From Solirubrobacteraceae bacterium (GTDB lineage: Bacteria > Actinomycetota > Thermoleophilia > Solirubrobacterales > Solirubrobacteraceae), in assembly GCA_036008645.1 (NCBI GenBank), contig DASYNI010000011.1, positions 59,107 to 123,106 of the forward strand: 64,000 nt of DNA. Direction: 5' to 3'. Numbering within the stretch: position 1 is the first letter of the stretch; the number at the start of each line of letters is the position of its first letter. A program made the position numbers and the translations under genes. A model generated the notes under the pieces. The model saw nothing but the letters and a program-made list of their open reading frames with translations, was not told the DNA's origin and did not search any database. Of the stretch, positions 1-64,000 are shown piece by piece.

Positions 1-269
1 CGGGCGTGTTCGACCATCCGCTGCGCGGTGCTGTGAAGTTCATTGATCTGCTGGTCGACTTTGATCGATTCCTGGCCGCCTGCGCCCACGAGCGCGCTGA
101 ACAGCGGCTTGGACACTTCTTCTTCGGATTCGTGCGCGATCTGGCCGACGTCGTGGTTGTATTTTTCGAGCGCCGAAGTTTTCTGGCCTTTGACGATCGC
201 GCTCACGATCAGCACGATCGCAATCAGCAGCAACACGCCGACGCCGGCCGCGACCCGGCGGCGCATCAT
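1..269 (-). CDS. hypothetical membrane-anchored protein, N-terminal part (gene runs off left edge)
   Basis: Not in the ORF track because there is no stop in the window. The reverse complement from ATG at 269 reads MMRRRVAAGVGVLLLIAIVLIVSAIVKGQKTSALEKYNHDVGQIAHESEEEVSKPLF... and stays open to position 1. Basic N-terminus plus one TM helix; G/C-rich third positions. Confidence 0.5.
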   Translation of the reverse strand, partial: MMRRRVAAGVGVLLLIAIVLIVSAIVKGQKTSALEKYNHDVGQIAHESEEEVSKPLFSALVGAGGQESIKVDQQINELHSTAQRMVEHA

Positions 270-553
270 CAGCGCATGCTTGTCTGCCGACCGATGCGAC
301 CCGATCGGCTGCGGCCGCCGCGGCCGCGGCCGCGACCCGGCCGGCGTTCGCCGCTGCCTGGTTGCCGAGGGTGGGGTTGAACCTTCGTCGTCGTCGAAGA
401 ACGACACGCACTTGCTCCTTGCAGAACTGCTGGCCAGGCACCAGTATGAATGCTGCGCGTTGGCGCCTCCCTGTGAGTTCTGCAACTTCTCGCTCAAACC
501 ACGATCTCCTGCCTGAAGCGGGCAGGGTCGACGCCGATCGCGGCGAAGCGTTC

Positions 554-2380
554 ATGACGGTGGACACGGCAATCGCTGCTGCAGGCGATGGGGGGCGCGC
601 CGCACCCGTGCGGGTGCTCGGGCGCTATCTGTTGCTGCAGCGGCTCGGCTCGGGCGGTTTTGGAGAGGTCTTCAGGGCGCAGGACGAGCTGTTGCGCCGG
701 CAGGTGGCAGTCAAGCGCATCCGATGTGAGCCGGACGGCATCGGCGAGCGCGCAGCGCGCGAGGCCCAGGCCGCCGCGCGGCTCTCACATCCGGCGATCG
801 TCGCCCTGTATGAGGCCACTGAGCAAGACGGCTGCTTCTACCTCACCTCCGAGCTGGTGCAGGGGCAGACACTTGCGCGGCTGATCGCTCAGGACGCCCT
901 CTGCGACGAGGAGATCCTGGAGGTCGGCCTCGTGCTCTGCGACGCGCTGCGCCACGCCCACAGCCGCGGGGTGATCCACCGCGACGTAAAGCCGCAGAAC
1001 ATCCTCGTGCCGGACGAGCCCGTCGACCGCTCCGGCGTGGCCAAGCTGACCGACTTCGGTGGCGCGCGCCTGGACGGCGAGGAGGCTCTGACGGCAACCG
1101 GTGACGTGCTTGGCACGCTGGCCTACATGGCCCCCGAGCAGAGCGAAGGCCAGCCAGCCGGGCCGCGGGCGGACCTCTACTCGCTTGCGCTTGTGCTCTA
1201 CGAGGCGCTCACGGGCGAGAATCCGGTGCGCGCCGCCACGCCCGCCGCGACAGTGCGCCGGATCGGCAGCGAGCTGCCGTCTTTGCGCCGCCAGCGTCGG
1301 GACCTCCCGCGCGAGCTGACCGACGCGATCGACCGTGCGCTTGCGGGCGAGCCCGAGGACCGGGGAGAGATCGCCGCGCTGGCGGCAGGGCTGCGGATCG
1401 GTCTCGGTCCTGCCGCTGAGGCCGACTGGGAGCACGAGCAGGAGGATTTCGAGCAGGAGCGCTCGCGCAGCGACGCCGACGATCCGATTGGGTCTGCGGC
1501 GACTTCGATCGGCCCGCAGCTTCATGCGGCCAGGACGTCGCCGCGACAGCCCGACCTCGTGCCGGTGCAGCGCCCGGGCTGCGCGCGGGCACCAATCGAG
1601 CAGCAGCAGCCCGCGGCTGAGAGCCGATTCGCTGCCAGTACGCGGCCGAGCATCTGGTTGCCTTCGCTTCCACGGCTTGTGTGGGCTGCCGCCACGATCG
1701 CGCTGCTGGCCTGGCAGACGATCGGCGGGCGCTCCGGCCTGACGCTGCTGCTGGCGGCCGGTGCGCTGCCGCTGCTGGTCGCCATGCCACGTCGGGCCAG
1801 CCTCGGCTGGCTGGCCCCGGCGCTTGCCCCACTGCTGGGGCTGATCGGCCTTGCCACCGCCTTCCCAGCGATAGCAAGCCTCCCATCCACGCCGCGTACG
1901 CGCGCATGGCTCGGTGCGCTCGGCTACTGGTGGCTGTGCCTGGCGCAGGTCGGCCTGCAACGCGGCCTTGCGCCGGCGGTCGCCTTCTCGACCGGCTTCC
2001 CCTCGGCCAACGCGGGCAGCGCCTGGGCGCGGCCGGATTGGGAGCGCTCGCTGACTGCCACCGCGCATGCGATCGGCCCTCTGCTGCGCCCTGCGATGAT
2101 CGCCGGCGCGGCGCTGTGGGCGCTCGGCGCCGTGCTCGCGCCCTGGCTCGTGCGCAAGCGCGGGGTGGCGCTCGACCTGCCGCTGGCCGGCCTCTGGAGC
2201 GCGGCGATGCTTGCCGGCCCGACCCTGATCGCCGGCATCCTGCAGGCCGGATCGAGCACTCCCGCCCCGCCGGCGAGCGCGATCCTCGGCGCCGTGCTGG
2301 GCGCGCTTCTGCTCGTCGTCGGTGCGCTGCGAGTCGATCCGCCGTATCGTGGGTACGCCGCGGAGCCGCCGCACCCTTAA
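554..2380 (+). CDS. Ser/Thr protein kinase with C-terminal polytopic membrane region
   Basis: Hanks kinase motifs are present: GSGGFGEVFRA, VAVK, HRDVKPQNIL, DFG, APE. ATG at 554 lies just upstream of the kinase domain inside ORF 362..2380. The C-terminal ~270 aa is Ala/Leu/Trp-rich with several hydrophobic helices. Confidence 0.85.
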   Translation: MTVDTAIAAAGDGGRAAPVRVLGRYLLLQRLGSGGFGEVFRAQDELLRRQVAVKRIRCEPDGIGERAAREAQAAARLSHPAIVALYEATEQDGCFYLTSELVQGQTLARLIAQDALCDEEILEVGLVLCDALRHAHSRGVIHRDVKPQNILVPDEPVDRSGVAKLTDFGGARLDGEEALTATGDVLGTLAYMAPEQSEGQPAGPRADLYSLALVLYEALTGENPVRAATPAATVRRIGSELPSLRRQRRDLPRELTDAIDRALAGEPEDRGEIAALAAGLRIGLGPAAEADWEHEQEDFEQERSRSDADDPIGSAATSIGPQLHAARTSPRQPDLVPVQRPGCARAPIEQQQPAAESRFAASTRPSIWLPSLPRLVWAAATIALLAWQTIGGRSGLTLLLAAGALPLLVAMPRRASLGWLAPALAPLLGLIGLATAFPAIASLPSTPRTRAWLGALGYWWLCLAQVGLQRGLAPAVAFSTGFPSANAGSAWARPDWERSLTATAHAIGPLLRPAMIAGAALWALGAVLAPWLVRKRGVALDLPLAGLWSAAMLAGPTLIAGILQAGSSTPAPPASAILGAVLGALLLVVGALRVDPPYRGYAAEPPHP

Positions 2381-2429
2381 AGTTGTGATGGCAGGGCTGC
2401 CCTTCCGTAGCCTGAGAGTACGCGGTCAC

Positions 2430-3260
2430 ATGAGCCTGCTCAGAACCCTGGAGTCGAAGATCGAAGGCCTCGTCGAGGGGACGTTCGGTCGCGTCTTCCG
2501 CTCGGAGGTGCGCCCGATCGAGCTCGCGCGCAAGCTCGTAAAGGAGATGGACGAGCACCGTACCCCGTCGGTCTCGCGCGTCTATGTGCCCCACGAATAC
2601 GACCTCTGGCTCTCGCCCGCCGACCGTGACCACTACGAGGGCATCGAGGGCGAGGTGATAGACGAGCTCTGCGCCTACCTGCTCGAGCACGCCCGTCGTG
2701 AGCAGCTCGTGCTCGCCGCACGCCCGGTGATCCGCCTGCAAACCGACCACGACCTCGCGCTGGGCGAATTCGGCATCCAGACCCACCCGGTGCGCCTCGA
2801 CGGCGAGGAGCAGGCCCGCCCGCCGCGCGCCCCGCAGCAGGAAGCGTGGTCGCAGGAGGCTTTCGCGCCCGTCCCGGCGCGCGAGCCGCCGCGTGCCGAG
2901 CCCGCGGAGGAGGAGGCCGGGCGCACGATGATCCAGCGTTCACGCGGCCGCGGCGGCGCAGCCGCGGCGACTCCGAGGACCGCGAGCGCGCTGCTGCTGG
3001 TAGCGGGCCGGCAGCTGCTCGTGCCGCCGCAGGGCGCGGTCATCGGCCGTAGCCGAGAATGCGACATCGTGCTCGACGACAGCGGCATCTCGCGCCGCCA
3101 CGCCCAGATCATGCCCGCCGCGGGGGGTTGGAGGATCGAGGATCTCGGCTCCACCAATGGGCTGCGTGTGAACGGGCGCCGCGTCCAGGGCTCCGCGCAG
3201 CTGCAGGGGGGCGATCGCGTCGAGATGGGCTCGACTGAGATCGTCTTCGAGCTGCGGTAA
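2430..3260 (+). CDS. fhaA: FhaA-like protein (DUF3662-type N-terminus + C-terminal FHA domain)
   Basis: N-terminus is MSLLRTLESKIEGLVEGTFGRVFRSEVRPIELARKL. The C-terminal FHA signature is GRSRECDIVLDDSGISRRHAQI...EDLGSTNGLRVNG. Position is upstream of the fhaB-like gene and pstP. Confidence 0.85.
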   Translation: MSLLRTLESKIEGLVEGTFGRVFRSEVRPIELARKLVKEMDEHRTPSVSRVYVPHEYDLWLSPADRDHYEGIEGEVIDELCAYLLEHARREQLVLAARPVIRLQTDHDLALGEFGIQTHPVRLDGEEQARPPRAPQQEAWSQEAFAPVPAREPPRAEPAEEEAGRTMIQRSRGRGGAAAATPRTASALLLVAGRQLLVPPQGAVIGRSRECDIVLDDSGISRRHAQIMPAAGGWRIEDLGSTNGLRVNGRRVQGSAQLQGGDRVEMGSTEIVFELR

Positions 3261-3264
3261 GGCG

Positions 3265-3798
3265 ATGACCTCCTCCGTGGAGCCAGTGTCGGTGGCGCTG
3301 AAGTACGGCTTCGTGATCGTGCTCTACCTGTTCCTGCTCTGGGTCGCCCGCAGCGCGCTAAAGGACATGCGCGGCCGCGAACGGACTTCCACCGCGCGCG
3401 TGGGCGAGCACGTGCCCGCAGGGATGGCGGCAGCGGTCGTCGCACCGGATGCGACAGGCATGTTCTCGGCCTCTACGCTCGGCCCGGTCGACGTGCTCTC
3501 AAGATCTCCGCGGCTGGTGGTCGAGCGCGCCCCGGGGCACCAGCCCGGAATGATCTACGATCTCGACGGCCCCGTGCTGCTCGGCCGCGGCGGCGAGGCC
3601 GAGATCCGGCTGGAGGACCCCTACGCCTCCTCCGAGCACACCCGCATCTTCGAGCAGGGGGGTATTCTCGCTGTCGAGGATCTCGGCTCGACCAACGGCA
3701 CCTATCTCAACGAGGAGCTGCTGGAGAGCCCGCGGCCGCTGCATCCAGGTGACCGCCTGCGGATCGGGGACTCTGAATTCACGTTCGAGGTCGACTGA
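3265..3798 (+). CDS. fhaB: membrane-anchored FHA-domain protein (FhaB/FipA-like)
   Basis: N-terminal TM helix (LKYGFVIVLYLFLLWVA) plus an FHA domain (LLGRGGEAEIRLEDPYASSEHTRIF...EDLGSTNGTYLN). Confidence 0.85.
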   Translation: MTSSVEPVSVALKYGFVIVLYLFLLWVARSALKDMRGRERTSTARVGEHVPAGMAAAVVAPDATGMFSASTLGPVDVLSRSPRLVVERAPGHQPGMIYDLDGPVLLGRGGEAEIRLEDPYASSEHTRIFEQGGILAVEDLGSTNGTYLNEELLESPRPLHPGDRLRIGDSEFTFEVD

Positions 3799-5048
3799 TG
3801 CTCCGAGTGGCAGAGCACTACGCGATCACCGATACGGGCCTGCAGCGCCGCGCCAACGAGGACTCGATGCTCGCTCGCTCGCCCCTGTTCGTGGTGGCTG
3901 ACGGGATGGGCGGCGCGCAGGCGGGCGAGGTCGCCTCGCGGATCGCGGTGGAGACCTTCGGCGAGGACGGGCAGGACTTCTCCGACCCTGAGCAGACGCT
4001 CGCCGCCTACACGCAAGCCGCCAACGCTCGCATCCACGAGCTCTCTCACAGCGATGCCGCCCACGCGGGCATGGGCACCACGCTCTCGGCCATCTACGTG
4101 GGCGAGCGGGACGTGACGATCGCCCACGTGGGCGACAGCAGGGTCTACTGCCTGCGCGACGAGGAGCTCCTGCGGCTGACCGACGATCACTCGCTCGTCG
4201 ATGAGCTGATCCGCCAGGGGCGGCTGACGCCCGAGGAAGCCGAGGAGCACCCGCAGCGCTCGATTATCACCCGGGCGCTCGGTCCCGAGGCAAGCGTGGA
4301 GGTGGACACACGCTCCTTTAAAGCGCGCGCCGGGGATGTCTACCTGCTCTGCAGCGACGGCCTGACCTCGATGGTCGGCGAGCAGCGGATGAGCGAGCTG
4401 ATGTCCCAGCATGATCGCCTGACCGAGATGGGCAAGGCGCTGATCGCCGAGGCAAATCGCGAGGGCGGCAGGGACAACATCACCGTCGTGCTGGCGCGCG
4501 TGGAGGAGGTCGACCTCTCGGACTCGCCTTATGAGCCCGAGCATCAGACCGTGGTCGGCTTGCCGGCGGCGGAGCCGGTCGATAGTGATGCGCAGCAGCA
4601 AGACTCGGCGCCGTTGCAACCGCAGACCGCCGCCGGTGCGGCGCTTGCGCAGGCGCCCGCGCGCCGTGTCGTCCACAGACGCCTGCCAAGGGCTGCGCCG
4701 CCCCGCACCGGGGAGCGCCCGCGACGAGGTCGGCGCATACGGCGTGCGGTGGTGTCGCTGAGCCTGCTGACGGTGCTGGGCGTGATCCTCGCCGCGGCTT
4801 ATCTGGCGAGCCAGACCGTGTTCTTTCTCGGAACCGACTCAAACGGGCTGGTCACCGTCTATCAGGGCGTCCCCTACCAGCTCCCGCTCGGCATCGACCT
4901 CTACACGGTCGACTACGTCTCCGGCGTGAGCGCCTCGACGATCACCTCGCAGCGCCGCCACACCTTGCTCAATCACGCCTTGCGCACCGAAGCGAACGTG
5001 AGCGCGCTCATACATCAGCTCGAACTGGGCCAGATCAGCGGTGGGTGA
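3798..5048 (+). CDS. pstP: PP2C-family Ser/Thr phosphatase with C-terminal TM and extracytoplasmic tail
   Basis: PP2C motifs: DTGLQRRANEDS, VVADGMGG, LCSDGL, GGRDNITVV. A TM segment (VVSLSLLTVLGVILAAAYL) follows. The start overlaps the previous stop (TGATG). Confidence 0.9.
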   Translation: MLRVAEHYAITDTGLQRRANEDSMLARSPLFVVADGMGGAQAGEVASRIAVETFGEDGQDFSDPEQTLAAYTQAANARIHELSHSDAAHAGMGTTLSAIYVGERDVTIAHVGDSRVYCLRDEELLRLTDDHSLVDELIRQGRLTPEEAEEHPQRSIITRALGPEASVEVDTRSFKARAGDVYLLCSDGLTSMVGEQRMSELMSQHDRLTEMGKALIAEANREGGRDNITVVLARVEEVDLSDSPYEPEHQTVVGLPAAEPVDSDAQQQDSAPLQPQTAAGAALAQAPARRVVHRRLPRAAPPRTGERPRRGRRIRRAVVSLSLLTVLGVILAAAYLASQTVFFLGTDSNGLVTVYQGVPYQLPLGIDLYTVDYVSGVSASTITSQRRHTLLNHALRTEANVSALIHQLELGQISGG

Positions 5049-5057
5049 TCGCACGCC

Positions 5058-6473
5058 GTGAACAAGCCGATCGTCCGCCTCTACGCGCTGGTTGCGGTGC
5101 TGTTCGCCCTGCTGATCGCATTCACCTCGCGCTGGACGGTCTTCGAAGCCGCCTCGCTGCGTGGCAACGGCCTCAACAAGCGGGCGGAACTGGCGCGCGA
5201 ACGTGTCGCGCGCGGCGAGATCCTCGCCGCCAATGGCGCGGTACTTGCCAAGAGCGTACGCACGAGCAACGGCACCTACGAACGCCGCTATCCGACAGGC
5301 TCGCTGTTCGCCACGCCGATCGGCTACTCGTTCGTGACCGAGGGCAGCACGGGCCTGGAGCTCTACCGCAACGAAGCGCTCGAAGGCCAGCTCGGCGGCG
5401 GCCTGCAGCGGCTGCTCAACCAGCTGCAGGGCATCGAACCCGGCGGCGACACGGTGCAGACCACGCTCGTCCCCTCTGCTCAGCGCGCTGCGGTGTCCGC
5501 CCTGGCCGGCCGCGACGGCGCGGTCGTGGCGCTCGACCCGCGCACGGGCGCGGTGGAGGCGCTGGCTTCCTCGCCGAGCTTCAACCCGAACTTGGTCAAC
5601 TCGCATGCGGGCCTCAGGCAGGGGGAATCGGAGTTCAACAGGGTCACAGAGGGCGGCTATGCCCCCGGCTCGACCTTCAAGATCGTCACCGCCACCGCGG
5701 CGCTGGATAGCGGCTTGTTCACCCCGCAATCCACGCTGGATGGGCGCAACGGCATCCTCGTCTCGGGCGTGCCGCTGAACAACGACCAGGACGAGAGCTA
5801 CGGCCAGATCACGCTCACCCAGGCACTGGCGCAGTCGGTCAACACGGTCTATGCCCAGGTGGCAGAGCGCGTCGGCAAGCCCACGATGGAACGCTACATG
5901 CAGCGTTTCGGTTTCGACGCAAAGCCGCCGTTGGACTTCCCGAGCGAAGAGATGACGGCCAGCGGCGAGTACTTCGAAAATCGACTTACCCTCCCGACCA
6001 GCGAACTGGTCGATCTCGGTCGCATGGGCATCGGCCAGGACCACCTGCGCGCCAGTGCGCTGCAGATGGCGCAGGTCGCCGCCGCGGTCGCAAATCACGG
6101 CACGCTGATGGCGCCGCACCTGACGAGCAGGGTCATCAACTCCGAAGGGCAGACCGTGGAACAGATCCAGCCCAAGGTCCAGTCGGTGGTGATGAAGCCC
6201 TCCACGGCGGCGGAGGTGACCAAGATGATGGAAGCGGTGGTCAATGAAGGCACCGGCACTACTGCCAAGATCCCCGGCATTCAAGTCGCGGGCAAGACCG
6301 GCACTGCGGAAATCGTGCTGGGGCAGTCGACCAACAATGCCTGGTTCATCGCCTTCGCCCCCGCCCCCAAACCGACCGTCGCGGTCGCGGCGACCGTCGC
6401 AGGAGTACCCGGCTACGGCGCCACGTTCGCCGCTCCGGTGGCCAAGCAGGTGATGGAAGCGCTGCTTCGATGA
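5058..6473 (+). CDS. pbpA: class B penicillin-binding protein (transpeptidase)
   Basis: N-terminal TM anchor. Transpeptidase motifs STFK (PGSTFKIV), SVN (QSVNTV) and KTGT (AGKTGTAE). Confidence 0.9.
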   Translation: MNKPIVRLYALVAVLFALLIAFTSRWTVFEAASLRGNGLNKRAELARERVARGEILAANGAVLAKSVRTSNGTYERRYPTGSLFATPIGYSFVTEGSTGLELYRNEALEGQLGGGLQRLLNQLQGIEPGGDTVQTTLVPSAQRAAVSALAGRDGAVVALDPRTGAVEALASSPSFNPNLVNSHAGLRQGESEFNRVTEGGYAPGSTFKIVTATAALDSGLFTPQSTLDGRNGILVSGVPLNNDQDESYGQITLTQALAQSVNTVYAQVAERVGKPTMERYMQRFGFDAKPPLDFPSEEMTASGEYFENRLTLPTSELVDLGRMGIGQDHLRASALQMAQVAAAVANHGTLMAPHLTSRVINSEGQTVEQIQPKVQSVVMKPSTAAEVTKMMEAVVNEGTGTTAKIPGIQVAGKTGTAEIVLGQSTNNAWFIAFAPAPKPTVAVAATVAGVPGYGATFAAPVAKQVMEALLR

Positions 6474-8515
6474 TCGAGCCCGGCACTGTCATAGACGGTC
6501 GCTACGAGGTGCTGGAGCGTGTCGGCTCCGGCGGAATGGCCGACGTCTACCTGGCCTCCGATCAGCTGCTCGGCCGCAAGGTCGCGGTCAAGGTGCTGCA
6601 CCACCGCTTCGCCGAGGACCAGGAGTTCGTCGAGCGCTTCCGGCGCGAGGCATCGAGCGCCGCCGGCCTCTCGCACCCCAACGTGGTCTCGGTCTTCGAT
6701 CGCGGCGAGTGGGACGGCACCTACTACATCGCAATGGAGTACCTGCCTGGCAGGACGCTGAAGGCGATCGTGCGCGAACGCGGCCCGCTCGATCCGGCGG
6801 CGGCGATCGACATCGTCGTGCAGATCCTGCGCGCGGCTCGCTTTGCCCACCGTCGCGGGGTGATCCATCGGGACCTGAAGCCCCACAACGTGATCCTCGA
6901 CGAAGAGGGCAGGGCGAAGGTGACCGACTTTGGGATCGCGCGCGCGGGGGCCTCCGACATGACGCTGACCGGCTCGATCATGGGCACCGCGCAATACCTC
7001 TCGCCGGAGCAGGCGCAGGGCCATGCCGTGACAGAGTCCTCGGATATCTACGCGATCGGCGTCGTGCTCTACGAGCTGCTGACCGGCAAAGTCCCCTTCG
7101 AGGGCGAGACCGCGGTCACGATCGCGCTGGCGCACATCTCCAAGGAGCCGCCACCGCCAAGCCAGATCAACCCCGCGGTGCCGCAGGCGCTCGACGCGAT
7201 CGTGCTGCGCGCGCTGAGCAAGGACCCGGCGCAGCGCTACCAGAGTGCCGATGAGATGATTGCCGCGCTGGAGGAGGTGCGATCCACGCTGCCCGGGCCG
7301 CGCGACGAGCATGCGCTTGCCGGTACCAGCGCGGCAGCCGGTCTTGCCGCTGTTGCCGGATTGGTGCAGCCGGGCCTCAGCACCCTGCGCCAGGGGCGCG
7401 CGGCCCCGACCGCGACCGGCTCCTGGCATCCCTCGACCGGCCAACTCGCCCCCTACGCTCCCACGACGGTCGCGGCCGACGGGCCCGGCAACGGCGATCA
7501 GCCCCCCGACGGGGACGCCGACCGCCGCCGCAGGCGCGCTCTCTTGGCGGCTGCGGTGCTCATCCCTCTGGCTGTGGCAGCGGTGCTGATCGTGCTGCTC
7601 ACCTCTCCCCGCAGCGTGACGGTGCCAAAGCTTGAAAAGCTGACCAGGGCCGTCGCCGTTGCCAGGCTGCACAGCCTCGGGTTGAAGGTCGATCCCTCCA
7701 CGGCCTCCAGTACGAGCGTACCCGCAGAACACGTCGTCACCCAGTCGCCTGGCCCGGGCAGCCAGGTCAAGCCCCACACCACGGTTGGCATCGTGGTCTC
7801 GACGGGCCCAGGCGCCACGTCGGTGCCGAAGGTCGTGGGCCTATCCGAGGAAGCCGCGGTCGAAAGCCTGAACGCCCGCGGGCTTCATCCCAACGTCGTC
7901 CACGAGCACAGCGAAACGGTCAAGAGCGGGTTTGTGATCTCGACCAGCCCGCCCGCCGGCCATGGCGTGAAGGAGGGCACCTCGGTAACGGTCACGGTCT
8001 CAGACGGCGCAGTGAAGGTGAAGGTGCCAAGGGTAGTCGGCGAATCGCAGAAAAGCGCTGAAGAAATACTTGAAGAACACGGCCTATCCGTCACGATCGC
8101 CGAACGCAGCAGCGAAACAGCGAGCGCCGGCACGGTGCTCGAACAGACCCCGCACGCCGGGCAGCAGGTCACCAAGGGCACCAGCGTTGCGCTCGTGATC
8201 GCTAAGGCCCACGGTCCGGCCAAGGTCGTCGTGCCGAGCGTGATCGAAGACGGTAGCGAAGCCGCTCTGGCCACGTTGCGCGCGGCCGGCCTGAAGCCGG
8301 AAGAAATTCCGGAAGCGATTTCAGGCGCCGGTCGCGTGGGCTACGTGATCAAGCAGGAACCACCGGCCGGCACTCGCGTGAGCAAGGGCTCCAAGGTGAA
8401 GATCTACGTGGGCGCCGAATCGTCCACGACCACGAGCTCCACGACAACGTCGGGCTCCGACACGACCACGAGCTCCACGACCACCTCATCCACCAAATCG
8501 AGCCCGCCCGGCTGA
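6470..8515 (+). CDS. pknB: Ser/Thr protein kinase with four PASTA repeats
   Basis: Kinase motifs GSGGMADVYLA, VAVK, HRDLKPHNV, DFG, SPE. One TM helix, then four PASTA-like repeats (VPKLEKL.., VPKVVGL.., VPRVVGE.., VPSVIED..) and an S/T-rich tail. ATGA overlap with pbpA. Confidence 0.92.
   Translation: MIEPGTVIDGRYEVLERVGSGGMADVYLASDQLLGRKVAVKVLHHRFAEDQEFVERFRREASSAAGLSHPNVVSVFDRGEWDGTYYIAMEYLPGRTLKAIVRERGPLDPAAAIDIVVQILRAARFAHRRGVIHRDLKPHNVILDEEGRAKVTDFGIARAGASDMTLTGSIMGTAQYLSPEQAQGHAVTESSDIYAIGVVLYELLTGKVPFEGETAVTIALAHISKEPPPPSQINPAVPQALDAIVLRALSKDPAQRYQSADEMIAALEEVRSTLPGPRDEHALAGTSAAAGLAAVAGLVQPGLSTLRQGRAAPTATGSWHPSTGQLAPYAPTTVAADGPGNGDQPPDGDADRRRRRALLAAAVLIPLAVAAVLIVLLTSPRSVTVPKLEKLTRAVAVARLHSLGLKVDPSTASSTSVPAEHVVTQSPGPGSQVKPHTTVGIVVSTGPGATSVPKVVGLSEEAAVESLNARGLHPNVVHEHSETVKSGFVISTSPPAGHGVKEGTSVTVTVSDGAVKVKVPRVVGESQKSAEEILEEHGLSVTIAERSSETASAGTVLEQTPHAGQQVTKGTSVALVIAKAHGPAKVVVPSVIEDGSEAALATLRAAGLKPEEIPEAISGAGRVGYVIKQEPPAGTRVSKGSKVKIYVGAESSTTTSSTTTSGSDTTTSSTTTSSTKSSPPG
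8425..8481 (+). repeat. 21-nt direct repeat CACGACCACGAGCTCCACGAC (two copies) in the pknB S/T-rich tail
   Basis: Identical 21-mers at 8425..8445 and 8461..8481, encoding TTTSSTT. Confidence 0.8.
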
Positions 8516-8528
8516 CGCGTCGTGCCCC

Positions 8529-10097
8529 TCAGCGCAGCAGCGTCACATCAGAGACCTGCGCCGAAGCGCTTCCCACAGGTAGCTGGGTGATCCAAAAGAG
8601 GTAGTAGCGGTAGCTGATGCCGCTCGTGCTGAGCGCGATCTTCGTGCGGCTCGTGATCGGCACCGGCGCCGCGACGCGCACCCACCCGCGCCTGTTCAGC
8701 GGCGTCGTGTTCCCGAACGGCAGCGATGCGTCGAATTCGTGGGCCGCGTAGATCGCCATCTCAAAGCCCGGCGATGGCGTTTGCACGACGACTGCGCGCG
8801 CGGCGACTCCAGGGGCGGCGTCGACATAGAACCCAGTTCCCGGCTTGGGCCGCAGCGTGTCTTCCCGGTACTGCTGGGTGCTCCAACTGGTGCCGGGGTC
8901 GCCGTCGACCAAGTTGCCGACCTGCGGTGCGTCTTCTTCTTCGGTGCCGAACGGGTTGTAGCCGTGCGCTGAGCTCTGTGCCAGGTCCACCGGCGTAAGG
9001 CCCGCGCTGCCGTGCACTTCCGGCGGCGTGCCCGTGCCCCGTTTGGCGTGCCCGAGCGCAAAGATCAGCACCGCTGCGACCGCAACGCCGATCAGGCCGA
9101 TGCTGGCGAGCCAACGCATCGGATGGCGCATGCGCCAGGGCAACCGTCGCCGCGCTGGCGCCGGGAGCGTGCGCAGCACGCTGGTCACCTCGCCGCCGGC
9201 ATGGCCGGTGCGCGCCGCCTCGATCGCCAGCGCCTCCTCCAGGTCGGCGATCATGCTCTCCATGTCCGGGTAGCGGCGCGAGAGGTCCTTGGCGGTCGCG
9301 CGGTCGACCACGGCCGCGGTGGCGGCCGAGAGCTCGGGCCTGCGCAGCTGCACGTCGGGCACCTCCTCGCGTACGTGCCGCATCGCTACCGCGACAGGAG
9401 TCTCGCCGCGGAAGGGCACCTCTCCAATCAGCATCTCGTAGAGCACGATCCCGAGCGAATAGATGTCCGACTGGACGGTGACGGCCTGCCCGAGCGCTTG
9501 CTCCGGGGAGACGTAGTCGGTCGTGCCCAGCACGCGCCCGTCCATCGTCAGCCCCTGCTCGGTGAGCGTGCGCGCGATCCCGAAGTCGGTGATCTTCGCG
9601 GTGCCTTCGCCTCCCACCAGCACGTTCTGCGGCTTGACGTCGCGGTGGACGATCAGGTGCTCGTGCGCGGCCGCCAGCGCCCGCGCGATCTCCAGCGCAT
9701 AAGCGAGCGCCTCGGTACTCGCAAGCTGACCTTCGCGCCGGATCAGGCGCTTGAGCGTCTCGCCTTCGACGTGCTCGAAGACGATGTACGGAGCCCTGTC
9801 CTCACCGGCGCTGCCGTTGGAGCCGGCATCCCCGTCGTCAAAGTCGATCACGGTCACGATATGGGGATGGGAGAGCTGCGCCACCGCGCGCGCCTCACGC
9901 CGGAAGCGCTCATGCTGATCGGAGTCGGTGGCCACATCCCGGTGCATCACCTTCACCGCGACCGGCCGTTCGAGCACCGTGTCGAAAGCCTTGTAGACCG
10001 TCGACATCCCGCCGCGGCCGATCTCGGCGTCGAGCCGATAGCGCCCGCCGAGCGCGGTGCCGATGCCCGCCTGGTTGCCTGTCGGTGACCCGCTCAT
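8529..10097 (-). CDS. Ser/Thr protein kinase with extracellular discoidin/galactose-binding-like domain
   Basis: Kinase motifs GRGGMSTVYKA, VAVK, HRDVKPQNV, DFG, SPE. One TM (WLASIGLIGVAVAAVLIFALG). The C-terminal ~150 aa carries NLVDGDPGTSWSTQQY. Confidence 0.88.
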   Translation of the reverse strand: MSGSPTGNQAGIGTALGGRYRLDAEIGRGGMSTVYKAFDTVLERPVAVKVMHRDVATDSDQHERFRREARAVAQLSHPHIVTVIDFDDGDAGSNGSAGEDRAPYIVFEHVEGETLKRLIRREGQLASTEALAYALEIARALAAAHEHLIVHRDVKPQNVLVGGEGTAKITDFGIARTLTEQGLTMDGRVLGTTDYVSPEQALGQAVTVQSDIYSLGIVLYEMLIGEVPFRGETPVAVAMRHVREEVPDVQLRRPELSAATAAVVDRATAKDLSRRYPDMESMIADLEEALAIEAARTGHAGGEVTSVLRTLPAPARRRLPWRMRHPMRWLASIGLIGVAVAAVLIFALGHAKRGTGTPPEVHGSAGLTPVDLAQSSAHGYNPFGTEEEDAPQVGNLVDGDPGTSWSTQQYREDTLRPKPGTGFYVDAAPGVAARAVVVQTPSPGFEMAIYAAHEFDASLPFGNTTPLNRRGWVRVAAPVPITSRTKIALSTSGISYRYYLFWITQLPVGSASAQVSDVTLLR

Positions 10098-10132
10098 CGG
10101 TGTGAGGCCGAAGGTCAGTCTCTCATGTCAGC

Positions 10133-10948
10133 TTATGACCCTGGAGGGTCATCGGAGCGGCCGCGTAGCGTCCAAAGCGCCAGCAGCAGTCGGTAGACGC
10201 AGAACGGAGCCAGCGGCCAGCGACCCATGCGCAGGCGCGACTGCACCTGCGCGCTTGCGAGCGTCGAGGCGAAGGCCGTGCTCGCGCCTGCCAGCAGGGC
10301 AACGCGCTGCTCGCCGGAGGGTGGCTTGCGCAGCAGCTGCGATCCCTTCAGCGCGCAGGCACCGAGGATCACCGGGATCGCTACAAGCCAGGAGAGCTCG
10401 TCCGCGTCGGCGCGCGAGAAGCCCCGCAGCCGCGCCGCGGCCAGCGTCGCGCCGCGGCGCGAGACGCCGGGCATCAGGGCGCTCGCCTGCGCGAGGCCGA
10501 GCGCGAGCGCGTCAGCGGCACCTGCCTGCTCGATTCGTCGTTGCCCGCCGCGCCGGTCCGCGATCCCCATGGCCACCGCTCCGACCACGAGGCCGGCCGC
10601 GATCGACTGCGACCCACTGCCGCGTCGCTCTATCGGACCCTCCAGCAGGTATCCGGCCAATGCCGGTGGCAGCGCGCTCAGACCAAGGAGGGTGAGTCGC
10701 CGCTTCGACGCCTGCGCGTCCGCGTCCGCACAGGCGCGCTTGCCGCTGCGCCGCAGCCTGCCTCCCATTTGCAGCGCGAGCGCGAGTGCCGTCCCGCCGT
10801 GCAGGGCGACCTCGAAGCTCTTCTCAAACGAGTGGTCCTGCGACGAGCGCCCCAAGCTCCGCTGCAGCAGAGCTGTGTGCGCCGAAGAGGAGACGGGCGT
10901 CATCTCGGTCGGCCCCTGCAGCAGGCCGAGCAGGATCGCACGGCGCAT
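10133..10948 (-). CDS. uppP: undecaprenyl-diphosphate phosphatase
   Basis: BacA/UppP signature LLQGPTEMTPVSSSAHTALL near the N-terminus; polytopic membrane protein. Confidence 0.8.
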   Translation of the reverse strand: MRRAILLGLLQGPTEMTPVSSSAHTALLQRSLGRSSQDHSFEKSFEVALHGGTALALALQMGGRLRRSGKRACADADAQASKRRLTLLGLSALPPALAGYLLEGPIERRGSGSQSIAAGLVVGAVAMGIADRRGGQRRIEQAGAADALALGLAQASALMPGVSRRGATLAAARLRGFSRADADELSWLVAIPVILGACALKGSQLLRKPPSGEQRVALLAGASTAFASTLASAQVQSRLRMGRWPLAPFCVYRLLLALWTLRGRSDDPPGS

Positions 10949-10952
10949 CGTC

Positions 10953-11651
10953 TCAGCTGGCGTTCGTGCCGCTGTGCGTGACCTCCGGCTCGGCCGCCGC
11001 GGCCGCCGACGGCTGCCGCCCCCGGCGGCGCCACAGCGACCAGACGATGCCGGCCACGATCAGCGCGAGGATCGCGTAGTCGACGTACTCGAAGCCGGTG
11101 CGGATCTTGGTCCAGTCCGAGCCGACCGCTTCACCGGCCAGCGCGAGCCCCAGCACCCAGGGGACGGTGCCGATCAGCGAGAGCAAGCTGAAGCGCACCA
11201 GCGGCATCTTCGAGACGCCGGCCGGCAGAGAGACGAAGGCGCGCACGAACGGCACCATTCTGCCGAGCAGCACGGCCCAGTCGCCGTAGCGCGCAAACCA
11301 CCGGTCTGCGCGTTCGATCTGGTTGGGCCCCATGTGCAACTTTGCCCCGTGGCGTTCCAGCAGCTCCAGCCGGCCGCCACGGCCCACGCCGTAGGCGATC
11401 CAGGAGCCGACCATCGAGCCGGCCACCCCAGCCAGCACGATCCCCAGCAACGTCAGGTAGTGGCTGGAACCGCTGGAGGCCGGATCGGCGACCGCAAAGC
11501 CGGCGAAGAGCATCACCACCTCGGAGGGGATCGGGATGCAGGCGGCTGAGATCGCCATCAACGCGAAGATGCCGGGCAGCCCGGCTTCGCGGATGAAGTG
11601 CGAGATTTCGTTGACCAGCGCCCCGGAGATCGAGGCGATCACAAGGTGCAT
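10953..11651 (-). CDS. DedA/SNARE-associated family membrane protein
   Basis: Typical DedA N-terminal region (ACIPIPSEVVMLFAGF) and a glycine-rich reentrant region; ~230 aa. Confidence 0.75.
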   Translation of the reverse strand: MHLVIASISGALVNEISHFIREAGLPGIFALMAISAACIPIPSEVVMLFAGFAVADPASSGSSHYLTLLGIVLAGVAGSMVGSWIAYGVGRGGRLELLERHGAKLHMGPNQIERADRWFARYGDWAVLLGRMVPFVRAFVSLPAGVSKMPLVRFSLLSLIGTVPWVLGLALAGEAVGSDWTKIRTGFEYVDYAILALIVAGIVWSLWRRRGRQPSAAAAAEPEVTHSGTNAS

Positions 11652-11745
11652 CGCGTCAAACGATACCTGCCGGTGCCTCGCGCCCCGCGCGCATCCACCG
11701 TGAGATTTCGCTTAGCAGGGCGACGCACTCACCCGCGGTGTTTAC

Positions 11746-12789
11746 TTGAGGCCCGTGCGCGTCTGGATCGACCTCACCAACAGCCCGCACGTGCTCGTCA
11801 TGCGTCCTGTGATCGAGCGCCTGCGTGCGCATGGCCACGAGGTGCAGGTGACCGCGCGCGACTTCGCGCAGACGCTCGGCCTGCTGGAGCGCTTTCAGAT
11901 CGACCACACCGCGATCGGCTGCCACCGCGGCGGCAGCATGCTGGGCAAGGCGCGCGGCATCGCCTCTCGCTCGGCCGCGCTCACGCGCTGGGCGCGCCGT
12001 CACGGCCCCTTCGACATCGCACTTGGCCACGGCTCAAACGACGTCAGCGTGGCCGCGGCGCTGCTGCGCCTCCCCAGCTCGACGATGTTCGACTACGAGT
12101 GGGCGAGCATCCAGCACAACGTCAACTGCCGCCTGGCGCAGGCGGTGGTCGTTCCGGAGGCGATCCCGCCGCAGCGCCTTTCCCGCTACGGAGCCGCCGG
12201 CAAGCTGCGCCGCTACGCGGGTCTGAAGGAGGAGTACTACCTCGCCGACTTCGAGCCAGACGACGCTGTTCTGGCTGAGCTTGGCCTGGATCCCTCTCGC
12301 CCGATCCTCACCGTCAGGACGCCGCCGGAGCTCGCGCTCTACCACCGCTTCGAGAACGACCTCTTCGGCGCGGTGCTGCGTCGGCTGCGCGCGGCGGCCG
12401 TCAAATGCGGGCTGCAAACCGTGGTGCTGCCGCGAACGCAGGCCCAACGCGAGCAGCTGCAGCAGGTCAGCGAGTTCACGGTCCCGGACAGGGCGATCGA
12501 CGCCCAGTCGCTGATCTGCTTCTCCGAGCTGGTCATCTCCGCCGGCGGCACGATGAACAGGGAGGCGGTGGCGCTCGGCGTGCCGGTCTACTCGACCTTC
12601 GCCGGGCGGCTTGGCGGCGTAGATGAGCGCCTGATCGCCGAAGGGCGGCTGCAGCTGCTGAGCGACGCTGACACGGTCGACCTGGACCTCGGCAAGCCGC
12701 GCCGCCCAGGCCTTTCGAGCACGCGCGTGCGGCGCGATGTGCAGGTGCTGATCGACCTGTTGCTCTCCGCCACGGCCGCTGCCCGCTGA
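11746..12789 (+). CDS. DUF354-family protein (glycosyltransferase/epimerase-like fold)
   Basis: N-terminus VWIDLTNSPHVLVMRPVIERLRAHGHEVQVTARDFAQT matches my recollection of the DUF354 signature. Confidence 0.7.
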   Translation: MRPVRVWIDLTNSPHVLVMRPVIERLRAHGHEVQVTARDFAQTLGLLERFQIDHTAIGCHRGGSMLGKARGIASRSAALTRWARRHGPFDIALGHGSNDVSVAAALLRLPSSTMFDYEWASIQHNVNCRLAQAVVVPEAIPPQRLSRYGAAGKLRRYAGLKEEYYLADFEPDDAVLAELGLDPSRPILTVRTPPELALYHRFENDLFGAVLRRLRAAAVKCGLQTVVLPRTQAQREQLQQVSEFTVPDRAIDAQSLICFSELVISAGGTMNREAVALGVPVYSTFAGRLGGVDERLIAEGRLQLLSDADTVDLDLGKPRRPGLSSTRVRRDVQVLIDLLLSATAAAR

Positions 12790-12854
12790 CTGCGCATATA
12801 GCCGCAGTCAGACCGCGGGTATCCCCTGTCCACCTAACCCTTACAATCAGGCGG

Positions 12855-14948
12855 ATGCGCCGACGTATTCGCTCGGCGGCTATGCCGATCCATAGGCACT
12901 CGCTGCCCCAGATAGCCGTCGACGGGGCGTTGATCGCGCTCGCCTGGTATCTGGCGTTCGAGTTGCGTTTCAACCACGGCCCGCAGGGCCGCTATCAGCA
13001 TCTGCTGGAACGCACCCTGCCCTGGGTCGTGGTCGGTGGCCTGGTCGTACTGGCCGCAAGCGGCGTCTACGAGCGCCAGTGGCGCTACTCCTCCCAGCGC
13101 GATTACGTGGCGCTGGGGCGCGGGATGCTTGTGCTCACGGTTCTTGCGGTGCTCGGCGTGGCCGTGCTGCACCCGGTCTTGGTCTCCCCGAACGGCCAGG
13201 GTCTGGGGCACAAGCTGGTGGGGCTCGACGTGCCTGACGGCGTCAGCGTGCTGTTCCTGCTGCTCGGCCTGGCGTTCCTCTGTAGCCTGCGCGTGGCCGC
13301 TCGCTCGCTGCACGAGCGTCGCCCGCTGGCGGCGCTGAAAGCCGCTTCCACAGCGCAGCGCAGCGTGCTGATCGTTGGCGCTGGCGACGGCGGCCGCCTG
13401 GTGCTGCGCGAGATCCTGCGCAACCGAGAGTTGGGTCTTGTCCCCGTCGGCTTCCTCGACGACGACCAGCGCAAGCACGGGCTGCGGATCGACGGCGTGA
13501 AGGTGCACGGGGACACCCACGGTGACCTCGGCCGCACCCTGGATGAGGCCGAGCCGGACGAAACGATCATCGCGATTCCCTCCGCGCCCGGCTCCACGCG
13601 GGCACGCATCGTGCGCGCCTGCCGCGAACGGGGCGTGCCTGTGCGCACGCTGCCCACCGTCTTCGAGCTGCTGCGCGACCAGGACGCCTCCAGCGGCGGC
13701 GCGATAGCAAAGCAGGTGCGCGAGGTGCGCGTCGAGGACGTGCTCGGCCGCGACCCGGTCCACGTCGAGCTGCGCACCGCCGGTGCCTATCTGACCGGCG
13801 AGACGGTACTGGTGACCGGTGCGGGCGGCTCGATCGGCTCGGAGCTCTGCCGCCAGATCGCCCAGGTGCGCCCACGCCGCCTGGTGCTCGTGGACCACGC
13901 TGAGGACAACCTGTTCGCGATTGCCAGGGAGCTTGAGCAGGAGCGCCACGTGCCGCCTGCCGTGATCTGCGCCGTGTTGGCCGACTGCAAGGAGTCCGCG
14001 CGAATGAAGGAGGTCTTCGCCGAGCACTCTCCCGCCGTCGTCTTCCACGCCGCCGCCTACAAGCATGTGGGCCTGATGGAGGCCAACCCGATCGAGGCGG
14101 TGCGCAACAACGCGCTGGCCACGCGCCTGGTGGCGATGCTCGCCGGCGAGCACGGGGTGGAGCGCTTTGTGCTGGTCTCCACCGACAAGGCCGTTGCGCC
14201 TGCGACTGTGATGGGCGCCTCCAAGGCGCTGGCGGAGTTGGCGCTGGAGGTCGCGACCGCGGCCCATCCCGACACCCGCTACGCGGGCGTGCGCTTCGGC
14301 AACGTGCTCGGCTCCTCGGGCAGCGTGGTGCCGATCTTCAGGCGCCAGATCGAGCGCGGCGGGCCGGTGAGCGTCACCGATGAGCGGATGGAGCGCTACT
14401 TCATGACGATCCCCGAGGCGGTGCAGCTGATCATCCGCTCCGGGTCGCTTGTCTCGCCTCGCAGCGGCGGGCGGGGCGCGGAGTTGTTCGTGCTCGACAT
14501 GGGCGAGCCGGTGAAGATCGTCGATCTGGCGCGGGCGATGATCGAGCTCTCCGGGCTGACCCCCGAGCGCGACATCGAGATCGAGATCGTCGGCGCCCGT
14601 CCCGGCGAGAAGCTGAGCGAGGAGCTGGTCGCCGATTACGAGCGCCTGATGTCCACCGAGGCCGAGAAGATCATGCGCGTGGAGCGCAGGCGGGCGGCGG
14701 CGGCTGTCGTGGAGTCCGCCTTCGGCTCGGTGGAGGCGATGCTGGCGGAGGCGGACGCTGACACCCTTTGTGCGCGGATGGCGAGCATCGCGACCTCGCC
14801 CTGGGCAAGCCCGGCCGCGTTGCCGGCCAAGGACGCCGGCCCGAGCCCCGCGGGAGGGGCTGCGGGCGCGCTCACGCCGCCGCCCTCCTCGGCGGCGAGC
14901 CCCGCACAGAGCGGTGAAGCCGCGCCTGTGCGTCTGCCCTCCTCGTAG
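12855..14948 (+). CDS. membrane-bound nucleotide-sugar 4,6-dehydratase (CapD/PglF/WbpM-like)
   Basis: Four N-terminal TM helices, then two Rossmann motifs (IVGAGDGG and VTGAGGSIGSEL), a YKH(V) catalytic region and VSTDKAV. Confidence 0.85.
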   Translation: MRRRIRSAAMPIHRHSLPQIAVDGALIALAWYLAFELRFNHGPQGRYQHLLERTLPWVVVGGLVVLAASGVYERQWRYSSQRDYVALGRGMLVLTVLAVLGVAVLHPVLVSPNGQGLGHKLVGLDVPDGVSVLFLLLGLAFLCSLRVAARSLHERRPLAALKAASTAQRSVLIVGAGDGGRLVLREILRNRELGLVPVGFLDDDQRKHGLRIDGVKVHGDTHGDLGRTLDEAEPDETIIAIPSAPGSTRARIVRACRERGVPVRTLPTVFELLRDQDASSGGAIAKQVREVRVEDVLGRDPVHVELRTAGAYLTGETVLVTGAGGSIGSELCRQIAQVRPRRLVLVDHAEDNLFAIARELEQERHVPPAVICAVLADCKESARMKEVFAEHSPAVVFHAAAYKHVGLMEANPIEAVRNNALATRLVAMLAGEHGVERFVLVSTDKAVAPATVMGASKALAELALEVATAAHPDTRYAGVRFGNVLGSSGSVVPIFRRQIERGGPVSVTDERMERYFMTIPEAVQLIIRSGSLVSPRSGGRGAELFVLDMGEPVKIVDLARAMIELSGLTPERDIEIEIVGARPGEKLSEELVADYERLMSTEAEKIMRVERRRAAAAVVESAFGSVEAMLAEADADTLCARMASIATSPWASPAALPAKDAGPSPAGGAAGALTPPPSSAASPAQSGEAAPVRLPSS

Positions 14949-14960
14949 ACTCCCGCATCA

Positions 14961-16445
14961 ATGGCCTTGGTGCTAGCGCTCTCCCTCTCAGGCTCCGTCT
15001 CGCAGGTCAGCGTCATCGTCGCCGCCGCGGCTTTGCTTGGCGTGATGGTGCTCACGCTGTTGTTCTTCGCCCACGCGCGCGAAGTCAAGCGGCTGCGGGA
15101 GTGGGGCACCGAAGCCTCCGATAGGCTCGCCGAGCTCGCGCGCGAACAGACCCAGATCGCGATTCGGGCCAACCAGCTCGCCCAGCGCCAGGCCCAGGCC
15201 ACGCAGGCTCAGGCGGCGCAGGGCGCGGCGCGACCGCGCGCGGTCCAGGTCATTCCCCCCGCCGCGACCGCCGCCGCCGGCACGGCGCTCCTCCCAACCA
15301 GCCCCGGGACCGCGGTGGCAGGACTGCCCGTCGCGGGAGAGCTCGCGCCTGCTGCCGCCGCAGTGATCGTGGGGCAGGGCGTCGCATTGGCCGGCGAGGG
15401 TTCTGCGCCGCCCCAACAGGAAGGTGCGCTGGCCGCCGGGCCCGATGGGCGGCCTGTGCCGCGTGTGGCTGCCGCTGCCGCCATCGCAAGCGGTCTTGCC
15501 GCCGCCTCGCGCGCTGTGAGCCCTGCGGCTGCGTCCGTCGATGCTCCAGCTGCGCTGAGCCCGTCGACAGCTGCTGCTCCGCCGCCGGCGGCTGGCGTAC
15601 CTGCTGCCGGGCCGAGCGCGCCGGCGCCAAGCCCTGCCTCGGCAGGGGGCGCTGCGCCCCCAATCGACGCGTCCCGCCAAGGTCCGCCTGCACCGTTGGC
15701 GGGCGGACCGCCCCGTCCTGCGCTTCCACCGGCGCCACCGCGCATGAGCGCCGCCTCAAGACCAAGCGCCAACGGCGCTCCCTCGCAGCCCCCGCCGAAG
15801 CCGGTCGCGGGCCGTCGCGACGCCGAAGACGGACGCTCACCCACCATCTATCGACGCGAGCGCTCGACCGGCAAGATCCTCGCGGTGGCGCTCGTCGCGG
15901 TCGTGGTGCTCGTCGCCGTGGTGGTGCTCGCCTCGGTGCTCTCTAAAGGCTCGAGCACCGGCTCTGGCAACGGCGCTGGCTCCTCGACGGCCTCCTCGCA
16001 TGCTGCACGCAAGACCTCGACCGCGATCGAACCGCGCTCACTACGCGTGGTCGTGTTGAACGCCACCCAGACCAACGGCCTCGCCGGCAAAGTCGCAAGC
16101 ACCCTCAAGAGCCACGGCTACGGCCAGGCGGCCGCGCTTTACGGCACGCCATCTGGCTCCTACTCGAGCACCACGGTGCAGTACGCAGAAGGCCACGCTG
16201 CCGAAGCAAGGGGAGTCGCAAGCACGTTGAAAGTGCCTGCGTCCGAGGTCCAACCGCTCAGCTCGTCTGTCGCGCCGCTCTCCGGCGGAGCGCCCGTGAC
16301 CGTGGTCATCGGCGGCTCCGGTACCGAAGGCAGCGGCTCGGGCAGTGAAGAAAAGACGGGCAACACCGAAGGGCAAGCGGGCGGGGAAACCGCTGGCGGC
16401 GGCGAAGTCGGCTCCGAATCCCAGGCCGCCGAACCGGGCGCGTGA
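14961..16445 (+). CDS. Pro/Ala-rich membrane protein with LytR_C (LytR/CpsA/Psr C-terminal) domain
   Basis: N-terminal TM, a long Ala/Pro low-complexity region, a second TM, then LRVVVLNATQTNGLAGKVASTLKSHGY...VTVVIGG, typical of LytR_C. Confidence 0.7.
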   Translation: MALVLALSLSGSVSQVSVIVAAAALLGVMVLTLLFFAHAREVKRLREWGTEASDRLAELAREQTQIAIRANQLAQRQAQATQAQAAQGAARPRAVQVIPPAATAAAGTALLPTSPGTAVAGLPVAGELAPAAAAVIVGQGVALAGEGSAPPQQEGALAAGPDGRPVPRVAAAAAIASGLAAASRAVSPAAASVDAPAALSPSTAAAPPPAAGVPAAGPSAPAPSPASAGGAAPPIDASRQGPPAPLAGGPPRPALPPAPPRMSAASRPSANGAPSQPPPKPVAGRRDAEDGRSPTIYRRERSTGKILAVALVAVVVLVAVVVLASVLSKGSSTGSGNGAGSSTASSHAARKTSTAIEPRSLRVVVLNATQTNGLAGKVASTLKSHGYGQAAALYGTPSGSYSSTTVQYAEGHAAEARGVASTLKVPASEVQPLSSSVAPLSGGAPVTVVIGGSGTEGSGSGSEEKTGNTEGQAGGETAGGGEVGSESQAAEPGA

Positions 16446-17206
16446 ACTTCCTGGACATACCCGCACGGTCGGCCAAGCCGCGGCAGCAGGGCATCACCCA
16501 CGTGATCGACAAGGGCCTCTCGATCGCCGCGGTGGAGGGCCTGATGGAGTCGGTCGGCGGCAGCGTGGACATCGTCAAGCTCGGCTGGGGCACGGCGCTG
16601 GTGAGCGAGAACCTGAAGCCCAAGCTGCAGCGCTACGCGGCCTACGAGGTGCCGGTGGTGCTCGGCGGCACGCTGACCGAGATCGCGATCAAGCAGGGAC
16701 GTGTGGAGGGGCTGATCGCCTGGTTGCACGAGCTCGGCCTGCGGCATGTGGAGGTCTCCGACGGGACGATCGAGATGGAGCCACAGCGCAAGCAGGAGCT
16801 GATCGAGCGTCTGTCGCGGGAGTTCACCGTGCTCTCGGAGGTCGGCTCCAAGGACGCCCACGCGATCATGGCTCCCTATATATGGATCGAACGCATCCAG
16901 GGCGAGCTCGCGGCCGGAGCTTGGAAGGTGATCGCCGAGGCGCGCGAGTCCGGCAACGCGGGGATCTACCGCGCAGACGGCGAGGTCCGCAGCGGCCTGA
17001 TCGACGAGATCGCGCATATGATCGACTGCGAGCGCATGATCTTCGAGGCTCCGCAGAAGGAGCAACAGGTGTGGCTGCTCGAATACTTCGGGCGCGAATG
17101 CAACATCGGCAATGTCGCCCCCGACGACGTGCTCCCATTGGAGACCTTGCGCCTCGGCCTGCGCGCCGACACCGTCGGGCGCCTCAACGGCGATCGGGGC
17201 TCGTGA
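16442..17206 (+). CDS. comA: (2R)-phospho-3-sulfolactate synthase
   Basis: Full-length match to my recollection of the ComA family pattern: KPRQQGITHVIDKG, KLGWGT, GGTLTE, VEVSDG, SEVGSK, ELAAGAWKVIAEARESG, FEAPQKEQQ, LRLGLRADT. GTGA overlap with the upstream gene. Confidence 0.85.
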   Translation: MNFLDIPARSAKPRQQGITHVIDKGLSIAAVEGLMESVGGSVDIVKLGWGTALVSENLKPKLQRYAAYEVPVVLGGTLTEIAIKQGRVEGLIAWLHELGLRHVEVSDGTIEMEPQRKQELIERLSREFTVLSEVGSKDAHAIMAPYIWIERIQGELAAGAWKVIAEARESGNAGIYRADGEVRSGLIDEIAHMIDCERMIFEAPQKEQQVWLLEYFGRECNIGNVAPDDVLPLETLRLGLRADTVGRLNGDRGS

Positions 17207-17682
17207 GCGCCGCTAGTGCCACGGATGCCTCCGCCAATCCGCCGGCTGGACGGCTCGGAGTGCTCGTCTTCGGCCTGCTCGTGCTGGCGAGCTTCGCAGC
17301 GTTCTTTCTCGCCCAGCGCCTGAAGCACATTCCGACCGCGGTGCAACAGCTACGCTTCGATGCTGCGTTCTACCCCGAAGGGGGCGGCACGCCCGCTGCA
17401 GAGCCGATCTCATTTCAGATTGAACGCGCGGACCGCGTCACGGTGAGGGTGCTGAGCGCCAAGGGCGCGCTCGTCGCCACGTTGGTAAGCGAACATCATC
17501 TGGCCGCTTACACCACTTACTCGGTCTCCTGGAACGGGCTGCGCGGAGCGCCGGGGCCGGAGGGCCAGCCCCCCGGCTCGCCTGCGCCCCGCGGGGAATA
17601 CCGCGTTCAGGTGATCCTCGCCCAGCGCAAAGTGGAAGTCCGCTCCCCTTCTGCAGTGCAGCTGGAAAGAGTGTCGCGATGA
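17203..17682 (+). CDS. membrane-anchored protein with FlgD-Ig-like domain
   Basis: GTG at 17203 overlaps the comA stop. TM helix (LGVLVFGLLVLASFAAFFLA) then ISFQIERADRVTVRVLSAKGALVATL...WNGLRG...PRGEYRVQV, which is FlgD_ig-like. Confidence 0.6.
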   Translation: MSAASATDASANPPAGRLGVLVFGLLVLASFAAFFLAQRLKHIPTAVQQLRFDAAFYPEGGGTPAAEPISFQIERADRVTVRVLSAKGALVATLVSEHHLAAYTTYSVSWNGLRGAPGPEGQPPGSPAPRGEYRVQVILAQRKVEVRSPSAVQLERVSR

Positions 17683-19313
17683 CCTCGATCCTGGCCAGCG
17701 TGCAGGGCGCCTCGGGCGCCGGCTATGAGATCGCGCTGATCGCGTTGGCGCTGCTGGCCGCGGCGGCGGTGCTGCTCGCGCCCACGCAGGCGCCTGCTCG
17801 GCTGAGGGCCGCTCTGCTGCTCGGGACGGTGCTGCTCACTCCGGTGCTGCTTGCGGCCGACATCTGGGGCAGCTCGCCGATGCGTCATCTGCGCGGGCAT
17901 CCTGCGCTAGCCGTTGGGGCGGTGCTGGCCGCGATTGCGCTGATCGCAGTGCTGAGCGGGATCTTCTTGAGGCGGGCGTGGGCGTTCCCGCTGGCGGTCG
18001 TATTCACGCTCCCGTTCCGCGTCCCGATCACCTCGGGCGGTGACACCTCGAACCTGCTGGTGCCACTCTACGCAGTGGTTGTGGCAGGCGTGATCGCCCA
18101 CGCCATACGGCTGCTTGCGGTGGGCACAGAGGCGACCGACCCCATCGCCGATGGCCGCGACGGTCGTGGCTGGCGCTCAGCCCTCATCTCCGTACGCACC
18201 CTGGAGTGGCTGCTGATGGCCTCGGTGGTGCTCTATGCGATCCAGGCCACCTATTCGGAGGACTTCTCCAAGGCGTTGCAGAATGTGCTCTTCTTCTACG
18301 TCCCGTTTGCGTTGATGCTCGCGCTGCTGGCGCAGGTCCGTTGGAGCCGGGAGCTGCTGCTGCGCTGTGTGGCGTTGTCGGTCACGCTGGCGGTGGTCTT
18401 CGTGGCTATCGGCTTCGTGGAGGACGCGCGCAAATCGCTGCTTCTGAACTCCTCTCTGGTCGCCGCGAACGTCTATGGCAACTATTTCAGGGTCAACTCC
18501 GTCTTCTACGACCCCAACATCTACGGCCGCTATCTGGCGCTGGTGATGCTGCTGCTGGCCTGCATCGTGCTCTGCGCCCGCGAGCGCCGGCACGTGCTGA
18601 TCTGCGCCGCCGCGCTGGTCTGGCTGTGGGCGGGCCTGATCACGAGCATCTCGCAGACGAGCATGGTCGCGCTGCTGGTTGGTCTAGCGGTGCTGGCCGG
18701 ATGGCGCTTTGGCGCCCGCAAGGCGGCCTACGCCGCCGCGGCCCTGGTCGCGGTGGCGGTGCTCGTGCTGCTGGCGGCCCCCTCCTCGCTGCACTTCGGG
18801 CTCAAAGGCAAGGGCGGCTCGGTCAACAACGCCACCAGCGGCCGCGCGAATCTGATCCGGGGCGGGATCGACCTGTTCGCCGACCGTCCACTGACGGGCT
18901 TCGGCTCTGGCTCCTTCGCCAGCCAGTACAGATCCCATCAGGCCGCAAGCGTCGCCAGCTCAACCTCAGCCTCCCACACGATCCCGGTTACCGTCGCCGC
19001 CGAGCAGGGCATTCTGGGGTTGGTCCTCTACCTGGCGCTCGTGCTGTGCTCTGTCGCGTTGCTGTTCACCTGGGCGGGCCGTTCGCCGCCGGGGATCGCA
19101 ATCGCCGCCTGCTTTACCGCGCTGCTCGTGCACACGATGGCCTACGCTGACTTTCTGGAAGACCCGATCACCTGGGCGCTGCTGGGGATCGGGATGGCGC
19201 TGGCTGCCGCCGAGGCCCACGCGCGCAGCACGCAGCACGCGCTTTCGATGAGCGTCGGGAGAGAGCCTGCGTCGGCGGCGCGGTCGCCCCATCAGGCGAC
19301 CGCCGCCGGGTAG
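17679..19313 (+). CDS. O-antigen ligase/polymerase family membrane protein (Wzy_C-like)
   Basis: About 12 TM helices and a loop with RANLIRGGIDLFADRPLTGFGSGSF typical of O-antigen ligase-like proteins. ATGA overlap upstream. Confidence 0.75.
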   Translation: MTSILASVQGASGAGYEIALIALALLAAAAVLLAPTQAPARLRAALLLGTVLLTPVLLAADIWGSSPMRHLRGHPALAVGAVLAAIALIAVLSGIFLRRAWAFPLAVVFTLPFRVPITSGGDTSNLLVPLYAVVVAGVIAHAIRLLAVGTEATDPIADGRDGRGWRSALISVRTLEWLLMASVVLYAIQATYSEDFSKALQNVLFFYVPFALMLALLAQVRWSRELLLRCVALSVTLAVVFVAIGFVEDARKSLLLNSSLVAANVYGNYFRVNSVFYDPNIYGRYLALVMLLLACIVLCARERRHVLICAAALVWLWAGLITSISQTSMVALLVGLAVLAGWRFGARKAAYAAAALVAVAVLVLLAAPSSLHFGLKGKGGSVNNATSGRANLIRGGIDLFADRPLTGFGSGSFASQYRSHQAASVASSTSASHTIPVTVAAEQGILGLVLYLALVLCSVALLFTWAGRSPPGIAIAACFTALLVHTMAYADFLEDPITWALLGIGMALAAAEAHARSTQHALSMSVGREPASAARSPHQATAAG

Positions 19314-19329
19314 CCGCCGCGGGGTCCCC

Positions 19330-20850
19330 GTGCTCGACCATCTCAAGCGGCTGATAAAGACTGGCGCCGCCTACCAGGCGGCGGACATCCTCGCCAAGGG
19401 GATCGCGGTCTTCACGCTGCCGCTCTACACGGCGCACGTCTCAAGTAGTGAATACGGCGCCTACAGTTCGCTGCTGACCGCGGTCATCCTCGCCTCGATC
19501 ATCGTGCGCTTCGGCGTGGGAGAGGCGTTCGTGCGCTTCTACTATCACGACGAGGATCCGGAGCGGCGCAGGCGGATCGCCAAGACCACGATCGCCACCG
19601 TCGCCTGGACCACGACGCTCAGCTCCGCGCTGCTGATCGCATTCGCCGGGCCGGTCTCGCAAGCGGTGCTCGGTCACCACGAGCCGCTGCTGCTGGACTG
19701 CGCGGTGGTTGGCCTGTGGGCATTCACCAACCTCGAAATCGCTTACGCGCAGCTGCGGGTCGACGAACGCGCCCGCGCCTACCTGATCGCCTCGATCACA
19801 AATGTCGCGCTGACGGTGCTGATCACCGTCAGTCTGGTGGTGATCGGCGGCTTTGGCGCGAAGGGCCTGCTGCTTGGCAACTTCGGCGCCTCGGGCCTAG
19901 TGGTACTTGGGCTGTGGGTCGCGTTGCGCTCCCGCTTCTCGCTGCGCGTGAGGTGGTCGGACTTCAAGGCGATGCTGTCCTTCGGCGCGCCCACCGTGCC
20001 GGCGGACGCGATCGTCTACTGCCTGCAGGTGGCCGATCGCTTCTACCTGCTGCGCTTCTACAGCGCCTCGGCTGCCGGCCAGTACGCGATCGCGTTGCAG
20101 CTTGCGACGGTCGTGTTCGTGGCGGTGCGCGGGTTCCAGTACGCCTGGCCGCCGGTCGCCTACTCGATCAAGAGCGACGCTGCTGTCGCGCGGCTCTACT
20201 CGCTGGTGGCGACCTGGTTCGTGCTGGCCACCGGCGTTGTGGTCGCGGGCGTGACGCTCCTTGGACGCTGGCTGGTGCGGCTGCTGTCCGCCGCCGAATA
20301 CTTTGGCGCGCACTCGGCGCTCCCATGGCTGGCGCTCGGCTGGACGCTCTACGGCCTCTACCAGATGGCGATCGTGATCACGGGCAGGGCGGGGGTCACC
20401 CGCCGGAACATCCCGGCCGCGAGCGTCGGTTTGGCGGTCAACGTCCTGCTGCTGCTGTGGCTTGTTCCAGGTCCCGCCCACCCAGGGCCGCTGCCCGGCG
20501 GCGGAGCCGGCCTCGGCATCGCCGGCGCCGGGATGGCGCTCTGCGGCGCCTACGTGGCGATGCTGCTCGTGATCCACACGATCACGCGCAGAGTCTTCCG
20601 GATCTCCTTTGAATGGGCGCGCCTTGCGCGCCTGACGGCGATCCTCGGCGGGGTGGCGGTCTCAGGGAACCTGCTTCTGCCCACCTCAGGCGCCACGGGC
20701 TTCATCGCCCGCGCCCTGTGGCTCTGCCTGATCCCGGCCCTACTGCTGTTGACTCGCTTCCTTGCCCCACGCGAGATGGTTCAGCTGCGACTGCTGCTGC
20801 GCTCCGCGCGGCGGTGGCGCCAGCTTGCGGGGCAGCTGCGGGCGCGTTGA
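19330..20850 (+). CDS. polysaccharide flippase (MOP/Wzx family)
   Basis: 506 aa with ~12-14 TM helices. The N-terminus LIKTGAAYQAADILAKGIAVFTLPLYT is typical of Polysacc_synt proteins. Confidence 0.75.
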   Translation: MLDHLKRLIKTGAAYQAADILAKGIAVFTLPLYTAHVSSSEYGAYSSLLTAVILASIIVRFGVGEAFVRFYYHDEDPERRRRIAKTTIATVAWTTTLSSALLIAFAGPVSQAVLGHHEPLLLDCAVVGLWAFTNLEIAYAQLRVDERARAYLIASITNVALTVLITVSLVVIGGFGAKGLLLGNFGASGLVVLGLWVALRSRFSLRVRWSDFKAMLSFGAPTVPADAIVYCLQVADRFYLLRFYSASAAGQYAIALQLATVVFVAVRGFQYAWPPVAYSIKSDAAVARLYSLVATWFVLATGVVVAGVTLLGRWLVRLLSAAEYFGAHSALPWLALGWTLYGLYQMAIVITGRAGVTRRNIPAASVGLAVNVLLLLWLVPGPAHPGPLPGGGAGLGIAGAGMALCGAYVAMLLVIHTITRRVFRISFEWARLARLTAILGGVAVSGNLLLPTSGATGFIARALWLCLIPALLLLTRFLAPREMVQLRLLLRSARRWRQLAGQLRAR

Positions 20851-20869
20851 ACCGGCTCAGCCGGCCCCT

Positions 20870-21430
20870 TCAGTCGGCGACGTTTGCGAGTAGCGCGGCG
20901 ATGTCGAGGTCTGGCACGCCGTCTAGCGGGCAGGGCGCCGTTTCGCCGAGCTTGTAGGTCTTGACGCTCTCGTATCCTTGCTCGCCAGGCTTGGTGCGTA
21001 TCTCCACGGCCCGGGCCGGCACGTCGATCAGCCAGTAGGTGGGTATGCCCGCATGCGCGTATAGGCGTGCCTTGACATTGCGGTCGATTGGCTGTGAGCT
21101 GACTGCCACCTCGATTACCAGCACAGCGCTGCGGGGGTGGTGCCCTGCTTGTGCCGGCTCTCGCACGAGTGCCAAATCGGGCTCGGGCTCTGAGTCGCCG
21201 CTCACTTCGAGCGGCAGTTGCACCCGGAGCCTCTCCGTGGCGGCCGCAAAGTGCCTGGTGAGCACCTCGACCACGGTTGCATGTGCCGGTGACTGCGGGC
21301 TCATGTCGACGATCGTCCCGTCGAGCAGCTCGACGTGCTGACTTTCCAGCGCGCCGGAGGCCACGATCCGGTTGTAGGTCTCGACGTCGAGCCGGTGCAA
21401 GGGCAGCGTCGTTGCGGGTGCGGCAGCCAC
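20870..21430 (-). CDS. Uma2-family (DUF820) endonuclease
   Basis: Pattern YNRIVASGAL...VELLDGTIVDMSPQSPAHA...PDLALV...VIEVAVSS...D...K...YA.AGIPTYWLID is diagnostic of the Uma2 PD-(D/E)XK fold. Confidence 0.75.
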   Translation of the reverse strand: MAAAPATTLPLHRLDVETYNRIVASGALESQHVELLDGTIVDMSPQSPAHATVVEVLTRHFAAATERLRVQLPLEVSGDSEPEPDLALVREPAQAGHHPRSAVLVIEVAVSSQPIDRNVKARLYAHAGIPTYWLIDVPARAVEIRTKPGEQGYESVKTYKLGETAPCPLDGVPDLDIAALLANVAD

Positions 21431-21490
21431 GAGATCATGCTACCGCTATGCCATCACCGCTTTGGCATGGATCGATCGGGGTGTGATCCT

Positions 21491-21517
21491 CAAGCGCGGA
21501 GGTCTACCCCGCGCTTG
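21491..21517. terminator. 9-bp GC-rich hairpin in the Uma2-Uma2 intergenic region
   Basis: CAAGCGCGG-aggtctacc-CCGCGCTTG, followed on the + strand by GGATGTTTTG. It lies 58 nt past the stop of the 21575..22120 gene. Confidence 0.35.
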
Positions 21518-21574
21518 GGATGTTTTGAGTGAGTCGAGAGAGCGGCCGCGGCGCCTACAACCTGCGCCCTGCGG

Positions 21575-22120
21575 CTACCGCCCAGCCGCGGCAGCCGGCG
21601 GCCAGTCGATCCGCTGCGCCAGATCGGCGGCGGAGAGGTCGATCAGTGCGCTGCGCTCGATCGGACGGTAACTCCCATCGTCTGCGCGCGAAAGCCAGTC
21701 GACGGTTCGCTGGCGCGGGTCGATGATCAGCAGCTCCTTGACCTGGTGGGCGGAGTAGAAGGGCAGCTTCTCCCAGGTCTCGTCGCCAGGCGAGACGATC
21801 TCCACCACGAGCGTGGCGCTTGCAAACCAGGTGCCGCTTGGTCGCTTTGCGTGAATCCCGCCGTCAGGCACGCGAAAGTCGGTTTCCGAGTCTCCGAGGT
21901 TGAACTCGCCGATTGTCGGCCAGAGGCCCGCGTCACGAGCAGGGCCATCGAGGATCACGGCGAGCTGCTGAGCGATGTCGGCGTGCTCACCGGAAGGCGC
22001 AGGCACCACGTGCAGCACCCCCTCCCACACCTCGTCGAGTCGGTGCAGGCCGGAGCGCCGTCGGGCCTCCAGCGCGGCCGCGATCTCGGCCGGAGGCGGG
22101 TCGGGCCAGAGCGTTCTCAT
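21575..22120 (-). CDS. Uma2-family (DUF820) endonuclease
   Basis: Pattern EVWEGVLHVVPAPSGEHA...VPDGG...VVEIVSPGDETWEKLPFYSAHQVKELLIIDP. ATG at 22120 was chosen to avoid overlap with the GT2 gene. Confidence 0.7.
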   Translation of the reverse strand: MRTLWPDPPPAEIAAALEARRRSGLHRLDEVWEGVLHVVPAPSGEHADIAQQLAVILDGPARDAGLWPTIGEFNLGDSETDFRVPDGGIHAKRPSGTWFASATLVVEIVSPGDETWEKLPFYSAHQVKELLIIDPRQRTVDWLSRADDGSYRPIERSALIDLSAADLAQRIDWPPAAAAGR

Positions 22121-22214
22121 CGCTTTGAGAGTAGCGGCGCGCCTTCGATATCTTTTGACCGGTGTTCTGCATTCCTGCTCGACGATAGGCGTCGGTTGGG
22201 ATGGCTGGCCCGCA

Positions 22215-23165
22215 TCACCCCGAGTCGCGCGCGTCAAGCCCTCGGTTGTACGCCTCCGCCGCCTCCCACAATCCCTCGCCGCGCTGCGGCCACAGGGTCG
22301 CGGTCACGTGACGCAGGTAGCGGCGTGGCGAGTGGCCCGGCAGCACGAGCGCAGCCAGCGCGCGCAGCGCGTAGGGCATCGCGGTCAGCCACCTGAATGC
22401 GAGCGCTGTCGCGGCGCCGTGGTGCTTTCGCATATACAAATCCCGGTTGCGCGAGAACTCGACGATCCTGCGTTGCGGCACCGCGCCCGTCGAAAGCTGC
22501 TCGTGGTGAACGGCGACCGCCGCGGGCACGTAGAGGCTGTGCCAGCCCGCGTTATGCAGCCGCTTGGCGAAGTCGACCTCGTCGGAGTAGACGAAGAAGT
22601 CGGGGTCCAGGTAGCCGACCTGGGCGGCCGCGTCTCGCCTGACCAGCAGTGCGGAGGACTGGCACCAGTCGACCCTGCGGGTGCGCTGCCCGCGGCTCTG
22701 TACTGTGACCAGGCGGTGCAGGAACAGCGCGCCCGCGAGCGCCGTCCAGAGCGTCGGAAAGCGCCAGGCGCAGGGCTGTGGCACGCCGTCCGGCCGTTGC
22801 AGCGCGGCGCCCGCGCATGCAGCCTGTGGATCGCGCTGCAGCGCTTCGTGGAGCACAAGCGTCGCGCCCGGCATCAGCTCGGCGTCCTCGTTTAGCAGCA
22901 GCGCATAGGTGCCCTGCGCCTCCTGCAGCAGAAGCGAGTCGTTGAGCGCCTTGCCCTGCCGTCTGGGCAGCGCGATCACGCGGTCAACGGCGGGGTGGGC
23001 TTGCGCGGCCTCCACGGAGCCGTCCTGCGAGCAGTTATCGAGCACGATCGCCTCAGTGGGAAACGCAAGCGCGCGCTTCTGCTCGGCGATCGCGTCCAGC
23101 CCGTGCACAAGCAGATCCCGCTGGGCGGTGTTGACCACGCAGAAGCTGAGCTCGACGCCTGTCAT
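22215..23165 (-). CDS. family 2 glycosyltransferase
   Basis: LSFCVVNTAQRDLL...IVLDNCSQDGS and LLLNEDAEL (DXD-like) are typical GT-A/GT2 features. Confidence 0.8.
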   Translation of the reverse strand: MTGVELSFCVVNTAQRDLLVHGLDAIAEQKRALAFPTEAIVLDNCSQDGSVEAAQAHPAVDRVIALPRRQGKALNDSLLLQEAQGTYALLLNEDAELMPGATLVLHEALQRDPQAACAGAALQRPDGVPQPCAWRFPTLWTALAGALFLHRLVTVQSRGQRTRRVDWCQSSALLVRRDAAAQVGYLDPDFFVYSDEVDFAKRLHNAGWHSLYVPAAVAVHHEQLSTGAVPQRRIVEFSRNRDLYMRKHHGAATALAFRWLTAMPYALRALAALVLPGHSPRRYLRHVTATLWPQRGEGLWEAAEAYNRGLDARDSG

Positions 23166-23298
23166 CGCGGGCACGCTACCGCCGATCGGTGGATGACGGT
23201 CTTGCACCATCCGCTGGACAGCCGGCAGCCCACTGGATACTCGACTGCTTCACCGTTTTGCGCTCACGCGCGCTCCCGTTAGGTGTCGTGGCTAGAAG

Positions 23299-23712
23299 AT
23301 GCGCCGAGAGCGCCGTTTGAGCCTCCGCAGCGTCCATTATCGTCATCTCGTGTTCGCGCTTCGCGTATTTTCCGGCCTGACGGGGCTGGCGCTGCTCGCC
23401 TCACGAATCGTTTGCCTGGTCGTGCTCGCGTGGTTCGTGGTCTTCGCCGTCGACCAGTCGAAAGTCGCCGCCAACCACCAACTTGGCGAGCTTGCCGGCA
23501 CCGCCCAGCAGGTGCAGAGCAAGCCGCCCGCAAAGCAGAGCGGCGCCACCAAGACGCTCGACCAGGTGGCCAAAGCCGTGACCTCCCCTTTTGCGAGCCT
23601 GACCTCGGGCCGCAGCCCCTGGGTGATGCACGGCCTGGACCTACTCTTGGTGCTGCTGATCTACGGATTCGGCGTCGGCTTCCTGGTCCGGATCGTACGC
23701 CTGCGCGTGTAG
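23299..23712 (+). CDS. small hypothetical membrane protein
   Basis: Two to three hydrophobic helices (LTGLALLASRIVCLVVLAWFVVFAV; LDLLLVLLIYGFGVGFLV). The competing frame 23283..23741 is Arg-rich and looks spurious. Confidence 0.45.
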   Translation: MRRERRLSLRSVHYRHLVFALRVFSGLTGLALLASRIVCLVVLAWFVVFAVDQSKVAANHQLGELAGTAQQVQSKPPAKQSGATKTLDQVAKAVTSPFASLTSGRSPWVMHGLDLLLVLLIYGFGVGFLVRIVRLRV

Positions 23713-23751
23713 CACGTCTGCTTCTACGCCGGCGGGTGTAGCCTGCGAGAC

Positions 23752-24666
23752 ATGGACTATTTCAAGTTCAGGGACCGGCACCGGATCGCCTATAGGGAGT
23801 ACGGCGGCGGCCCTGCCGCGGTAACCGAGTCCGGCACGCGCGGGCGCACCGCGCGCTCCTCCAAGGCGCTGCAGCGGCCCTTGATCCTCGTCCACGGCCT
23901 GCTGCTCTCCCAGACCATGAACCAGCGGCTGGCTGAAGACCTTGCCGCGCGCGGCAACCGGGTGATCACCGTAGATCTGCTCGGGCACGGGGAATCCGAT
24001 CGCCCGCGCGACATGTGGCTCTACTCGATGCAGGCGTTCGGAGCGCAACTGATCGCGCTGATGGACCACCTCGCCATCGAGGAAGCGGTCCTGATGGGCG
24101 CCTCGCTTGGCGCAAACGCCGCCCTGGAGGTCGCAGCCGCCGCGCCGCAGCGCCTGCGCGGAATGGTGCTCGAGATGCCGGTGCTGGATAACGCGCTGCT
24201 CTCCAGCGCGCTCGCGTTCACGCCGATCCTGGTGGCGCTCACCTTCGGCGAGCCGGTGATGAAGCTGGTGCAGCGCGGTGCCGGCGTGGTGCCACGCCGG
24301 CTGCTGCCGCACTACGGCAACGTCCTGCTCGACCTGGTGCGCCAGGACCCGGGCCCGGGCGCCGCGGTTCTGCAGGGCCTGTTCTTCGGCCGGATCGCCC
24401 CGCATCGCAGTGAACGGCGCGCCTTCCAGACGCGCACTCTGGTGATCGGCCACAGGCGCGACCCGGTCCATCCCTTCTCCGACGCCGGGATGCTCGCCGA
24501 AGAGCTCCCCAACTCACGCCTGATCGAAGCCAACTCGCTGGTGGAGCTGCGGCTCAAACCGGCGCGCCTGACCAACGAGATCGCCGGTTTCCTCGACGAG
24601 ATCTGGTCGGTTCGCAGCCCCCGCCGCCGCGCGAGCACGCCTCGCCGCAGCCCAAGAGCTTCTTAG
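23752..24666 (+). CDS. alpha/beta-fold hydrolase
   Basis: LILVHGLLLS...VDLLGHGESD, a nucleophile elbow GASLG, and a C-terminal His region. Confidence 0.8.
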   Translation: MDYFKFRDRHRIAYREYGGGPAAVTESGTRGRTARSSKALQRPLILVHGLLLSQTMNQRLAEDLAARGNRVITVDLLGHGESDRPRDMWLYSMQAFGAQLIALMDHLAIEEAVLMGASLGANAALEVAAAAPQRLRGMVLEMPVLDNALLSSALAFTPILVALTFGEPVMKLVQRGAGVVPRRLLPHYGNVLLDLVRQDPGPGAAVLQGLFFGRIAPHRSERRAFQTRTLVIGHRRDPVHPFSDAGMLAEELPNSRLIEANSLVELRLKPARLTNEIAGFLDEIWSVRSPRRRASTPRRSPRAS

Positions 24667-24675
24667 GATCGACTC

Positions 24676-25641
24676 CTAACCCTGTGAGCCGCTGCCGCTC
24701 GGTTCGTAGAGCTGGATCTCATTGATAGCGGCTTCGGTGCCGGTGAACTGACCGGTGGCCGAGATCGGCGCCTTGATGATCCACACCAGCAGTTGCCGGA
24801 AGCTCTTGCTCGCTTCCATCAATTTGATCGTCGCCTTGCGCTTCTGGACGAGATGGGCGTGGCTGAGCGGCACCCATTCTTCGGAGTGCAGCGACTGTGG
24901 GACCTTGCTGGACTTGGTGCCGTAGATTTGGACGGTGATGCCGGTCGTTTCGGTGATCAGCGTCATCTGCGCGATCTTCAGCGGCGCGTTGAGGTTCAAG
25001 GTCAGCCCGGCGCCAACGGACGGGGCTTCGCTCACTTCCAGCTGCACCGTCCATGCGGTGGTGGTATCGCCGTCGATCGCCAGGCTGGGGTCGCCGAAAC
25101 GGCTTGCCGGGAAATTGCTTGGGTTGTAGATCTGGGAAGCGTTGGTGTCGAGCAGCACCGGCTGGCTGGTCGAGGAGGTGCTGCTGGAGGTGCTCGTGGT
25201 TGTCGTGCTGCTCGATTTCGTGCTGGTCGACGTCGTTGTCGATTTCGTGCTGCCGGGTGTCGAGGTACTTCCGGGAATCTTCGGTGGCGTAGTCGGCGTG
25301 TTCAGCGATGGCGATTTCGCGCTGGGTGTCTGCGTGGGTGTCGTGACGGGTGGAGGCGTGGTCGTGGTCGCAGTCGTGGTCGTCGTGGTGGTCGTCGGCG
25401 TCTGCGCGACCGGCACGGGCGGCTTGGTCGGCGTGCCCTGCTGTAGCGCGGCATAGGCGGCCGCTGCGGCGCCGAGCACCAGCACGCCGGTGGCGCCGAG
25501 CACGGCTGCGGCCGAGCGCCAGCCCGGCCCGGTACGGGAGCTGCCGGGTACGCCGGCGCCGCACTGCAGGCACCAGTCCTGGCCTTCCTGCATCGATGCG
25601 CCGCAATGGGAGCAGGTTCGCCCGCCACTCATCGCAGCCAT
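24676..25641 (-). CDS. zinc-ribbon / TM / Thr-Ser-rich linker / discoidin-like domain surface protein
   Basis: N-terminal CSHCG...CLQCG zinc ribbon, one TM, ~110 aa of T/S/P low complexity, then a C-terminal domain (LAIDGDTTTAWTVQL...INEIQLY) paralogous to the C-terminus of kinase 8529..10097. Confidence 0.7.
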   Translation of the reverse strand: MAAMSGGRTCSHCGASMQEGQDWCLQCGAGVPGSSRTGPGWRSAAAVLGATGVLVLGAAAAAYAALQQGTPTKPPVPVAQTPTTTTTTTTATTTTPPPVTTPTQTPSAKSPSLNTPTTPPKIPGSTSTPGSTKSTTTSTSTKSSSTTTTSTSSSTSSTSQPVLLDTNASQIYNPSNFPASRFGDPSLAIDGDTTTAWTVQLEVSEAPSVGAGLTLNLNAPLKIAQMTLITETTGITVQIYGTKSSKVPQSLHSEEWVPLSHAHLVQKRKATIKLMEASKSFRQLLVWIIKAPISATGQFTGTEAAINEIQLYEPSGSGSQG

Positions 25642-25651
25642 TCTGGCAGCC

Positions 25652-26646
25652 TCACGCGGTCGGGGGCGCAGGCCCGTTGCCCACGAGCTCCCTGCCCGTC
25701 GGCTGCATCTGCGGGTCGAGCTCCAGCTGCCAGTAGTAGCGGGTGAAGGTCATCCCGGAGATAAAGTCGCCGAGGTGCGGCTGGATCCGCTCGCCGGCCG
25801 CCATCCTGACGATCAGCTCCGGGTAGCTCATGCCGGGACGCGCCGCGTACGCCGGCCCAGGGAATGCGCCGCCGAAGCGGGTGTTCACGTCGGTGATGCC
25901 AAGGCCGATCTCGGGGTCGCGGAAGACCTGGATCGTGGCCGGGCCGCACACTGCCAGCGCCTCCATCACGCGGGCGCCCAGCTCGATCAGCTCCTCGTCG
26001 TGGACGACCGTCCCCTTGATCGACTCACCGCCGCGCGACTCCAGCATCGTGCGCGGGATCGCGTTGAGGCAGCGGCCGTCGAGGTCGCCCAGGCAGTCGA
26101 CAGACATCTCATCGCCGCCCATCGCCCACTGCACCATCGTCGGCTCCTGCACGTAGTCGATGAAGAAGCGGGCCTGGTCGGGCGTGTGCGCAAGGTGGAT
26201 CGAGCGTGCGCCCGAGCCGCGCCTGGGCTTAACCATCACGGGGTAACGCAGCCTGTCAAGGTCGGTCTGCGGCAGCGCCGTGGGCGGCGATGGCAGGCGG
26301 AGCCGCCCCAGAACCAGGTGCGTCTCGTACTTGTCATAGGTCGCCCGTGCGACCTCCGAGGATGGGGTCAAAGATGGCAGTAGCCCCTGCTCGCGCGCCA
26401 GGGCCAGCGCCTCGATGTCGAGGTCGGTGAGCGGCAGCACCGCCCCTACGGCATGCTGCTCGCAGAGCTCCTGCAGAAACGGCACGTAGCCTGGATCGCT
26501 GATCGGCGGCGGGGCGCTGCGGATCTGCGCCGCGTACTGGGCGGGCGCCAGCGGATTCGGGTCCACCGCGATCGTCTGCGTCAGCGCCGCAAAGCACGAG
26601 ACGATGTCGTAGCGCTTGCCGACCCCGGTCAGCATGATCGCCGGCT

Positions 26647-26656
<10 letters not shown>
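25652..26656 (-). CDS. ATP-grasp enzyme
   Basis: Pre-ATP-grasp Rossmann N-terminus (IMLTGVGKRYDIV) and ATP-grasp core (YPVMVKPRRGSGARSI...VQE...GDEMSVD). Confidence 0.7.
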
Positions 26657-27227
<571 letters not shown>

Positions 27228-27255
<28 letters not shown>

Positions 27256-28400
27256 GATGCTGCGGCCCCGTGTCGCAACCAGTCGAAGAGCCCAGTCGCA
27301 AGCGAGGCGGTGGTCAGCACGTAGTAGCGCGCGATCAGCAGCGCCCTCCAGCGCAGCGCGCCGCCGAGCAGCGCTGCCGCAAGCAGCGCGAGCTGGACGG
27401 CGAGCGTCACCGCGTAGAGGATCGTCTGAGCGCCGCCCTGGCCGGCGTAGATCGCCACCAGCGCGATGTTGCTCGCCAGAGCGAGCAGATGCAGAAAGGG
27501 GGTGAAGTAGCGCAGCAGCCTGTGGGAGAGGATCATGATCGCGTAGCCGGGGCCATAGCCGCGAGGGGAGAGCAGTCCGCCGCGGAAGACGATCGCCCAG
27601 GTGTGGGCCATCATCCGCCGCTTGCGCTGCCGCTCACCCTCGATCGAGGGCACCATCTTCTCGTTTGCCAGAGCGCTCGGCACGTACACGGCGCGCCTGC
27701 CCCGCTTGACCATGTTGAACGGGAAGGAAAGGTCGTGGCCCATCACAGGGTCAACGACGATGTAGTCCTCGCGCCGGGTCCCATAGATCGCGCCGTTGCC
27801 GGCTGTGATCGAGGCCAGGCGGGACTCGAAGCCACGCAGCACCATCTCATATCGCCAGTAAGCGCCCTCCTGGTTGGTCGCCTGCACGCCAGCGGTGGCC
27901 TGAGTGAAGCGCACTTGCCCGCAGGCATACCCGACGTCGGGGTCCGCGAAGGCCCCCACGAGCTCCGCCAGCGCGTCGGGCTGCCAGAGCGAGTTTGCGT
28001 CCGAGAAGGCGACGATCTGCGCTTGCGCGCGTTCCACTGCTACGTCCTGCGCCCTGATCTTGCCGCCTCTCGGCAGCTCCAGCACGACGTCTGCGCCGGC
28101 GGCCCTGGCTCGCGCGGCGGTCTGGTCGCCGCAGCCGTCGCATGCGACCACGATCTCCAGCAGCTGCCGCGGATAGCGCAGGCTCAGCGCGTTGTCCACC
28201 TTGGCCTGGATCACAGACTCCTCGTCATGGGCGGCGACGATCAGGCAGACGCTTGGCAGCTGCGGGCCGCCGTCGGCGGTCACGATCTGCCGCGTGCCAC
28301 GCACAGAAGCGGCGAGCCACAGCGCAAGGCCATAGCCGAGCTGCGTCCAGACGATCAGCCCGGCGCAGAGCCAGAAGACGATTTCTAGGGCGAGGTCCAT
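27228..28400 (-). CDS. family 2 glycosyltransferase with TM helices
   Basis: ATG at 28400 (MDLALEIVFWLC..) inside ORF 27228..28928; the upstream part of that ORF is an Arg-rich shadow. GT2 core: LIVAAHDEESVI...VACDGCGDQT...FSDANS. C-terminal TM helices. Confidence 0.8.
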
Positions 28401-29593
28401 GTCGCGGCGCCATTCTCGCCCAATGGGGCGTCGAGCAGCCGCTCGTATAGGCGCATGTGTGCGTGGGCGACCTCCACCCACGAGTAGGGGCCGTCCGCGG
28501 CCGCCTGCGCGGCGGCAGCCATCCGCGTAAGCGCGGCGGGATCGCCGAGCAGCTGCGTGAGCGCGCCGGCCAGCACCTCTGGATCGCCCGCGGGCACGGT
28601 CGTGGCGGCGCCGGTGGCCGCGATCTCCGGGAAGCCGCCGATGTCGCTGAGCAGCAGCGGCTTGCCGAACGCAAGCGCCGTGAACAACACGCCGGACTGG
28701 TCGATCTCGCGGTATGGCAGCACGACCAAGTCCGCACGCGCGAAGTAGGCGGGCAGGTCGGCGTCGGCGATGAAGGCAGGCGCGACATGGATGCCTTCCT
28801 GCGCAGCGGCACTCCGACCTGCCGGCGTCTCGACGCCGGCCAGGCCGTACTGGCCGAGATCCATGCGCGGCATGCCTGCTACCCAGAGCTGCGCCTGCCC
28901 ACGCTGCCCGGCGCTCAGCGATCGCCATGCCTGCAGCAGCACATCCAGCCCCTTATAGGGCCGGATCAGGCCGAAGAACAGTACGACAGGCCCTGGCGGC
29001 TCCTGCCCGAAGGGCGGCGGGCCCGCAGGGGCCGCAGCGAGGTGGGCGAAGGCGCCGTGAGGGATCACGTGCACCTTCTGCGGATCGACGCCAAGCTCGG
29101 TGGTCAGGCGCCGCGCGCCGTGCTGCGAGTGCACCACGATTGCGTCGAAGCGCTCGTAGAGGAGCCGCTGCCCACGCAGCTGGCCCCGGCGCGGCTCGCG
29201 CGGCATCACGTCGTGCGCGGTGATCACCAGCCGCGGGCCCCCGCCACGCCGCCGCATGGGCAGCAGGTGCGCGTCGAGCTGCTGCACCGGCAGCCATTGG
29301 AAGTGGGCGATGTCGGCGCCTTGTGCGATGCGGCGGCAGCGCAGCATCCCTGGTACGTGCTCGGCAAGCTTCAGTGTGAGTCCACCGCGCGAGCGGGCGC
29401 CCGCCGCCGCCCCGGCGTGGGAGTGACGGTAGAAGATCTCGCGCCGCGCATATCCGTCGGGCGGCGCCAGAGGCCCATAGGGGAAGCGGCTGGTGAGCAG
29501 CTCGACCTGCGCGCCTGCCGCGGCCAGCGCGCTACAGAGCGCATGGTCATAGGGCGGGGTGTAGGCCGATGGGTCGACGATCTCCACGCGCAT
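28385..29593 (-). CDS. family 4 (GT-B) glycosyltransferase
   Basis: ATG at 29593 (MRVEIVDPSAYTPPYDH..). The GT-B C-terminal region has LVVLPYREIDQSGVLFTALAFGKPLLLSDIGGFPE. Confidence 0.8.
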   Translation of the reverse strand: MRVEIVDPSAYTPPYDHALCSALAAAGAQVELLTSRFPYGPLAPPDGYARREIFYRHSHAGAAAGARSRGGLTLKLAEHVPGMLRCRRIAQGADIAHFQWLPVQQLDAHLLPMRRRGGGPRLVITAHDVMPREPRRGQLRGQRLLYERFDAIVVHSQHGARRLTTELGVDPQKVHVIPHGAFAHLAAAPAGPPPFGQEPPGPVVLFFGLIRPYKGLDVLLQAWRSLSAGQRGQAQLWVAGMPRMDLGQYGLAGVETPAGRSAAAQEGIHVAPAFIADADLPAYFARADLVVLPYREIDQSGVLFTALAFGKPLLLSDIGGFPEIAATGAATTVPAGDPEVLAGALTQLLGDPAALTRMAAAAQAAADGPYSWVEVAHAHMRLYERLLDAPLGENGAATWTSP

Positions 29594-29751
29594 GCAAGCG
29601 AACGATAAGCCCGCGCGGATAGCGCAGCCCGATGACCTGGCGCCGCCGGTGGCGTGACGGCCTCCGGTCGGCGCCTGAGGATCTGGACATATTGCGCCGA
29701 GGGCGCCGATCCGCACTCAAGTGTGTGCATCGGACGACCGATTTACAAGCC

Positions 29752-30933
29752 ATGTCTGCGCGTGCGGCCAACACGATGCAACCTGCAAGCGTGCGGGAGC
29801 GCGAGCGCCGTGCCGAGGCGCTGCGCCGCCACCGCGCAAACCCGAGCCTGCGCCTGGCCGGCGACGAGCTTGGCTACCTGCGCTCCCAACTGCGCCTGGC
29901 CTCGCGCCTGACCGCGCGGCTGGCGTCCATGCGCGACGTGGACGAGATGGCGCGCGTGGTCGTGCAGGATCTGCACAGCACCTTCTCCTTCTATCTGGCG
30001 GCGATCCAACGCCTGGAGGGTGACACGCTGCGCCTGATCGCCGGGCGGGGCCCGCTGGCGGAGGTGATGACCGAGTTCCTGCTGGTAGAGCAGCCGATCG
30101 CGCAAGGCGTCAACGGTCGCGTCGCCCGCACCGGCCAGACCGCCCTGGTCGCCGACACGCGGCAGGAGCCCGACTATGTCGTGCGCGACCCGCTCACCGA
30201 CCCGCGCAGCGAGCTGGCGGTGCCGATCCTGCTCGACGGCAGAGTCTGGGGAGTGCTGAACATCGAGGCGGCCGAGCCGGGCGCCTTCGGAGAGGCCGAG
30301 GCCGTGCTGGTCGAGGCGGTCGCCGCGAGCCTGGGCTCGGCGCTTCACCGCGTCTCGCTGCTCGCCGATCTGGAGTGCGCCTTCACCACGATGCTTTCGG
30401 TGCTGGTCAGCACCGTGGAGGCCAAGGATCTCTACACCGCCAACCACGGCCAGGACGTGGCAGACCTGGCCGAGCGCGTGGCGCTGCGGATGGGCCTTGC
30501 GCCGCGCGAGGCCGCGGACGTCCGCTACGCGGCGATGCTGCACGACATCGGCAAGATCGCGGTCCCGACCGAAATCCTGACTAAGCCGGGCCCGCTTACC
30601 GATGAGGAGTGGGTGCTGATGCGCCGCCACGCCGAGGTCGGCGGCGAGCTGGTCGGTCGCGTGGAGACTTTCGCCCACCTCGCCCCCGCGGTGCGCTCCA
30701 GCCACGAGCGGGTCGACGGCGGCGGCTACCCCGATGGCATCGCCGGCGAGAGCATCCCGCTTGCGGCCCGGATCATCGCCGCTTGCGACACCTTCGACGC
30801 GATCGTGACCGACCGGCCATACCGCCCCGGCCGCGAGCCAGGGGAGGCGGCGATCGAGCTGCAGCGCGTTGCGGGCGCGCAACTCGACACCGGCGTGGTG
30901 CAAGCGTTGCTGGTCGAGCTGCAGCTCGACTAA
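29752..30933 (+). CDS. GAF-domain HD-GYP phosphohydrolase (putative c-di-GMP phosphodiesterase)
   Basis: GAF region (RVWGVLNIEAAEP) followed by HD-GYP motifs HDIGKIAVP and SSHERVDGGGYPDG. Confidence 0.85.
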   Translation: MSARAANTMQPASVRERERRAEALRRHRANPSLRLAGDELGYLRSQLRLASRLTARLASMRDVDEMARVVVQDLHSTFSFYLAAIQRLEGDTLRLIAGRGPLAEVMTEFLLVEQPIAQGVNGRVARTGQTALVADTRQEPDYVVRDPLTDPRSELAVPILLDGRVWGVLNIEAAEPGAFGEAEAVLVEAVAASLGSALHRVSLLADLECAFTTMLSVLVSTVEAKDLYTANHGQDVADLAERVALRMGLAPREAADVRYAAMLHDIGKIAVPTEILTKPGPLTDEEWVLMRRHAEVGGELVGRVETFAHLAPAVRSSHERVDGGGYPDGIAGESIPLAARIIAACDTFDAIVTDRPYRPGREPGEAAIELQRVAGAQLDTGVVQALLVELQLD

Positions 30934-31271
30934 GAGACATCGGCGCGCCAGGACGCCGGAACCGGCGCGCGGCGCCTAGCACGGAAGTCCCCGACGGCGC
31001 CTGCGATGGCCGGGCCGCCACCAGCCCGGGGGCCCTGACCGTCGCAGGCCGCGAAGGCGCCGCGGCAGCTGTGGGATCGTGTGGCCCCGGCATCCGAGCC
31101 CGGACGCTCCCTCCAGTTGCGTCCGGGCGGCGGATGCCCCTCTCCAGCGGACCTTGCTCCCACAGGTCCTTCGACTGCCAGAACACGACGGCTACGCAGA
31201 AGGTGCGGTCTCACACAAAGCGTTTTCGCGGTAGCGTTCTCTGCTCGGATTCGTCTTCGAGGAGGAACCAG

Positions 31272-32177
31272 ATGGCAAGGCAGCTCCGCGTCCTGGCAGG
31301 ACAGACGGTCGCTATCACCGGAGGCGCGCGCGGCATCGGCCGTGCCACCGCGGGTGTGCTCGCCGGCGCTGGCATGAGGGTCGCGATCGGCGACCTCGAC
31401 CTCGATGCTGCCCGGCAGGCGGCCGTAGAGATCGGACCCAGTGCCGTTGCGCTGCCGCTCGACGTCACCGATAGGGCCTCCTTCACCGCGTTCCTCGACG
31501 GCGCAGAGCAGCAGATCGGGCCGCTGGAGGTGCTGATCAACAACGCCGGGATCATGCAGCTGGGCCGCTTCGTCGACGAGGACGACGCAACCTCTCAGCG
31601 GATGATCGACATCAACCTCGGCGGCGTGATCCTCGGCACCAAGCTCGCGCTGGCGCGGATGGTCCCGCGCAACCGGGGCCACATCGTCAACATCTCCTCC
31701 CAGGCGGGCAAGTACGGTGCGCCGGGCGGGGCCACCTATTCAGCCACCAAGCACGCGGTGATTGGTCTCACCGAGGCGGTCAGGGGGGAGTTGCGCCTGA
31801 TGAAGGCCGATATCGACGTCAGCTACGTGATGCCCTTCGTCGTGAACACCGAGCTCGGCTCGGGGCTTGGCCAGGCACGCGGGATGCGCAGCCTGCAGCC
31901 CTCCGACGTGGCCGATGCGATCCTCGACGCGCTGCAGCGGCGGGTGGTCGACGTGTGGGTGCCGAAGTCCGCGCGTGCCACGCAGACATTCGGCTCGCTG
32001 CTGCCGCGGCGTGTCTCGGAGGCGATAGCGCGCGCGATGAAGGCCGACATGGTGCTGGCCGGAGCGGATGCCTCGGTGCGGCAGGGCTATGAAGTGCGTG
32101 CAGCGGCTTCGGAGCCGCGCCTTACGGGCGGAGATTCGCAGCCGGCGGAGCTCGGGAGCGGGACGTCTACGCCGTAA
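31272..32177 (+). CDS. short-chain dehydrogenase/reductase
   Basis: TGGARGIG cofactor motif, NNAG, and a catalytic YSATKHAV. ATG at 31272 is preceded by GAGGAGG. Confidence 0.88.
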   Translation: MARQLRVLAGQTVAITGGARGIGRATAGVLAGAGMRVAIGDLDLDAARQAAVEIGPSAVALPLDVTDRASFTAFLDGAEQQIGPLEVLINNAGIMQLGRFVDEDDATSQRMIDINLGGVILGTKLALARMVPRNRGHIVNISSQAGKYGAPGGATYSATKHAVIGLTEAVRGELRLMKADIDVSYVMPFVVNTELGSGLGQARGMRSLQPSDVADAILDALQRRVVDVWVPKSARATQTFGSLLPRRVSEAIARAMKADMVLAGADASVRQGYEVRAAASEPRLTGGDSQPAELGSGTSTP

Positions 32178-33045
32178 GCCACTCGGCTATCAGCGCGCCG
32201 ATCTGCGGACCCTGGTCCTCCTGCAAAAAGTGGGAGGCGTCCTGGATCACGCGTGGCGGCTGCCTGCCGATCGAGGCGGCGAACTGCTCACCGACCGCAA
32301 GCGGCAGCACCGGGTCGGAGTCGGCCCAAAGCATCAGCGTCGGCCGGCTGTCATCGCGCAGCGCGTGAAGCACATCGCGTCCCGCCGCCGCGCCGGGGGC
32401 GTTCGGCTCCTGCGGGATCAGCAGCGGGAAGGCACGTGCGCCGGCCTTGCTTGAGGCGGTCGGGAAGGGGGCGTCGTAAGCGGCAATCACCTCATCGCCC
32501 GGGTCCTGCTTGCAGGCGCCCTTGACCAGGAAACCGACCGGCAGGTCCTCAGTGCGCGCCACGAAGTCGCGGAAGGCAAGCCACGCGTCGCTCATGCGCT
32601 GTTGGCCAGTGAAGAGACCTGTGTCCAGGATCACGATTCGGTCGATCCGGTCTGCGTGCTCGACGGCGAGCCGCAGCCCGATCGGGCCGCCCCAGTCGTG
32701 GACGACGATCGTCGCGTCGCGGAGGTCGAGGTCGGTGAGCAGCGTGGAGGCAAACCGGGTGTGCTTGTCGTAGCTGTACCAGCCGACGTCGGTCGGCTTA
32801 TCGGAGCGCCCGAATCCGGCGAGGTCGGGGGCGATGCAGCGAAAGCCCGCGTCCCGCACCGGCGGGATCACCTTGCGCCACAAAAACGACCAGGTCGGCT
32901 CTCCGTGCATGAAGAGCACCGGTGCTCCCTGCCCCTCGTCCAGGTGTGCCAGGCGAAGTCCGTCGACCTCGCGGTAGTGCGACTGGAACGGGAAGTCGGG
33001 AAGCCCCTCAAGCACCTCCTCGGGTGTGCGCAGGACCTCAGCCAT
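32167..33045 (-). CDS. haloalkane dehalogenase-like alpha/beta hydrolase (HLD-I type)
   Basis: FPFQSHYREVDGLRLAHLDEGQGAPVLFMHGEPTWSFLWRKVIP...APDLAGFGRSDKP and the nucleophile elbow VHDWGG. ATG at 33045. Confidence 0.8.
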   Translation of the reverse strand: MAEVLRTPEEVLEGLPDFPFQSHYREVDGLRLAHLDEGQGAPVLFMHGEPTWSFLWRKVIPPVRDAGFRCIAPDLAGFGRSDKPTDVGWYSYDKHTRFASTLLTDLDLRDATIVVHDWGGPIGLRLAVEHADRIDRIVILDTGLFTGQQRMSDAWLAFRDFVARTEDLPVGFLVKGACKQDPGDEVIAAYDAPFPTASSKAGARAFPLLIPQEPNAPGAAAGRDVLHALRDDSRPTLMLWADSDPVLPLAVGEQFAASIGRQPPRVIQDASHFLQEDQGPQIGALIAEWLTA

Positions 33046-33342
33046 CCTCGGCGGCAAGCATAACGGCCGCTGGCCCTCGAAACCGGCGAGTAGCATCGAT
33101 CTATTGGAACGGCAGCCGCCAGGCCTCGTGGACGTCCACTGCCACATCCTGCCGCGCTCGACGACGGCGAAGTGAGTCGGCCGTGCCTGTGCGAGCTCAT
33201 CGCCAGGTCGCGTGCCAGCGAGCCGCCTGCCGGCCATCCGGATTTGGCCGAGGCCGCAGACGGGTAACTCCTGAATAGCCGCTTGCCAGCGGGGCCGTCG
33301 TCGGCTGGCCATGACTTAGATTGAGTTCGATGTTTCCGACTC

Positions 33343-33371
33343 TTGACGGACCTGCGGGCATGGCCTAGCTT
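33343..33371 (+). promoter_or_regulatory. candidate sigma70-type promoter TTGACG-N17-TAGCTT
   Basis: -35 at 33343..33348, a 17-nt spacer, -10 at 33366..33371, upstream of the TetR-like gene. Confidence 0.4.
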
Positions 33372-33468
33372 TGGATGGCTGGATTGGATGGAGGTTCCGG
33401 GGAAGGCAAGCGTCACCCGTGCTGAGTGCGATGCTCGGCGGCTGGTCTTGCACCCGGAGGGGAGTCTC

Positions 33469-34782
33469 GTGAGCGACGATTACATCGACAGTTCCGAATA
33501 CAGGGAGCAACGCCAGCGTGAGCGGCTCTGCGTCGCATTCGTACGGGCGATGGCCGACGGCGGCTACGAGACGATCACCATCGCGCGGGTAAGCGAGCTC
33601 TCCGGCTGCTCCCAGGAGACATTCCATCGCCACTACGAGGACCTGCTCGCTTGCTACCGAGACGCCTGCTCCTACTCGCTGCAGGAGTCGTGCTCGGCGA
33701 CCGTCGCTGCGTGGCTGGCAGTACGCGGCTGGAGCGAGCGGCTGCGGCGCGCCTGCCATGCGCTGCTCACCCATGTCGAGGAGCACCCGGACGCCGCCAG
33801 AGCGGTGCTGGTTGCAGCGCTTGCCAGCGGCCCCGAGGTGGCCGACCACGTGCGCGAGACGGTCGCCTTCCACGAGCGGGCGCTGGTGATGGCCTTCCAG
33901 CTGCATCCGCAAGGCTTTCCCACCTCGCGTCTGACCCCGCGGGCGCTCACCGGCGGGATGCGGCATGTCTTGCATCTGAGGATGCGCGAAGGCAGAGAGC
34001 GGCAGATCGCGGGACTGGCCGACGACCTGCACGAATGGATCGAATGTCACCGCTCAACCGCGGCGGCACGGCTGCCATTGACCACCGGCAGCCAGATGCG
34101 GGGCCGCTCACTTGCGCGGCTGCAGCCGCAGCACGGCGTGCAGGCAGAGTTGATCCTCCCTGTACAGGACGAGCGCTCACGTGTGCTCCAAACCGTCGCC
34201 CAGCTGATGCTCCAGCCGTGCCGCGAGACGCTCGACGGCGCGACGGTCGCCCGCTTCGCCGGTGTCTCGGCGGCACGCTTTCAGGCCGACTATGGCGGAG
34301 TGCAGACCTGCGCCACTCAGGTCGTCGACGACTTCGTGCGCGCCAATGGCGCAGCACTGCGAATGGGAGCGCACCAGGGGAAGAGCTGGCCGGAGTCGGT
34401 GCGGCTCGCGGTCGTGCAGAGCCTTGCGCACATCGACGCCAACCGCGAGCTCTCGATGTTCGCGCTGCTGCGGCTTGCCCTTCTGCCCGAGGTGTGCAGC
34501 GCACGACACGCCGCGCTGGCCAACGGCATCGTCTCGGTGGCGCTCGATGGCGCGCCAGCACCGCTGCACGCAGGGCGACTCGTCGCTGACGCGCTGCCGG
34601 GCACGGTGAATGAGCTGCTCACCTGGACAGTTGCGGCTGGGGGCTTCACTCGCCTGCCCGCGCTCGCCGACCAGATCGCCTTCTTCCTCCTTGCGCCTTA
34701 CCTCGGCGGTGAGCGCGCCGCCGAGGAGGTAATCGCCTCGGCCGACGCGGAATGGCTCGGGCGCTCGGTGGAGCCTGAGTAG
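33469..34782 (+). CDS. tandem TetR-like transcriptional regulator (two HTH-containing halves)
   Basis: Two TetR_N-like HTH segments: RERLCVAFVRAMADGGYETITIARVSELSGCSQETFHRHY and SRVLQTVAQLMLQPCRETLDGATVARFAGVSAARFQADY. GTG at 33469 sits after GGAGGGGAG. The start is uncertain (alternative ATG at 33388). Confidence 0.6.
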   Translation: MSDDYIDSSEYREQRQRERLCVAFVRAMADGGYETITIARVSELSGCSQETFHRHYEDLLACYRDACSYSLQESCSATVAAWLAVRGWSERLRRACHALLTHVEEHPDAARAVLVAALASGPEVADHVRETVAFHERALVMAFQLHPQGFPTSRLTPRALTGGMRHVLHLRMREGRERQIAGLADDLHEWIECHRSTAAARLPLTTGSQMRGRSLARLQPQHGVQAELILPVQDERSRVLQTVAQLMLQPCRETLDGATVARFAGVSAARFQADYGGVQTCATQVVDDFVRANGAALRMGAHQGKSWPESVRLAVVQSLAHIDANRELSMFALLRLALLPEVCSARHAALANGIVSVALDGAPAPLHAGRLVADALPGTVNELLTWTVAAGGFTRLPALADQIAFFLLAPYLGGERAAEEVIASADAEWLGRSVEPE

Positions 34783-34812
34783 CTCCTGCAAGATCGAGTC
34801 GCGCTGTCGGCG

Positions 34813-35232
34813 CTAGGAGCTCTCGCCCGGCCCGACTGCGGGCAGCGCGCCGTCGATCACCTGCCGCGCCCACATGACGGCGGCATTCGCGAAGTGCTCT
34901 GCCTCCTGGCGCTGCACCGTGTCCTGCGGTGCCTGGTCGTAGCGCGCCGCCACGGCGTAGGGGGTGAGAAGGTCAGCCTCGTCGAGCTCGCTCGGAAGCG
35001 TCGATCCCGCTGCTTCGCAGAGTTCGGCCAGTGCGTCGATGTCGTGGGTGAAGGGATACTCGAGCTGCCCGGCCGCCAGCACCGCCTTCAGCGCACGCTC
35101 GACCGCCTGTTGGGCGTGCAAACCCACGACGGCATCGGTGATCGGTGTCACGCCGACCATCGCCTGCACCGTGGCGAGATCTTCCTCGGCACGGTGCATC
35201 AGCTCCAGCGCGAGATCGTGCTCGCTCGCCAT
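34813..35232 (-). CDS. HEPN-domain protein (HepT-like toxin candidate)
   Basis: About 139 aa, helical, with MHRAEEDLATVQAM...QQAVERALKAVL and FTHDIDAL. The ATG overlaps the upstream stop (TGATG). Confidence 0.7.
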   Translation of the reverse strand: MASEHDLALELMHRAEEDLATVQAMVGVTPITDAVVGLHAQQAVERALKAVLAAGQLEYPFTHDIDALAELCEAAGSTLPSELDEADLLTPYAVAARYDQAPQDTVQRQEAEHFANAAVMWARQVIDGALPAVGPGESS

Positions 35233-35747
35233 CACTGTGTCAGCTCCCGCCCCTCGGCCAGCGCGGCGCCGATCAAGCTGTTGCTTACGGGCCGCCACTG
35301 CCGTGCGCTGCTCTCGCTGATGACGAAGATCTCGGCTGCCAGCAGCATGCCGCGCAGCGCTCGGCGCAGCCGCACGGCCTCAATCGCTGGACTCTCGACG
35401 CGCCCCGGCTCGATCACCAGGAGATCGAGGTCGCTGTGTGCGCTGGCGCGTGCCCAGGCATGCGATCCGAAGACCACGATTCGGGTTCCGGGCGGCGTGG
35501 CCTCCCACAGCCGGCGGGCCGCCTGCTCGATCACGTCCTCATCGATCATCGGCTCATCGCTCATGCGCGTCGGCGCGTTGCCCTGCGGCCTTCGGCTGCG
35601 CCTGCTCGGCGCTGACCGCAGGTCATGTGCATCGATCGCATCCTGCTCGGCGACGTCGCCGATGCGCGGTACCCCGGCCGCTTCCAGTTCGCGCTTGACG
35701 TCCTCCCAGCCGCGGGGAGCTCGGCGGTAGAGCCTGGGCAGGCGCAT
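35232..35747 (-). CDS. nucleotidyltransferase-domain protein (MntA-like antitoxin candidate)
   Basis: Minimal NTase motif: RIVVFGSHAWARASAHSDLDLLVI. The start at 35747 overlaps the XRE stop (TGATG); an alternative ATG is at 35564. Confidence 0.7.
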   Translation of the reverse strand: MRLPRLYRRAPRGWEDVKRELEAAGVPRIGDVAEQDAIDAHDLRSAPSRRSRRPQGNAPTRMSDEPMIDEDVIEQAARRLWEATPPGTRIVVFGSHAWARASAHSDLDLLVIEPGRVESPAIEAVRLRRALRGMLLAAEIFVISESSARQWRPVSNSLIGAALAEGRELTQ

Positions 35748-35977
35748 CAGTCCATGCCTTGCAGCAGCTCACCCGGATCCACCCCCAGCGCCCTGGAGAG
35801 CGCGACGATCATCTCCAGCCGTGGCGAGCGAGCGCGTCGCTCAAAGAGGCTGACCTCTGTGCGGCTCAGGCCGCAACGGTGGGCGAGCTGGTGCTGGGAG
35901 AGTCCCAGTTGCAGGCGAGCGGCCTGGAGGTTGTGAGCAAAGCATTCCCTTGTCGCGGCCTGCGGTTTGATCGCCAT
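35747..35977 (-). CDS. XRE-family HTH regulator
   Basis: HTH_3 pattern: NLQAARLQLGLSQHQLAHRCGLSRTEVSLFERRARSPRLEMIVALSRALGV. Confidence 0.8.
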   Translation of the reverse strand: MAIKPQAATRECFAHNLQAARLQLGLSQHQLAHRCGLSRTEVSLFERRARSPRLEMIVALSRALGVDPGELLQGMD

Positions 35978-36004
35978 GTCTGTGCTCCCCCTCTCAGGTC
36001 GCTT

Positions 36005-36904
36005 TCAGATTGCTCCTAGCTTGGGCGGCAGCCACTTCAACGTCTGGTCGGCGGGGTCGCCTGCCATTTCCACGGGACCCTGGCCGGCCAGCGCCGCTCG
36101 GACGGCAAGGAAGTCGGCGGTCTGCTCGACGTCGTGCACCCGCACGATCTGTGCGCCGGCGTCGACCCCGAAGGAGACCGCCGCCAGCGTGCCGGCGAGA
36201 CGGTCGACCGGCCCGCGGCCGGTGAGCATACCCAGGAAGTACTTGCGCGAGACGGCGAGCAGCAGCGGGCGGCCGAAGCTCTGAAGCTCGGGAAGGCGAC
36301 GTAGCACGTCGATCGACTCCTGCGGGGTCTTGGCGAAGTCCAGGCCTGGATCGAGGATCAGCTGCTCCTGCTGAACGCCTGCCGTCAGCGCCCTTTCGAT
36401 CAGGGCTTGCAGCATGCTCTTGACGTCGGCGACGGGGTCCTCGTAACCCGGGAAACTCGCGGTCTTGGGTGCTGCTCGGGTGTGCATGAGTACGAGTGCG
36501 GCACCGGTCTGCGCCGCAACCGCCGCGAGATCCGGGTCCGCCAGGCCGCTGACGTCGTTGATGATTGCGGCGCCGGCGTGCACGGCTGCCTCGGCGACCG
36601 GCGCACGCCAGGTGTCGACGGAGACTGCGGCGCCCCCGTCGGCAAGCGCCTCCACCAGCGGTCGCAGCAACTCGATCTCGTGCTCGACCGAGATCGGCTC
36701 GGTATCGGTGCGACCGGACTGGGCGCCTATGTCGATGATCGCGGCGCCTGCGGTGATCTGCGCTCGCGCCACGCGCAGCTGATCCTCCAGCGTCCACAGC
36801 CGCAGCGGATCGGCCACTGAGTCGTCGCCGACGTTGACGATGCCCATGATCGCTGGGCGGTCGCAATCGATCTCCAGCAGCTGGCCTGCAGCGCAGAGTC
36901 TCAT
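36005..36904 (-). CDS. folP: dihydropteroate synthase
   Basis: IMGIVNVGDDSVAD, AAIIDIGAQS, DTWRA, INDVSG, VLMH and a C-terminal RVHDV follow the DHPS/pterin-binding pattern. ATG at 36904. Confidence 0.85.
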   Translation of the reverse strand: MRLCAAGQLLEIDCDRPAIMGIVNVGDDSVADPLRLWTLEDQLRVARAQITAGAAIIDIGAQSGRTDTEPISVEHEIELLRPLVEALADGGAAVSVDTWRAPVAEAAVHAGAAIINDVSGLADPDLAAVAAQTGAALVLMHTRAAPKTASFPGYEDPVADVKSMLQALIERALTAGVQQEQLILDPGLDFAKTPQESIDVLRRLPELQSFGRPLLLAVSRKYFLGMLTGRGPVDRLAGTLAAVSFGVDAGAQIVRVHDVEQTADFLAVRAALAGQGPVEMAGDPADQTLKWLPPKLGAI

Positions 36905-37039
36905 CGCCGTCCCTGCATTCCAGATGAGCGCGTCCCGAGCGCGTCGATCTGTCTCACGCAGCCAACGATCGCACATCGTGCGGGCATCGTCCAGGCTCCC
37001 ACGCGGTGGCTCATGGGACGCATCGAGCCGGCACGTGCT

Positions 37040-37519
37040 TCAGGCACACATGCCGCCGTCAGGGTCCTGCTTGGGGAACCACGCCTCGCGCGCGCTGCGG
37101 GGCAACGGGCCCGCGCCCGGCGCATCACGTCGCTGCGGCTGCGTGTCCGCCAGTTCGGCGTCCTCTGCGCTATGCAAGGGCTCCTGCCCGCCATGAATCG
37201 GCGTGGGCGGCTCCGGGCAGGTTTCGTGACCCAGAAAGCCGCCGCGCGGCCCCTGCTGCGCCGCCGCCCGCGTCTCGGGGTCAAGTTCGGCCAAGCACTC
37301 GCCGCAGAGCACGCAGCAATCGTCCTGGTCAAAGAGGATGCCGAAGATCGGATGCGCACTGACAAACTGCGCCGACTCAAACCCGACCGGCATACCGCAC
37401 ATCTCGCAGGCCCGGCCGGCGCGTCTGAGTGCCCTTGCCTTCACGATGTCGGTGTAGCGCACCGCCTCGCTCCCTCCTCGGTGGGACCCCGGCGCAAGCG
37501 GCTTGCGACCGGCGAACAT
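37040..37519 (-). CDS. hypothetical zinc-finger protein, degenerate HNH-like
   Basis: CEMCG...SAHPIF...CCVLCGEC resembles the CxxC...HH...CxxC frame of HNH nucleases, but the catalytic residues are altered. The opposite-strand ORF 37013..37534 is an Arg-rich shadow. Confidence 0.4.
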   Translation of the reverse strand: MFAGRKPLAPGSHRGGSEAVRYTDIVKARALRRAGRACEMCGMPVGFESAQFVSAHPIFGILFDQDDCCVLCGECLAELDPETRAAAQQGPRGGFLGHETCPEPPTPIHGGQEPLHSAEDAELADTQPQRRDAPGAGPLPRSAREAWFPKQDPDGGMCA

Positions 37520-37602
37520 CCGGTGATCCGCTGAAGGATCAAGGCCCAGCTTACAGCAGATCTTGAGACTTTGCGCACAAGTCGCGCCCCATCCCACGGT
37601 TC

Positions 37603-37818
37603 CTAGATCTTGACTTCGTGCAGAAGTTCGGCCGGGGTCACGCCAAGTCCCCGGCACAACGCCACAACCGTTTCCAGCAGTGGCTTGCGCTGGCTGCGCT
37701 CCAGCAGGCTGATCTCGGTGCGGTGCAGGCCGCTGACTTCGGCGAGCTGCTCCTGGGTCAGGCCGCGCTCGGTGCGGACTCGGCGCAGGACTGGGCCGAA
37801 CTGGTCTCCTGATCGCAT
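37603..37818 (-). CDS. XRE-family HTH regulator (paralog of 35747..35977)
   Basis: LRRVRTERGLTQEQLAEVSGLHRTEISLLERSQRKPLLETVVALCRGLGVTPAELL is roughly half identical to the other XRE by eye. Confidence 0.75.
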   Translation of the reverse strand: MRSGDQFGPVLRRVRTERGLTQEQLAEVSGLHRTEISLLERSQRKPLLETVVALCRGLGVTPAELLHEVKI

Positions 37819-38000
37819 GTTGGGACTGTGGCAGACCGGCACACCGCCGTCAAGACGAGTTCAGGATGTTCATCCTCTGACCAGAATTACGACGGGCCGC
37901 ATGTGCGGCATCCGCCCATTGAACTCGCCAAGCCGCTGTCCTCCGCGGAAAGCCCAGATCGATCCAGCAGTCGAGCGAATGGTGCCCGCGGCGAGGGCGC

Positions 38001-38046
38001 CGAGTGAGAAACATCCCTTTTCACACGGGACAACGGTCGTTAGAGT
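38001..38046 (+). promoter_or_regulatory. candidate promoter: CGAGTGAGA box + TTTTCA-N17-TAGAGT
   Basis: Box at 38001..38009, -35 at 38018..38023, -10 at 38041..38046, ~130 nt upstream of the collagen-like gene. The same box and spacing occur at 39200. Confidence 0.45.
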
Positions 38047-38175
38047 CTCACGCCATACCGCGGGTGAGAGGTGAGTACGAACGCTACGAGGTGCCGGGGC
38101 CGTCTCGGCAGCAGCGCTCTGCGTGCAGGCCGCCGCGCACACGCGTCAACACGCAATGTTAGACGGGAGGGAGAG

Positions 38176-39042
38176 ATGCTGTCATTCATCAAGCGGCGGC
38201 TGACCTACGCCAACGTCGCCGTCACGGCCGCGCTCGTATTCGCGATGGCCGGCGGCGCGTTCGCTGCGAGTCGCCAGGCCGGCCCCATCGCGAGTGGCGC
38301 CGGAAGTAAAGGCAAAGCAAAATACGTCATCACGTCCAAGAGCCAGATAAGCCCGGCAGTGCTGAACGCGCTGAAAGGGGCCGCCGGCGCGACGGGATCC
38401 GAAGGCAAGCCTGGAGCTGCTGGGAAAGAAGGGCTCGCCGGGAAAAATGGGGTAAACGGCAACGAAGGCAAACAGGGCAACGAAGGCAAAGAAGGCAAAG
38501 AAGGCAAACAAGGCATCCCGGGCGAAGAAGGCGAACCGGGCAAAGAAGGCTCGCCCTGGACGGTCAACAGCACACTGCCTGTAGGCAGCGCAAAGGTCGG
38601 GAAAAAAGGCAAACCGGGTCCGCAGGAGACTGGTGTTTGGACGTACGTGCCAGCAGCCGTCGACACCAACGAAGACGTGCCGATCTCCTTCCCAATCAAG
38701 TTGGCGACGGCGTTGCCTGCCGAAAACGCGACGTCCCACGAAAAAAGCGTGCAATTCATCGAACCAGATAAAGCAGAAGGCCAGCTATTTGAAGCTGCCG
38801 CGATCACCCAGGGCCACTGCGGCGGCACCGCCGAACATCCGGAAGCGGCGGCCGGGTACCTATGTATCTTTATAGGTTACGAAGTCGGCGAAATTAGCTA
38901 CGAAGGCGTCTACTCGCCGCTGACGGCGGGCCGCCAAAGCGCTGAAAGGGGAGTGACGGCAACAACTGGCGCCGTACTCGTCCTCGAGGCCGAAGAACTA
39001 AAACGAGAAGAGGTCGGCACCTGGGCAGTCGGTGGCGACTAA
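38176..39042 (+). CDS. secreted collagen-like (GXY repeat) protein with globular C-terminal domain
   Basis: Signal peptide MLSFIKRRLTYANVAVTAALVFAMAGGAFA. About 20 uninterrupted GXY triplets (GAAGATGSEGKPGAAGKEGLAGKNG...GEPGKEGSP) and a 160-aa C-terminal domain. RBS GGGAGGGAGAG. A-ending codons throughout. Confidence 0.85.
   Translation: MLSFIKRRLTYANVAVTAALVFAMAGGAFAASRQAGPIASGAGSKGKAKYVITSKSQISPAVLNALKGAAGATGSEGKPGAAGKEGLAGKNGVNGNEGKQGNEGKEGKEGKQGIPGEEGEPGKEGSPWTVNSTLPVGSAKVGKKGKPGPQETGVWTYVPAAVDTNEDVPISFPIKLATALPAENATSHEKSVQFIEPDKAEGQLFEAAAITQGHCGGTAEHPEAAAGYLCIFIGYEVGEISYEGVYSPLTAGRQSAERGVTATTGAVLVLEAEELKREEVGTWAVGGD
38377..38553 (+). repeat. collagen-like GXY triplet repeat (about 20 triplets)
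   Basis: Gly at every third residue from G68 to P126 of the 38176 protein. Nucleotide periodicity is visible as ggcaaagaaggcaaagaaggcaaacaaggc. Confidence 0.85.
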
Positions 39043-39072
39043 GACCGATCTGGCCGGCGTAAGTCGGTCCAC

Positions 39073-39106
39073 GGGGCGTGGAGGAGGTATACCTCCTCCA
39101 CGCCCC
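39073..39106 (+). terminator. perfect 34-nt palindrome/hairpin after the collagen-like gene
   Basis: GGGGCGTGGAGGAGGTATACCTCCTCCACGCCCC, 31 nt past the stop. There is no U tract. Confidence 0.6.
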
Positions 39107-39199
39107 GTCCCCGTTCCCTGCAGGAGCAACTTTGGACTGCGCTGGCGCGGGGACTGAAGTCGAATATAGGCTCACGCCCGCCTGAAGCACACGTATCCG

Positions 39200-39245
39200 C
39201 GAGTGAGAAACAGGGCTTTACATGCTTGGCGGCAGGTTGTACCTT
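39200..39245 (+). promoter_or_regulatory. candidate promoter: CGAGTGAGA box + TTTACA-N17-TACCTT
   Basis: Box at 39200..39208, -35 at 39217..39222, -10 at 39240..39245, ~165 nt upstream of the P1 start. Confidence 0.5.
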
Positions 39246-39251
39246 GATGTC

Positions 39252-39410
39252 GTGTCCGTCCCTCGGCGCGGGATGCATCCACGAACGTCCTGCATCTATC
39301 GACGAAGGCGACACGCGAAATCCGGAGATAGATTAGCTCCATCTTCGAGTAGGGGCTCCCTATCACCGTAATCAGCCTCTAAACGGGGCACATAAAAGGA
39401 GATTACGCTA
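39252..39410 (+). promoter_or_regulatory. long conserved 5' leader of P1 (candidate structured cis-regulatory RNA)
   Basis: Alignable with 48345..48498. A shared core GAAGGCGACACGCGAA(A)TCCGG, two hairpins with compensatory changes, then ATAAA(A)GGAGATT..GCTAATG. Confidence 0.4.
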
Positions 39411-39977
39411 ATGCGCAGTATCAAGATGTTCGCAGTCCTATTCGGCGTCGTGGTGGCGATTGTCGCCGTCGCATCCGCGTCGGCGTCTGCCGCTGCATTC
39501 TTATCGAGCGGAACCGGCACGCTCAGCGGAACACAGCTCGAATCACAGGTGTTCAAAACCGGCGCCGGCACGGTCACCTGTACGAAGCTGAAAGGGACGG
39601 GTTCAGTAACCGAAACCATGACTGAATCACAGAACGCGTCGATCCAGTATGAAGAATGCACCGCATTCGGCATCATCGAAGCAAAAGTGACGTTAGCTGA
39701 ATATTTATTCATGGCGAACGGTGAAGTCACAATCCAGAAAACGATTACCATTACAGCCCCGGGCTGCGAAATCATAGTGCCGGGCAGCAAAACGGTTAGC
39801 TCAGTAAGCTACAAAAACAAAAACAGCCAGATCGAAATCGTGCCGGCTGTGACTAACATTGAATCTGAAGGTAAAGGCGCGTTCTGCACCTACGCGAAAG
39901 AAACCAAAGGTACCTACAGCGGTACCTCGTTAGCTACACTAGGCGGCGGCACAATCAGCTGGAGCTCAGCAGGCTGA
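39411..39977 (+). CDS. small secreted 4-Cys protein, family copy P1
   Basis: Signal peptide ending ASASASA. About 160-aa beta-rich mature domain with 4 conserved Cys (VTCTKL, YEECTAF, PGCEII, AFCTYA) and an AEYLFMANGEV motif. RBS AAGGAG is 9 nt upstream. Confidence 0.85.
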   Translation: MRSIKMFAVLFGVVVAIVAVASASASAAAFLSSGTGTLSGTQLESQVFKTGAGTVTCTKLKGTGSVTETMTESQNASIQYEECTAFGIIEAKVTLAEYLFMANGEVTIQKTITITAPGCEIIVPGSKTVSSVSYKNKNSQIEIVPAVTNIESEGKGAFCTYAKETKGTYSGTSLATLGGGTISWSSAG

Positions 39978-39989
39978 CAAGGTGGTGGA

Positions 39990-40018
39990 TTGACTAATCG
40001 CTTGAGTGCGAGTAGCAT
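39990..40018 (+). promoter_or_regulatory. near-consensus promoter TTGACT-N17-TAGCAT
   Basis: -35 at 39990..39995 and -10 at 40013..40018, immediately after the P1 stop and upstream of the two hairpins and the 40154 gene. Confidence 0.4.
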
Positions 40019-40044
40019 GAAGTACGAGTAAGCATGTTGCGGAT

Positions 40045-40098
40045 GGCGGGGGCCCTCGGAGGGCCCCCGCCTTCCAATGTGCCGTGCACATTGGAAGG
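40045..40098 (+). terminator. two tandem strong hairpins (P1 terminator or leader attenuator of the next gene)
   Basis: Hairpin 1 is GGCGGGGGCCC-tcgga-GGGCCCCCGCC (40045..40071). Hairpin 2 is CCTTCCAATGTGC-cgt-GCACATTGGAAGG (40070..40098). Confidence 0.55.
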
Positions 40099-40153
40099 CC
40101 ATGCGGCTAAACATCGGTAGGCGCGCGGCTTATATGAGAGGGGAGTGGATGAC

Positions 40154-42685
40154 ATGGGGTCATATGACTTGGCAATCGTTGGAAGGAACACGACAAGAGC
40201 CGCTGGCATCGTGCGCAGTGTTCTACTCGTCGCTCTCGTCGCGGTCTGCTCTCTGATCTATGCAAATCGCGTGGCCGCTGCTCCGGTCCCGGCCACATGC
40301 CCCAATCGCCCTCTCCGGATCGGGCAGGCTGCCGAATTGCCTGACTGCCGAGCCTATGAGCAGGTGTCGCCGGTCGAAAGCGGAGGCTACAACGCTGTCG
40401 ATTGGGCCGGTTTGGAAACCGCGCAGGCCGCTGCGGGTGGCGAACGTGTCTTCTATCAGGGCAACACGGTCTTCGCCGGGGCTGGAGGAAACACCGCGGC
40501 TACCGCCGGCCATCTCAGCATACGCACGGAAGCCGGCTGGCGGACAATTGAATTGACGCCTAGCACGGCGACACTTGCTGCGGAGAAAGAAGGCTGGATG
40601 ATGTACCAGGGCGTCAATGAAGAATTGACCGAGATCATTTTCAAGGCGCCATTGGCATTGACGCCGTCCGCCAACCTCCTGGCCTTCAATCTCTATGCAC
40701 GCAACTTGTCAAGCGAACCTTCGTGGACCAGCCCGGAATACACGTGGATCAATGATTTGCCGTTGCTTGCGCCCGCATCGGAAATGTGCGACGTGCCGGC
40801 ACAGGTGGGCGTTTCACCGGAAAAGGCCAGTTGCTATTTCGCGGTCGGGTACGCTGGAGCGTCGTCTGATCTGCGACACATTCTCTTCGAGTCACAGATG
40901 CAGCTGATGGCTGGAGCACCCGCCTATGGCGTCGAAGCTCTATATGAAAACTCGGGTGGCGTCATACGGATCGTCGGCGTCCTGCCCAACGGTGAAATTG
41001 CCCCCACGGGCGCGACCGCGGGAGCAGGCAGCAGCACATACGCTCCGCGAGCAGCAAAACCACTGGAACCAGGGCGCGCAGACAGAAGAGTCGAACGCGC
41101 CATGGCGGCCAGCGGAGAAAGGTCCGTCTTCGAGGCCGAGTCGAACGAAGGCGAGGCTGACGAAGAAGGTCAGCGAGGCCTCGCCGAGGTCTATGACCGG
41201 ATTGGAAATTCGACCGAACACGCCAGCACCATAGAGCTGTCGGCACGGGCCGCCGGCGCTGCGCCAAAAGTGAGCAAAGCTGAGCCGGCGACTTTCTGGG
41301 CCGCGTCTACCGACGGATCGCGCGTTTTCTTCACCAGCAGCGCCGAGCTGACGAGTCAGTCAAATACCGGAGCGGCCAACGAAGGGAGCGACCTCTACGA
41401 AGCGCGGCTTGAAGAACAGGGAGCCAGCCAGCCGCCCAAGGTGGCGCTGAGTGACCTGAGCGTCGATAACACCGATAGCGCCGGCGCTGATGTGCTCGGC
41501 GTGGTGGGTGCATCCGAAGACGGTGAATACATCTACTTCGTGGCGGACGGCCAACTTGTGTCCGGCAAGGGTGTGGCCGGAAAGCCCAACCTGTACATGG
41601 AGCGAAATGCAGGTAGGCCGATCTTCATCGCTACGTTGCGCCCAGGCGTTGTTGGTGGTACTGTGCACGAAGAAGAACTCGCGCTCGGCGACTCGCTAGA
41701 TTGGACACAGTTTGGGGAAGTTCAGCGCGCTTACGTGACGCCTGACGGCCGGCATCTTGGCTTCATGTCGGTCGAAGAAGTTCCCACTGTCAACTTCCCT
41801 AGCGGCTATGACAACGTGGCCAGCGTGACGCAGGAACATGAGAGCGAGGTGTTCGAGTACAGCGCACCGAGCCCTACCGAAGAAGCGAAAGGGATGACCG
41901 GACAGCTGACGTGCGCCTCTTGTGACCCGACAGGCGCGCCGCCTACCGGAAACGCGTTCTTGGCGGGAACCGGCGACTCGCTGGGCAACGGGCCGAGCGA
42001 AGAAGAAGGACAGGAGACGCCGACGGCAGCGGGGAGCTCCTTCTTTCATCCGAGGTCTGTCAGCAACTCTGGTATGCGCGTATTTTTCGCAGCGACGCCA
42101 TTCACCAGCGAAACCGTCGCCAACAGCCAAGAGACGCCAGTCGCCAAGATTTACGAGTACGAGCAGGACGGCGAAGGGAGCTGTGCTACGCGTGTTGGTT
42201 GCACTTACCGGGTTTCTGGCGCGACGAATCCCACCCGTGATCTGTTCGTCGGCGCGAGCGCCGAAGGCGAAGATGTGTTCTTCGCGACGTACAGCCAGCT
42301 CACGGCGACCGATAAAAGTGCGCTGTTTGATGTGTACGACGCACGCATAGACGGCGGCTTTCCTGCAGCTACACCGGCGCCGGAATGCGTAGCAGGCTGC
42401 CGGTCGGCATCTACATCTGCAGAAGGTGCTCCCCTTGTAAGCGCTCTGGTGGGGCCTTCGGGCAACCTGGCACCGCCGGCATCGTCCGCCGGCAAATCCA
42501 TAAAATCACCCACCAAATCGAGGGAGCAGTCACCGTGCGTCATGAAGGCGAAGAAAATCAAGAACGCGAAAGCGCGAAAGCGAGCGCTCGGTCGCTGCTC
42601 AAAGAGCAAAGCTAGCGCCAGTCATGCTCGGGCGAGGAGAGACCATCGCCCGAGAGGTGGGCATTCGGCAGGGGCGGGACGATGA
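40154..42685 (+). CDS. secreted PD40/TolB-like beta-propeller repeat protein with basic C-terminal tail
   Basis: Signal/TM VRSVLLVALVAVCSLIYANRVAAAP. Repeated S-x-[DE]-G-x-x-[VIL]-x-F motifs (STDGSRVFFTS, SEDGEYIYFVA, TPDGRHLGFMS, SNSGMRVFFAA, SAEGEDVFFAT), each followed by an x-[LVI]-Y-[ED] motif. ATG at 40154 is 8 nt after GAGAGGGGAG; an alternative GTG is at 40145. Confidence 0.8.
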   Translation: MGSYDLAIVGRNTTRAAGIVRSVLLVALVAVCSLIYANRVAAAPVPATCPNRPLRIGQAAELPDCRAYEQVSPVESGGYNAVDWAGLETAQAAAGGERVFYQGNTVFAGAGGNTAATAGHLSIRTEAGWRTIELTPSTATLAAEKEGWMMYQGVNEELTEIIFKAPLALTPSANLLAFNLYARNLSSEPSWTSPEYTWINDLPLLAPASEMCDVPAQVGVSPEKASCYFAVGYAGASSDLRHILFESQMQLMAGAPAYGVEALYENSGGVIRIVGVLPNGEIAPTGATAGAGSSTYAPRAAKPLEPGRADRRVERAMAASGERSVFEAESNEGEADEEGQRGLAEVYDRIGNSTEHASTIELSARAAGAAPKVSKAEPATFWAASTDGSRVFFTSSAELTSQSNTGAANEGSDLYEARLEEQGASQPPKVALSDLSVDNTDSAGADVLGVVGASEDGEYIYFVADGQLVSGKGVAGKPNLYMERNAGRPIFIATLRPGVVGGTVHEEELALGDSLDWTQFGEVQRAYVTPDGRHLGFMSVEEVPTVNFPSGYDNVASVTQEHESEVFEYSAPSPTEEAKGMTGQLTCASCDPTGAPPTGNAFLAGTGDSLGNGPSEEEGQETPTAAGSSFFHPRSVSNSGMRVFFAATPFTSETVANSQETPVAKIYEYEQDGEGSCATRVGCTYRVSGATNPTRDLFVGASAEGEDVFFATYSQLTATDKSALFDVYDARIDGGFPAATPAPECVAGCRSASTSAEGAPLVSALVGPSGNLAPPASSAGKSIKSPTKSREQSPCVMKAKKIKNAKARKRALGRCSKSKASASHARARRDHRPRGGHSAGAGR

Positions 42686-45600
42686 TTTCGGTCGCTTACG
42701 CAGACCGGATTGCTTCAAGCCGGTGTCGAGCAGTAGCGGCTTTGCTCACGGCCGTGACAGTCGCGCTTACGTTGACGGCGTCCCCGGCGGCCGCGACGCA
42801 GACGCCTCATTGGGCGATGACTTCAATTCCGGCGCCGACATGGTTCCATCCTGGAGATGTCGACGACATATACGAAGTCGCCGCGATGAATGATGGTCCG
42901 GTATCGACCAGCGGACCGCTCACGATTACCGACAAGCTACCAAAGGGTCTGACCGTGGCAGCCATCACAGCCGACGTCGAGCCAGGCGCCACAGATGTTG
43001 CGCCAGCGCAGTTCGTGCCGTGCGAAGAAACGACCGCCGCAAAGATCGTAACGGTGACGTGTACGTCGGGCATTCCTGTGCACAGCGATCGGATGGTTGC
43101 GGTGAAGATCTCGGTTGATGTACCTACTAAGGCTACCGGCACCCTTTCCAACTTCGCGAGCATCTCGGGCGGAGGCGCGGAAACCGCGAGTGCGGAAAAC
43201 CTGACGCCGGTGACGCCTGTAGCGCAGAAGGCGCCCTTCGGCGTCTCGGTGGCGAGCGATCTCGTCGCTGACGATGGTTCGCCGGATATACAGGCAGGAT
43301 CGCATCCCTACGCCTACACGACGATCCTTGCGTACAATAGCGCGGGGATCAGCCTCGACGAAGAATGTGGCGCCGCGTTCGTCGTTTCCGGGCGGCAAAA
43401 TCCTGCCAACACCCAGGGATGTCCGAATCAGGCAGGAGCGCCCCGTAATGTCGAAGTGGCCCTCCCGCCAGGCTTCGTTGGCGACCCGATGGCCACGCCG
43501 CGCTGTATCGCACGCAAGTTCCAGACCGCCGGCTACCGTGGGTGTCCAGCTGCTTCCCAAGTGGGCGTCGCTGAACTGGAGTTCTTCGATAGCGAACTGA
43601 CCCAGAACCAGCTGGTGCCCATCTACAACGTCGAACCCACGCCGGGACAGCCGGCTGAGCTGGGCTTCAGCATCAGCACGATCGGCCATGTGGCGATGTT
43701 CTTCCATCTCCATCCCTTGGCGGACGGCGGCTATGCTCTGACGTCCACCGTTTCGCAGATAACTCAGTTTGTGAGTCTTCACGCACTTGTCTTTACGCTT
43801 TGGGGGGTGCCCGCGGAAGAATCTCATACACCGATCCGGCTCTCTGAAGCCGAGGGGCAAGAATGTGCGAGCGGAACCGACGAAGATTGCGCCGATCGTG
43901 CGGCTCCCAGACCGTTTCTCACGCTGCCGACGAGCTGCACCGGCGTTCCGCTCGGGGCGGGCGTCGGCGTCGACTCCTGGCAGAATCCGCTGGCTGCCCC
44001 GCTGCCGGTCACGGCGGAAGCGGGTCTCGGCACCATCACTGGGTGTGAAACGCTTGCGTTGGGCGAACCATCGATCGCCGTCGCACCGAGTACAGATCAA
44101 GCCGGTTCGCCTGCAGGCTATGGCGTGCGCATCGCGGTACCACAGAACGAGGAACCGGAAGCATTGGGCACACCCGATGTGCGCGATGTCCAAGTCACGA
44201 TGCCTGAAGGCACCGTGATCTCTCCGTCTGCCGCGAACGGACTGCAGGACTGCAGCTCAGCGCTGTTCGGGCAAGGCGAGGAAACTGTCGGTCACTGTCC
44301 GGCGCAATCGCGGATTGGGACGGTGCAGATCACCTCGCCGCTGCTCGATCAACCGATCACAGGCAACGTTTACGTAGGCGAACCAGAATGTTCGCCGTGT
44401 ACCGCACAGCAGGCGGAAGAAGGAAAGATGGTCCATGTTCTGATCGAAGCGAAGCTCACTAGTCCGCAGCGGGAAGCGGAAATGACGCAGACCGAAAGAG
44501 AAAACTACCGACCGGCTGTGCTGATCAAGCTTTCCGGGGACACCATGATCAACCGGCAGACGGGGCGCTTGACGACGGTGTTCGACGAAAACCCGCAATT
44601 GCCATTCAACGAACTCAATCTCGAAATCGAAGACGGGCAAGATGCACCGCTGGTGAACCCCACGTCCTGCGGGCCGATCGCGGCCACTGCTCATCTCACT
44701 GCTTGGAGCGCGCTTGTGAACGCGGAAGGCACGGTCAGTGACCCTGCCTCCGAAGCAAACATCTCGTCGTCGGCTGTATCGATTGGCGGCTGTGCCACCC
44801 CCGGGTTTTCTCCAGCCTTCTCGGCCGGCATGACGAGCAGCCAGCGTGCCGGTGCATTCAGCTCGTTTGCCGTCAACCTGCAACGGCCGGACGGCCAGCA
44901 GACCCTCGGCTCGGTCACGATGCACATGCCCCCCGGACTCGTTGGGATGCTCTCGAACGTGCAGTTGTGCGGTGAACCGCAGGCGAATGAAGGTACTTGC
45001 TCGGCGGCCTCGCAAATCGGCACGACCACCGCCGTGGTAGGTCCGGGTACCGAGCCCTATACGATCGGCGGAGGGAAGGTGTATCTGACGGGCCCGTATG
45101 GCGGAGGTTCCTTCGGACTTTCAATTGTGGTGCCGGCGGAAGCGGGCCCCTTCCATCTGGCCGGTCTCAACGGCGCGGGCGGCGAAGGCGACGGCAGCGT
45201 TGTGGTGCGCGGATCGATCAAGATCGATCCGACTACATCGGCGCTGACGATCGTGACCAATCCGATTCCGACGCAGCTGAACGGAATACCGCTCGACTTG
45301 CGGCATGTCACGGTCGAAGTGAACCGGGAAGGCTTTATGTTCAACCCGACGAATTGCGAAGCCATGACCATCGCGGGGACCATCGACAGCAGCTCTGGGG
45401 CGGTCGCAGATGTCAGCTACCCATTCCAAGCGGTGGACTGTGCGGCTCTGCCCTTCAACCCGAGCTTCGCAGTGGCGACGCATGCCAAGCACACGCGCAG
45501 GGATGGCGCCTACCTGCACGTGGATGTGACTTCCGGAGGTGGCCAGGCGAACATAAAGAGCGTTTTCGTCGAACTGCCAAAAGTCTTGGCCGCGCGGGAG

Positions 45601-46122
45601 GAAGCCCTCAAAGGTGCTTGTTCGGAAAAGCAGTTTGCTGGCAACCCGGCAGGGTGCCCGGCCGGCTCCTTCGTGGGTACGGCGACTGCCGTGACGCCGG
45701 TGCTCAACAAGCCGCTCAGCGGACCGGCGATCTTCGTCTCTCACGGCGGGGCAGCATTCCCCGATCTGGATGTGATGCTGCAGGGCGAAGGCGTGACCGT
45801 CGATTTGGCAGGCTCGACAAACATAGTCAAAGGCATCACCAGCTCCGACTTCAAGGCGGTGCCTGATGTACCAGTCACACGATTTGAACTCACGCTTCCG
45901 GAGCAAAAGAACGCCGCTCTGGCTGCCACGGCCAACCTTTGCTACCAGACCACCACCAAGCGCGTGAAGGTCAAAGTGCACGGCAAAACTGTCTACCGCA
46001 AGCACAGAACCGAGCAGCGTCGCACGCTGGTCATGCCCACCAAGATCACCGGCCAGAACGGCGCGGTAATCAACCAATCCACCAAGATCGCGGTCGAAGG
46101 ATGCGGCACGAAGGCTCGCTGA
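42682..46122 (+). CDS. 1146-aa secreted protein with four repeated Cys-loop modules (uncharacterised)
   Basis: Signal peptide ending SPAAA. A four-fold recurring motif [LM]P-x-G/K...C-x(8-13)-C-[PS]-x-x-S-x-[IV]-G. A QAGSHPY motif. ATGA overlap with the upstream gene. Confidence 0.85.
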   Translation: [1146 protein letters not shown]

Positions 46123-46244
46123 TGTGCAGGAAGTGTGGATAACAGCCAGTCGCATCGAGATATGGAAACACGGCGCGGTACAGAATCGGCGTGGTGGGGC
46201 GCAATCTTGGACCGCGCTTGCCGAGTGGGCAGTTGGCTGAAAAG

Positions 46245-46676
46245 ATGAGTGCAAGTATGCAGAGGGCCATTGATAAGCGGAAGGAGATAGTTGCGGTAGC
46301 TGTCATCGCAGCTATGCTCTCGCTGGCTGCATGTGGCGGCTCCTCAAAAGCGCCGAGTCAGACGGCGAACTCCGAAAAGACCAGCTCTACGCAATCACAG
46401 TCGAACTCGTCGAGTCAAACGAAGAGTGCAGAAACACAAAGTCCTTCGCGGTCTGCCGAAGAAGCGCGCGCGAAACGCGTGCTCGTGGCACGTATAGCCG
46501 GCACAAGGAACTTGGTCCAATGCTTGCGTGCACACGGGGTTCACGTGCCGCCGCAGAACCTTGCAAAGGGCTTCTCCGCCAAGGGCGTCGACTCAACCAG
46601 CAAGCAGTTCAGGCAGGCCTACCCGGGATGCCTTCGCGCCTCAGTTAAGGTGTACCACATCGCGTTGCAGGACTGA
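46245..46676 (+). CDS. small lipoprotein
   Basis: Lipobox AMLSLAAC followed by a GGSS and S/T/Q-rich linker. About 143 aa. The start is ATG 46245 or 46257. Confidence 0.65.
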   Translation: MSASMQRAIDKRKEIVAVAVIAAMLSLAACGGSSKAPSQTANSEKTSSTQSQSNSSSQTKSAETQSPSRSAEEARAKRVLVARIAGTRNLVQCLRAHGVHVPPQNLAKGFSAKGVDSTSKQFRQAYPGCLRASVKVYHIALQD

Positions 46677-46683
46677 GTGCTGA

Positions 46684-46708
46684 GAGCGCGCTGCCGCGCT
46701 TCTTCTTT
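46684..46708 (+). terminator. intrinsic terminator-like hairpin with T-rich tail
   Basis: AGCGCG-ctgc-CGCGCT followed by TCTTCTTTGG, between the convergent lipoprotein gene and purA. Confidence 0.5.
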
Positions 46709-46720
46709 GGAGCTCAAGCC

Positions 46721-48058
<1,338 letters not shown>

Positions 48059-48309
48059 CTACTAAGGGCGTTCGCTGGACATCGGCCTTTGCCTGCCTCC
48101 TCGGGAGCCCTCATTTTTCAGACCGGCCTTCTCGAAAACGACGGTCCCGTGCCAGCGATTGGTCGAACGACGGCAGAAGTGCTAGCGACGCGATGAGCCT
48201 CCGCGCGAGCCGCCTCGCGAAGGCGCTCAGGACCAGCGCTTGGTCTTTGTGTCGTACGCTGAGAGCGAAAGGTCGGGCAATACGATAATTCGTAAGAAGG
48301 AAATGCGTC

Positions 48310-48338
48310 TTTACAATTGCATCCGTGGGGTGTAAGTT
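48310..48338 (+). promoter_or_regulatory. candidate promoter TTTACA-N17-TAAGTT
   Basis: -35 at 48310..48315 and -10 at 48333..48338. Same hexamer and spacing as the P1 promoter, ~160 nt upstream of the P2 start. Confidence 0.45.
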
Positions 48339-48344
48339 GGTGCC

Positions 48345-48498
48345 GAGTCCATCCGCAGCACGCGATGCATCGACGCGATATCGGGCGCCGCCGGTGAAGG
48401 CGACACGCGAATCCGGCGGTCGGCTTGCGCCTTCGAACGGGAGCTTCCCTACCACCGTAATCCGCCCTGTAACAGGGCGGATAAAGGAGATTGTGCTA
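48345..48498 (+). promoter_or_regulatory. long conserved 5' leader of P2 (second copy of the P1 leader)
   Basis: Core GAAGGCGACACGCGAATCCGG at 48396..48416, hairpin GGCG-n9-CGCC, and hairpin CCGCCCTG-taa-CAGGGCGG at 48462..48480 just before the RBS. Confidence 0.4.
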
Positions 48499-49062
48499 AT
48501 GCTCAGTACCAAGGTGTGCGCAGCGGCGTTCAGCGCTGCGGTCGTGCTTGTTGCCGTTGGGTCCGCCTCGGCGTCTGCCGCGGCGTTCTTATCCAGCACA
48601 ACCGGCAGTCTCAGCGCAACTGCCCTCGAAACACAAGTGTTCAAAACCTTAGCCGGCTCCGTTGAATGTACCAAACTGACGGGGACCGGCTCGGTAACCG
48701 AAACAATGACGGAAACTCAGACGGCTTCGATCACGTACGAAAACTGCACCGCATTCGGCATCACAAACGCATCGGTCTCGTTAGCTGAATATTTATTCAT
48801 GGCTAACGGCGAAGTCACAATCCTGAAAACAATTACCATTACTGCCATCGGCTGCGAAATCATAGTGCCGAGCCAAACGGTTAGCTCGGTGAGCTACAAA
48901 AACAAAAGCGGCCAGCTCGAAATCGTGCCGAGCGTGACCAACATTGAAGTTGAAGGCAAAAATACTTTTTGCACCTTCCCCAAAGGCAGAGATGGCACCT
49001 ACAAAGGTGCCTCGTTAGCTACACTAGGCGGCGGCACAATCAGCTGGAGTTCAGCAGGCTGA
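48499..49062 (+). CDS. small secreted 4-Cys protein, family copy P2
   Basis: Colinear with P1 over its whole length (same signal-peptide end ASASASAAAFLSS, 4 Cys, AEYLFMANGEVTI, identical C-terminus SLATLGGGTISWSSAG). Confidence 0.85.
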   Translation: MLSTKVCAAAFSAAVVLVAVGSASASAAAFLSSTTGSLSATALETQVFKTLAGSVECTKLTGTGSVTETMTETQTASITYENCTAFGITNASVSLAEYLFMANGEVTILKTITITAIGCEIIVPSQTVSSVSYKNKSGQLEIVPSVTNIEVEGKNTFCTFPKGRDGTYKGASLATLGGGTISWSSAG

Positions 49063-49101
49063 CCTTCTGGCAGAGGGCGATTGATTGATTGACGCGATGG
49101 T

Positions 49102-49136
49102 GAGAGGCGCCGGAGCGCTCCGCTCCGGGGTCTCTC
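49102..49136. terminator. hairpin between convergent P2 and the dnaC-like gene
   Basis: GAGAG-gcg-CCGGAGCG-ctc-CGCTCCGG-ggt-CTCTC. Confidence 0.45.
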
Positions 49137-49872
49137 AACCAAGCTGCGACGGCAGCCGCAGCTCCCGCCTGCGGTCCTGCCCGTACAGCGGCAGCGGGTC
49201 TCCGCACATCTCCACGAGCCGCGAGACGGTGCGCTGCCCGATTTGCTCGCCGAGCTCGCTGGGGTCGAGGTTGGTCGTGACCACGATCGAACGGGAGTCC
49301 TCGTAGCGGGTGTTGACGATCGAATAGAGCTGCTCCAGCGCCCAATCGGTCCTGTTCTCGGCCCCAACGTCGTCGATATGCAGCAGATCGACGGTGGAGA
49401 GCCTGTCCAGGAAGCCGACCACCCCCTCCTCCTGCTCGATGGACTCCCTGATCAGGTTGAGCAGCCGCGGCAGGGAGTAGATCGCGACGGTGTGCCCTGC
49501 CTCCAGCGCCACGCGGGAAATCATCATCGCAAGCGCGGTCTTGCCCGTGCCGACATCGCCCATGATCCACACGCCGCGGCCCTGCTCCAGGTTCTCGGAG
49601 ATGTGGCCCGCGAACCGCCTCACCATCCGGATCTGCTCGGGGAACGCAGCCAGCATGTCTCCCTCCAGCTGCTCGAAGGAGAGGCCCACGTAGCGGCGCG
49701 GGATCCTCGCCTCCAGCCGAGCCGCCCGCGCCTGCGAGATTCGGCGCGCCCGGCAGCGGCAGTCAGAAGCCGTGTTGGTCTGCTCGTCGACAGCGAAACC
49801 GCTGCCGTCGCAGAGCCCGAAGGGGCAGGGGCCGCTCGACTCAGAGACCTGCTGTGTAGCCGGCTCGATCAC
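49135..49872 (-). CDS. DnaC/DnaI-like AAA+ helicase loader with N-terminal 4-Cys zinc module
   Basis: CPFGLCDGSG...CRC, then Walker A GDVGTGKT, Walker B LLHIDDVG, and sensor VVTTN. The GTG start overlaps the dnaB stop (GTGA). Confidence 0.75.
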   Translation of the reverse strand: MIEPATQQVSESSGPCPFGLCDGSGFAVDEQTNTASDCRCRARRISQARAARLEARIPRRYVGLSFEQLEGDMLAAFPEQIRMVRRFAGHISENLEQGRGVWIMGDVGTGKTALAMMISRVALEAGHTVAIYSLPRLLNLIRESIEQEEGVVGFLDRLSTVDLLHIDDVGAENRTDWALEQLYSIVNTRYEDSRSIVVTTNLDPSELGEQIGQRTVSRLVEMCGDPLPLYGQDRRRELRLPSQLG

Positions 49873-51263
49873 GCCGCGTAGCGCTCGCCGGCGTAGTTCA
49901 TGAACTTCGGGTACTCCTTCTGGAAGGTGAGCGTGACGTCGCCCGTGGCGCCGTTTCTGTGCTTGGCGATGATCAGGTCGGCCTCGCCGGGACGTTCTGA
50001 CTCCTTGTCGTAGTACTCGTCCCTGTATATGAACATCACCAGGTCGGCGTCCTGCTCCAGGTTTCCGGACTCGCGCAGGTCGGAGAGCTGCGGGCGCTTG
50101 TCGGGGCGCGTCTCTACCGCGCGGGAGAGCTGGGAGAGCGCGATCACCGGCACGCCAAGCTCCCTGGCCAGGATCTTCAGGCCGCGGGAGAGCTCGCCCA
50201 CGGCGGTGACGCGGCTGTCGTAGCGGCTGTCGGTGCGCATCAGCTGCAAGTAGTCGATGATGATCAGGCCGAGGCCGCCGGGCGCCTGGGTGTGCAGCCG
50301 CCGGGCCTTGGCCCGCAGTTCCAGCATCCCCACGTCGCTTGAGTCGTCAACCCACAGCGGCGACTCAGCCAGGCGCTCAGAGGCCTTCAGGATCTTCGGC
50401 CAGCGCTGCTCGGCGACGCGGCCCTTGCGCAGCTCCTCGCCCTTGATCCGCGCCTGGGATGCCACGAACCGCTGCGCGAGCTCCGCCTCAGCCATCTCAA
50501 GCGAGAACAGGGCGACGGGGCGCCCGTGTTCCACCGCGGCGTTCTCGGCGATGTTGCACACCAGCGCGCTCTTTCCCATCGCGGGGCGTGCGGCGATGAT
50601 GATCAGGTTGCCAGGCTGAAAGCCGCCGGTGAGCTCATCGAGATCCTTGAAGCCGGACGGCGTGCCGGTCAGCGAGGTGCCTTCAGTGGAAAGCCTGTGC
50701 AGCTTGTCCAGCTCCTCGTGCAGCACTTCCTCGATCCGGCGGAAGTCTTGTTGGCGATCGTCGCGCGCCACCTCGAGGATCGCCTTCTCGGCCTGCTCGA
50801 CGAGCTCGCGGGGCGCGGTGCCGTGGCCGAGGACGCTGCCCTGGATCTCATAGGAGGCGCTGAGCAGGCGCCGCAGCAGCGCGTTCTCACGCACGATCTG
50901 GGCGTAGCGGCGGGCGTGCCCGGCAGCAGGTACCGCCGCAGTGAGCTCATCCACAGCGGCCTGCCCACCGGCCCGATCCAGCTGGCCATCCTGGCGCAGA
51001 CGGTCGGTGACGGTGAGCACGTCGACCGGCTCGTTCTCGTTGTAGAGCGCGAGCATCGCAGCGTAGATCAGGCCGTTGCGCTCGTGGTAGAAGTCCTCGG
51101 CCTTCAGGCCCTCCTCGATCACCAGCGCATAGAGCGAGCGGTCCGAGAGCAGGATCGCGCCCAGCACGGACTGCTCCGCATCGAGGTTGTGCGGAGGGAC
51201 GAGCGGCGCGCTGCCCGCGCCGCTCGCAGCCGGGCCGCCTCCGTTTGTCGTCGCGGTGCTCAC
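49869..51263 (-). CDS. dnaB: replicative DNA helicase
   Basis: PPHNLDAEQSVLGAILL N-terminal domain, Walker A ARPAMGKSAL, IIIDYLQL, and a RecA-like C-terminal domain. Start is GTG at 51263 (alternative 51344). Confidence 0.92.
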   Translation of the reverse strand: MSTATTNGGGPAASGAGSAPLVPPHNLDAEQSVLGAILLSDRSLYALVIEEGLKAEDFYHERNGLIYAAMLALYNENEPVDVLTVTDRLRQDGQLDRAGGQAAVDELTAAVPAAGHARRYAQIVRENALLRRLLSASYEIQGSVLGHGTAPRELVEQAEKAILEVARDDRQQDFRRIEEVLHEELDKLHRLSTEGTSLTGTPSGFKDLDELTGGFQPGNLIIIAARPAMGKSALVCNIAENAAVEHGRPVALFSLEMAEAELAQRFVASQARIKGEELRKGRVAEQRWPKILKASERLAESPLWVDDSSDVGMLELRAKARRLHTQAPGGLGLIIIDYLQLMRTDSRYDSRVTAVGELSRGLKILARELGVPVIALSQLSRAVETRPDKRPQLSDLRESGNLEQDADLVMFIYRDEYYDKESERPGEADLIIAKHRNGATGDVTLTFQKEYPKFMNYAGERYAA

Positions 51264-51373
51264 CTGGCCGAGTTTAGGCGGGCGGGCGGGCGTCCAGGCA
51301 GGCCGTTGCCGCAAAGTGGGGGCTCGATGCGGTGCCGCCCACATACGAACATATGTTCGTGTACCATCGAGCC

Positions 51374-52492
51374 ATGGAGAGCCAGCCCGGTCACGATCCC
51401 TTCAGAGCAGCACTGGCAAGGGCCCGCTCGCGAGAGGCCCGCCACATCCGCAACTGCCTGCTTGCCGACCAGGTGCTCGGCGTCTTCGGAGAGGCCGAGG
51501 TCGGCAAGACGCAGACGATCCGGCAGGCGCTTGGCGGGAGCGCAATGCGCGTGTTGCGACTCGACCTGCGCTGGGCGGCCAGCTACGAGCACCTCGGGTT
51601 TCTGTTGGCCTGCGAGATGGCCAGAACGTTGGCGCCGGGATTTGCGCCTTCAAGCCTCGCCTATGGCGGGCGGCTGCCAGCGGCGGTTGAGCAGGCGCGG
51701 TCGCGACTGGTGGAGACGCTTGGCGGCGGCCTTCAGGAGGCTATGCGGCTCTGGCCCTCCGGCCGTTACGACTGGCCTGTGGCGCTGGAGAGCCTCGAGC
51801 TGCTCGCCCAGGCCGAGGAGGCATTGCTGTGGGTCGATCATCTTGAGGCTCCGCGTCTGTCCTTCCGGCATCCGCTGAAGCTCGCGCCGCTGCTCTGGAG
51901 CATCAGCGAGCTGGTGGAGCGGGCGCCAAACCTGCGTCTGCTTCTCTCCGGCCGCGAGGCGGCTAGAGCGGAGGTCGAGGCGCCCAGAGCGGCCTTCAGC
52001 GATCGCGGCCGCTGGCTCTCGTTGCACGCGCCATCGGCCGACGCCTGGTGCCAGGTCGCGGAGCTCGTGGATGCCGGCAGCGCTCTGGTAGCCGAGCTTG
52101 TCGACATGACGGCCGGGCATCCGCGCACGATGCTGTTGGCGCTTGCGAGCGTCGCAGGCCAGCCGGCTCCGCCGCCCGCCCAGGAGGTTCTGCTGGCGCT
52201 GGCCGAGCACGACGACGGGCTGGCCGCGCGGGCGATGGAACATGCGCGCTCGCTGCACCGGCTCGGAGGCCAGGCACTTACACAGGCGGCACTGGGACAG
52301 CGCCCCTACGCGACAGCCCAACGCGGCACGACCACCACCCAGGAGCTCAGCAAGGCGCTGAAGCGACTGCGGCTTGCCGGCCTGCTGCGCCACGAAGACA
52401 GCTGGAGGGTCGTCAACCCGCTGCTGGCGATGAGGCTGCGGGCGGCGTCCGCGCCCGAGTCGCCTACTTCTGTGCGACCACCATGGTCTTGA
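51374..52492 (+). CDS. AAA ATPase (archaeal-ATPase/ORC-like) with C-terminal winged-helix-like segment
   Basis: Walker A GEAEVGKT and Walker B-like ALLWVDHLE. The C-terminal segment ELSKALKRLRLAGLLRHEDSWRVVNPLL is DUF234-like. Confidence 0.6.
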   Translation: MESQPGHDPFRAALARARSREARHIRNCLLADQVLGVFGEAEVGKTQTIRQALGGSAMRVLRLDLRWAASYEHLGFLLACEMARTLAPGFAPSSLAYGGRLPAAVEQARSRLVETLGGGLQEAMRLWPSGRYDWPVALESLELLAQAEEALLWVDHLEAPRLSFRHPLKLAPLLWSISELVERAPNLRLLLSGREAARAEVEAPRAAFSDRGRWLSLHAPSADAWCQVAELVDAGSALVAELVDMTAGHPRTMLLALASVAGQPAPPPAQEVLLALAEHDDGLAARAMEHARSLHRLGGQALTQAALGQRPYATAQRGTTTTQELSKALKRLRLAGLLRHEDSWRVVNPLLAMRLRAASAPESPTSVRPPWS

Positions 52493-52916
52493 CCGTGGCG
52501 GTCACGCCGTCCACGACTTCGACCACGACCATGTAGGTGCCGAGGTTCTTGATCGGCTCAGGCAGGAAGACCTTGTTGCGGTCGAGCTTCAGACCGCGCG
52601 CGTCCTTGATCGCAGCGGAGATGTCCTGGGGTCCGACCGAGCCGAACAGGCGCCCGTCGGGGCCCGCCTGGGCTGAGATCGTGATCACGGTCTTGCCCAG
52701 CAGCGCGGCGTTCTCCTGCGCCTTTTCCTCGGCGTAGCGCTCGGCGCGCTCGGCGGCCATCTGGCGCCGGCGGACGTCCTCGATCGCGCCCTTGGTCGCC
52801 GGCTGGGCAAGTCTGCGCGGGATCAGGAAGTTGCGCAGGTAGCCCTTTGAGACATCGACGACGGCGCCCTTGGTGCCGAGCGGCTCGACGTCTTGGAGCA
52901 GGATCGCGTCAGGCAC
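52464..52916 (-). CDS. rplI: 50S ribosomal protein L9
   Basis: ILLQDVEPLGTKGAVVDVSKGYLRNFLIPRRLA; 150 aa. Confidence 0.93.
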   Translation of the reverse strand: MPDAILLQDVEPLGTKGAVVDVSKGYLRNFLIPRRLAQPATKGAIEDVRRRQMAAERAERYAEEKAQENAALLGKTVITISAQAGPDGRLFGSVGPQDISAAIKDARGLKLDRNKVFLPEPIKNLGTYMVVVEVVDGVTATVKTMVVAQK

Positions 52917-52925
52917 AGCTTGTTC

Positions 52926-53252
52926 CTAGCGTTCGCGGTCGCCGCGTTCGCGACGGCCGCCGGTGGCGTCGTCACGCCCGCCCTCGTTGACGTAGGGCAA
53001 GAGTGCAAGCGTGCGTGCACGCTTGACGGCCTTGGCGATCTGGCTCTGATGGCGCCTGCAGGCGCCGGTGATCCGCCGCGAGCGGATCTTGCCCTTGTCG
53101 GAGACGAAGCGACGCAGCGAGGCGATGTCCTTGTAGTCGACCTGCTCGATCTTGTCGCGGCACTGCGGGCAGGACTTGCGCCGGCCACCGGATTGGAGGC
53201 CACGCTTCTCCTTGCGCCTGCTGGGCTTGCTGCGTCCGCGTGCCTTGGCCAT
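52926..53252 (-). CDS. rpsR: 30S ribosomal protein S18
   Basis: [26 protein letters not shown]...[15 protein letters not shown]. Confidence 0.93.
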
Positions 53253-53290
53253 ACGGAGTTGGTCCTCGCTGTTTTCGCTTGCTGAAAGGT

Positions 53291-53755
53291 CTAAAAGGGG
53301 ATGTCCTCGTCGGCAACGGAGCCGACGGGGCTCGGCTCATAGTCTCGCTCATCGACCGGGACCTCGCCGCCACGGGCTGCTCCCGACCCCGCGAATCCGC
53401 CGCCCTGGCCTTCATCGCGCGAGCCTAGGAACTGCACCGAGTCGGCGATTATATCGATCGACTGCCGCTTTGCGCCCTCCGGGGTCTCCCACTCGCGCCA
53501 TTCCAGTCGTCCGTCGATCGCGACGGGTCGTCCCTTGGCCAGAAAGCGCGAGCAGTTCTCGCCCTGCGCGCCCCAGACCTTGACGTTGAAGTAGTTGGGC
53601 TTGTCCTCCCACTCGCCGGTCGAGCCGTTCTTGCGGCGCGTATTGCAGGCGATCCGCAGCTCGCAGACCGAGCTGCCGCTCGGCAACGCCCGCAGCTCGG
53701 GGTCCCTGGTCAGGTTTCCGGTGATGATCACGCGGTTGATGTTGGTTGCGGCCAC
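53291..53755 (-). CDS. ssb: single-stranded DNA-binding protein
   Basis: [18 protein letters not shown]-fold, a Gly-rich linker, and the acidic tip DEDIPF. Confidence 0.93.
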
Positions 53756-53963
53756 GGCTGCTCCTCTGCTTTCTTGACTATCTCTGTGCCCGCGGTCTAT
53801 GTGCGTCGGTCACTCCGCGGCGGGCGACGAATCGCGTCCCTCCGCAAGTTTAGAGTGATGACGGGCTGCGTACCCGCGAGCGGCGCAGCAAAGGCGCTAT
53901 TTGCTAGCTTTCGCATATCTGGCGGATGACCCGCTAGCACCAGATTTCGAGATCGCGAGCCGA

Positions 53964-53998
53964 GCTCGGGGAGTGCCCCAGCGGAGCCCTCCCCGAGC
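53964..53998 (-). terminator. 10-bp GC hairpin downstream of P3
   Basis: GCTCGGGGAG-n15-CTCCCCGAGC, ~45 nt past the P3 stop on the minus strand. Confidence 0.5.
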
Positions 53999-54039
53999 CT
54001 GAAACACCCGCGACCGGCGGCGGGCTGCTGACCAGCGGA

Positions 54040-54954
54040 TCAGCTTTTGATTTCGAATTTCAGTTCGATCGGATTGGCCGCGTTGCCGTATTCCAGCTTG
54101 TATTCCCCTTTCTTCCCGCCGGCCGCCGAGGTGATTTCGATTTCACATCTTGCGCCGCCAGCGAGAATCTCCCCACATTGTTCGGCGCCTTTGACTTCTT
54201 TGAGGCCGAAGTTACCTCCTTCGTTGACGGCCAGAACCCCAGGAATGTGTTCTGCGGTTTCGTTCAAGAACTGCCTCCTGAGAGCCCCGGGATTTCTGAG
54301 AATCAGATGGCGTGCTTTTTCTCCAGCGCCGAACGTAAACGGTTTGCCCGGGCCGACAAGTTCGCCGGCGCCGGCGGGTTCTCCGGTGACATTGTCGTTA
54401 TTGCCCACCTGAATTTCGCCGCCTTCCAGTTCGGTGAAAGCTGTACCTTTGTAGGTGCCTTCTTTTTCTTTGGCGTAGGCGCAGAAACTGCCTTTGCCTT
54501 CAGATTCAATTTTGGTCACGCTCGGCACGATTTCGATGCCAACGCCACGGTTTTTGTAAGCCACCGACGATACTGTCTGCGCCGGGACGGTGATTTCGCA
54601 GCCCGGGGCTTTTATTTCTATCGTTTTCAGGATTTTGACTTCGCCGTTAGCCATAAATAAATATTCAGCTAACGAGATTGATGCGCTTATGATGCCGAAT
54701 GCGGTACAGTCTTCATATTGGATCGAAGTCGTTTGCGTTTCCGTCGTTGTTTCGGAGACGGTGCCCGTCCCTTTCAGTTTCGTGCAACTGATGCTGCCGG
54801 CTTTTGTTTTAAATACCTGTGTTTCCAGCGCCGTGTCGGTCAGTTTGCCGGTTTTGCTCGCGACGAACTCTTCCGCTCCTGCCGTGCCGGCCAAAACGCC
54901 GCTGAGTGCGAGCGCGGCCGCGGCGACAAGGAAGCCTACGCGTGTTCTCTGCAT
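54040..54954 (-). CDS. secreted 4-Cys family copy P3 with extra C-terminal ASH/choice-of-anchor-D-like domain
   Basis: Signal peptide ending GTAGA. The N-terminal 190 aa is colinear with P1/P2 (ISCTKL, YEDCTAF, AEYLFMANGEV, PGCEIT, SFCAYA). The C-terminal ~110 aa has C-x(8)-C (EQCGEILAGGARCEIEI). Confidence 0.85.
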   Translation of the reverse strand: MQRTRVGFLVAAAALALSGVLAGTAGAEEFVASKTGKLTDTALETQVFKTKAGSISCTKLKGTGTVSETTTETQTTSIQYEDCTAFGIISASISLAEYLFMANGEVKILKTIEIKAPGCEITVPAQTVSSVAYKNRGVGIEIVPSVTKIESEGKGSFCAYAKEKEGTYKGTAFTELEGGEIQVGNNDNVTGEPAGAGELVGPGKPFTFGAGEKARHLILRNPGALRRQFLNETAEHIPGVLAVNEGGNFGLKEVKGAEQCGEILAGGARCEIEITSAAGGKKGEYKLEYGNAANPIELKFEIKS

Positions 54955-55174
54955 ATTGACGCTCCCTGATTGTCCTTGCAGTAAGAAGCGGCTCGGCGAG
55001 GCCATGTGGATTGTGATGCTGCCGTGAACCAGATCTGCGCCGCGCGGGACCCTTACTGACATTGGTACCTTCCCTGAAGGTGCCATGTTGGCAGTTGCGG
55101 ATGAGCTACGCAAGGTATGGTCGACTTGTGTTTCTGATTGCCCATGCGCCTAGCAGGCTGAAGTGCGCGGCTCT

Positions 55175-55198
55175 TGCAAAGGGGGCGCGTCTCACTCG
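55175..55198 (-). promoter_or_regulatory. third copy of the CGAGTGAGA box next to a TTTGCA hexamer (upstream of P3)
   Basis: The minus strand reads CCGAGTGAGACGCGCCCCCTTTGCA, ~200 nt upstream of the P3 ATG. No convincing -10 was found. Confidence 0.3.
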
Positions 55199-55213
55199 GC
55201 CTTTGCAGACCTT

Positions 55214-55243
55214 GCCGGGGAAGCGTCTGGACGCTTCCCCGGC
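55214..55243 (-). terminator. 14-bp perfect hairpin downstream of P4
   Basis: GCCGGGGAAGCGTC-tg-GACGCTTCCCCGGC, ~65 nt past the P4 stop. Confidence 0.55.
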
Positions 55244-55306
55244 ACCGGCCCTCGGGCTATCGCCCTTGCCGCACACCGGGCACCGCCCCCGCCCGCTGAG
55301 CGCTTA

Positions 55307-56211
55307 TCAGACTATGAGCGAGACTTTGTTTTTTGCATTGGCAGGACTGACCGCGGCTTCCCACTTTACGTTTTTTCGCCCGCCACGGTGACTTTGAGCA
55401 CCTTGACCCCGATGTCGCAGCTGGCGCCTACCCCATATAGCTTCGTTCTGCATTTCGGCCACTTTTGTGACTTCGTAGAAGCCCCCGACGGCTCCACCGC
55501 CCAGGCGTATTTCCGCCTCTGGAAGCGTGTTTGGCGTGCCCGCGGCCGTTCTGACATTTTCCACTTCGATCGTGCGTTCTTCCCCGGCTTTGGGCGGACT
55601 TTTCAGCGCGCCGCCAGGATTCCTGATTTCAAAGAGGGCGCCGCCACCACCGCCGCCACCGAATTCGATTTTGCCTTCCGCCAGTTCGACAAATGAATTG
55701 CCCGTATATGTGCCGGATTTTTCTTTGGAATAGCTGCAGGTTGTGCCCGTCCCTTCAGATTCTATGCCGCTCACGTTGGGTTTGATGGCCAGGCCTTCGC
55801 CAGAGTCCGTATAAGTGAGCGTGCCGAGCCCATTCTGGGCAGGCACACTAATCACACAATCAAGCGCTTCTACCGTCAGCGCTTTCTTGAGATCAACCAT
55901 GCCATTACTCATAAATAAATATTCAGCCGGCGAGATTTTGGCGGAAACGAAGCAAACGCGGTGCAGTTTTCGTATGTAACTATCGCCAACTGCGTTTCGG
56001 TAGCCAGTTCTTCGACCTCGCCAGTGACAGACAGTTTTGTGCATTCAATTTTGCCGGCTTTGGTCGTAAATGCCTGCGTGGACGTCGCTTTGCCCGAAAG
56101 CGCCCCGCCATTATTCGCGATGAACTCTTCGGCCGACGCGGTTGCGGCTGCGATGGCGAAAGAAGCCATCACTGCCACCACCGCGAGGCAAGTAAACCTG
56201 ATGCCTCGCAT
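55307..56211 (-). pseudogene. frameshifted copy P4 of the 4-Cys family (with C-terminal domain)
   Basis: The N-terminal part (MRGIRF...IECTKL...YENCTAF) is in the frame of ORF 55909..56463; the remainder (AEYLFMSNG...) is in the frame of ORF 55307..56044. The length of 905 nt is not a multiple of 3. A further compensated frameshift pair lies near 55380-55470. Confidence 0.75.
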
Positions 56212-56401
56212 ATGCCTAAATCTCCTATTTCGTGGTTCACGTGCGAGTGCGCGCTGCGCTCGCCTGTGCCATCGGCCGCCGGTCGAAGCAAGCGTCAAGC
56301 AACTAACTGTTTCTAACACGATGGCACCACCGTCGAGGGCGGATGAGATGCGCGGATCGGAGATGCGACGCCGGGCTGATCCTGGGCGGATCAGCTGTAG
56401 C

Positions 56402-57088
56402 TCAGTGCTGCGTGCTGCGCTGAGCTCCGTACCTGTCCACCGGGGAGGTACGAAACACCTCATCCCAGTAGGGCGCGCTGATCCCGAAGCCCTTGGTGTC
56501 GTCCTGGAAGTGATGCCTCATGTGGCGCTCGCGCAGCGCCTTGCCGAGGCGGCTGTTCGGCACCGCGTGGTGCAGTGCGTAGTGGAGCATGTCGTAGACG
56601 AGATAGCCCCCGAAGAACCCGGCAGCAAGCCCGGGCGCATAGGAGTCCCCGAGCACCAGCCACATGACGCCGAAGACAATCGCCGCAAGCGGCACGCTGA
56701 CGGCAGGCGGCATGACCAGCCGAAGCGGGTCGTTGGGGTGGTCGTGGTGGACGCCGTGGATGATCCAGTGCAGGCGTGCGCCGATCCCGTCCTGCGGCTC
56801 GAAGTGGAAGACGAGGCGGTGCAGCCAGTACTCGAACAGCGTCCAGAGCATGTAGCCGCCGGCGAAGAGGCCGATGCTGAGCAGCACGGAGACCGTCGAG
56901 AGGCCCCAGATCTCCATCGCGACGATCGCCGGCACGAAGATGAGCACCGGAACCGACGGATGGACGCGCGAGAAGAAGTCGAGCAGCCTGGAATCGAACA
57001 TCGGCGGGGAGGCCTTCAGGACGTCGGTCCTGCGCTGGCCCTGAGCAACCCCCGGTTCCGGACGCTCGCCGATCTGTCCGCTTGCCAT
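56402..57088 (-). CDS. fatty acid hydroxylase/sterol desaturase superfamily membrane protein
   Basis: Histidine boxes HRLVFH, HGVHH, HYALHH and HMRHH, plus TM helices. Confidence 0.8.
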   Translation of the reverse strand: MASGQIGERPEPGVAQGQRRTDVLKASPPMFDSRLLDFFSRVHPSVPVLIFVPAIVAMEIWGLSTVSVLLSIGLFAGGYMLWTLFEYWLHRLVFHFEPQDGIGARLHWIIHGVHHDHPNDPLRLVMPPAVSVPLAAIVFGVMWLVLGDSYAPGLAAGFFGGYLVYDMLHYALHHAVPNSRLGKALRERHMRHHFQDDTKGFGISAPYWDEVFRTSPVDRYGAQRSTQH

Positions 57089-57170
57089 GGCGCGAGTTTA
57101 GCGACGTCGAGCCGGCTCTCGCCTGCCGGGTGTCGGTGCCCCGAGGGGCAGACTCTGCGCAGCGCTGCAG

Positions 57171-57551
57171 CTAAGCCGCAGCAGCCGGCTCCGGCTCCGC
57201 CGGCGCGTGTCGCACCGCCCGCGTGTCCGGATTCGGCGGCGCCTCGGGCGTGCCGGGCGCAAGCTTGCTGATCATGAAGCGCAGCACCTCGTCGGATAGG
57301 TGCAGCGAGCGGTCCAGCGACTCGAGCACGCTCTTGTCGCTGACGTGGAACTGGAAGAGGTGGTACTCCGCCTCGGTGCGGTGAGCAATCGGGTAGGTCA
57401 GAGCGCGCAGGCCCCACTGATCCTGGCGCAGCAGCTCTCCGTGCGCCTCGATGGCCGCCTTCGCATCGGCCAGCACCTTGGCCCGCGCCGGCTCATCGGC
57501 CTGCGGGTCCAGCAGTACGACGAGGTCATATGTGATCGGCGCCTTGCTCAT
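57171..57551 (-). CDS. rpsF: 30S ribosomal protein S6
   Basis: YDLVVLLDP...WGLRALTYPIAHRTEAEYHLFQF. Confidence 0.9.
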   Translation of the reverse strand: MSKAPITYDLVVLLDPQADEPARAKVLADAKAAIEAHGELLRQDQWGLRALTYPIAHRTEAEYHLFQFHVSDKSVLESLDRSLHLSDEVLRFMISKLAPGTPEAPPNPDTRAVRHAPAEPEPAAAA

Positions 57552-57575
57552 AAGCGGCCGCCGATGATACCAGCG

Positions 57576-59072
57576 CTACCCTGCCGACCGCTTAGCGGCG
57601 ATGTCGGCCAGCTGCGTCTCGATCCAGTCGCCGGGGTCACGGGAAGTCACGGTCTCGCGCAGACCGGCCGCGCGGGCGCTGCGCTGCGCCGCCGGCATCG
57701 AGAGCGCGGCGTGGATGCAGTTGGCGAGCTCCTGGATGTCGAAGGGGTTGACCGAGAGGGCGTGCTCGGCCAGCTCCTCGTGGGCGCCGGTGTTCTCGGA
57801 GAGGATGCAGACGCCGTCGCGGGTGTTGACGATCGGGCCCTCCTTGGCGACGAGGTTCATGCCGTCGAACATCGCGTTGACCAGCAGCACGTCGTAGTGG
57901 CGGTAGGCGGCCATCGCCTCGTCGATGTCGTCGCGCAGCTTGAGCTGGATCGGCATCCAGTCGGGGGTTCCGTGGCGGTGGTTGACGACTGCGACCAGCG
58001 CCTCGATCCGCTCCAGGTACTCCTGATACTGGGGGACGTCGGTACGCGAGGGCATCATCTGCGCCATGAAGGTCACCCGCTCGCTGAACTCCGGGTGCTG
58101 CTCCAGGAACAGGTCGAAGGCGGAGAAGCCGCGCAGCACGTTCTTTGAGAGGTCGGCACGGTCCACGCGCAGGATTAGGAAGTCCCTGCGCCGGCGCAGA
58201 ATCTCGCGCTCGAAGGCGGCCACGCGCGGCCCATGCGCGATCTGCAGAGTGGCCTTGTGATCGATCGGCAGCGGGTAGGCGCGCACCCACACCTCCCGGT
58301 CGCCAAAGACCACGAGGCCTCGCTCGAAGTCGACCTCCAGGTCCATCAGGTCGCGGCAGCACTGCAGGAAGTTGCGGCGGTAGGAGCGGGTGTGGAAGCC
58401 CACGATGTCGTTGCAGAGGATGCCCGCGTAGATCTCCTCCCTGATCCTTGCCGGCAGCACGCGCCAGGCGTCGGGCTGGGTCCAGGGGATGTGGATGAAG
58501 TGGTGCAGGAAGGCGTCGGGGCGGGCGCTTCGCACCATGCGCGGCAGCGTGTAGAGGTGGTAGTCGTGGATCATCACGACCGGGCTCTCCTTGCCCTCGA
58601 TCTCCTCGATGACCGCGCCAGCGAGGTCTTCGTTGACGGCGTTGTAGCCGAACTCAAACGCCTCGATCTCCTCGCGCCTGATGTCAGGCGCGTTTGAGAG
58701 ATCCCAAAGGTAATGCTGGATGAACCACAGCATCGGGTTGGCAAAGACGTTGTAGAAGCGGTCGTATGCCTGCGGGTCGGATGCCACCAGGCGCACCTCG
58801 TACTCGCCGCCGGCGGGGGAGCGCACCGGGAAGGCGCGCCCGCCGTGGGAGCGGGAGACCGCGACGTCGTGCTCATTCATCGCCGAGGCGATCCAGATCG
58901 CCTCGCGGTGGGAGGCGAGGCCGGTCAGCGCTGTCACGAGGCCGCCGCTGCCGCGCCGCACCTCGCCGTTCTCGTGGAAGGTGACGGGCCCGCGGTTTGA
59001 GACCAGCACGAGCGGCGAGGCAGGCCGTTGTGGCAGTGGCGCCGCCAGGTCTTCTGCGGTGCCGGGCGCCAT
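57576..59072 (-). CDS. otsA: alpha,alpha-trehalose-phosphate synthase (GT20)
   Basis: LVSNRGPV...GSGGLVTAL, WIHDYHL-like IHDYHLYTLP, and a GT20-length 498 aa. Confidence 0.85.
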   Translation of the reverse strand: MAPGTAEDLAAPLPQRPASPLVLVSNRGPVTFHENGEVRRGSGGLVTALTGLASHREAIWIASAMNEHDVAVSRSHGGRAFPVRSPAGGEYEVRLVASDPQAYDRFYNVFANPMLWFIQHYLWDLSNAPDIRREEIEAFEFGYNAVNEDLAGAVIEEIEGKESPVVMIHDYHLYTLPRMVRSARPDAFLHHFIHIPWTQPDAWRVLPARIREEIYAGILCNDIVGFHTRSYRRNFLQCCRDLMDLEVDFERGLVVFGDREVWVRAYPLPIDHKATLQIAHGPRVAAFEREILRRRRDFLILRVDRADLSKNVLRGFSAFDLFLEQHPEFSERVTFMAQMMPSRTDVPQYQEYLERIEALVAVVNHRHGTPDWMPIQLKLRDDIDEAMAAYRHYDVLLVNAMFDGMNLVAKEGPIVNTRDGVCILSENTGAHEELAEHALSVNPFDIQELANCIHAALSMPAAQRSARAAGLRETVTSRDPGDWIETQLADIAAKRSAG

Positions 59073-59079
59073 CTTCGCT

Positions 59080-60354
59080 TCAGCTCTCCAGCAGGAGTTC
59101 GCCGAAGATTCTCAGGTAGTCGCGCAGGTAGCGCGGCGTGAGAAAGTGAGCCCGCACGTGCTCCTTGCCGCGGCGGCCGAGCGACTTGCCGAGGGCTGGG
59201 TCGGCGAGGATCTCCAGGGAGCGCTGTGCACACTGCTCGGCGCTGGTGACCAGGAATCCGGTGATGCCGTCTTCGATCTGCAGCGGGATGCCGCCGACAT
59301 CTCCGCCGATGAACGGGCGGGCCTTCCAGATCGCCTCCGAGACGGTCAGGCCGAAGCCCTCGCGGGTGGACTTCTGGATCAGCACGTCGGCGTGGGACTG
59401 GAAGGCGTTGACCTCGATCGCGCCGACATTGTTGAAGTTGTTGAGGATGTGCACGTCGGGGTCGCCGTCGGCATGCGCGATCGTGGAGTTGAAGTAGTCC
59501 CAGCCCTCGGGGTCGTCGGAGGCCATCGAGCCCACGAGCGCGAGCTGCACCTCCGGGATCCGCTCCTTGACCAGGCGGTAGGCGTCGATCACCCCGAGCG
59601 GATCCTTCCAGGGATCAAAGCGCGAGACCTGGCAGAGCAGCGGCCGATCGACGTCGATCCCGAACTGATCGCAGACGTAGGTGGCGTCCTCAGGGGAGAG
59701 CGCCATGTTCTTGGGCATGAGCGGATCGATCGCGGGCGGCACGACGTTTACGTGGCCGTTCATGCCGGCGGGCACGTAGCTCGGCATGTGGAAGATCGAC
59801 TGGGGGTAGTCGCGAATGTAGGGAAGCAGGCGCTCGATCGTCTGGGGGTTTGGAGTGGAGATGTCAATGTGGCAGCGCCACAGCCACCCCTGCGCCTTCT
59901 CCGGCACCAGCGAGTAGAGCGCGGCGGGCTGCGGGTCGTGCACCAGGCAGACGTCCCAGCCGCCGGAGAGCTCGCGCGCGTTCATCTCGTTGTAGCGCCG
60001 CCAGGTATCCCACTGCTCCTCGTCGAGGTCCTGCGGCGCGCCCTGCAGCGCGTTATGCATCAGCTTGGTGGCGTTGAAGAACTCCTCGCGGCCGTAGATC
60101 ACCTGCCACTCGCAGTCAAGGCCGGCGTCGCGCATCAGCGGCACCAGCGTGTAGAGGATCTCCGAGACGCCGCCGCCAAACGCCGTGGCGGAGACGTGCA
60201 CCACGCGCCTGCCCTTCAGCGGCTCCGCCAGCTCCCTGATCTCATCGATCAGCCCGCGGCCGCAGATGTGCGTGTAATCGGATAGCTGCTTGTGGCCTAC
60301 GGCGACGGGCTGGAGCACCGCGGGCACGATAGCCGATGCGGCCCGCCGCACCAT
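59080..60354 (-). CDS. treT: trehalose glycosyltransferring synthase-like GT4 enzyme
   Basis: Colinear with my recollection of archaeal/bacterial TreT: HVSATAFGGGVSEIL, FFNATKLMHNALQG, VHDPQPAAL, WRCHIDISTPN, QVSRFDPWKD, DDPEGW, REGFGLTVSEA. Confidence 0.75.
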   Translation of the reverse strand: MVRRAASAIVPAVLQPVAVGHKQLSDYTHICGRGLIDEIRELAEPLKGRRVVHVSATAFGGGVSEILYTLVPLMRDAGLDCEWQVIYGREEFFNATKLMHNALQGAPQDLDEEQWDTWRRYNEMNARELSGGWDVCLVHDPQPAALYSLVPEKAQGWLWRCHIDISTPNPQTIERLLPYIRDYPQSIFHMPSYVPAGMNGHVNVVPPAIDPLMPKNMALSPEDATYVCDQFGIDVDRPLLCQVSRFDPWKDPLGVIDAYRLVKERIPEVQLALVGSMASDDPEGWDYFNSTIAHADGDPDVHILNNFNNVGAIEVNAFQSHADVLIQKSTREGFGLTVSEAIWKARPFIGGDVGGIPLQIEDGITGFLVTSAEQCAQRSLEILADPALGKSLGRRGKEHVRAHFLTPRYLRDYLRIFGELLLES

Positions 60355-60376
60355 CGGTCATTATCGTCCGGTGTCC

Positions 60377-62221
60377 ATGGCAGCAGCAAAGCCCATGGAG
60401 GAGAGGCCTGGCGGCCGCTCGCGGCCGCCACAGTCGTCGCTGAACTGGCGCATCTACCGTCTTTGCCTGGCGCCGGTGATCGCGGCGGTGCTGATCGCGT
60501 CCTTCTCGCTTGGTAGCGCCGCACCGCCGCTGAGCTCCAACGCAGTCACCGAAGCCTTTGAAGGCGCTCGCGCGTACTCCGAGCTCTCACATATGGCGCA
60601 GATCGCGCCGAATAGGCGCCCGGGTAGCGCCGGGGATGCGCGCTTGCTGGCCTATCTGCGCTCGCGGCTGGCTTCGCTGGGCTCTTCGGCCAGCGGGGGC
60701 TACGCGGTCAGCATGGTGCGCAGCAGTGGGCAGACGACCTGGGGGTCGATGCCCCAGACGCTGCTGATCGGCCACCGTTCGGGCACCGGTACGCAGGCGC
60801 CGATCGCGCTGATTGCCTCGCGCGACTCGGCGGCGCGCGGAGCCAGGGCGCAGCTTTCGGGCACCGCCGCGCTGCTGGAAGTCGCCTCGGTGCTGGCGCA
60901 GGGGGAGACAAGGCACCCGCTGTACGTGATCTTCGCCGATGGCGGCAGCAACGGCGACGCGGCGATCGTGAGCTGGCTGCAGACCGCGCTCGGCGGGCGC
61001 CTGGATGCCGCGCTCGCGCTCGGCGACCTCGGTGGAAGGAGCCTCGTCAAGCCGCTGGTGCAGCCGTTCTCAGCCGGCTTTGGCCTGGCTCCCGAAGTCC
61101 TCACCGACACGGTCTCCACGGCGCTCTCGGGGACGATGGGCATGAGTGCCGGCGCCCCCAGCGTCGCCTCGCAGCTGGCGCACCTGGCATTCCCGATCAG
61201 CATCGGGGAACAAGGGCCGCTGAACGGGATCGGGATTCCTGCGGTGGGCGTGAGCCTGGCCGGCGAACGGGGCCCGCGGGCCGGCGAAGGCATCAGTGAG
61301 CGCCATCTGCAGGCGGCCGGCCGGGGCGTGCTGAGCGCCTTCTATGCGATCGACCACAGCGGCGAAGTGAGCACTGCTCGCAGCACCGGCCTACGCATCG
61401 AAGGGCGCGTGCTCCCCGAGTGGGCGGCGGCGCTGATTGCGTTCACGCTGATCCTGGGGCCGGCGCTCATTGCTGGAGATGCGCTGGTGCGGCGGGCACG
61501 CGGGCGGCGCCGGCGGGTTCGGCGCTGGCTGGTTGCGCCGCTGCTGTGCGCGTGGCCGTTCGCGCTCTGCGCTGCGGCCCTGAAGCTGCTCTCGATCGCT
61601 GGCCTGCTGCACAGCCCGCCCAACCCGGTCGGCGCCTCTGCGCTGAGCTTCGACGCGGGGGCGGTCGTGGCGCTGATCTTTGCGCTCGCGGTGCTTGCTG
61701 GATCCTGGTGGGGCTGGCACAGGCTCAGCGGCGCCGGCGGCCCGCGCAAGGTGCCGGCCTCAGGCGTCGCGGGCGTGGCGGCGCTCTGCGCCGGCTGCCT
61801 GCTCGCGCTGCTTGTGTGGCTGATCGATCCCTACGCGGCGCTGCTGCTGATCCCGGCGCTCCATCTCTGGCTGATCGCGATCTCGTCGGAGCTTGCGCCG
61901 AAGCAGCGCCCCGCAAAGCTGGCATTGCTGCTGGTTCCGGCGCTGCTCCCGCTGGCGCTGCTGCTGGCCTTCTATTCCCTCTTGCTTGGCCTCGGACCCG
62001 CGCAGATGCTGCTGGAGGGGATGGTGATGGTCGGCGGGGGCTATGTGAACATCGGCGGCCTGCTGCTGTGGAGCCTCGCGTTCGGGCTGCTGGTGGCGAT
62101 GGGGATCGCGACGCTTGGCACCACCAGCTCGGCGCCGCGCGTGCACCCGCCGCCCGAGGACCGCATGCCCGTGCTCTACAGCAGCAGGGTGCCCGCCGGC
62201 CGCGAAAGCGTGCTGAGATAG
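60377..62221 (+). CDS. polytopic membrane protein with M28-peptidase-like extracytoplasmic domain
   Basis: NRRPGSAGDARLLAYLRSRL is typical of the M28/PA-domain peptidase N-terminal region. The C-terminal half has ~8 TM helices. Confidence 0.55.
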   Translation: MAAAKPMEERPGGRSRPPQSSLNWRIYRLCLAPVIAAVLIASFSLGSAAPPLSSNAVTEAFEGARAYSELSHMAQIAPNRRPGSAGDARLLAYLRSRLASLGSSASGGYAVSMVRSSGQTTWGSMPQTLLIGHRSGTGTQAPIALIASRDSAARGARAQLSGTAALLEVASVLAQGETRHPLYVIFADGGSNGDAAIVSWLQTALGGRLDAALALGDLGGRSLVKPLVQPFSAGFGLAPEVLTDTVSTALSGTMGMSAGAPSVASQLAHLAFPISIGEQGPLNGIGIPAVGVSLAGERGPRAGEGISERHLQAAGRGVLSAFYAIDHSGEVSTARSTGLRIEGRVLPEWAAALIAFTLILGPALIAGDALVRRARGRRRRVRRWLVAPLLCAWPFALCAAALKLLSIAGLLHSPPNPVGASALSFDAGAVVALIFALAVLAGSWWGWHRLSGAGGPRKVPASGVAGVAALCAGCLLALLVWLIDPYAALLLIPALHLWLIAISSELAPKQRPAKLALLLVPALLPLALLLAFYSLLLGLGPAQMLLEGMVMVGGGYVNIGGLLLWSLAFGLLVAMGIATLGTTSSAPRVHPPPEDRMPVLYSSRVPAGRESVLR

Positions 62222-62250
62222 GTGGCAGGGTGTCGGAGATCCTGTTCACT

Positions 62251-63099
62251 ATGCGCAAACCCAGGCGCCGTCGCCTGCGGTTTGCGCGCGCACTTTCATG
62301 GCTGCTGATCTTCTTCGGCGTGCTCGCGCTCGCGGACGCCGCCGTCACCCTGGCCTGGCGTGAGCCGATCACCGCGCTGATCGCCTCGATCCGCCAGGAA
62401 GGCACAGAACACCAGCTGGCGGTGGTCGAACACGAGGCGCCCTCGCAGCGCGAAAGCGAAGTGCTGCAGAGCTTGCAGGCTGAGCGCCGCCGCGTGCGCT
62501 TCCTGGCGCAGCGCCTGGAAGCTCGTGCCACCGACGGCAGCGCGGTGGGCAGGATCACGATCCCCCACATCCACATCTCCTACGCGATGGTCAAGGGCAG
62601 CGGCGAGGCCGAACTGGAGCTCGGCCCTGGCGTCTACTCCAAGGCGGATTTCCCGACCACCTCATTTCCGGGGGTGGGCAACACGACAGCGATCGCGGGA
62701 CACAGGACGACTTGGCTTGCGCCGTTTAGGCGCATCAACGAACTGCATCGCGGAGACAGGATCTTCGTGACGATGCCTTACGGCCGCTTCACCTACATCG
62801 TCACCCACGATCGGATCGTGCCCGAAGCCGACGTGGAAGCGGTGGTCGCGCCCAGCCGCACTCCGCACGTCGTGCTCTCGGCCTGCTACCCGCTCTTTAG
62901 CGCCGAAAAGCGGATCCTCGTCTTCGCGCGCCTGGCGAGCATCCAGCCGCGCGGGGCCGCGGTGATCCACGAACACAGCCACACCGGCGCGTTCGCAAAG
63001 ACGCTCACCCCGAGCGAGCTGGCCGCTGGTCAGAGCGAATCGGAAATCACCAGCGGTGCTCGAAGCCGCTCATCTGCACGGGCCCTGCCTCGCTCCTGA
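62251..63099 (+). CDS. sortase (class E-like)
   Basis: N-terminal TM. IPHIHISYAMVKG, AGHRTT (catalytic His), VLSACYP (TLxTC-like Cys) and FARL (Arg). An alternative GTG start is at 62230. Confidence 0.8.
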   Translation: MRKPRRRRLRFARALSWLLIFFGVLALADAAVTLAWREPITALIASIRQEGTEHQLAVVEHEAPSQRESEVLQSLQAERRRVRFLAQRLEARATDGSAVGRITIPHIHISYAMVKGSGEAELELGPGVYSKADFPTTSFPGVGNTTAIAGHRTTWLAPFRRINELHRGDRIFVTMPYGRFTYIVTHDRIVPEADVEAVVAPSRTPHVVLSACYPLFSAEKRILVFARLASIQPRGAAVIHEHSHTGAFAKTLTPSELAAGQSESEITSGARSRSSARALPRS

Positions 63100-64000
63100 A
63101 GCGGGCGCCCGGCTCGGTCTCGGCGCCAGCCAGCACCTCGCCGATCCAGCTCACGCTCACCTCGCCCGCGCCGCCGAGGGCCCGCTCTATCTCGGCGCGC
63201 CGCTCCGGGGCAGCGCAGAAGCAGAGCTCGTAGTCCTCGCCGCCAGTGGCCGCGAGCCGCCAGGGCTCGAGATCCAGCTGCGCTGCCGCCTGCTCCACGC
63301 CGGTGTCCAGCGGCAGTAGTGAGAGGTCTATCTCCAGCGTCAGCCCGCTGGCGCGGCCGATGTGGCCTGCGTCGGTGGCAAGGCCGTCGGAGATGTCGAT
63401 CATCGCCCGTGCGCCTGCGCCGGCCAGCGCAAGCCCCTGCGCAAGGCGCGGTTGCGGCCGGCGGGCGCGCGAGAGCACGTGCGCGGCGAGATCCTGCGGC
63501 AGCGCGATCCGGCCGTCCATCAGCGCGACGCCGGCGCCTGCACCACCGAGCGTGCCTGTCACCCCCACCAAGTCGCCCGCGACGGCACCCGAGCGATACA
63601 CAGCAGACTGCGCTGAGTCGGCCCAGCCGACGACCGTGACGCAGAGGCTGAGTACAGGCGAGCGCACCACGTCGCCGCCGGCCACGCAGACCGCCGCCTC
63701 CGTGGCGATCTCGCACACCCCGTCGATCAGGCTCAGTGCCTGCTCCTGCGTCAGGCCAGGGCTCGCGCCGAGCACCACGTACGCCTCTCCCGCCTGCACG
63801 CCCATCGCGGCCATGTCGGAGAGCGCGCTGGCAAGCGCCTTGAATCCCACGTCAGCATGGCTGAAGCGGCCCTCGCCAAGGCGAAAATGAACGTCCTCCA
63901 CGACCGTGTCCACCGAAGTGAAGCTAACCGGCCGCGCAAGCACGACCGCCGTGTCATCGCCCGGCCCAGTGAGCACGCGCGGCCCGCAGGCCGGCAGCCG
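63047..64000 (-). CDS. thiL: thiamine-monophosphate kinase (5' end beyond window)
   Basis: GPGDDTAVV, AMGV, VAGGDV, DISDGL: an AIR-synthase-like ThiL pattern. The frame stays open to 64000 (..RLPACGPRVLTGPGDD). Confidence 0.85.
   Translation of the reverse strand, partial: RLPACGPRVLTGPGDDTAVVLARPVSFTSVDTVVEDVHFRLGEGRFSHADVGFKALASALSDMAAMGVQAGEAYVVLGASPGLTQEQALSLIDGVCEIATEAAVCVAGGDVVRSPVLSLCVTVVGWADSAQSAVYRSGAVAGDLVGVTGTLGGAGAGVALMDGRIALPQDLAAHVLSRARRPQPRLAQGLALAGAGARAMIDISDGLATDAGHIGRASGLTLEIDLSLLPLDTGVEQAAAQLDLEPWRLAATGGEDYELCFCAAPERRAEIERALGGAGEVSVSWIGEVLAGAETEPGARFRSEAGPVQMSGFEHRW

Follow-up and report, generated by a model that had tools for sequence, protein, structure and literature searches.

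The Solirubrobacterales are abundant soil actinobacteria for which experimental cell biology is almost absent, and the stretch of 64,000 nucleotides analyzed here (the window), which comes from a member of the Solirubrobacteraceae, raises the question of why a gene for one small secreted protein is present in four dispersed copies (P1-P4), how these came to lie where they do, and what their products might build. The initial annotation read them as a novel four-cysteine domain of ~160 residues, duplicated as units of promoter, leader and coding sequence.

Four copies of an unnamed secreted domain

A profile built from 14 members of the P family and run against the window, together with a repeat finder, recovers all four copies at the positions first assigned to them. 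P1, P2 and P3 score at E 1e-77, 1e-75 and 3e-78, respectively, and P4 is returned as two fragments (E 1e-31 and 2e-28). P1 and P2 are direct repeats of one another, and both form inverted repeats with P3 and P4.

P1: 39411..39977, plus strand; 188 aa, Sec-type signal (MRSIK...ASASA) followed by a ~160-aa, four-Cys domain predicted to be all-beta (ORF)
P2: 48499..49062, plus strand; 187 aa, 75% identity with P1 (ORF, comparison of copies)
P3: 54040..54954, minus strand; 304 aa, P domain plus a ~115-aa C-terminal region with two Cys (ORF, comparison of copies)
P4: 55307..56211, minus strand; pseudogene with three frameshifts, P domain plus C-terminal region (three-frame translation)

The product of P1 is identical to NCBI protein VGP17_05335, and the NCBI start of P3 (P0003) lies 17 codons farther upstream. 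All four copies contain the AEYLFM(A/S)NG block and the four cysteines, which are kept in 172 of the 176 domain instances across the wider family, where only Phe, Tyr, Gly and Cys occupy the most strongly conserved positions. The cysteine motifs proposed earlier hold with respect to the four cysteines themselves, but the fourth motif, xxC[TAS]Y, fails for P2, which has FCTF. Nor can P4 be upheld as an intact gene, its reading frame switching between CTAF and AEYLFM (26 nt versus 27 in P3), ahead of the first Cys of the C-terminal region, and in an A6 run near the end. The extra C-terminal region of P3 and P4 comprises ~115-130 aa with two further Cys. By eye only, its Cys...Cys strand pattern resembles ASH or PapD-like Ig domains. 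P0021, from a relative, matches Cep192_D4 at E 5e-6, which is below cutoff; P3 has no Cep192_D4/ASH-type HMM match, and its C-terminal region has no BLASTP similarity to that of P0021.

Judged by their sequences, P1-P4 are paralogues in a large unnamed family that belongs, as far as sampled, to the Solirubrobacterales. Amino-acid identities of 43-75% between copies, and dS values of 0.47-2.7, imply that the copies are not recent. A profile search finds ~3,955 P-family clusters (at 50% identity) in public data, labelled "hypothetical protein", so that "novel" must be qualified: the domain is without a curated family, but it is no orphan. A known Pfam family was looked for, and none was found there or among other curated families. 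P1, P2 and P3 have no Pfam match at E <= 0.01 and give only noise far under cutoff in NCBIfam, while the Pfam/NCBIfam scan of all 14 family members returns no family common to more than one of them; membership of a curated family (Pfam-A, NCBIfam) was rejected because no score reaches a family cutoff.

The conserved signal (MRxIK, a hydrophobic core, ASASA) supports Sec-dependent export of the predicted P precursors. In the AlphaFold model of P1 (pLDDT 87.8, 16 strands) the mature domain of ~160 aa is all-beta, and strand positions suggest that it probably contains two disulfides, C57-C83 and C119-C159. No conserved catalytic-type residues are present in the domain. A profile search of PDB sequences gives 0 matches at E <= 10, and Foldseek with the P1 model finds no match at E <= 1e-3 in PDB and BFVD (best TM-score ~0.3). 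As no analogue of the fold was found among solved or viral structures, the model offers no functional lead. PHROGs, PADLOC and toxin families contain no match to P, and searches of plasmids, phages and viral contigs turned up no relatives. A phage or anti-phage defence gene was rejected on the basis of the PHROGs, PADLOC and viral-contig results; the only phage-like feature is the collagen repeats of P1's neighbor, which resemble phage tail fibres.

The P1/P2 unit and the slots of the other copies

Alignment of the P1 and P2 regions delimits the sequence that the two have in common. Its elements are listed below with features of its surroundings and with the corresponding site of a collagen-like gene near P1.

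P1 promoter and leader: 39193..39410, plus strand; TGAGAAAC 39204-39211, TTTACA 39217-39222, 17-nt spacer, TACCTT 39240-39245 (P1/P2 alignment)
Hairpin after P1: 40041..40075, plus strand; G+C-rich and terminator-like, inverted repeat I21, 17-nt arms, 94% complementary
P2-bearing segment: 48051..49149, plus strand; inserted between purA and a dnaC-like gene (~37-nt gap in close relative L001)
P2 promoter-like site: plus strand; GGAAAT 48299-48304, TTTACA 48310-48315, TAAGTT 48333-48338, leader to 48498 (alignment, motif search)
Collagen-like gene, promoter-like site: 38005..38046, plus strand; TGAGAAAC 38005-38012, TTTTCA 38018-38023, 17-nt spacer, TAGAGT 38041-38046

DNA similarity runs from ~39193/48283, just 5' of the TTTACA -35-like hexamer at 39217/48310, to ~39980/49065, ending a few bases 3' of the stop codon, the leader being 69% identical and the coding sequence 80%. 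The 300 nt on each side are 52-53% identical, which is under the shuffle controls. The earlier claim that similarity extends from the -35 hexamer to the stop codon between unrelated flanks is borne out by this alignment and its controls. Moreover, L001 has ~37 nt at the site of the ~1.1-kb P2 segment. The extent of the alignment, the flank identity and the L001 gap, all read from sequence, support the duplication of P1 and P2 as one unit from promoter through stop codon. The more general proposal of a self-contained expression cassette is borne out for this pair only. A recognisable common leader is likewise limited to P1 and P2, whereas P3 and P4 have just a short upstream (T)xAGAAAC box (TCAGAAAC at 55130-55137 for P3; TTAGAAAC at 56309-56316 for P4).

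The sites in front of P1, P2 and the collagen-like gene are promoter-like and of housekeeping type (TTTACA or TTTTCA, 17 nt, TAnnnT), each with a (T)GAGAAAC-type box before it and a long leader after it; the P1 leader is ~160 nt and has the RBS AAAGGAG. In 1.84 Mb of loci a strict form of this motif has 8 occurrences, all but one of which (7) lie 184-205 nt 5' of a P-family ATG. A generic promoter scan makes no call at these predicted sites. The repeat finder places a hairpin of its own after each of P1 and the collagen-like gene; a hairpin-forming stretch is also visible by eye downstream of the P3 stop. A structured cis-regulatory RNA leader (riboswitch or similar) was rejected given that Rfam has no match within the whole window, the leader folds have z-scores of -1.2 and -1.3, and the consensus fold across six leaders amounts to -1.2 kcal/mol.

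P2, P3 and P4 occupy intergenic slots in the rpsF-ssb-dnaB-purA backbone, with ssb on one side of P3 and P4 and a fatty-acid hydroxylase gene on the other. Among relatives the slots either contain nothing or are filled by VapBC or PIN toxin-antitoxin genes, by an RHS island, by the gene for a secreted Cys-rich protein of 241 aa, or by further P-family members. That these three copies fill recurrent accessory-gene slots was overlooked in the initial annotation. Its statement that no transposase or inverted repeat flanks any copy is correct, and an integrase or recombinase is likewise not encoded within 37.5-57.5 kb. The IstB-like ATPase adjoining P2 is a helicase-loader-like gene, found beside dnaB in every relative examined whether P2 is present or not. 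A passenger of an insertion sequence or transposon was rejected because there are no flanking inverted repeats and this neighbor belongs to the backbone; an integron gene cassette was rejected because the copies bear promoter-like sites and have neither an integrase nor a common end sequence.

The island around P1 and what the P proteins might do

P1, in turn, lies in a group of genes for exported proteins.

Collagen-like exported protein: 38176..39042, plus strand; ATG at 38176, 288 aa; G-x-y repeats together with a globular C-terminal part (Pfam Collagen, E 4e-9)
Terminator-like hairpin after the collagen-like gene: 39071..39108, plus strand; 19+19 nt perfect palindrome, inverted repeat I13, 100% complementary
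PROP: 40145..42685, plus strand; exported PD40-type beta-propeller, 846 aa (PD40 in 15 of 23 family members, best E 7.6e-11)
BIG: 42682..46122, plus strand; exported multi-domain beta protein, ~1,100 aa (annotated start: 1,101 aa; AlphaFold pLDDT 88)

The position of P1 as the small-protein gene resident in a conserved island of collagen-like, PD40 and multi-Ig genes had also escaped the initial annotation. The collagen-like gene has a 9-nt periodic repeat (D1), and a 23-nt block at its promoter is 83% identical to a block 5' of P1 (repeat family D15); a homologue is present in the L001 island, and similar genes occur in L053 and L081. The 1,239 homologues of BIG are without exception named hypothetical or TIGR01451/DUF11. 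Foldseek matches the BIG model to the Ig-like domains of PrgB (1.7e-12), antigen I/II C123 (5.6e-7) and integrin legs, and BIG can be regarded as adhesin-like on the basis of modelled Ig-like domains that resemble those of the Gram-positive adhesins PrgB and antigen I/II. P itself has no detectable relation to the domains of the propeller or the large protein.

The gene order small protein, propeller, large protein is seen again in L001-L005 and in ~20 further genome loci, and the propeller gene lies directly 5' of the large-protein gene in L001-L005 and in nearly all of 79 genome loci retrieved with the large protein. A clear P-family gene is present in just a minority of large-protein loci; in others, small Cys proteins that are divergent but have the same signal peptide are encoded 5' of the propeller. 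GTDB species genomes contain 363 related stretches. The best 80 of these, with several in one genome, all come from Solirubrobacterales or from MAGs of unclassified Actinomycetota, and the propeller and large-protein pair occurs in hundreds of Solirubrobacterales loci. The island encodes no sortase motif, usher or dedicated peptidase. A sortase is absent within 37.5-57.5 kb, and the sortase gene seen in relatives lies several kb off in conserved backbone, with or without P genes. Relative to L001, the backbone flanks are 83-86% identical as DNA and purA 89.5% as protein, compared to 39% for P1 (counterpart P0013), 43% for the large protein and 31% for the propeller; the island is missing from L097.

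The explanation that we find best overall, and consider probable if only somewhat so, is that P1-P4 are surface subunits of a Solirubrobacterales family, with P1 resident in the island and P2 duplicated from promoter to stop. The island would be an accessory cell-surface locus that encodes a collagen-like fibre protein, a PD40 propeller and a multi-Ig adhesin-like protein, with P1 as its resident copy. P2 would have arisen by duplication of the stretch from promoter box to stop codon alone and landed between purA and the dnaC-like gene, in one of two slots (the other being that of P3 and P4) that gather accessory genes in related genomes. The P proteins may then be abundant, non-enzymatic extracellular subunits with a structural or adhesive role in a surface layer or fibre, to which the collagen-like, propeller and Ig-rich proteins would also contribute, and the paralogues may be a source of variant subunits. 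Natural proteins with two to four P domains in tandem, joined by short linkers, hint at side-by-side assembly. The unusually low GC3 and rare TTA codons of P genes, on the other hand, are not the usual signature of high expression in a G+C-rich genome and count against abundant subunits.

Other roles can be imagined for P. Free secreted binding proteins (lectins, or scavengers of small ligands or metals) that act independently of the large neighbors, with paralogues differing in specificity, would agree with a small, disulfide-stabilized, all-beta domain bearing a signal peptide, with the many paralogues away from the island, and with weak top fold matches that include ligand-binding secreted beta domains (HtaA CR, nitrobindin) as well as designed barrels (TM ~0.3, probability <=0.35). 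These matches are without significance, however, and the domain conserves Tyr and Phe but no His, Asp, Glu or Lys for a ligand; given also the conserved gene order and the promoter box common to P and the collagen-like gene, we think such independence unlikely. An arms race, with P proteins as diversifying effectors or partners in inter-bacterial or phage conflict (bacteriocin-like proteins, receptor decoys, exclusion factors), would account for the slots common with toxin-antitoxin modules and an RHS toxin island that itself holds a distant P-like gene, for the far faster divergence of P and the island than of the flanking genes, and for the low GC of P genes family-wide (0.53 versus ~0.65 for the loci). 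Surface-structure loci tend to vary in the same pattern, however, no PADLOC, PHROGs or toxin-family match and no immunity-like partner adjoining P2, P3 or P4 was found, and dN/dS among copies (0.19-0.45) indicates overall purifying rather than positive selection, all of which makes this reading decidedly unlikely.

A further possibility concerns movement rather than function, namely that the copies are cargo of an unrecognised, integron-like system of site-specific mobile cassettes inserting at hairpin-bearing intergenic sites. The sharp ends of the duplicated unit, the differing cargo of two slots among genomes, and a direct repeat whose two copies bracket the P4+P3 block would be in keeping with this idea.

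31-nt direct repeat (AGCTGATCCGC...): 54015..54045, other copy 56366-56396, minus strand; family D10, 74% identity

At only 74% identity, and with an 11-nt core that is not enriched in the window, the repeat could be a chance match. Moreover, the sequence 3' of the hydroxylase gene differs between genomes and displays no att-like consensus, and the lack of an integrase or recombinase at 37.5-57.5 kb and of relatives on plasmids, phages and viral contigs also tells against such a system, which we consider very improbable.

Returning to the surface-subunit explanation, an extended form of it, which we regard as doubtful, is that the small four-Cys, collagen-like, PD40 propeller and multi-Ig proteins jointly form an unrecognised surface fibre or layer specific to the Solirubrobacterales, with the P domain as its main subunit and a fold unseen in solved structures. 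Promoter-bearing units would spread into hot spots and yield strain-own surface variants, and translation may be gated by the rare TTA codons, as in bldA-dependent Streptomyces genes. If the module does build a surface structure, the lineage would be defined by this feature of its envelope, and phages as well as strain-level diversification would be likely to target it. The analysis delimits a family of thousands of members, without name, Pfam model or analogue among solved structures, and ties it to a recurring, multi-copy module of surface-type protein genes; P1 and P2, moreover, provide a clean case of duplication exactly from promoter to stop codon, with the duplicate lodged in an otherwise conserved block of replication and ribosomal genes. 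The P family merits a domain model, and the propeller and large-protein pair merits annotation as a unit.

Comparison with known surface systems

The likeness to PrgB of Enterococcus and to antigen I/II C123 of streptococci concerns the neighbor BIG and not P. Like them, BIG is exported and variable and is predicted to be a string of Ig-like beta-sandwiches, but it has no sequence homology to these adhesins, global TM-scores are low (0.11-0.22), no LPXTG anchor is seen by eye at its C-terminus, and the propeller and small four-Cys partners have no counterpart in the PrgB and antigen I/II systems. Subunits of pili and fibres (chaperone-usher, SCPU, sortase pilins, TasA) are like P in size, signal peptide, all-beta structure and the presence of several paralogues, and pilus-type operons resemble the P1 locus in having the subunit gene first, then a hairpin, and larger genes downstream. 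There is no family match, however, and the island is without usher, chaperone, sortase motif or SipW-type peptidase. A sortase-assembled pilin was rejected because the C-termini (...GGGTISWSSAG for P1 and P2, ...LKFEIKS for P3) contain neither an LPXTG signal nor a membrane anchor and there is no sortase at 37.5-57.5 kb. A chaperone-usher or SCPU subunit was rejected for want of such a domain and because the neighbors are a propeller and an Ig-rich protein, and a TasA/camelysin fibre because there is no NCBIfam or Pfam match and no peptidase gene in the island.

The sites of P2, P3 and P4 are like accessory hot spots in that they hold VapBC/PIN modules or an RHS island in relatives, although the P cargo differs from such contents in being a promoter-bearing gene for a secreted protein, with no known selfish or defensive role and without mobility genes. 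Collagen-like surface fibres are formed by Scl of streptococci and by BclA in the nap of the Bacillus exosporium, which lies over a basal layer of the small Cys-rich proteins ExsY and CotY. Neither in sequence nor in fold is P related to ExsY/CotY or to any solved protein; it carries a Sec signal, the island's Scl-like matches are far below NCBIfam cutoffs, and sporulation is not known in the hosts. Nevertheless, the arrangement is alike, in that an exported protein with collagen repeats is encoded here beside small Cys proteins, with one of which its gene has a promoter box in common.

Copies and family of a predicted secreted four-cysteine domain

Four copies of the gene for a predicted secreted four-cysteine domain (P1-P4) lie at the following positions.

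P1: 39411-39977, plus strand, intact gene in the ORF list
P2: 48499-49062, plus strand, intact gene in the ORF list
P3: 54040-54954, minus strand, intact gene in the ORF list
P4: 55307-56211, minus strand, divided between two overlapping ORFs

P1, P2 and P3 are identical to the hypothetical proteins VGP17_05335, VGP17_05355 and VGP17_05390, respectively, of a Solirubrobacteraceae metagenome-assembled genome. Three-frame translation of P4 reveals three frame changes, located between CTAF and AEYLFM (26 nt vs 27 in P3), ahead of the first cysteine of the C-terminal region, and in an A6 run close to the end. Because the 15 other genes checked at 38-59 kb are all intact, P4 is best read as a pseudogene and not as an assembly error. 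With the first P4 frameshift repaired, the four domains align colinearly and have in common four cysteines and the block AEYLFM(A/S)NG, in agreement with the initial annotation; of its four copies, however, only three are intact, and its cysteine motifs hold in all copies with a small departure in P2, where the fourth motif is FCTF. Amino-acid identity is 75% between P1 and P2, 60-62% between P3 and either of these, and 43-48% between P4 and the others, with pairwise dS of 0.47-2.7 and dN/dS of 0.19-0.45. In P3 and P4 the P domain is followed by a further C-terminal region, about 115-130 aa long and containing two cysteines; assignment of this region in P3 to the ASH type finds no support in direct comparison.

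The G+C content of the window, about 68-70%, falls to 58-62% at 38-50 kb and to 56% at 54-56 kb, and P genes family-wide have a GC of 0.53 and a GC3 of 0.61 where their loci average 0.65. The 18-nt block GCTGAATATTTATT(C/T)ATG encoding AEYLFM (39693-39710, 48784-48801, and on the minus strand 54668-54685 and 55910-55927) is identical in P1-P4 also at synonymous sites, except for the single C/T, although dS reaches 2.7; codons for this motif differ in other genomes. In a count over the P1-P4 coding sequences and the P-family genes of 18 related loci (L001-L018), TTA makes up 21% of leucine codons in P-family ORFs vs 0.45% in the high-GC3 ORFs of the window, and among 19 window genes checked it is present only in P genes. 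Rare TTA codons can gate translation via one tRNA in G+C-rich actinobacteria such as Streptomyces.

Searches of Pfam, NCBIfam, PHROGs and PADLOC gave no family match for P, nor was there a match among PDB sequences, so that the domain does lie outside known Pfam families as first proposed; its novelty is nevertheless qualified by its abundance, since a full profile search yields 3,955 cluster representatives at E <= 1e-3 (2,021 at E <= 1e-10), against just 14 relatives from a word-indexed search. All four cysteines are present in 172 of 176 aligned domain instances, in which the other most conserved positions are Phe, Tyr and Gly and no conserved residue of catalytic type stands out. Conservation is unusually high in the signal peptide (MRxIK...ASASA) and at the first mature residues (xxF), and P is probably exported by Sec. 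The public relatives P0015-P0018 (348-816 aa) naturally contain 2-4 P domains in tandem, and every repeat opens with the xxF motif that, where there is only one domain, comes right after the signal-peptide cleavage site. The AlphaFold model of P1 is confident and all-beta (pLDDT 87.8, pTM 0.77, 16 strands), and Foldseek comparison with PDB and BFVD returned nothing significant (top TM-score about 0.3). C57 faces C83 across a long hairpin in this model, and disulfides C57-C83 and C119-C159 are predicted from strand positions only. A phage, defence or plasmid origin was considered and rejected, there being no match in PHROGs or PADLOC and no P relatives in viral contigs, phage records or plasmid records.

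The P1/P2 unit and its promoter pattern

Regional alignment places the start of P1/P2 DNA similarity at about 39193/48283 and its end at about 39980/49065, with 69% identity over the 190-nt promoter and leader and 80% over the coding sequence. Identity in the 300 nt on either side is 52-53%, under shuffle controls. At a dS of 0.47 a co-duplicated neutral flank would remain recognisable, which argues that the unit has true boundaries just 5' of the -35-like hexamer and at the stop codon; a hairpin 3' of P1 (40041-40075) lies outside it. The initial annotation's description of similarity from the -35 hexamer to the stop codon between unrelated flanks is thereby borne out, as is its statement that no transposase or inverted repeat adjoins the copies: ORF, family and repeat searches around them found neither, nor any recombinase. 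In the related locus L001, whose flanks are 83-86% identical to those of the window, the gap between purA and the dnaC-like gene is only about 37 nt where the window has 48051-49149, which marks P2 as an insertion.

TTTACA, a 17-nt spacer and TAnnnT are common to P1 and P2, with a GAGAAAC/GGAAAT box ahead, an arrangement repeated at the collagen-like gene (TGAGAAAC, 5 nt, TTTTCA, 17 nt, TAGAGT). The box alone is retained upstream of P3 (TCAGAAAC) and P4 (TTAGAAAC). The strict pattern RGAAAY-N4-5-TTKACR occurs eight times in 1.84 Mb of fetched loci, and seven of these sites, representing five independent sequences, precede a P-family start codon by 184-205 nt, which argues for a conserved promoter architecture at the level of sequence pattern. 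A generic promoter and terminator scan does not call the proposed promoters, the case for which is their conservation across copies and genomes, and their activity is putative. Second P-family copies 3' of the large gene are common in related loci (e.g., L003, 17372-18175, minus strand, and L006-L011), and a TTGACA-17-TAnnnT site of its own accompanies that in L006; further copies that bear a promoter are thus a general habit of the family.

Two leader blocks, GAAGGCGACACGCGAA (39304-39319/48396-48411) and TCCCTAYCACCGTAATC (39357-39373/48446-48462), are identical between P1 and P2 at 16/16 and 16/17 positions, the remainder of the leader being about 69% identical. They are confined to P1 and P2, occurring nowhere else in the window, and may be regulatory sites. 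A structured leader was rejected: single folds lack unusual stability, six leaders give no consensus structure, and there is no Rfam match. Rfam matches were likewise absent over the whole window, as were tRNAs in an ARAGORN search.

Linked genes and variable slots

The P1 island and the interval to purA hold the following genes.

38176-39042, plus strand: collagen-like gene, present in L001 too
40145-42685: propeller, an exported protein of PD40 type
42682-46122: large multi-Ig protein
46191-46676, plus strand: 161-aa lipoprotein-like gene

A scan of GTDB species genomes with the large protein as probe yielded 363 related stretches; the top 80 all come from Solirubrobacterales or from unclassified Actinomycetota MAGs, often with several in one genome. 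Almost every locus has the propeller gene immediately 5' of the large gene. In about 20 loci there is a clear P-family gene some 3 kb 5' of the large gene, often with a second copy 3' of the latter, and other loci have more divergent small cysteine-containing proteins with a signal peptide of like kind. The order small protein, 740-850-aa protein, 1,085-1,160-aa protein recurs in three independent contig sets. The confident model of the large protein (pLDDT 88) is a string of beta domains, its top fold matches being PrgB Ig-like domains, antigen I/II C123, integrin legs and mastigoneme proteins; sequence comparison of the neighbour proteins with solved structures gave no match. That P is a free-standing domain of the large or propeller protein was rejected, as profile-profile comparison matched signal peptides only. 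Both neighbours end in short, strongly basic tails that include conserved cysteine (e.g., ...CVMKAKKIKNAKARKRALGRC... and ...AVEGCGTKAR), which recur in homologues and may be an envelope-anchoring or sorting feature. The lipoprotein-like gene has a visibly similar 124-aa counterpart adjoining purA in L092, and so probably belongs to the backbone, not to the island.

Protein identity between the window and L001 is 89.5% for purA, 39% for P, 43% for the large protein and 31% for the propeller. In L097 purA is directly followed by the HTH gene that forms the island's far boundary in the window, and the whole island is absent. Homologues of the fatty-acid hydroxylase gene led us to syntenic relatives, in which the backbone of rpsF, hydroxylase, ssb, rpsR, rplI, dnaB, dnaC-like gene and purA is kept and the gaps (slots) vary.

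Contents of two backbone slots in the window and related contigs
Hydroxylase-ssb, window: P4 and P3
Hydroxylase-ssb, L090/L091: another P-family gene (401 aa, E 6e-24, 29-31% identical to P1/P3)
Hydroxylase-ssb, L092/L093 and L097: empty
Hydroxylase-ssb, L094 and L095: VapBC
Hydroxylase-ssb, L096: RHS island and distant P-like gene
DnaC-like-purA, window: P2
DnaC-like-purA, L001, L090 and L092: empty
DnaC-like-purA, L094: 241-aa secreted Cys-rich protein
DnaC-like-purA, L097: PIN module

On the basis of these variable contents, P-family genes act like accessory cargo carried in recurrent hot spots. Across the relatives of window 46.7-57.6 kb (L090-L097), the backbone gaps are accessory-gene hot spots that hold, depending on the genome, VapBC/PIN, Fic genes, an RHS toxin island, an SLFN-like ATPase or secreted Cys-rich proteins.

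A 31-nt direct repeat (AGCTGATCCGC...; 54015-54045 and 56366-56396, 74% identity) brackets P4 and P3. Each copy can form a hairpin, one just 3' of the hydroxylase stop and the other across the P3 stop, and the repeat may reflect duplication of a target site or have arisen by chance; its 11-nt core is not enriched in the window, and no att-like consensus was found across genomes. A 386-aa ORF (51332-52492, plus strand) lies opposite dnaB and rplI, between them and overlapping the ends of both. It has no family match, but L090, L092 and L095 have genes of similar size (372-373 aa) at the equivalent position, the L090 product being visibly similar in sequence, and it is probably a real, uncharacterised gene. 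The P2-adjacent protein (49135-49872, minus strand) matches IstB/IS21 and DnaA ATPase models. All relatives examined have its gene next to dnaB, so that it is probably a housekeeping protein resembling a helicase loader, and not part of an insertion sequence.

Possible function of the P proteins

The most economical reading of P would be a structural or adhesive subunit that serves outside the cell, has no enzymatic role and works together with the collagen-like, propeller and Ig-rich proteins; its paralogues would then be variant subunits. Rival readings take P to be a free binding protein, for which the recurrent linkage to the propeller and large genes would need another account, or a conflict effector, a role in keeping with the toxin genes in equivalent slots and set beside a family that has no PADLOC match. 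The copies could also be cargo of an unrecognised cassette system, as the sharp ends of the P1/P2 unit might suggest, with the searches for mobility genes around them negative. We favour the structural or adhesive subunit. No description of the P family, its apparent fold or the four-gene module was found in the libraries and literature searched, whereas the general arrangement, a paralogous family of secreted surface proteins in a variable island, is already familiar.
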